A DNA stretch of 25,575 nucleotides. It comes from an uncultured Chthoniobacterales bacterium (GTDB taxonomy: Bacteria > Verrucomicrobiota > Verrucomicrobiia > Chthoniobacterales > SZAS-18). The translations under genes were made by a program, and so were the position numbers. The stretch covers positions 4,909 through 30,483 of the forward strand of contig CAXUFU010000001.1 in assembly GCA_964250275.1 (NCBI GenBank). Reading direction: 5' to 3'. The notes under the pieces are model-generated. The model had not been told where the DNA came from and did no database searches. It saw only the letters and a list, made by a program, of their open reading frames with translations. Positions within the stretch are counted from its first letter, which is position 1. Each line of letters begins with the position of its first letter. This document shows positions 1 through 25,575 of the stretch, in pieces.

Positions 1-718
1 ACACGTCCGCCACGGCGGCCTCGGGTACGCCCCAGTTCTTCGCCAGCACCTCCGGTGGCGTATGCCTTAGCCAATCGGAGATGAGTGTCGTATTGCCTTC
101 GGAGAAATTTCCATCGTCGAAAACGAGCAGAAACTCGCACCCGTCCGGCTCTAACCCTTGAATGGAATGCGGCAGGCCGGAAGGGAAGAGCCACAGGTCA
201 TCCTTACCGACATCTTTCACGAACGGCTTGCCCGTGGCATCGATCGCCGTCAGACGCGCTTTGCCGCTCAACATGATCGCCCACTCGGACGCCACGTGCC
301 AGTGCAGCTCGCGGCAGCCGCCGGCGACCAGGCGCATGTTCACGCCGGCGATCTCCTTGGAGATCGGGAAATCGGTCACGGTCACCTGCCTGCTCCACCC
401 GCCCTCTTGCACCCGCCGGTGGGCTACTGAAAACGAACTCCAAAACGACGGCGGCTCGCCGTGGTCAGTGGCGGGCGGCAAAAAGGTGTTCGGGTTGTCG
501 TCGCGCAACGGCACGTTTTCCGGGCCGGGATCCGAGGCGCTGTTATCACGGTCGCCCTCGGTGGCGCTCTCCATGCTTTGCCCCCGCACCTGCGAAAGGG
601 CGAAAGCGGCTGTGACGAGCGCGGCGGAGCTTTTGCCCAAAAAACGCCGGCGATCAATGCTGGATTGCGAATCGGATGCGGGCTGGCCGGCGCTGGCAGG
701 ATCGTCTGGAGTAGTCAT
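1..718 (-). CDS. oxdC: Oxalate decarboxylase family Mn-bicupin with Tat signal peptide; 3' part lies beyond the left edge
   Basis: Not in the ORF track because it runs off the window. Manual translation from ATG 718 is open to the edge: MTTPDD...[21 protein letters not shown] (twin-arginine signal)...[45 protein letters not shown]...[16 protein letters not shown]...[36 protein letters not shown]. This matches the first cupin of Bacillus OxdC (RELHWH..EW, PHSIQ, FDDGxFSExxT). Confidence 0.92.
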
Positions 719-749
719 AAGAAGCTGAAGATAGTTCGCCCCGATAGAT

Positions 750-761
750 CATCCGCGGATG
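750..761. promoter_or_regulatory. Perfect 12-bp palindrome CATCCGCGGATG in the divergent oxdC / barrel intergenic region; possible operator
   Basis: The palindrome is seen directly. A regulatory role is inferred from position only. Confidence 0.25.
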
Positions 762-810
762 CATAGTAATAGAACAACCAGCCGGCAGGCCGCATGACGA
801 AGTAAGGAAA

Positions 811-1788
811 GTGAGACCGTACCAAACCTCCACCTTTCCCCTCATGCGCTCACGTGCCACCCACGCTCTGGTGGCAGGCTGCCTGGCTCTTAGCTGGCCC
901 GGTTTCCTGGCGCCAGTGCACGCCGGCGACGGCGGTGACCCGGGCGATGCCGCTGCCTTGAGCCAGCCGTCGGCCTCCACCGGACCGGATAAGAGCCAGT
1001 ATAACCTTTTCAATCCGACGCCGGACAATCTCCTGCGCGAGTTTGAGACCAGCCGGCCGGATCAAACCACGGGGCCACATACCGTCGACGCCGGGCACTT
1101 CTATCTGGAGCTTGGCCTCTTCGCCAACACCCTGGATTACGGAGCCTCGCGCACCTCCAGCTGGATCCCCTTGCAGAACAGCCATTTCCGCGCCGGTTTG
1201 ACCAACACCATCGAACTCGAACTCATCTACGATGGCGTTTACAACCAGAACACCCAGGCGTTGCCCGCCACCGGCGGCAAGCGCACGGACAAAACCGTCG
1301 ATATCGGTTCCGGTAACCTCACCGTCCGTCTGCGCTTCAATCTGATCGGCGACGATGGCGGTCCGATCGTCTTCGCCGTTATCCCGCAGTTTACCGCTCC
1401 GACGGCCACGTCCCACCTCGAGCCGGAGCACTTCGAAGGCAGCGTCATCCTTCCAGTCTCTTTCAAGCTGCCAGCAGGCTTTAGCGCCATCCTGCAGGCC
1501 GAGCCCGGCTCCGGCCGCAACGGCGATGACACCCGGGATGCTTTCGCCTTGGTCAGTGGTGCAACCCTTTATCATGACCTGTTCCGGAAGAAGGATCGCG
1601 TCCAACTCTACCTGGAGTATTTCGATACGCTTGTCACCGGCCCGGACGGTACTTTGGCGCAACAGGTGGACGTCGGTGTGCGCTGGCGTCCGATGGAAAA
1701 TTGGCAGTTGGATTTCGGGTCAAATTTTGGCGTGTCGAAGGATGCCCCTGGCTATCAATCCTTCGCCGGAATCTCGACCCGTTTCTGA
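811..1788 (+). CDS. Outer-membrane beta-barrel 'transporter', Phenol_MetA_deg / COG4313 (SphA-like) family
   Basis: Sec-type signal (ALVAGCLALSWPGFLAPVHA), family-like motif RPDQTTGPHTVDAGHFYLELG, amphipathic beta-strands and a C-terminal Phe strand (FAGISTRF). The start may be GTG 811 or ATG 844. Confidence 0.75.
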   Translation: MRPYQTSTFPLMRSRATHALVAGCLALSWPGFLAPVHAGDGGDPGDAAALSQPSASTGPDKSQYNLFNPTPDNLLREFETSRPDQTTGPHTVDAGHFYLELGLFANTLDYGASRTSSWIPLQNSHFRAGLTNTIELELIYDGVYNQNTQALPATGGKRTDKTVDIGSGNLTVRLRFNLIGDDGGPIVFAVIPQFTAPTATSHLEPEHFEGSVILPVSFKLPAGFSAILQAEPGSGRNGDDTRDAFALVSGATLYHDLFRKKDRVQLYLEYFDTLVTGPDGTLAQQVDVGVRWRPMENWQLDFGSNFGVSKDAPGYQSFAGISTRF

Positions 1789-1825
1789 CGCCTCGGAGCG
1801 TGCCAGAGAGTAACCTCGTGAAGCT

Positions 1826-2284
1826 ATGCCCAAAAAACAGACAATCCAGCGAGCACGCCAGGATGCGCGCGAGGGAAAGGCGGCCTCGACCCAAGCCGGC
1901 GAGTTTGTCCGCGAAGAGATCGAGCGCGTGCGGGCGGGAGAGCACGGCGTCCGCTCAACCAAACAGGCGATCGCCATTGGCCTATCCGAGGCACGGCGCT
2001 CGGGCGTCAAGCTGCCGCCGCCAAAGCAAGGAAAAGCGAGCGAGACCACCCGCCGCCAAGCAAAGCGCGATCTGGTTAGAGGCGAGCAGGATCCTGACGC
2101 AGTGCCGTCAGCTAAACGCTCCCACGCCACGACTCAGGCACTAAAACGCGAAGGTGGTCAGCCTGCGTCGAAAGCCGCACTTTCGAGACAAGCCAAAACA
2201 GCGGCCGCCAAAAGGTCATTTGCTAAGCGAACTCGAGCGGCCCACAAGGCTGGGCGTACGCGCAAAGAATCCTCGGTAAAGTAG
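1826..2284 (+). CDS. DUF6496-like basic protein with Lys/Arg/Ala-rich tail
   Basis: Motif STQAGEFVREEI...G.RSTKQAIAIGLSEARRSGVKLPPP resembles DUF6496 proteins as I recall them. The last 58 aa contain 17 K/R and 2 E. Confidence 0.7.
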   Translation: MPKKQTIQRARQDAREGKAASTQAGEFVREEIERVRAGEHGVRSTKQAIAIGLSEARRSGVKLPPPKQGKASETTRRQAKRDLVRGEQDPDAVPSAKRSHATTQALKREGGQPASKAALSRQAKTAAAKRSFAKRTRAAHKAGRTRKESSVK

Positions 2285-2375
2285 CACTCGTTCGCGATGC
2301 GGACCGCGCGAACTCACCAGGATTTGATCTTCAACGGTTTCCCGTAACATAAACGACGTTAACTCCGCCCAAGGT

Positions 2376-2789
2376 TTATTGAGGATCAACCGACTCCTTT
2401 ACCTTGTGCGCGGCGTCCTTCGTTGCTTCGGCTGTCTTGTGGTAAGCATGCTTAGTTGAATCACCTACCTTGTCAGCCTCGTGCCGGGTTGATTCTGCAG
2501 CCCGCTCAGTGCCGTGTTTGGTTGATTCATAGGCTCGCTTAGTGCCTCGTTCGGTGGATTTGTAGGCGCGCTTGGTGCCACGCTCTGTCGACTTGCCCAC
2601 CTTTTCTGTCTCGTGCTTGGTCGTGTCCGCGGCCTTCTCGGTGCCTTCCACCGTCTTATCTTTCGCCTTATTGAGGCTATCCTCGGTTTTCTCCCCAACG
2701 GATTTATCAGAGTCATCCTGCGCGCGCAACGGACCGGCCGCAACCACCAGGAAGACGAGACCGGCTAGGACAAATAAGTGTTTCTTCAT
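2376..2789 (-). CDS. Exported LEA-like hydrophilic protein with 11-residue repeats (137 aa)
   Basis: Start reassigned to ATG 2789 (MKKHLFVLAGLVFLVVAAGPLRA, signal peptide). The mature part is nine tandem 11-mers rich in K/E/T/A. Confidence 0.75.
   Translation of the reverse strand: MKKHLFVLAGLVFLVVAAGPLRAQDDSDKSVGEKTEDSLNKAKDKTVEGTEKAADTTKHETEKVGKSTERGTKRAYKSTERGTKRAYESTKHGTERAAESTRHEADKVGDSTKHAYHKTAEATKDAAHKVKESVDPQ
2394..2690 (-). repeat. Nine tandem 33-bp (11-aa) degenerate coding repeats
   Basis: KTEDSLNKAKD / KTVEGTEKAAD / TTKHETEKVGK / STERGTKRAYK / STERGTKRAYE / STKHGTERAAE / STRHEADKVGD / STKHAYHKTAE / ATKDAAHKVKE. Confidence 0.85.
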
Positions 2790-2861
2790 GCTCGATAATC
2801 GGAAGAAGTACCGGCGGCGGATGGCCTTACCTTGCGCCCGCCCACGGTACATCACCTTGGC

Positions 2862-3554
2862 TCACAGCCCGTTGAGAACACCCAATAACCGTGCCGCCCG
2901 GGCAGGCGGCGTCACCCGGCCACTCAGGATCTCGGCAGGCGTCACATCGCGACCATAGTAGCCGGCGTTCTTTTTGTCCTCGGTCACAAGCACAGTGCCT
3001 TCCAAGGAAATCCCGGCGAAAAGACCCTTGCTCCGGCTGTACGTGTACACCGCCGCCGTCGGCAATACATCTCCTTCCGCCACGCGTCCCACCGGCCCAG
3101 CAGCGACGCTCAGGTCTCCGCCGATACTGACGTTGCCGCCGTGGGAGAACGCCTTGACCGCATCCTCGGTATTCAGGACCAGGACAAACTCCGTCACCTC
3201 CCCGCCGATCTGGAAGCCGAACCCTGCGCCGCCGGTGGCGATGGCATCAGGTCCCGACCACCCATCGCCGGTGCGGGCAACGACCACACCCACGCCTCCT
3301 CGGCCGCTCACCACAAAACCGCCCTTGTAGATATCCAGGATGGCAATGCCTCGCGCTTGCCGCAAGACCCGGCGTGGGATGGCTTTTTCTGGGATCCGCT
3401 CAAAACTGCGCAAGATGTGCGCGGAGTTGGCGACAGTTTCCTGCATCGTTTCCGCGCGTCCAGAAACGACGGTACCGGCTAGCAACAACGCGGAGGCAGC
3501 CAGACACAGTGGGAGACGCGCCCGGCCAGACAGACGAAAAAAGGAAGTCTTCAT
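2862..3554 (-). CDS. Exported lipid-binding SYLF (Ysc84-like) domain protein
   Basis: Signal peptide, then KGGFVVSGRGGVGVVVAR..GWSGP, GAGFGFQIGGEVTEFVLVLN, DLSVAAGPVGR, YTYSRSKGLFAGISLEG, N.GYYG. These are the hallmark SYLF/Ysc84 motifs. Confidence 0.9.
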   Translation of the reverse strand: MKTSFFRLSGRARLPLCLAASALLLAGTVVSGRAETMQETVANSAHILRSFERIPEKAIPRRVLRQARGIAILDIYKGGFVVSGRGGVGVVVARTGDGWSGPDAIATGGAGFGFQIGGEVTEFVLVLNTEDAVKAFSHGGNVSIGGDLSVAAGPVGRVAEGDVLPTAAVYTYSRSKGLFAGISLEGTVLVTEDKKNAGYYGRDVTPAEILSGRVTPPARAARLLGVLNGL

Positions 3555-3641
3555 GTTATCCGATTCGAAGCTTCACAGGTTTGCGGCTGGGCGATTTCCC
3601 TGTGAATTTCAGCCTCTTCGTAAATCTCTCCACGTCGAGTG

Positions 3642-3917
3642 TTAATGGTGATAATGATGGGCGTAGCCATGGCGACCATAACCATACCGGTTGTAATAGC
3701 CACGCGCCCAGTAGCGGCCATGCCAGTAGCCGCCGGCCCAGAAACCGAAGGTTGGATAAGAATAGTAGCCGTAATAGTAGGGGCCATAAGGCGCTCCCAC
3801 GTAAGCGGCGGCCGGGACTGGCACACCGATGTTGATGGCGACGAACGCTTCCGCTTTAGGCGTGGCAAACAGGCCCAGGCTGACCACCACGGCAAGGATG
3901 GGTATTAGTTTCTTCAT
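3642..3917 (-). CDS. Small exported Tyr/Gly/His-rich low-complexity protein (91 aa)
   Basis: Start reassigned to ATG 3917 (MKKLIPILAVVVSLGLFATPKAEA, signal peptide ending in AxA). The 67-aa mature part has 16 Tyr, 12 Gly, 6 His and no Asp/Glu. Confidence 0.7.
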   Translation of the reverse strand: MKKLIPILAVVVSLGLFATPKAEAFVAINIGVPVPAAAYVGAPYGPYYYGYYSYPTFGFWAGGYWHGRYWARGYYNRYGYGRHGYAHHYHH

Positions 3918-3965
3918 ATACTTCTTACAACCCACCCTTTGCCCGAGCGTTGCTCATCAAGAGCG

Positions 3966-4036
3966 AAAAAATGGCAGGACCAAAGCTAAGGCTCTTCAAG
4001 CCATGCATGACGACGGCCTAAAAAAATGGCGGGCCA
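3966..4036. repeat. Imperfect direct repeat AAAAAATGGCAGGACCA (3966-3982) / AAAAAATGGCGGGCCA (4021-4036)
   Basis: Seen directly, 55 nt apart, in the gap between the atpG stop and the small Tyr/Gly-rich gene. Confidence 0.55.
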
Positions 4037-4047
4037 GTCCTTGCTGG

Positions 4048-4956
4048 TTAGTTGGCTGAGACGCGTCCTTTGCCTTTCGCCAAGGCTTCATAGCCGGAGA
4101 TCACGTCGAAAAGCTCTTCGTCGATCTTCGCCTGCCGCAAGCGGTGAAAGGTACCGTGGAGCGTCTCCAATAGTTCGTCGATATTTCTCCCGGCGCGTTC
4201 CATCGCCGCCAGGCGGCTGGCATTTTCACTGGCCAACGATTCGGCGCACGCGCGGAATAGCGAGATGAAAAGATACTCGCGAATGTAGGCCCGCAGCGTC
4301 GTGACGTTATCGCGCACGACCTCGGGCAAGTTACGCGTTGGCCAGCGAATCCCGGCGAGACCTTGTTGCCACTGCGCGTCGAGCGGCAACAACCGCTGGC
4401 TCACCGGTTCGTAGAGCGCTCCCGTTTTCGGTCGATTGTGGAAGACGTACAAACTCGCGTATTCGCCTTGCGTCCGCTTGGCTTCGCTCGCGATCTGCAT
4501 TCTGCCAACCAGCGGAGTAATGGCCTGCACAGAGTTTGGCACCGGGAAGGTTCCCATCAACGGCAGGCCTGCGTCCACCAGGCGCGCCTGCACCCGTTCA
4601 CCCACCGCCCACAAATGCGGTTTGCCGGGCAACGCGGCCAGCGTCTGCACCGCAAAATCCGCGACTACCTCGTTGAATTGGCCGACCAGTCCTTGATCGG
4701 AACCGAAGACGATGGCGCCCGTCGCACCGGGCTCGCTTTGGCCCCGAGGTTCTGGCCTGGCAACCATCGGTGCCGTCTCCCTGAAACACGCGCTCAACCC
4801 CAGCTCAACCGTTCGATAATAGTCATTCAACGCCCGCACGGATTGTTCGTATTGGCCGATGCTGGAAGCAGCCAGCGCTTTCATCGTGCGGACGACGGAT
4901 TTGAGTTCGCCCGCACTGTTGATTTTCCGGCTCAGGCTCGCCGTCGTGTCGCTCAT
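4048..4956 (-). CDS. atpG: N-ATPase gamma subunit
   Basis: [14 protein letters not shown] at the N-terminus, [50 protein letters not shown]; ATGA overlap with the atpA stop. Confidence 0.96.
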
Positions 4957-6542
4957 GGTTTCTCCTCGCCCGTGGGTTGCGGCAGAGGTTTGGCCTCGGG
5001 CGTGGTTGGAGCTTGGGGTTGAAAGCGCACCAGCGTCTGACGCGCCATTTCCACCACCGCTTGGCGATCCTCGTCGCTGAGCTTCGGGGCCGAGTCAAAA
5101 CGCGCGGCCAACTCCGCGGGTAGTCTGGTAACACCCTGACGCACAGCGGCCTCGGCTTCTTTCATCTGGACCAGCGGCACCGGGTCGAAGAGTCCCGCGG
5201 TCAAAGCCAATAACACCGTGATTTGCTCGGCGAGCGACTGCGGTTGAGATTCCGGCTGCTTGAGGCAAGCGCGGATTCTTTGTCCGTGCTCGATACTTTT
5301 GCGGGTCCCCTCGTCCAACCGGGCGCCGAAGCGCGCGAAGGTCTCGAGTTCCTCGAACTGCGCGTAAGCGAGCTTGAGATTACCCGCCACGGCGCGGTAA
5401 GCCGCCCGTTGCGCCTTGCCGCCGACGCGTGAAACGGACTTACCGACATCGACCGCTGGCAGCACGCCCAGTTCAAAGAGCGAGGGCGAAAGGTAAATCT
5501 GTCCGTCCGTGATCGAGATCAGGTTGGTCGGGATGTACGCGGAGATATCTTGCGCTTCAGTCTCAATGATGGGTAAGGCCGTGAGCGATCCGCCGCCGCG
5601 ATCCGGCCGCAGATGGGTGGCGCGCTCGAGCAGGCGAGAATGGATGTAGAAAATGTCGCCGGGGAACGCTTCGCGCCCAGGCGGCCTCCGGAGCAGAAGG
5701 GAGATCTCGCGGTAGGCGCGGGCGTGTTGCGTCAGGTCGTCGTAAACGATCAGCACGTCGCGGCCCGCTTCCATAAAATGCTCGGCGATGCTCGTGGCGG
5801 CATAAGGGGCGATGTAGGACAGCCCGGGCGCTTCGTTGCCCTCCGCGACAACAACGACCGTGTAATCCATCGCCCCATTTTCCCGGAAAATAGCCGCCGC
5901 CTTGGCCACGGCGGAAGCGCGCTGGCCGATGGCACAATAGACGCAGAGCACATCTTTTCCGCGCTGGTTGAGGATGGTGTCGATGGCGATTGCCGTCTTG
6001 CCGGTCTGGCGGTCGCCCAGGATCAACTCGCGTTGGCCGCGTCCGATGGGTATGAGCGCATCGATGACTTTGAGTCCCGTCTGGAGCGGCGCGGTGACAG
6101 CCGCTCGCGCGATGATGGCCGCGGAAGGCCGCTCGGTCGGCAAACGCTCGCGAGCGGCGACCGGACCTTTGCCATCGAGCGGCCGGCCGAGCGGGTCGAT
6201 GATGCGTCCCAGTAACCCATCGCCCACGGCCACGTCCATGACCCGGCCCGTCCGCTCGACTTCATCGCCCGCGTGCAGAGCCGCATCTTCGCCGAGCAGG
6301 ACCACGCCGATCTCGTCTTCGTCCAGGTTGAAGACGATGCCGAAGACGCCGCCGGGAAACCTCACCAGCTCCTCAAAGCCCACGTTCGGTAGACCCGAAA
6401 CCATCGCGATGCCGGTGCCGACACTGGTGATCGTGCCTACCTCACGCGGCGTCAGTTGCGGCAGGAAAGCTTCTCGCGCTTGGCGCAGGGCCGCAAACGT
6501 CCCGTCGTACACGCTCGCGAGGTTTTCGGCTGCGTCGATCAT
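4953..6542 (-). CDS. atpA: N-ATPase alpha subunit
   Basis: Walker [57 protein letters not shown]. Start reassigned to ATG 6542 (ATGA overlap with the atpF stop). Confidence 0.97.
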
Positions 6543-7360
6543 GAGCCGTTTTTGTCCGAAACCGTCTCTTGGGACGTGGCCTTGGGCGGTCGTGCCGGCG
6601 GATTCTTTGGCTTCAGGAGTTCGTCCACACCGTGCTCCAGCGCTTCGAGATAATCCGCGATGGTCCAAGCGACTTTTTGCCCGTTGGTGGTGAGTTCGAT
6701 GCCGCTGACCAGCTCGGGCGCGGTCTCAAACCGGAGCGGAATGTCGGCCGAGAAAGTTTCGTTCACCGCGTGCTGGATGGTGGCGCACTGCTCGCCGGAC
6801 AAGGCAAACGCGCTCCGGACCAGCGCGGGATCGGACGCCGACTTCAGCGCGTCGACGAGGCCAGCCTTGCCTTGGCCGTTGAGGGTGCGCAAGCGGCGGG
6901 TGAAAACGTCGGCCATGCTGTCTTCCAGACTCGTGTCGGCAAGATCGGTCAGCGTTTTGCGGGTGATGGCAAACACCTCCTCTTTGGCGCGGCGGCTGAT
7001 GGATTGATCCAGTTGGTTAGCGTCGTTTCGGAAGGCTTCCTGTCTCTTCACCGTCATAGCGTCGGCTGCGCGTCCGGCTTGCTCCAGCAGCCGCTGGCCT
7101 TCGCCTCTTGCCTCCTCCAGCGCCGTGCCGAGCAGGGCGGCGCGCTGCTGGTCGAACTCCTGATTCTTGCGTTGAAACTCGTCGCGCTCCTGCTTGGCTT
7201 CGGCTCTTTTGGCGTCGGCAGCGCTGAGCTCAGCCGCGATTTTATGTTCCCGCGCATCGATCGCGACCAGGATCGGCCGGTAGAGAAAGCGCCGCAGCAA
7301 CCACACCAGGAGCAGGAAGTTCACGGCTTGCGCCCCGACGGTAAACCAGTCGATCAACAT
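6539..7360 (-). CDS. atpF: N-ATPase b subunit with long (delta-like) C-terminal extension
   Basis: [31 protein letters not shown] transmembrane anchor, then coiled coil, then [22 protein letters not shown]. At 273 aa it fits the extended N-ATPase b subunit; there is no separate atpH in the operon. Confidence 0.93.
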
Positions 7361-7364
7361 GAGA

Positions 7365-7646
7365 TTATTTGCCGCCGGATTGCGCGATGACGTGGCTCCA
7401 GAATGGATTGGCGAAAATCAGGATCATCGACACCACGAAGCAGTAGATGGCCAGTGATTCGATCATCGCCAGACCGACGAATAAGGTGCGCGTGATGGTG
7501 GCAGAGGCGTCCGGCTGCTGGGCCAAGGCCGTCAGTGCGGTGGCGACCGATCGGCCTTCGCCGAGTGCCGGCCCGATACTGCCGATGGCGATCGTCAGAC
7601 CCGCGGTTAAAATCGAGGCCACCGCAATGATTGTCATGTTGTCCAT
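7365..7646 (-). CDS. atpE: N-ATPase c subunit (two-glutamate type)
   Basis: Two hydrophobic helices, GPALGE(30)GR, loop QQPD, LAMIE(63)SLAIY(68). Confidence 0.97.
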   Translation of the reverse strand: MDNMTIIAVASILTAGLTIAIGSIGPALGEGRSVATALTALAQQPDASATITRTLFVGLAMIESLAIYCFVVSMILIFANPFWSHVIAQSGGK

Positions 7647-7683
7647 AGTTGTTGGTTCCGTTGCGTCGTCGTTTGTTTGTTTG
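7647..7683 (-). promoter_or_regulatory. A/C-rich, SD-less leader of atpE; possible translational enhancer
   Basis: Sense strand reads CAAACAAACAAACGACGACGCAACGGAACCAACAACT-ATG, with (CAAA)x3 and one U. The function is inferred. Confidence 0.35.
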
Positions 7684-8361
7684 TCAGATGCTGGGCTGGC
7701 GCGTGCGAGTGGCGGCAGCGATGTAAACCGTGGCCAGAATGCTAAAGATGTAGGCCTGGACCATGCCGGTGAGCAGACCGAGCAACGTCATGACGATGGG
7801 AAAGATAAAGGGCGTAATCGTCAAGAGGATGCCGATGATCATTGTTCCACTCATCATGTTGCCAAAGAGGCGGACAGACAGCGCCAGGGTGCGCGAAAGC
7901 TCGCTCACGACATTAAACGGCAGCATGATCACCGTCGGCTCCAGATAGGACTTCAGGTAGCCGCCGAGACCTTGATCTTCGATGCCGAAAAGCGGCACAG
8001 CCACGAACACGCAGAGCGCGAGGGCCACCGTGGTGGAGAGCGAACCCGTCGGCGGCTGATAGCCGGGGATGACCGTGCCGCAGCACGCCAGCGCGACGAA
8101 CAGGAAAAGCGTGCCCAGGAAATTGAGGTATTTTTTCGCATCCACTAAACCGACGTCCTCGATTTGTTTTAGCATTGCCGTCACAATCATCTCCAAGAAG
8201 TTCTGCCAGCGGGAACGGGTCAGTTCGGTCGAGAGCCGGCGGGTGATCAGTTTCGCGCCGATCACCAGCACGAGCATCAGTCCCCAGGTGAATACGATGG
8301 TGCCGTTGAGCTTAACGAACCCATCCTGCCACAAGATCGTCTGATCGGAGCTAAGGTGCAT
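7684..8361 (-). CDS. atpB: N-ATPase a subunit
   Basis: Multiple TM helices, PPTGSLSTT.ALALCVF, MLPFNVVSELSRTLALSVRLFGNM with the conserved stator Arg, GMVQAYIFSILATVY. SD GGAGG. Confidence 0.97.
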   Translation of the reverse strand: MHLSSDQTILWQDGFVKLNGTIVFTWGLMLVLVIGAKLITRRLSTELTRSRWQNFLEMIVTAMLKQIEDVGLVDAKKYLNFLGTLFLFVALACCGTVIPGYQPPTGSLSTTVALALCVFVAVPLFGIEDQGLGGYLKSYLEPTVIMLPFNVVSELSRTLALSVRLFGNMMSGTMIIGILLTITPFIFPIVMTLLGLLTGMVQAYIFSILATVYIAAATRTRQPSI

Positions 8362-8641
8362 GGGCGGCCTCCAGTCCGGGCCGCGTCAGGTAGGTCACGC
8401 ACCATCGCGCCACCACGAATCCCAGGAGGCACGCCACCAGTCGCTCCCAATTCCCGCGGCCGACATAGTAGAAGCCCGCCAGCACAACGCTCATCCGCAC
8501 GAGTAAGCTGCCCAGGAACCATAAGGCGGGCTGGGCAGACGCGATGCCCTCGCGCACCGTCCACCACAGGCCGCCGAAGAAGATCGCACCCAGCATTGCG
8601 CCCACCAACCCAGCGATGACCAATCCTAGAGTCTCATTCAT
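8351..8641 (-). CDS. atpR: N-ATPase-specific membrane subunit AtpR
   Basis: FFGGLWWTV..., WFLGSLLVRM, GFVVARW, with two Arg in TM segments. Start reassigned to ATG 8641 (SD GGAGG; overlaps the atpQ stop). Confidence 0.88.
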   Translation of the reverse strand: MNETLGLVIAGLVGAMLGAIFFGGLWWTVREGIASAQPALWFLGSLLVRMSVVLAGFYYVGRGNWERLVACLLGFVVARWCVTYLTRPGLEAAHAP

Positions 8642-8967
8642 CTTTAACCCCTCCGTCTGCGTGCATGGCCCGGTTTTCGTTGGCGACCCAACGCCAGGCG
8701 TTGAAACAACCAAGCGCGAGGCCAACGACCAGGAGCGCCAGAGTCCACGAATGCGGGCCTGGATAGCGCTTGTCCAACCAGACGCCGAGCCCCGCCCCGA
8801 GCAGCGTCGGAATGGCCACCGACCAGCCGATCAGGCCCATCATGCCCAATCCGAACCAGACGCCTGGCACGCCGTCTCGCCGCGCCTTGAGCTTGCGCGC
8901 CGCCTGCCGCGCGATCTTGCCGGCGAAGGACCTCTCGTCGTCTGACGAGCTCTTGGCTGCTGTCTCG

Positions 8968-8975
<8 letters not shown>
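8634..8975 (-). CDS. atpQ: N-ATPase AtpQ (AtpZ/AtpI-like)
   Basis: RKLKARR...VWFGLGMMGLIGWSVAIPTLLGAGLGVWLD..YP..SWTLALLVVGLALGCFNAWRWV. Start reassigned to ATG 8975. Confidence 0.9.
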
Positions 8976-11583
<2,608 letters not shown>

Positions 11584-11631
11584 CTCGTTACAGGGTCCCC
11601 GGGCTAGCACCGCGCTGGGTTGCCTTGGTGC

Positions 11632-14043
11632 TCACTGCGAGGCCGTCCACTTCCAGTTGCGGATCTCCGGCATGTCCTCGCCGTTCTTATCGATGTATTG
11701 CCGGTGCTCGATCAACTTGTCTTCGAGCTGTTGCTTCAAATAGATCCCCTTCTCGCCGGTTTGCGGCACGCGATCGATCGTATCCAGGACCAGGTGAAAA
11801 CGATCCAGATCGTTTAACACGGTCATGTCGAATGGGGTCGTGATGGTCCCTTCTTCCTTGTAGCCGCGCACGTGCATATTATGATGGTTGGTGCGCCGGT
11901 ACGTCAGCCGGTGGATCAGCCATGGGTAAGCGTGAAAGGCAAAGATGATGGGCTTATCCTTGGTGAAGAGCTCGTCGAAATCCACCTCGCTCAACCCGTG
12001 CGGGTGCTCGCTTTTGGGTTGCAGCTTCATCAGGTCGACGACGTTGACCACCCGGATCTTCAGCTCCGGCAAGTGTTCGCGCATGATCGAAACCGCGGCG
12101 AGCGTCTCCAGCGTCGGCACGTCGCCACAGCAGGCCATGACCACATCGGGCGCGGCATCCTGATCGTTACTGGCCCATTGCCAGATACCGATGCCTTCGG
12201 CGCAATGCTTGGCCGCGGCTTCCATCGTCAGCCAATACGGGGCCGGATGTTTGCCCGCGACGACGACGTTCACGTAATGGCGGCTGCGCAGACAATGGTC
12301 CATCACCGAGAGCAAACAATTCGCGTCCGGCGGCAGGTAAACGCGGACCACCGCGGCCTTCTTATTTACCACGTGGTCAAGGAACCCCGGATCCTGGTGG
12401 GTAAAGCCGTTGTGGTCCTGACGCCAGACATGCGAAGCCAGTAGATAATTGAGCGAGGCGATCTTCCGCCGCCAAGGCAGACGCGCAGTCACCTTCAGCC
12501 ACTTGGCGTGCTGATTGAACATCGAGTCGACGATGTGAATGAAAGCCTCATAACAGTTAAAGAGGCCGTGCCGCCCGGTGAGCAGGTAACCCTCCAGCCA
12601 ACCCTCGCATTGATGCTCGCTCAACATCTCCATGACACGGCCGGCCGGCGCGAGAAATTCGTCGTTCGGGACGGTGGCGGCATCCCATTGCCGTTGGGTC
12701 ACCTGGAAGAGAGCCTCCAAGCCATTGGATATCGTCTCGTCCGGGCCAAAGACCCGGAAGTTACGCTGCTCTTCGTTTTGCTTGGCTACGTCGCGCAGAA
12801 AAGGCCCGAGGACATGCGTGTCCCCGATCCCGCCCGTCCCGGGTTCTGGAACATCAACGCCATAGTCGCGGAAATCCGGCAGGCGCAGATCCTTGAGCAG
12901 CAAGCCGCCGTTTGCGTGAGGATTCGCTCCCATGCGCCGCGTGCCTTGCGGAGCCAGATCGGCCAGCTCCGGCAACAAGCGGCCATCGGCGTCAAAGAGT
13001 TCCTCCGGTCGATAGCTCTTTAGCCAATCTTCCAACTGCTTGAGGTGCTCGGGATGGGTCGCCGGATCAGAAAGCGGCACCTGGTGCGCGCGGAAGGTGC
13101 CTTCGATTTGGCGGCCATCGACGAGCTTGGGCCCGGTCCAGCCTTTGGGCGAGTTCAGGACGATCATTGGCCAACGCGGCCGCATGGTGTTGCCGTTGAG
13201 CCGTGCGTCCCGTTGGATCTGCTGGATCTGCTCGATGGCTTTGTCCAAGGTCCCGGCCATCGCCTGATGCATGCGGGCCGGCTCATGACCTTCCACAAAG
13301 TACGGCGTCCAACCGTAACCACGCAGCAGTTGATCCAGCTCTTCGTGGGTAATGCGCGCGAGGATGGTGGGATTGGAGATCTTATAGCCGTTGAGATGCA
13401 GGATGGGTAACACCGCGCCATCGGTTTTCGCGTCCAGGAACTTGTTAGAATGCCACGCGGTGGCCAGCGGCCCGGTTTCCGCCTCACCATCGCCAACGAC
13501 GCAGGCGACGATCAGGTCCGGATTATCGAACACCGCTCCAAAGGAATGGCTCAGCGAGTAGCCCAGTTCGCCTCCTTCATGAATGGACCCGGGCGTTTCC
13601 GGCGAGGCGTGGCTGGGGATGCCGCCGGGAAAGGAGAACTGGAGAAACAGCTTGCGCAGCCCGGCTTCATCCTGGCTGATGTCCGGGTACACCTCGCTGT
13701 AAGTACCTTCCAGGTAAGTGTTTGCCACCGCCGCTGGTCCGCCGTGCCCCGGGCCGGACACGTAGATCATGTTGAGATCATACGCTTTGATCACCCGGTT
13801 CAGGTGTGCGTAGATGAAGTTCTGGCCTGGCGTGGTGCCCCAGTGTCCTAACAACATATGCTTTACATCCGCGAGGGTCAGCGGGCGCTTGAGCAGAGGG
13901 TTGTCAAAGAGATAGATCTGGCCGACAGACAGATAGTTGGCCGCGCGCCAATACGCGTCGATCTTACGGAGTAACCCACCTGAGAGTGGGCCGCCGTCCA
14001 ACGTCTCGGGCTTTTTTTCGTCGATCTTGAGGTCGGGTTCCAT
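11632..14043 (-). CDS. xfp: Phosphoketolase (xylulose-5-P / fructose-6-P), ThDP-dependent
   Basis: [31 protein letters not shown]...[38 protein letters not shown] are all intact. X5P versus F6P specificity cannot be told from the sequence by eye. Confidence 0.96.
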
Positions 14044-14088
14044 AAGTGCGTTCGCCAGGGTTGTTCGTCGGACGCTCCTGCTTTTAGA

Positions 14089-14571
14089 TCAACTTTTCTG
14101 CTCGAGCTCGGCCACTTTGGCCAGACGGCGGCAATGCCGTTCCGCGCCACTAAACCGCGCGGTCATAAATGTCCGGACGAGCTCCCAGGCAAGAGCCTGG
14201 CCCACGACACGGCCTCCGAGGCAGATCATGTTCAGGTTATCGTCCTCCACGCCTTGATGCGCCGAAAACGTTTCGTGGATCAAGCAGGCTCGCACGCCCG
14301 CCACTTTATTGGCGGCCACGGATGCTCCGACGCCGCTGCCGCAAATAGCTACCCCGCGCTGCACTTCGCCGGCGGCGACCGCCCGGGCTAGCGGCACGAC
14401 AAAGTCTGGATAATCATCATCCGGTTGAGCGTGGACATCGCCAAAATCGATGACTTCATGGCCATGCTCGCGCAGTGCCGTGCCAAGAAATTCCTTTAGC
14501 TCGTAACCGCCGTGGTCCGCGGCAATTCCCACACGTTCGCGCTCGCTTTGTCCTGGCAGCTGGGTGCTCAT
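14089..14571 (-). CDS. rpiB: Ribose-5-phosphate isomerase B (RpiB/LacAB family)
   Basis: GIAADHGG, DDYPDF, ICGSGVGASVAANKVAGVRA, NMICLGGR, ERHCRRLAKV. Confidence 0.93.
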   Translation of the reverse strand: MSTQLPGQSERERVGIAADHGGYELKEFLGTALREHGHEVIDFGDVHAQPDDDYPDFVVPLARAVAAGEVQRGVAICGSGVGASVAANKVAGVRACLIHETFSAHQGVEDDNLNMICLGGRVVGQALAWELVRTFMTARFSGAERHCRRLAKVAELEQKS

Positions 14572-14595
14572 AAAGGTTAGTGCAACAGAGTGACT

Positions 14596-15843
14596 CTAAA
14601 GGTAAGGAGAGTGCAGGCCGAACACCTCGAACAACGCGTGCGGCACCGGCACGATGATCAGCAACAAGATCACGAAAGTGAGATAAGCCAGCGCCTTGCG
14701 CGGGAGGTCCACGGGCGTCACGTCGTTTGCGGCCGGCGCATCATGCGTGCCGGCAATGAAGTAAACAACAAACGCCCACATCATCAGCCCCGGCCAAACA
14801 AACAAAGCCAGCAAAAACAAACAAGCCAACGCCACGAGACTGATCCCGCGCGCGTGGCGGGTGCCAAAGACCGCATGTGCCATGTGGCCGCCATCGAGCT
14901 GGCCGATGGGTAACAGGTTCAAGGCGGTGACGATCAAGCCCAACCACCCGGCGAAAGCCAGCGGGTTCAAGACCAGGTGCTGGCCCGCGCCCATGGATGC
15001 GCCTAGCGAAATTTTGGCAAAGCTCGCCAGCAGCATGGACGAACCGACGCTCACCCCGGATTGAACGAGCCCCGCCGGCACGCTGCCAGAGATCACTTGC
15101 GAGGACCGCAGCCCGATAAGCAACGCGGGAATCGCGAAGACCAGCCCAGCCAAGGGTCCCGCGACGGCCACGTCGAACAGCGCGCGGCGACTCGGGGTCA
15201 GCGATTTAATCTTGATGAATGCGCCGAAGGTTCCCAGCGCAAACGGCACGGGAATGAAGAAGGGAGGCGTGACTTGGATCCCGTAACGTCGAGCGGTGAT
15301 GTAATGGCCCATCTCGTGCGCTCCCAGAATCAACATCAAGCCCAGGCTGTAAGGCAGCCCCACGGCAAAGCGTGCCGGCTCTTGGATGAGGTCAACTCCC
15401 GCATGCAACGCACCAGCCCAGGTCGTCGTGACTATCGTGGCCAGAAACAGCAAACCGTGGAGCCACCATTTGGGCTTCTCCACGGGCGCCGCTTTCGCGC
15501 CTGGCAAGAACAGGACGCGGACCTCGTTGCCCTCGCCCTCCAGCAGCAGCGGCGTCACGGGTTCACCGCTAAACACCTCGCGGAGCTTACGGAACATATC
15601 TTCCGCCTTTCCCCGCAACCTGCCCTCAAACTGCAACACGCCGCCCAGCCCCTTGTGCCCGGTGATGGCGAGAACCGGCGCCAGCTTGGCCTGGAACGCC
15701 GCCAGTTGATCATCAGCAATCGGGGGCGGCTTCGTTTCTGGCGCCGTCGCCGCCAGCCTCGCTGCCGTCACCCGCGCGCCGACGGCATAGGCAAAGTAGA
15801 ACCCGGCCAGGAGAACCAGCCAGACGATAAACGAGTTAGTCAT
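14596..15843 (-). CDS. Site-2 protease (peptidase M50), EGY/cyanobacterial-like
   Basis: HEMGH zinc motif, PFFIP...GTFGAFI, DVAVAGPLAG, NLLPIGQLDGGH, and an N-terminal soluble region with FEGRLRG (GNLR-like). Confidence 0.92.
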   Translation of the reverse strand: MTNSFIVWLVLLAGFYFAYAVGARVTAARLAATAPETKPPPIADDQLAAFQAKLAPVLAITGHKGLGGVLQFEGRLRGKAEDMFRKLREVFSGEPVTPLLLEGEGNEVRVLFLPGAKAAPVEKPKWWLHGLLFLATIVTTTWAGALHAGVDLIQEPARFAVGLPYSLGLMLILGAHEMGHYITARRYGIQVTPPFFIPVPFALGTFGAFIKIKSLTPSRRALFDVAVAGPLAGLVFAIPALLIGLRSSQVISGSVPAGLVQSGVSVGSSMLLASFAKISLGASMGAGQHLVLNPLAFAGWLGLIVTALNLLPIGQLDGGHMAHAVFGTRHARGISLVALACLFLLALFVWPGLMMWAFVVYFIAGTHDAPAANDVTPVDLPRKALAYLTFVILLLIIVPVPHALFEVFGLHSPYL

Positions 15844-15859
15844 GAGAAATCGCGCTGTA

Positions 15860-15957
15860 GCGCCTGGTTGCCAACTGGGAAACGCAAGATCCAGGCAGCC
15901 TGGCCTTGTTTCTAGAAGTCACCTAAAAAGTGACCTCGTGCCCGGTTGCCCAGGCGC
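15860..15957. other. 98-nt structured intergenic element (terminal inverted repeats plus two internal hairpins)
   Basis: GCGCCTGG (15860-15867) pairs with CCAGGCGC (15950-15957), with an imperfect extension. Internal hairpins are CCAGG-cag-CCTGG and GAAGTCAC-ctaaaaa-GTGACCTC. Confidence 0.4.
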
Positions 15958-15961
15958 GGCT

Positions 15962-16705
15962 TTACCGGTCGGAGAATAGAGAGTGCCCGGAAGCTTCCGG
16001 CGGCGTGGCGCGCGGCGGGATTTCCGCCGGCGTATAGTGATACTCGCGCGAGACCTGGATGACGTCCTTCGAAGCGTGCACGGCAATATTAGCCTCCTCA
16101 TAACTGATGCGGTCGACTTCCGCCGTTGCCAGGATGATTTCCTTGCCGCCAAACCATGCTCCTGTCTCTCCCAGCAGGTAGTGGATCGTCCATGTCTTTT
16201 CATCGATCAGAAAATCCGTCAGGTGGCCGAGCACGTCCTCCCCGTTTTGGATGCGGTAGCCGCGCAACGCCTGCGCGCTGCGAAGATCAGGATCATTAGG
16301 ACCCTGGCTCGGCGGAGGCGCGAGCGGGATCGGCATCGGTGCGGTCATCGGATAGACACCCAGCCCCCAGACGGCGCCTTCGTTCCAGTAATTTGAGTAA
16401 CCGTAGTGACGGCAATACTCCTCTTCTTGTTGCCGCGAGACTGGCTTGTGCTTGTCGATGGACGGACTCTGCTCGATCTGTGCACGAGTCAAGTTGACGA
16501 GCAGTTGGTCGCCCTCGTGGAAAAACTGCGTGAACGCCGCCGGCGACAGCAGCACCAATCTTTCCGACAACCAGGAACCCGTGTCAGCGACCACGTAGCG
16601 GACGATCCAATCTTGATCGGTAAAGAGAAAGTCCTTTACGTGGCCGATACGGCCATCCGCCGCAGCCAGTTTGGCGCCATAAAACGGCTTCAGGTTGCGC
16701 AGCAC
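15962..16705 (-). CDS. Tandem PRC-barrel domain protein
   Basis: Two similar units (GAKLAAADGRIGHVKDFLFTDQDWIVRYVVADTGSWL and GYRIQNGEDVLGHLTDFLIDEKTWTIHYLLGETGAWF) separated by a Pro-rich linker. GTG start. Confidence 0.85.
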   Translation of the reverse strand: MLRNLKPFYGAKLAAADGRIGHVKDFLFTDQDWIVRYVVADTGSWLSERLVLLSPAAFTQFFHEGDQLLVNLTRAQIEQSPSIDKHKPVSRQQEEEYCRHYGYSNYWNEGAVWGLGVYPMTAPMPIPLAPPPSQGPNDPDLRSAQALRGYRIQNGEDVLGHLTDFLIDEKTWTIHYLLGETGAWFGGKEIILATAEVDRISYEEANIAVHASKDVIQVSREYHYTPAEIPPRATPPEASGHSLFSDR

Positions 16706-16927
16706 GGACGGGCGGGACGGCTGGTGCGGTGCTGGCGGGAGCGAGGCTGCTCGAGTTATTCATAGCTTTGACTTCTGGTGCAGCGGGAGCTAGGCGGCGC
16801 TCGCCGAGCGGGATGTTAGATGCGAAGAGTAGCATCGACACGCCTCGCCCCGGCAGCCAATACCTCGTAGGGCGGCCCCGCCATAGCTGGAAGGTATCGG
16901 GCCACGAGCAGCCGAGGCTCGTCGCGC

Positions 16928-19900
16928 TCAGCGGACTTTCATTTCGACGGTGTGCTCCTGGTGATCGTCCCGCAGGGGAACGGTTTGTCCGGTCAGATTT
17001 TGACCGTCGAGGGAAAGGGAAGGACCATCGGTCGCATCCTCCGGCAGGCGGCTAAAGGTGATATGGTAAACCGTCTGCCGGAAGCGATAATGGATTTTGC
17101 AAGAAGGCCACGCTTTCGGCAAACGCGGATGCAACCGCAGTTGATCGCCCTCGAGATTGACCCCCAAAAGAGTTTCCACGAGCAACCGGTACATCCAACC
17201 TGCTGAACCCGTGTACCAGGTCCAGCCGCCGCGTCCCGTGTGCGGAGTTACCCCGTAGACATCCGCGGCAACGACATAAGGTTCTACCTTGTAGACCGCG
17301 ATCTGCTCCGGAGTGGCGCTGTGGTGGACGGGATTTAGGAGCGAGAAAAGTTCCCACGCACGCTCGGTGTCCCCCAGCAGAGCAAAGGCCGTCACGGTCC
17401 AGATCGCGCCGTGCGTGTATTGGCCGCCGTTTTCTCGTACTCCCGGGATGTACCCTTTGATGTATCCGGGATTAAGGGCGGACTTGTCGAAGGGCGGGTC
17501 GAACAACGCAATCAAGCCGGCGTCGCGCCGGACCAGGCGCTGATCCACGGACTGCATTGCCTGGCGTGAGCGGGCGGGATCGCCGGCGCCGCTGATGACA
17601 GACCAACTCTGCGGCAGCGAATCGATCTGGCATTCCGGGTTCGTCTGCGAGCCGAGCGGTTCGCCGTCGTCAAAGTAGGCGCGCCGGTACCAGGCGCCAT
17701 CCCACGTGTGAGCTTCGATATTTTCCTTGAGCGTGCGCGCCTCGGCCCGGCAAAGCTCCGCAAAGGCGGCGTCTTGGCGGGACTGCGCCAACCGGCTGAA
17801 TTGGGTCAGCACATCGTAGAGGAAAAACGCCAGCCACACGCTCTCGCCGCGCCCTGCCTGGCCGACGAGGTTCATGCCGTCGTTCCAATCTCCGCCGCCC
17901 ATCAACGGCAGGCCGTGTGCGCCAAAGGTCAGACCGTGCTTGATGGCACGCACGCAATGTTGGTAGAGCGTGGCCGACTCTTCCGAGCGATTCGGCAGGT
18001 CATAATAGGACTCCTCCTCCGGCTTGACCAGGCGAGCTTCCAGGAACGAAATGTTTTCGTCGAGCACCCCAGTGTCCCCCAGGCAAGCGACATAGCGGCA
18101 GGTAACATACGGCAGCCACAGATAGTCATCGGAAATATGGGTGCGCACACCGCGACCCAAAGGCGGGTGCCACCAATGTTGCACGTCCCCTTCGCGAAAT
18201 TGCCGGGAGGCAGCCCGCAGCAGATGCTCGCGCGTCAGCGCCGGTTCGGCATGGACCAGAGCCATGACATCTTGTAACTGGTCCCGGAAGCCGTACGCGC
18301 CGCCGGATTGGTAGAACCCGGTCCGGCCCCAGAACCGGCAACTCAAGACCTGGTACAACAGCCAGCCGTTGGCCAGCACGTTCACCGCCGGGTCAGGCGT
18401 ATCCACGTTGACCGCACCAAGTGCGCGGTTCCAATACTGCCACACGCCTTCAAGCGCCACGCGGCTCGCGTCCACCCCGCGGAAGCGCCGCACGAGGTCG
18501 TGCACATCTTCCAGGTTGCGCCCGACCCCGAGGCGAAATCTCGTTTCCCGTTCCTCTTCGACGGCCAGGTCGAACACCACCTGCACCGCGCCGCAAGGAT
18601 CCAACCCCGCCCCGACCTTGCCCGAAAGCCGCGTCCGTTTCAGCGCCGCCGGCTCCGCCAGGGTCCCGTTGCGACCGAGAAATTCCCGGCGGTCGCCGGT
18701 GACGCTCCGCGATGGGTCGCCGGTGTCGATGAAAGCAATACGGTCCGGGAACTCGGTGTTGTAGTAGTTGCGAGCCAGCAAGGCGCCGCTCTTGAGATCC
18801 ACTTCAGTCTGCACGTGGAGCAGACTTTTCTGCCGCAAATCGCCCAAGACCCACTCCCAATAGCCGGTAGCCGAGAGGCGTCGTGGCCGCCCGGAAACGT
18901 TACGCAGTTTGAGCACGTTAAATTTCACCGGCGCATCCATGGCCACGTAGATCCATAACTCCGAGGCAATGCCGTTTTCGCAATGCTCAAACACCGTGTA
19001 GCCGAAGCCGTGGCGGATGACGTAGGGCGTGGCGCCGCGAGCCGGCAAGGGCGTCGGCGACCACACTTGCCCCGTCACCTCGTCGCGAATGTAAAAGGCT
19101 TCCCCGGTTGTGTCCTGGACGGGATCGTTGCTCCAGGGCGTCAGCCGAAACTCGTGCGAGTTCTCGACCCAAGTATAAGCCGAGCCGCTTTCGGAAACGA
19201 CCGTGCCGAAGGTTGGGTTTGCCAGCACGTTTACCCAGGGCGCGGGGGTCGTCTGCCCGGGTTGCAACGTGATGACATACTCGTGGCCGTCGCGGGTAAA
19301 GCCGCCGAGGCCGTTCTGAAAGATCGTCTCGCGCGCTTCCAATGGTCTCGGCGTCTCGCGACCTAGAGACCGGGCGGGCGTGAACGTGGGCACGAGCGGC
19401 TCCAGAATACTGCGCACCGCCATTTGCTCGGCCAGAGTGCCCCGCTCATCGTCGACGGCGATCCGCGCCACGGATTGCAGCAGGACCCGGTCTTCGTGGG
19501 GAATCTGTTCGAGCCGGCAGACGAAGATGCCCCCGGGTTTATCCAGCAGTTGTGCTTCTGTGCCGGCGGCAATCAAACTCGTGATCTGGTCGTACAAAGG
19601 CTGGCGGTAAACCGAAACGTCTTCATTGAGAATGACCAGCTCGACCGTTAGCCCCTTCAGTCGCCAATAAGCGTGCGCTTGCACGAGTTGGCGGACGATT
19701 TCGATCTTGGCGACGTCCTGGATACGCAGCAGGACCACCGGCGCATCGCCGGAAACGCCGTAACTCCAAAGACCGCTTTGGCCACGCCGATTGCTGCGCA
19801 AAATCGACGAGTCCGCGCGCCGGGCGGGATTGGCGTAGATGAGCGCGCCCGCGATCCGGTCGTAGAGTTGCGCGTCCATCTCGGTGGCGTTGAGTTGGCG

Positions 19901-22900
19901 CAGCGTGACCTGGCTATGGGTCCAGGCCAGGTCGAAGGCGCGTTCCGTCATGCGCACGCTTTGATATTTTTCCACCTGCGCCATGGCCGCTTCCCGCGTC
20001 TCGGCGGCGCCCAAGACCAAATTGATAATGGCGGTCCCGTGCGGCGGTAAAGAGACCGTCCGCCGCAGCGACACAATCGGGTCGAGCACCGAGCCCGTGG
20101 TGCCCGATAGCGGAGCAATGCCTTGCATCACGGCTGGCGCGGCCAAGGTTCGGGCGCGTCCGATGAATTTCGCCCGGTCAGTTTCGCACGAGATGTCTCC
20201 GAGTCCCTCACCTTGCTGACCCACCAACAGGTGAAGCAACCAGGGCGGCTTTTCCTCTTGCGTCCGCGCCCGGCGCGTACAGAGAATGGCGCTGCATTTG
20301 CGGTCGAACTCCGTCTGCACAAACAGGTCGCTGAAGGCAGGATGCGCCGCGTCCGCGGCCGGCGGCGCCAGCACGACTTCCGCGTAGCTGGTCAGTTCGA
20401 TCTCGCGCGCCACACTGGCCCGGTTGGTCAACGTAATGCGCCGCAACTCGACGTCGTCTTCCGGGGACACGCTGATCTCGGTGTGCACCTCGATGTCGGC
20501 CTGACACTGGCGAAATTCCGCGCGCGCCTGCGAGAAGATCGCTTCGTACCCCTCTGACGCCTTTAGGGTGGGCTGATAAGACGTCGACCAAAACTCTCCC
20601 GTGGCCAGGTCGCGCAGGTAAACAAACGTGCCCCAGTTGTCCAGGGTTGCATCTTCGCGCCAACGCGTGAGCGCCAGATCTCCCCACCGGCTATAGCCGC
20701 CGCCGGCGCTGGTGATCACGACATGGTAATGGCCGTTCGACAGAAGATGAACATCGGGTGCAGGCGGAGTTGGGTTGGTAAACACGCGCATCCTGCTTTC
20801 GTTTTCACTGGCCAGCGTGCGCGATGACTCCGGCGCCGCATCCTGGGTGAAGACGCTGGCCATGGCCTTGGGCACCCGCTCCTGCAAGAGCAAGTCGGCC
20901 GCTTTCAGCAAGGGACAGCCAAGGAAGCGCCGCTGCATGGGATAATCATGCAAGACGTTCGCCACCGCCAGCAGGCTCATTCCTTGGTGATGCGCCATGT
21001 AGGAGCGGATGACCGCGCTCTTTTCGCCGGGTGGCAAGCGCGAGGGCGTGTAATCGATGGCTTCGTAGAAACCGAAGGCGCCTTCGCGCTTTTCGGCGGC
21101 CAAACGTTCCAGATTCGCGCAGGCCGCGGCGGGGGCAACCATTAACGCCATGGCCGAAGCGTAAGGAGCGATCACCACATCCTCCGCCAACCCTCGTTTG
21201 AGTCCCAGGCCCGGCACACCGAAGGCCCGGTATTGATAGTTCAGGTGCACGTCGGTCCGGTTGTAGCCTGATTCCGAGATTCCCCAAGGCACGCCCAGTG
21301 ACTTACCGTATTCGATCTGCCGTCGCACCGCCGCTTTACACGTGTGATCGAGCAGGGTGCCTTGGTAGTTCGGCATGACCAAGACCGGCATCAGGTACTC
21401 GAACATCGAACCACTCCAGGACACCAGGATCGGCTCCGCGCGCGCAGAAACCAGGAGCCGCCCGAGCGAAAACCAATGCTCCTGCGGAACCTGGCCGAGG
21501 GCGATGGCGACATAGCTGCATAAACGCGCCTCGGACGCCAGCAAATCATAGAACCCGCTGTCCCGGCGGAGATCAGCGACGTTGAACCCGGTGACAAACA
21601 GTTCTCTTTGCTGGTCGAATAAAAACGAAAAGTCCATGGCAGCCAGGGTGTCGCTTTCCTGGGCCAAGGCTTCCAGAGTCAACAGGCGTGCGTGCGCTTG
21701 CGCGCCAGCTTCCTGCATGCAGTGCGCCAGTTCGGTGAGATAGACCTGCCGCTGCTTTCGCACTTCAACCGGTTCGTCCGGGAGATCGTGCCAGGCTTGT
21801 TCGATCAAGGGAGAGAGCGAGGTCACGAGCTTTTCCAGCCCGCGGAGGGTCAGCGGCTCATCCAATTTCGCTAGCTCAACCTCGAGCGGCTGCGGCCCCT
21901 TTCCGGCTGGCTTCGCCAGCGTTAACCAAGGCGCCAGCAGTTTAGCCTCGGCCAGGTGTTCGTCGCACATGCGCTGCAAAGCCTGCGCCCAGCCTTTGAC
22001 CTCCACGCCATCGTTTGCCGCGGCGGTTGTCAGCTCCACGGCGACTGCCGTCACCTGGCTCAGAAGGGCGAACGACTCTCGCCGGCTTGCGATCGGCTGC
22101 TGGAGGCTGGCGCTAAGACTCGCGAGCTTAGCGTCGTGCGGCTTGAGTTCTAACAGGATGGCTACCGTGTCACGCAGGGCCGCCAAGATGGGTGGGGCGA
22201 AGAGTTCTGCTTCGGCCTGTTCTCTCAAGCCGGAGGAGAGTGTGAGTAAGTGCCCGGCCAGGTTCCCGCTGTCCACGCTCGAGACGTAAAGCGGCAGGAG
22301 CGGCTCGAGTGTGCGCGTGTCATACCAATTGTAAAAGTGGCCGCGATACCGCTGGAGCCGCTGCATGGTGGCGAGAGTGTCTTGCGTGCGACGGATCAGG
22401 CCGCCCACGGAGAGATAGCCGCAGTCGAGCGCGGCGAGATTGGCGAGCAAAGCCAGACCCATGATTGTCGGCGACGTCCGGGACGCAATGGTCGCAGCGG
22501 GGACTTCCTGGAAGTTGTCCGGAGGCAACCAGTGCTCCTGGGCCGTGACAAAGGTTTCGAAGAAGTACCAGGTCTTGCGCGCGGTGCGTTTGAGCAGAGC
22601 TAACTGGTCCGGCGTCCAATCCGGCGTGAGAGATTCGATGGGCTGACTGATCCACCAGGCGATCCAGGGAGCAGCCAACCACAGCCCGAGAAAGGGCAAG
22701 GCTTGCAGGGCATTAGCCGGCTGCCAGGCGAGCAACACGGCCGCGCTCACCACGGCCACGATCGGCGCGCTCCACATCGTCGCGTAAAAGCCCGCCAAGT
22801 CTGCTCGCGGCGTCCGTTCGGACTCACTCGAGGTTTGCCATTCGAGCAGCCGTTTATGCGTAAAGAGCATGCGCACGAGGGTCCGGCCGATCGCGTCGGC

Positions 22901-25575
22901 GCTGATGAAAGCGTCGTAGGGCAAAAACGTGAGGGCCAAGCAGACCTGACCCAACTGCCGTCCGCACGCACTGGCCGCTCCGCGCAGGTGCATGGTCCAC
23001 GGCAGATCGGCCGGTTTCCTCCAGAGCCCCACGAGGGCCGATAACAGCCCGGGTAGCGCGATGAGACCAAAGACCAGGAGCGATCCCAAGTACCCGAGTG
23101 TGGGTGCCAAGAGCCAGGCACCCAAGGTAAACAAAACCAAGGCCATCGGGACCAGGCTGCGCCGCACGTTATCGAAGATCTTCCAGCGCGAGAGACCCGA
23201 AAGCGGATTGGCACCGCGACTGGCGTCGGAGCCGGGAACCCGCGTAAACTGCCAATCGCCGCGCATCCAGCGGTGCCGCCGGGCCACATCCACGTTGTAG
23301 CGCGAGGGATGCTCTTCATAAAACTCTACGTCGCTGACCAGGGCCGAACGCGCGTAACATGCTTCCAATAAGTCGTGGCTAAGCACCGTGTTCTCCGGGA
23401 AACGGCCGGCCATGGCGCGCTCGAAAGCGTCGACATCATAGATGCCCTTGCCGATGAATGAGCCTTCCTGGAAAAGGTCCTGGTAAACGTCGGACACTGC
23501 CCGCGTGTAGGGATCGATCCCGGCGTCGCCCGCCAGCAGCCGGACAAACCACGATCGCCGGGCACTCGGCAAGCTGACGCCCAGCCGCGGTTGCAGAATG
23601 CTATAGCCTGCCGTCACGAGGCCGCGCGCCGCATCGAACTTGGGGCGATTCAACCGGTGCGCCATCGTCCCCACCAGGCGCCGGGCGGCGTCCCGCGGAA
23701 GTTCCGTATCGGTGTCGAGCGTGATGACATATTTGATCCCTTGCAGCAGGGCCAGATCACCGAGGATGGTCGAGAAGCAATCCCGGGAACCGCCGCGCAA
23801 AAGAGCGTTGAACTCCGCGAGCTTGCCGCGCTTGCGTTCGTAGCCCATCCAGCGGTCTTCGGCGGCGTTCCAGCGGCGAGGACGATGGAACAAACAGAAG
23901 AGACTCTTGCCCCCGGCCGCATATTTGCGGTTGAGCATCTCGACTCCGGCCACCGCGCGCTGCAGCAACCCCGCGTCTTGCGGCAGGCTCTCTGCCGCCG
24001 CGTCGCGGAAGTCGGTCAGCAAACCGAACTGGAGGTGCGGACCGCGATTGCCGAGATGATGGATCTCCAAGCTTTCAATCAGCCGATCGACGCCGGCGAG
24101 ACTCGTTAGCATCGTCGGCACAACTACCATCGTGCTGCCCTCGACGGGTATGCCGGCGGCATAATTCATCCGGGGCAAGGGCTGCGGTTTCACCAACAGC
24201 GTGGAAAGCCAGTTCAGCAGCGCCACCGCCAGTTGGCTGGCGCAAAGCACAAACGCCAGCGTGCAGAGAAGCAATCTCCAGCCCGCCACCTGGAACATCT
24301 GGGACTCCCGCACAAACCCCAACGTGAATAGCAAGGTCAGCAGGCCGATGCCGCCCACATAGAAGGTTAAGGGAAAGCGGTGGATGCCGCGGGCCAGCAG
24401 CGTGCGGGCGGGCCAATGCACCTCCGCGTCGCGTCCCAGGATGGCGTGTCCCTTATCGACGAGGTAAAAGCCGACGTGCGCCATCCGATCCTCGCGTCCT
24501 TTTTGGCCGGCGCTTTCGCCCGCCAGTTTGATCGCGCGGCGGGCGATATCCACTTCCGAGACCCGGCTATAGCGGGCGAGTGACTCAACGGAGTGGCGGT
24601 AGCGATCGCGCGTGGCAAAGTCCATCGCCCGATAAATGCCGGCTGGATCCAACCTGAGTGTCTCCTCGACCGCGCTCAAAGACTCGACAAATTCCTTCCA
24701 GTCCGTGGCGCTCAGAAAACGCAGGCTCGCGATGCTGTGGCTGACGGAAACGCGGTCGGCGGCTTGGTTTTGGCTTTCCTGCTGGACCAGCTCATCGATG
24801 GACAACCCTTGCTGGACCAGGCGCTGTTCCAGCCAGGTGCGCGCCAGGTGCGAGACGGGACTCTGCCGTGACAAACGCTGGCACACCTCCGCGACGAACG
24901 AACTGGAAAAAGGCAGGTCGGCTCTCGCCATATCCGCCACGACCAGAACCAGATGGGAGGGGTTTTGCTCGGCCATCTCCTGCAGACGGTCGGCCCAGAG
25001 GTTCGCCACCTCGCGATCCTCCTTGGCGAGAATCAGCCGGGTAGCCACGCGCTGCAGATTCTCGATCAACGCCAGGCGCAGCATGATGGGGATCGCCCAG
25101 AGCTCGCCCAGGCGCAAAGAGCTGACGGTTTGATAAGCCGCGATGAAGGCGTTGAGCGGCCCGGCATCGATCTGCGCGTCCACGTGCGAGATCAATTCCA
25201 GGACGATGTCATACACGCGCGGCAACCCGGCAGAAGGACCCTGCAACAGGTGCGGCAGTTCCCGGCTATAACCCCGGGGCAGATGGCGCCTGGCCATCTG
25301 GATCTGCTCTTCGATCAGGTAAAAGTTATCGAGCAGCCACTCGCCGGCGGGACTGATGCGCTGATCCGGATTAGCCGCCAGCGCGGCGCGATTATAAGTG
25401 CGCAGACTCAGCTCGTTGGCGTCGAGCCGGGCCAGGAGCGGGTTAGCGGCTTTTTGCGTCGCGATCTGGTGTTTGGCCGCCAGTTCACTGGCATGGCGGG
25501 CGAGTTGTTCGGGGCTGAATAACTCGGCACGCAGCGGCGGCGCGCTGGCGAGAGGCCGCGATCTGACGATAGGAG
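16928..25575 (-). CDS. cgs: Cyclic beta-1,2-glucan synthase (GT84 + GH189-like cyclase + GH94 phosphorylase), 5'-partial, >2880 aa
   Basis: The frame stays open from 25297 to the window edge (PPLRAELFSPEQLARHA...PAGEWLLDNFYLIEEQIQMARRHLP), so the start is outside the window. GT part: MGYERKRGKL, TLDTDT, SFIGKGIYDV, SHDLLE, RRHRW. Then TM helices. Middle domain: YDLLASEARL, SWSGSMFEYLMP, PWGISES, MAHHQGM. GH94 part: GFRDQLQD, GDWNDGMN, RENGGQYTH, WYTGSAGW. Also called ndvB/chvB. Confidence 0.95.
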   Translation of the reverse strand, partial: PIVRSRPLASAPPLRAELFSPEQLARHASELAAKHQIATQKAANPLLARLDANELSLRTYNRAALAANPDQRISPAGEWLLDNFYLIEEQIQMARRHLPRGYSRELPHLLQGPSAGLPRVYDIVLELISHVDAQIDAGPLNAFIAAYQTVSSLRLGELWAIPIMLRLALIENLQRVATRLILAKEDREVANLWADRLQEMAEQNPSHLVLVVADMARADLPFSSSFVAEVCQRLSRQSPVSHLARTWLEQRLVQQGLSIDELVQQESQNQAADRVSVSHSIASLRFLSATDWKEFVESLSAVEETLRLDPAGIYRAMDFATRDRYRHSVESLARYSRVSEVDIARRAIKLAGESAGQKGREDRMAHVGFYLVDKGHAILGRDAEVHWPARTLLARGIHRFPLTFYVGGIGLLTLLFTLGFVRESQMFQVAGWRLLLCTLAFVLCASQLAVALLNWLSTLLVKPQPLPRMNYAAGIPVEGSTMVVVPTMLTSLAGVDRLIESLEIHHLGNRGPHLQFGLLTDFRDAAAESLPQDAGLLQRAVAGVEMLNRKYAAGGKSLFCLFHRPRRWNAAEDRWMGYERKRGKLAEFNALLRGGSRDCFSTILGDLALLQGIKYVITLDTDTELPRDAARRLVGTMAHRLNRPKFDAARGLVTAGYSILQPRLGVSLPSARRSWFVRLLAGDAGIDPYTRAVSDVYQDLFQEGSFIGKGIYDVDAFERAMAGRFPENTVLSHDLLEACYARSALVSDVEFYEEHPSRYNVDVARRHRWMRGDWQFTRVPGSDASRGANPLSGLSRWKIFDNVRRSLVPMALVLFTLGAWLLAPTLGYLGSLLVFGLIALPGLLSALVGLWRKPADLPWTMHLRGAASACGRQLGQVCLALTFLPYDAFISADAIGRTLVRMLFTHKRLLEWQTSSESERTPRADLAGFYATMWSAPIVAVVSAAVLLAWQPANALQALPFLGLWLAAPWIAWWISQPIESLTPDWTPDQLALLKRTARKTWYFFETFVTAQEHWLPPDNFQEVPAATIASRTSPTIMGLALLANLAALDCGYLSVGGLIRRTQDTLATMQRLQRYRGHFYNWYDTRTLEPLLPLYVSSVDSGNLAGHLLTLSSGLREQAEAELFAPPILAALRDTVAILLELKPHDAKLASLSASLQQPIASRRESFALLSQVTAVAVELTTAAANDGVEVKGWAQALQRMCDEHLAEAKLLAPWLTLAKPAGKGPQPLEVELAKLDEPLTLRGLEKLVTSLSPLIEQAWHDLPDEPVEVRKQRQVYLTELAHCMQEAGAQAHARLLTLEALAQESDTLAAMDFSFLFDQQRELFVTGFNVADLRRDSGFYDLLASEARLCSYVAIALGQVPQEHWFSLGRLLVSARAEPILVSWSGSMFEYLMPVLVMPNYQGTLLDHTCKAAVRRQIEYGKSLGVPWGISESGYNRTDVHLNYQYRAFGVPGLGLKRGLAEDVVIAPYASAMALMVAPAAACANLERLAAEKREGAFGFYEAIDYTPSRLPPGEKSAVIRSYMAHHQGMSLLAVANVLHDYPMQRRFLGCPLLKAADLLLQERVPKAMASVFTQDAAPESSRTLASENESRMRVFTNPTPPAPDVHLLSNGHYHVVITSAGGGYSRWGDLALTRWREDATLDNWGTFVYLRDLATGEFWSTSYQPTLKASEGYEAIFSQARAEFRQCQADIEVHTEISVSPEDDVELRRITLTNRASVAREIELTSYAEVVLAPPAADAAHPAFSDLFVQTEFDRKCSAILCTRRARTQEEKPPWLLHLLVGQQGEGLGDISCETDRAKFIGRARTLAAPAVMQGIAPLSGTTGSVLDPIVSLRRTVSLPPHGTAIINLVLGAAETREAAMAQVEKYQSVRMTERAFDLAWTHSQVTLRQLNATEMDAQLYDRIAGALIYANPARRADSSILRSNRRGQSGLWSYGVSGDAPVVLLRIQDVAKIEIVRQLVQAHAYWRLKGLTVELVILNEDVSVYRQPLYDQITSLIAAGTEAQLLDKPGGIFVCRLEQIPHEDRVLLQSVARIAVDDERGTLAEQMAVRSILEPLVPTFTPARSLGRETPRPLEARETIFQNGLGGFTRDGHEYVITLQPGQTTPAPWVNVLANPTFGTVVSESGSAYTWVENSHEFRLTPWSNDPVQDTTGEAFYIRDEVTGQVWSPTPLPARGATPYVIRHGFGYTVFEHCENGIASELWIYVAMDAPVKFNVLKLRNVSGRPRRLSATGYWEWVLGDLRQKSLLHVQTEVDLKSGALLARNYYNTEFPDRIAFIDTGDPSRSVTGDRREFLGRNGTLAEPAALKRTRLSGKVGAGLDPCGAVQVVFDLAVEEERETRFRLGVGRNLEDVHDLVRRFRGVDASRVALEGVWQYWNRALGAVNVDTPDPAVNVLANGWLLYQVLSCRFWGRTGFYQSGGAYGFRDQLQDVMALVHAEPALTREHLLRAASRQFREGDVQHWWHPPLGRGVRTHISDDYLWLPYVTCRYVACLGDTGVLDENISFLEARLVKPEEESYYDLPNRSEESATLYQHCVRAIKHGLTFGAHGLPLMGGGDWNDGMNLVGQAGRGESVWLAFFLYDVLTQFSRLAQSRQDAAFAELCRAEARTLKENIEAHTWDGAWYRRAYFDDGEPLGSQTNPECQIDSLPQSWSVISGAGDPARSRQAMQSVDQRLVRRDAGLIALFDPPFDKSALNPGYIKGYIPGVRENGGQYTHGAIWTVTAFALLGDTERAWELFSLLNPVHHSATPEQIAVYKVEPYVVAADVYGVTPHTGRGGWTWYTGSAGWMYRLLVETLLGVNLEGDQLRLHPRLPKAWPSCKIHYRFRQTVYHITFSRLPEDATDGPSLSLDGQNLTGQTVPLRDDHQEHTVEMKVR

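Follow-up and report, generated by a model that had tools for sequence, protein, structure and literature searches.

A mosaic gene island joining a phosphoketolase and a predicted hexose-phosphate mutase to an N-ATPase in an uncultured Chthoniobacterales bacterium: a candidate respiration-independent supply for an ion pump

The N-ATPases were defined in 2010; their operons have the order atpDCQRBEFAG and are laterally mobile (Dibrova, Galperin & Mulkidjanian 2010, PMC2881411). The roles proposed for them since, salt extrusion and acid defence, have little evidence behind them. The N-type ATPase of Burkholderia pseudomallei carries an H+-binding c17 ring, with the c-subunit site E30/E61/T62/M63/Y66, and pumping of H+ at the expense of ATP has been proposed for it (Schulz et al. 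2017, PMC5376962). On the metabolic side, the phosphoketolase of Synechococcus elongatus PCC 7942 (SeXPK) together with acetate kinase (AckA) aids survival in dark, anoxic and osmotic stress, as Lu et al. 2023 (PMC10365998) cite from Chuang & Liao 2021; the role proposed for that pathway is to provide ATP when respiration or photosynthesis fails, and its genes are not attached to those of a dedicated ATP-consuming pump. A looser analogy is offered by the lxa locus of the obligate aerobe Burkholderia cenocepacia (Sass et al. 2013, PMC3721108), which is induced by hypoxia and encodes acetate kinase, phosphotransacetylase, a cation P-type ATPase and stress proteins. We rejected it as a precedent for an N-ATPase/phosphoketolase association, since the article mentions neither of the two there, unlike the island described here. 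In the literature searched, no article treated phosphoketolase together with N-ATPase or N-type ATPase, and none dealt with a gene linkage between N-ATPase and acetate kinase; an earlier note on this DNA was likewise aware of no account of N-ATPase and glucan/phosphoketolase genes as a single functional system.

The window, that is, the whole stretch of 25,575 nucleotides analysed here, contains 15 successive minus-strand genes: cgs, PRC, M50/S2P, rpiB, xfp, HAD-IIB and atpDCQRBEFAG (Table 1). The earlier note had described this co-oriented run, and both its gene identities (by Pfam, NCBIfam and PDB matches) and its gaps were reproduced when the starts were refined. The spacing is 222 nt for cgs-PRC, 118 for PRC-M50, 24 for M50-rpiB, 45 for rpiB-xfp and 48 for xfp-HAD; from HAD to atpG it is, in order, -4 (GTGA), -11, -8, -8, -11, +37, +4, -4 (ATGA) and -4 nt.

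Table 1. Genes of the minus-strand run, with the hairpin that follows it, in window coordinates
Feature	Position	Strand	Basis and remarks
cgs, cyclic beta-1,2-glucan synthase, 2789 aa, cyclisation and C-terminal GH94 domains (predicted)	16928..25297	-	Pfam, PDB
Tandem PRC-barrel protein, 247 aa from GTG	15962..16705	-	PF05239, 42 bits
M50 (site-2 protease family) membrane metalloprotease	14596..15843	-	PF02163, 85 bits
rpiB, ribose-5-phosphate isomerase B	14089..14571	-	PF02502, 160.8 bits; NF004051, 174.4 bits (cut-off 135)
xfp, SeXPK-type phosphoketolase (predicted)	11632..14043	-	XFP_N, XFP and XFP_C domains; NCBIfam phosphoketolase above cut-off
PMM/PgmH-type HAD-IIB hexose-1-phosphate mutase (predicted), 260 codons, TAG-interrupted	10801..11583	-	PF03332, TIGR01484, 4BND
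atpD, N-ATPase beta subunit, 485 aa from GTG 10804	9347..10804	-	TIGR03305 alternate F1F0 beta, 865.5 bits (cut-off 752)
atpC, epsilon subunit	8968..9357	-	PF02823; start confirmed
atpQ, N-ATPase-specific membrane protein (ATPase_gene1)	8634..8975	-	PF09527 and TIGR02230, 135 bits
atpR, N-ATPase-specific subunit	8351..8641	-	PF12966, 94 bits; TIGR03165
atpB, a subunit	7684..8361	-	PF00119
atpE, c subunit, two-carboxylate site E30 ... E63-S64-L65 ... Y68	7365..7646	-	PF00137
atpF, long b subunit (273 aa), delta-like C-terminus	6539..7360	-	PF00430; sub-threshold OSCP match
atpA, alpha subunit (529 aa), ATGA overlap with atpF	4953..6542	-	PF00006, PF00306, PF02874
atpG, gamma subunit	4048..4956	-	PF00231
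Weak terminator-like hairpin	3992..4025	-	directly 3' of atpG; sole intergenic one; consensus scan only

A consensus scan placed no terminator-like hairpin in any gap of the run, as the earlier note had also seen; the 17 hairpins found in total did not exceed the number in shuffled sequences (13.4 +/- 3.5). Beyond atpG the same-strand run extends by three minus-strand ORFs, at 3551-3895, 2862-3554 (Ysc84) and 2376-2855. At the other end, the contig stops 278 nt upstream of cgs, and a 98.7%-identical ENA contig likewise terminates inside this gene. Matches in a sigma-70 promoter scan of the stretch were not above chance, a search for the FixK/FNR box (TTGA-N6-TCAA) gave 0 matches, and the EcfG-type pattern GGAAC-N15-18-CGTT matched only the plus strand, within genes. 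For the run as a whole, the scans turned up neither a recognisable promoter nor a FixK box or an EcfG motif, an observation that speaks against the mechanism proposed below. A look-up among RNA runs returned none that contained the stretch.

The assignment of the downstream genes to the N-type follows from the order atpD-C-Q-R-B-E-F-A-G, the presence of AtpR and AtpQ, and the membership of AtpD, whose GTG start is called at the same position in the ENA contig, in the alternate F1F0 beta clade. A separate delta gene is absent; instead, the b subunit is long and its C-terminus delta-like, residues 178-242 giving a weak OSCP match (E 3.6e-4) below the cut-off. N-ATPases are always second to a housekeeping rotary ATPase, and F-type genes do occur elsewhere in the same genome: contig C203 encodes alpha and beta (47% identical), and C288 the a subunit. 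The c-subunit site resembles that of the H+-binding B. pseudomallei ring and is devoid of the Thr of a Na+ site, so that H+ is the likely ion; we infer both this ion and the direction in which the enzyme operates. The operon therefore shares gene order, AtpR/AtpQ, the lack of a separate delta, the long b and the two-carboxylate c subunit with the known N-ATPases (PMC2881411, PMC5376962), but ahead of atpD it has gained a phosphoketolase gene and a translationally coupled gene for a PMM/PgmH-type mutase, neighbours that neither article describes.

The phosphoketolase most resembles SeXPK (best PDB match 8IO8, 1175 bits). The ATP-inhibition motif PWX2HX3YRX7HXRX31R, searched with the pattern PW..H...YR.{7}H.R.{31}R as defined in PMC10365998, is matched exactly from residue 707, with all eight residues in place, and it is present in 10 of 17 N-ATPase-linked XFPs. 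Motif and domains together indicate that the window XFP is probably of the ATP-inhibited SeXPK type. The S. elongatus pathway includes acetate kinase, whereas ackA is not in the window, as the earlier note had stated; unlike its cyanobacterial counterpart, the xfp gene here belongs to a run that ends in an ion-pumping ATPase.

The HAD protein has the Lactococcus lactis alpha-phosphoglucomutase PgmH/APGM (4BND) as its closest solved relative (E 3.6e-46, residues 1-245 versus 2-250). HAD motifs I-IV are kept, including DxDGT, SGG and GDxxxxGGNDYP, and the size is equal to that of PgmH/APGM. The full-length similarity and the conserved motifs thus place it, in agreement with the earlier note, as a predicted PgmH/PMM-type mutase. 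Its substrate may differ from the glucose-1-P that the note had assumed. The usual neighbours of the family are PMI and a GH130 phosphorylase of the beta-1,2-mannan type, for which the nearest solved structures are beta-1,2-oligomannan and beta-1,2-mannobiose phosphorylases. Since the HAD of the relatives, in contrast to PgmH/APGM, stands between PMI and the GH130 mannoside phosphorylase, its main activity is suggested to be that of a phosphomannomutase acting on Man-1-P. The stop codon of the HAD gene and the start codon of atpD share the sequence GTGA in the window, in the ENA contig and in the planctomycete locus L040. In the window assembly, however, the reading frame is broken by an in-frame TAG at 11335-11337. 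Both the ENA contig (98.7% identical) and contigs of the runs X1 and X4 have CAG at this position, and the amber codon is peculiar to the window assembly. The HAD of locus L070 is broken by an independent TGA. The two interruptions speak against the model given below, and the mutase may be dispensable because of them.

Further upstream, the PRC-barrel gene encodes 292 aa in the ENA contig, and in the window its N-terminal extension is affected by a change of frame. No exact match to the protein was returned by a look-up, and the start differs in relatives. PRC homologues adjoin N-ATPase/XFP genes in six loci (L035, L061, L063, L081, L008 and L119), which makes this gene a recurrent island member. 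RpiB stands beside the N-ATPase also in L031, L053 and L081. The M50 protein is polytopic and retains its motifs HEMGH and QLDGGH (HExxH and LDG), yet no homologue was found in any of 80 surveyed N-ATPase loci; this protease is lineage-specific.

To place the run among other N-ATPase loci, we surveyed the best 80 of at least 567 AtpR relatives from a scan of all species genomes, which are those closest to the query and not a random sample. Counts refer to the 56 of these 80 loci with at least 3 kb of upstream sequence, from about 15 phylum-level groups. XFP was present in 21/56 loci (38%), across 8 phylum-level groups, and unbiased ORF clustering of the surveyed loci ranked it first among the neighbours other than atp genes, with 26 loci. 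Among the 80 loci, 25 of the 26 XFP ORFs lay upstream of the N-ATPase operon on the operon's strand. At least one of XFP, AckA, HAD, PGM, GlgP, GH130, Cgs, TAL, FBA, RpiB and PPK2 occurred in 34/56. Next to the N-ATPase, HAD was seen in 4/56 loci (plus two family relatives), the PRC barrel in 4, RpiB in 3, AckA in 7, and Cgs in 3 lineages. The enrichment across phyla by which the earlier note proposed to check its reading was thus borne out for xfp, with HAD, PRC, RpiB and Cgs recurring, and not for the M50 protease. Transaldolase, class I aldolase and RpiB are also recurring neighbours, and XFP can take F6P; the oxidative step from G6P to pentose phosphate that the note invoked is not needed.

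To gauge chance, we used the polarity of the link and the frequency of XFP, which 7.5% of the genomes of a phylum sample encode. In that sample XFP was found in 5/9 N-ATPase-positive and 25/391 negative genomes (Fisher p = 1.7e-4). AtpR occurred in 10/400 genomes of the phylum-wide sample (Pseudomonadota), where xfp was adjacent in 1/8 usable loci. On the AtpD tree the XFP label requires 13 changes, of which at least 6 are forced by well-supported branches. As 6-13 gains or losses are needed, the XFP link is not one inherited block. This bears on the explanation that adjacency is meaningless and unrelated accessory genes are carried jointly by horizontal transfer. N-ATPase operons are laterally mobile, island proteins are 75-89% identical across phyla and the AtpD tree is out of step with taxonomy, all of which speaks for this explanation. 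Nevertheless, we hold it to be very improbable, given that the link was made or lost many times with a fixed polarity and with start/stop overlaps, that the neighbours are drawn repeatedly from one coherent pathway, and that XFP is enriched genome-wide in N-ATPase carriers even where the genes are not adjacent.

The composition of the island is different in a close relative. G001, a genome of the same genus, has kept an ackA-N-ATPase arrangement with xfp 1.1 Mb away and without the xfp-HAD-PRC-S2P block beside the N-ATPase. The 15-gene run is therefore not one fixed unit, contrary to the earlier note. In the window's own genome, ackA was not found in the 85%-complete assembly, a PTA_PTB domain is encoded on contig C271, and contig C29 carries xfp2-FBA-P-type ATPase. 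The missing ackA in this 85%-complete assembly, the distant xfp of G001 and the single adjacent xfp among eight Pseudomonadota loci are further observations that count against the model.

Sister islands bear on what the N-ATPase does. Close HAD homologues lay in islands of the form XFP...PMI-HAD-GH130-P-type ATPase in 3/3 look-ups. Since the P-type ATPase, an obligate ATP consumer, occupies the equivalent place there and on contig C29 of the window's own genome, it can be argued that the N-ATPase would act as a pump too; by this analogy the sister islands favour an ATP-consuming role. The reading that we consider on balance probable is that of a widespread, horizontally shuffled island, of which the window holds one lineage's version, that would combine redox-neutral ATP formation from sugar phosphates, independent of respiration, with an ATP-driven ion pump. 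A falling ATP level would free XFP from inhibition, and F6P or X5P would be cleaved to acetyl-phosphate. Acetate kinase, whose gene lies within the island in relatives, would then convert acetyl-phosphate into ATP. The N-ATPase would hydrolyse this ATP and expel H+, holding membrane potential and pH while respiration cannot. The HAD mutase could pass hexose-1-P from a glycoside phosphorylase on to F6P.

A different arrangement of the same parts, which we regard as rather unlikely, is a co-regulated stress or dormancy island in which XFP/AckA and the N-ATPase would both be turned on by energy starvation or hypoxia but work in parallel and not in series, and in which the N-ATPase, with a large c-ring, may synthesise ATP at low pmf instead of consuming the ATP derived from XFP. 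Stress and dormancy genes do recur in the loci, with a ribosome hibernation factor and a baeRF release-factor-like gene between atpA and atpG, and PPK2, STAS, superoxide dismutase and a CLC channel in the same loci. Members of this mosaic island are often gained and lost, and the high ion/ATP ratio of a c17 ring (PMC5376962) would also suit synthesis at low pmf. P-type ATPases, however, are unable to make ATP and stand in the N-ATPase's place in the sister islands. Moreover, the contact of XFP and mutase with atpD is operon-like (4-nt overlaps), beyond mere proximity, and 25/26 XFP genes share the upstream position and the strand of the operon. These points speak against the parallel arrangement.

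The remaining question concerns the fuel. The window Cgs is full length from ATG 25297 with GH94 supersandwich, GH94 catalytic and Glycoamylase domains (Pfam), and it matches Agrobacterium tumefaciens Cgs (8RF9/8RF0, 2035 bits) over nearly its full length. Length and domain order are the same as in Cgs/NdvB/ChvB, and the protein is, judging from these features, a bona fide UDP-glucose-consuming cyclic glucan synthase. In the known enzymes the phosphorylase domain is said to serve length control and not to act as a catabolic enzyme. The use of beta-1,2-glucan as fuel by way of G1P, as put forward in the earlier note, would reverse the known role of Cgs and is, for a true synthase, hypothetical; Cgs beside the N-ATPase may be a source of G1P or may have an envelope or osmotic function. 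No N-ATPase neighbourhood is on record for known Cgs, whereas in the window, L049 and L103 the gene adjoins the N-ATPase operon.

Two readings assign a larger part to the polymer. In the first, all 15 genes form one unit and a linear route, from a Cgs glucan reserve through G1P (GH94), G6P (HAD), XFP and acetyl-P to ATP and the N-ATPase; we find this quite improbable. It draws on the position of Cgs beside atpD, where a full-length gene lies directly upstream in L049 (a Desulfobacterales MAG), a Cgs 3' end precedes a classical PGM and then atpD in the planctomycete L103, and a Cgs remnant is left upstream in G001. The nearest solved relative of the HAD is an alpha-PGM, and a GH130 of the beta-1,2-mannan type holds the Cgs-equivalent place in most islands, so that the conversion of a beta-1,2 polymer to hexose-1-P is a recurring theme. 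Cgs, though, is a synthase known for cyclic glucans of the periplasm, with UDP-glucose as the substrate that it consumes, and a PGM or HAD beside it could equally serve synthesis (G6P -> G1P -> UDP-Glc). In addition, M50 never recurs, G001 is without the block, and promoters may lie in the gaps of 222 and 118 nt. The second reading, which we judge unlikely, is that of an emergency power unit, in which a cytoplasmic beta-1,2-hexose polymer would feed ATP-free phosphorolysis, a redox-free phosphoketolase cycle and a proton pump (N-ATPase or P-type) that energises dormant cells. The polymer would be a mannogen-like beta-1,2-mannan, used via GH130, in most islands, and in the window's version a beta-1,2-glucan both made and trimmed by Cgs. 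Overall, the interpretation given in the earlier note is partly supported.

The recurrent, polar and partly translationally coupled link to XFP, with its ATP-inhibition motif, and to further redox-free enzymes acting on sugar phosphates provides a testable hypothesis for the purpose of the N-ATPase, namely that a substrate-level 'backup generator' may have this enzyme as its load, and that the membrane would thereby stay energised once respiration stops. The P-type ATPases in the same position of sister islands fit this idea. Most of the carriers found are uncultured bacteria of soil, peat and sediment, from many phyla, and the idea therefore bears on how such organisms may survive anoxic, acidic or dormant periods.

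The source MAG (3.14 Mb in 561 contigs, 85% complete) carries in the window, at positions 4909-30483 of contig C1, fifteen consecutive minus-strand genes (see table), whose starts were refined by comparison with the gene calls of a near-identical ENA contig (ERZ25067493:ctg160546; 98.7% identity over 17.6 kb, gene order unchanged). With these starts, the spacing from cgs through the HAD-IIB gene to atpG is 222, 118, 24, 45, 48, then -4, -11, -8, -8, -11, +37, +4, -4 and -4 nt, which reproduces exactly the run and the gaps described in the earlier note. A consensus scan, whose total was not above chance, found no terminator-like hairpins in the intergenic gaps within the run. The minus-strand run goes on past atpG with three further ORFs, and the contig reaches just 278 nt beyond the start of cgs. 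Three further studies supply public run contigs (X1, X3 and X4) on which close relatives keep the order HAD-xfp-rpiB-S2P-PRC-cgs. On the 3' side of the operon (window 1-4047 and ENA locus L117:13734-20282) lie a small ORF, a Ysc84-domain protein, a second small ORF, a MetA-pathway-like outer-membrane protein, DUF6496 and a bicupin, beyond which the longer ENA contig encodes NDH-2 and subunits of cytochrome oxidase. In this low-coverage ENA contig (L116/L117), an indel where atpF and atpA join (ATGA) led to a single 803-aa call for the two; they are separate genes in the window.

Genes of the window's run and baeRF-HPF gene pairs at other N-ATPase loci
Feature	Location	Coordinates	Strand	Identified with
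cgs	window	16928-25297	minus	Pfam/NCBIfam
tandem PRC-barrel protein gene	window	15962-16705	minus	Pfam/NCBIfam
M50 site-2-type protease gene	window	14596-15843	minus	Pfam/NCBIfam
rpiB	window	14089-14571	minus	Pfam/NCBIfam
xfp (phosphoketolase)	window	11632-14043	minus	Pfam/NCBIfam
PMM-like HAD-IIB gene	window	10801-11583	minus	Pfam/NCBIfam
complete N-type ATPase operon atpD-C-Q-R-B-E-F-A-G	window	4048-10804	minus	Pfam/NCBIfam
baeRF-HPF pair	L045	14139-15724		
baeRF-HPF pair	L073	12247-13798		
baeRF-HPF pair	L100	10497-12052		
baeRF-HPF pair	L056, L058, L034			

At the sequence level, the atp operon displays every character of the N-ATPase family set out by Dibrova et al. 2010 (PMC2881411). AtpR (PF12966, TIGR03165) and AtpQ (PF09527, TIGR02230) were found, AtpD scored 865 against a cut-off of 752 with the 'alternate F1F0' model TIGR03305, and the operon has no delta gene and a long b subunit whose tail is weakly OSCP-like. 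Other contigs of the MAG carry a housekeeping F-ATPase. The two-carboxylate site of the c subunit (E30 ... E63-S-L ... Y68) resembles that of the Burkholderia pseudomallei N-ATPase, E30/E61/T62/M63/Y66, which binds H+ in a c17 ring (PMC5376962). This likeness, together with a Leu in place of the Thr that holds a structural water in Na+ sites, suggests that H+ is the likelier ion.

Phosphoketolase (XFP) was the most frequent non-atp neighbour at the N-ATPase loci surveyed. An AtpR profile scan of all species genomes kept 80 loci of 567 relatives, those with AtpR nearest to the query, in about 15 phylum-level groups. Clustering of all ORFs flanking these 80 loci ranked XFP above every other non-atp family, with 26 loci, in 25 of which it is upstream and in 25 on the same strand as the operon. 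Behind it stand P-type cation ATPase (14), PPK2 (10), STAS (8), class I aldolase (8), transaldolase (6), GH130 (5), glycogen phosphorylase (5), DUF2254 (5), PRC barrel (5), RpiB (4), acetate kinase (4) and classical PGM (4). Of the 56 loci where 3 kb or more precedes atpD, XFP occurred at 21 (38%), one or more sugar-phosphate or ATP genes at 34 (61%), HAD at four and Cgs at three. The enrichment across phyla that the earlier note named as a check was borne out for XFP. Mapped on the AtpD tree, the XFP label takes 13 changes, against about 16 for random labels, and well-supported branches enforce at least six of the 13. The link has therefore arisen or been lost many times and was not inherited as a single block. 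Among 400 sampled genomes of the window's phylum, 7.5% encode XFP, which was present in 5/9 N-ATPase carriers versus 25/391 non-carriers (Fisher p = 1.7e-4, only indicative given non-independent kin), and xfp was adjacent at only one of eight loci.

Within the window's family, AtpR was detected in 5 of 41 genomes. One relative (G003) has PRC...xfp...HAD and then a decayed N-ATPase operon, a second (G010) has xfp...PMI-HAD-GH130-atpD, and a third (G033) probably has ackA-xfp-...-atpD, spanning contig breaks. The same-genus genome G001 (OY969764.1) carries ackA, a 3' cgs remnant and atpD, with xfp 1.1 Mb off. In the decayed locus (L008/L009, G003:C42), atpQ, atpR, atpF and parts of atpB and atpE are left, atpD, atpC, atpA and atpG are lost, the upstream block PRC...xfp...HAD has stayed whole, and 3 kb downstream there is ackA. 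The cgs remnant of G001 (L006/L031) comprises the last ~100 codons, frameshifted, between ackA and atpD, and a 42-aa PPK2 fragment directly follows atpG; both fragments are traces of island rearrangement within the genus.

The window XFP is closest to Synechococcus SeXPK (8IO8, 1175 bits) and contains all eight residues of the ATP-inhibition motif that Lu et al. 2023 (PMC10365998) defined. A second, related cluster on contig C29 of the MAG combines xfp2, a class I aldolase and a P-type ATPase, with xfp2 frameshifted and lacking the ATP motif. Its minus-strand genes (L111:1-12960) encode KaiC, KaiB, a split PAS histidine kinase with receiver, a Band7/SPFH protein, xfp2 in two frames, a class I FBP aldolase and a split P-type cation ATPase. 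Since three of these genes are frameshifted, the cluster is either poorly assembled locally or decaying.

The HAD protein aligned over its whole length with the Lactococcus lactis alpha-phosphoglucomutase 4BND (E 3.6e-46), a far stronger match than that to eukaryotic phosphomannomutases (about 1e-14). Its stop codon overlaps the atpD start as GTGA in both the window and the ENA contig, just 3' of an SD-like GGAGAGG, and tblastn coordinates place an overlap of the same kind in a planctomycete (L040). This overlap suggests that HAD would effectively be the operon's first cistron. A single in-frame TAG interrupts the gene at 11335-11337, where orthologues have Lys or Glu. The ENA contig reads CAG (Gln) there, with an intact 260-aa HAD, and CAG is also read in X1 and X4, at about 99% and about 92% identity, so the TAG is assembly- or strain-specific. 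A verrucomicrobial orthologue (L070:6393-7124) carries, in place of a Ser codon, an independent in-frame TGA four codons 3' of where the window has TAG, which hints that the gene can be lost at little cost. The two independent nonsense codons fall within one short stretch of HAD.

The HAD family is large and strongly conserved (more than 100 clusters at >=73% identity), and all three homologues looked up on long contigs lie in the same island type, (GlgP)-AckA-(PRC)-XFP-(PGI, FBA, PPK2, STAS, HPF)-PMI-HAD-GH130-P-type ATPase. The PMI-HAD-GH130 trio stands directly 5' of atpD in L010:14919-17774 (G010), L070:5373-7745 and L074:4815-7713, and GH130 abuts atpD, without the rest of the trio, in at least four more loci (L036, L047, L076 and L110). 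The closest solved relatives of the island GH130 are beta-1,2-oligomannan and beta-1,2-mannobiose phosphorylases. Such a setting makes conversion of Man-1-P to Man-6-P, between a mannoside phosphorylase and PMI, the most likely normal role of the family. The window has neither partner; GH130 was not found in the 85% complete assembly of the source MAG, and PMI was found there as a distant homologue only. Because PMM-type enzymes are often promiscuous, the window HAD may instead act on Glc-1-P; alternatively, it could be a relic, and its amber allele would be consistent with this.

Cgs matches the Agrobacterium tumefaciens cyclic beta-1,2-glucan synthase (8RF9, 2035 bits) over nearly its whole length and is a genuine synthase. 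A full-length Cgs adjoins atpD in a Desulfobacterales MAG (L049), and Cgs followed by classical PGM lies beside atpD in a planctomycete (L103); with the G001 remnant, this recurrence exceeds chance. Cgs uses up UDP-glucose and its known product is periplasmic. The proposal that it supplies G1P is kept alive by the parallel between beta-1,2-mannan-type GH130 and Cgs chemistry, and we regard it as improbable; Cgs may serve envelope and osmotic adaptation instead. The PRC barrel recurs in L035, L061, L063, L081, G003 and L119. Its gene in the ENA contig encodes 292 aa with a 45-aa N-terminal extension, which window 16705-16845 holds in a different frame after a small indel; the 222-nt 'gap' after cgs is therefore partly former coding sequence. 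The M50 protease (motifs HEMGH and LDG) was found at none of the 56 loci where 3 kb or more precedes atpD and is specific to the window's lineage. The earlier note's reading finds partial support: XFP, HAD, Cgs, PRC and RpiB recur by N-ATPases at other loci, the M50 protease at none of those surveyed.

Several phyla carry, between atpA and atpG, genes for a baeRF family 3 release-factor-like protein and a ribosome hibernation factor (S30AE/HPF). Nine of the 80 loci have HPF homologues, and HPF/baeRF genes within N-ATPase operons are a link to dormancy. Downstream of atpG, L036, L038, L044 and L074 encode a chloride channel or antiporter of the CLC type that has CBS and TPR domains, and a few loci also have Fe/Mn superoxide dismutase, VIT-family or BrkB-family genes.

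In the mechanism we propose, falling ATP would lift the inhibition of XFP, which would cleave F6P or X5P to acetyl-phosphate; acetate kinase would convert this to ATP, and the N-ATPase would spend that ATP to pump H+ outward. Acetate kinase lies within the island in G001, G190, L035, L061, L075, L105, L119 and L120; ackA was not found in the source MAG (85% complete). What the sequences show directly are the gene identities and their order, the start/stop overlaps, the ATP motif and the recurrence; the flow of ATP is inferred. For the route of the earlier note, from beta-1,2-glucan via G1P, G6P and pentose-P to acetyl-P/ATP and ion extrusion, an oxidative branch to pentose is not required; the recurring partners transaldolase, aldolase and RpiB are carbon-shuffling enzymes of a non-oxidative phosphoketolase cycle, reportedly described by Bogorad et al. 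in 2013.

Three published observations fit the proposed mechanism: SeXPK-AckA aids survival in dark, anoxic and osmotic stress (PMC10365998); two Pseudomonas aeruginosa proteins, the phosphoketolase PA3613 and the P-type ATPase PA1429, are listed as low-oxygen-induced (PMC8575079); and the B. pseudomallei N-ATPase was proposed as an ATP-driven proton pump (PMC5376962). We favor a pump over a synthase, the strongest argument being that obligate ATP-consuming P-type ATPases occupy the N-ATPase's place in sibling islands. The searchable literature yielded no link of N-ATPases to phosphoketolase or sugar-phosphate genes, and the founding N-ATPase papers (PMC2881411, PMC5376962) do not mention one. 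Every single component is already known; the window adds the Cgs variant, the ATP motif of SeXPK and, as first cistron of the operon, a mutase gene of the PMM/PgmH type with translational coupling.
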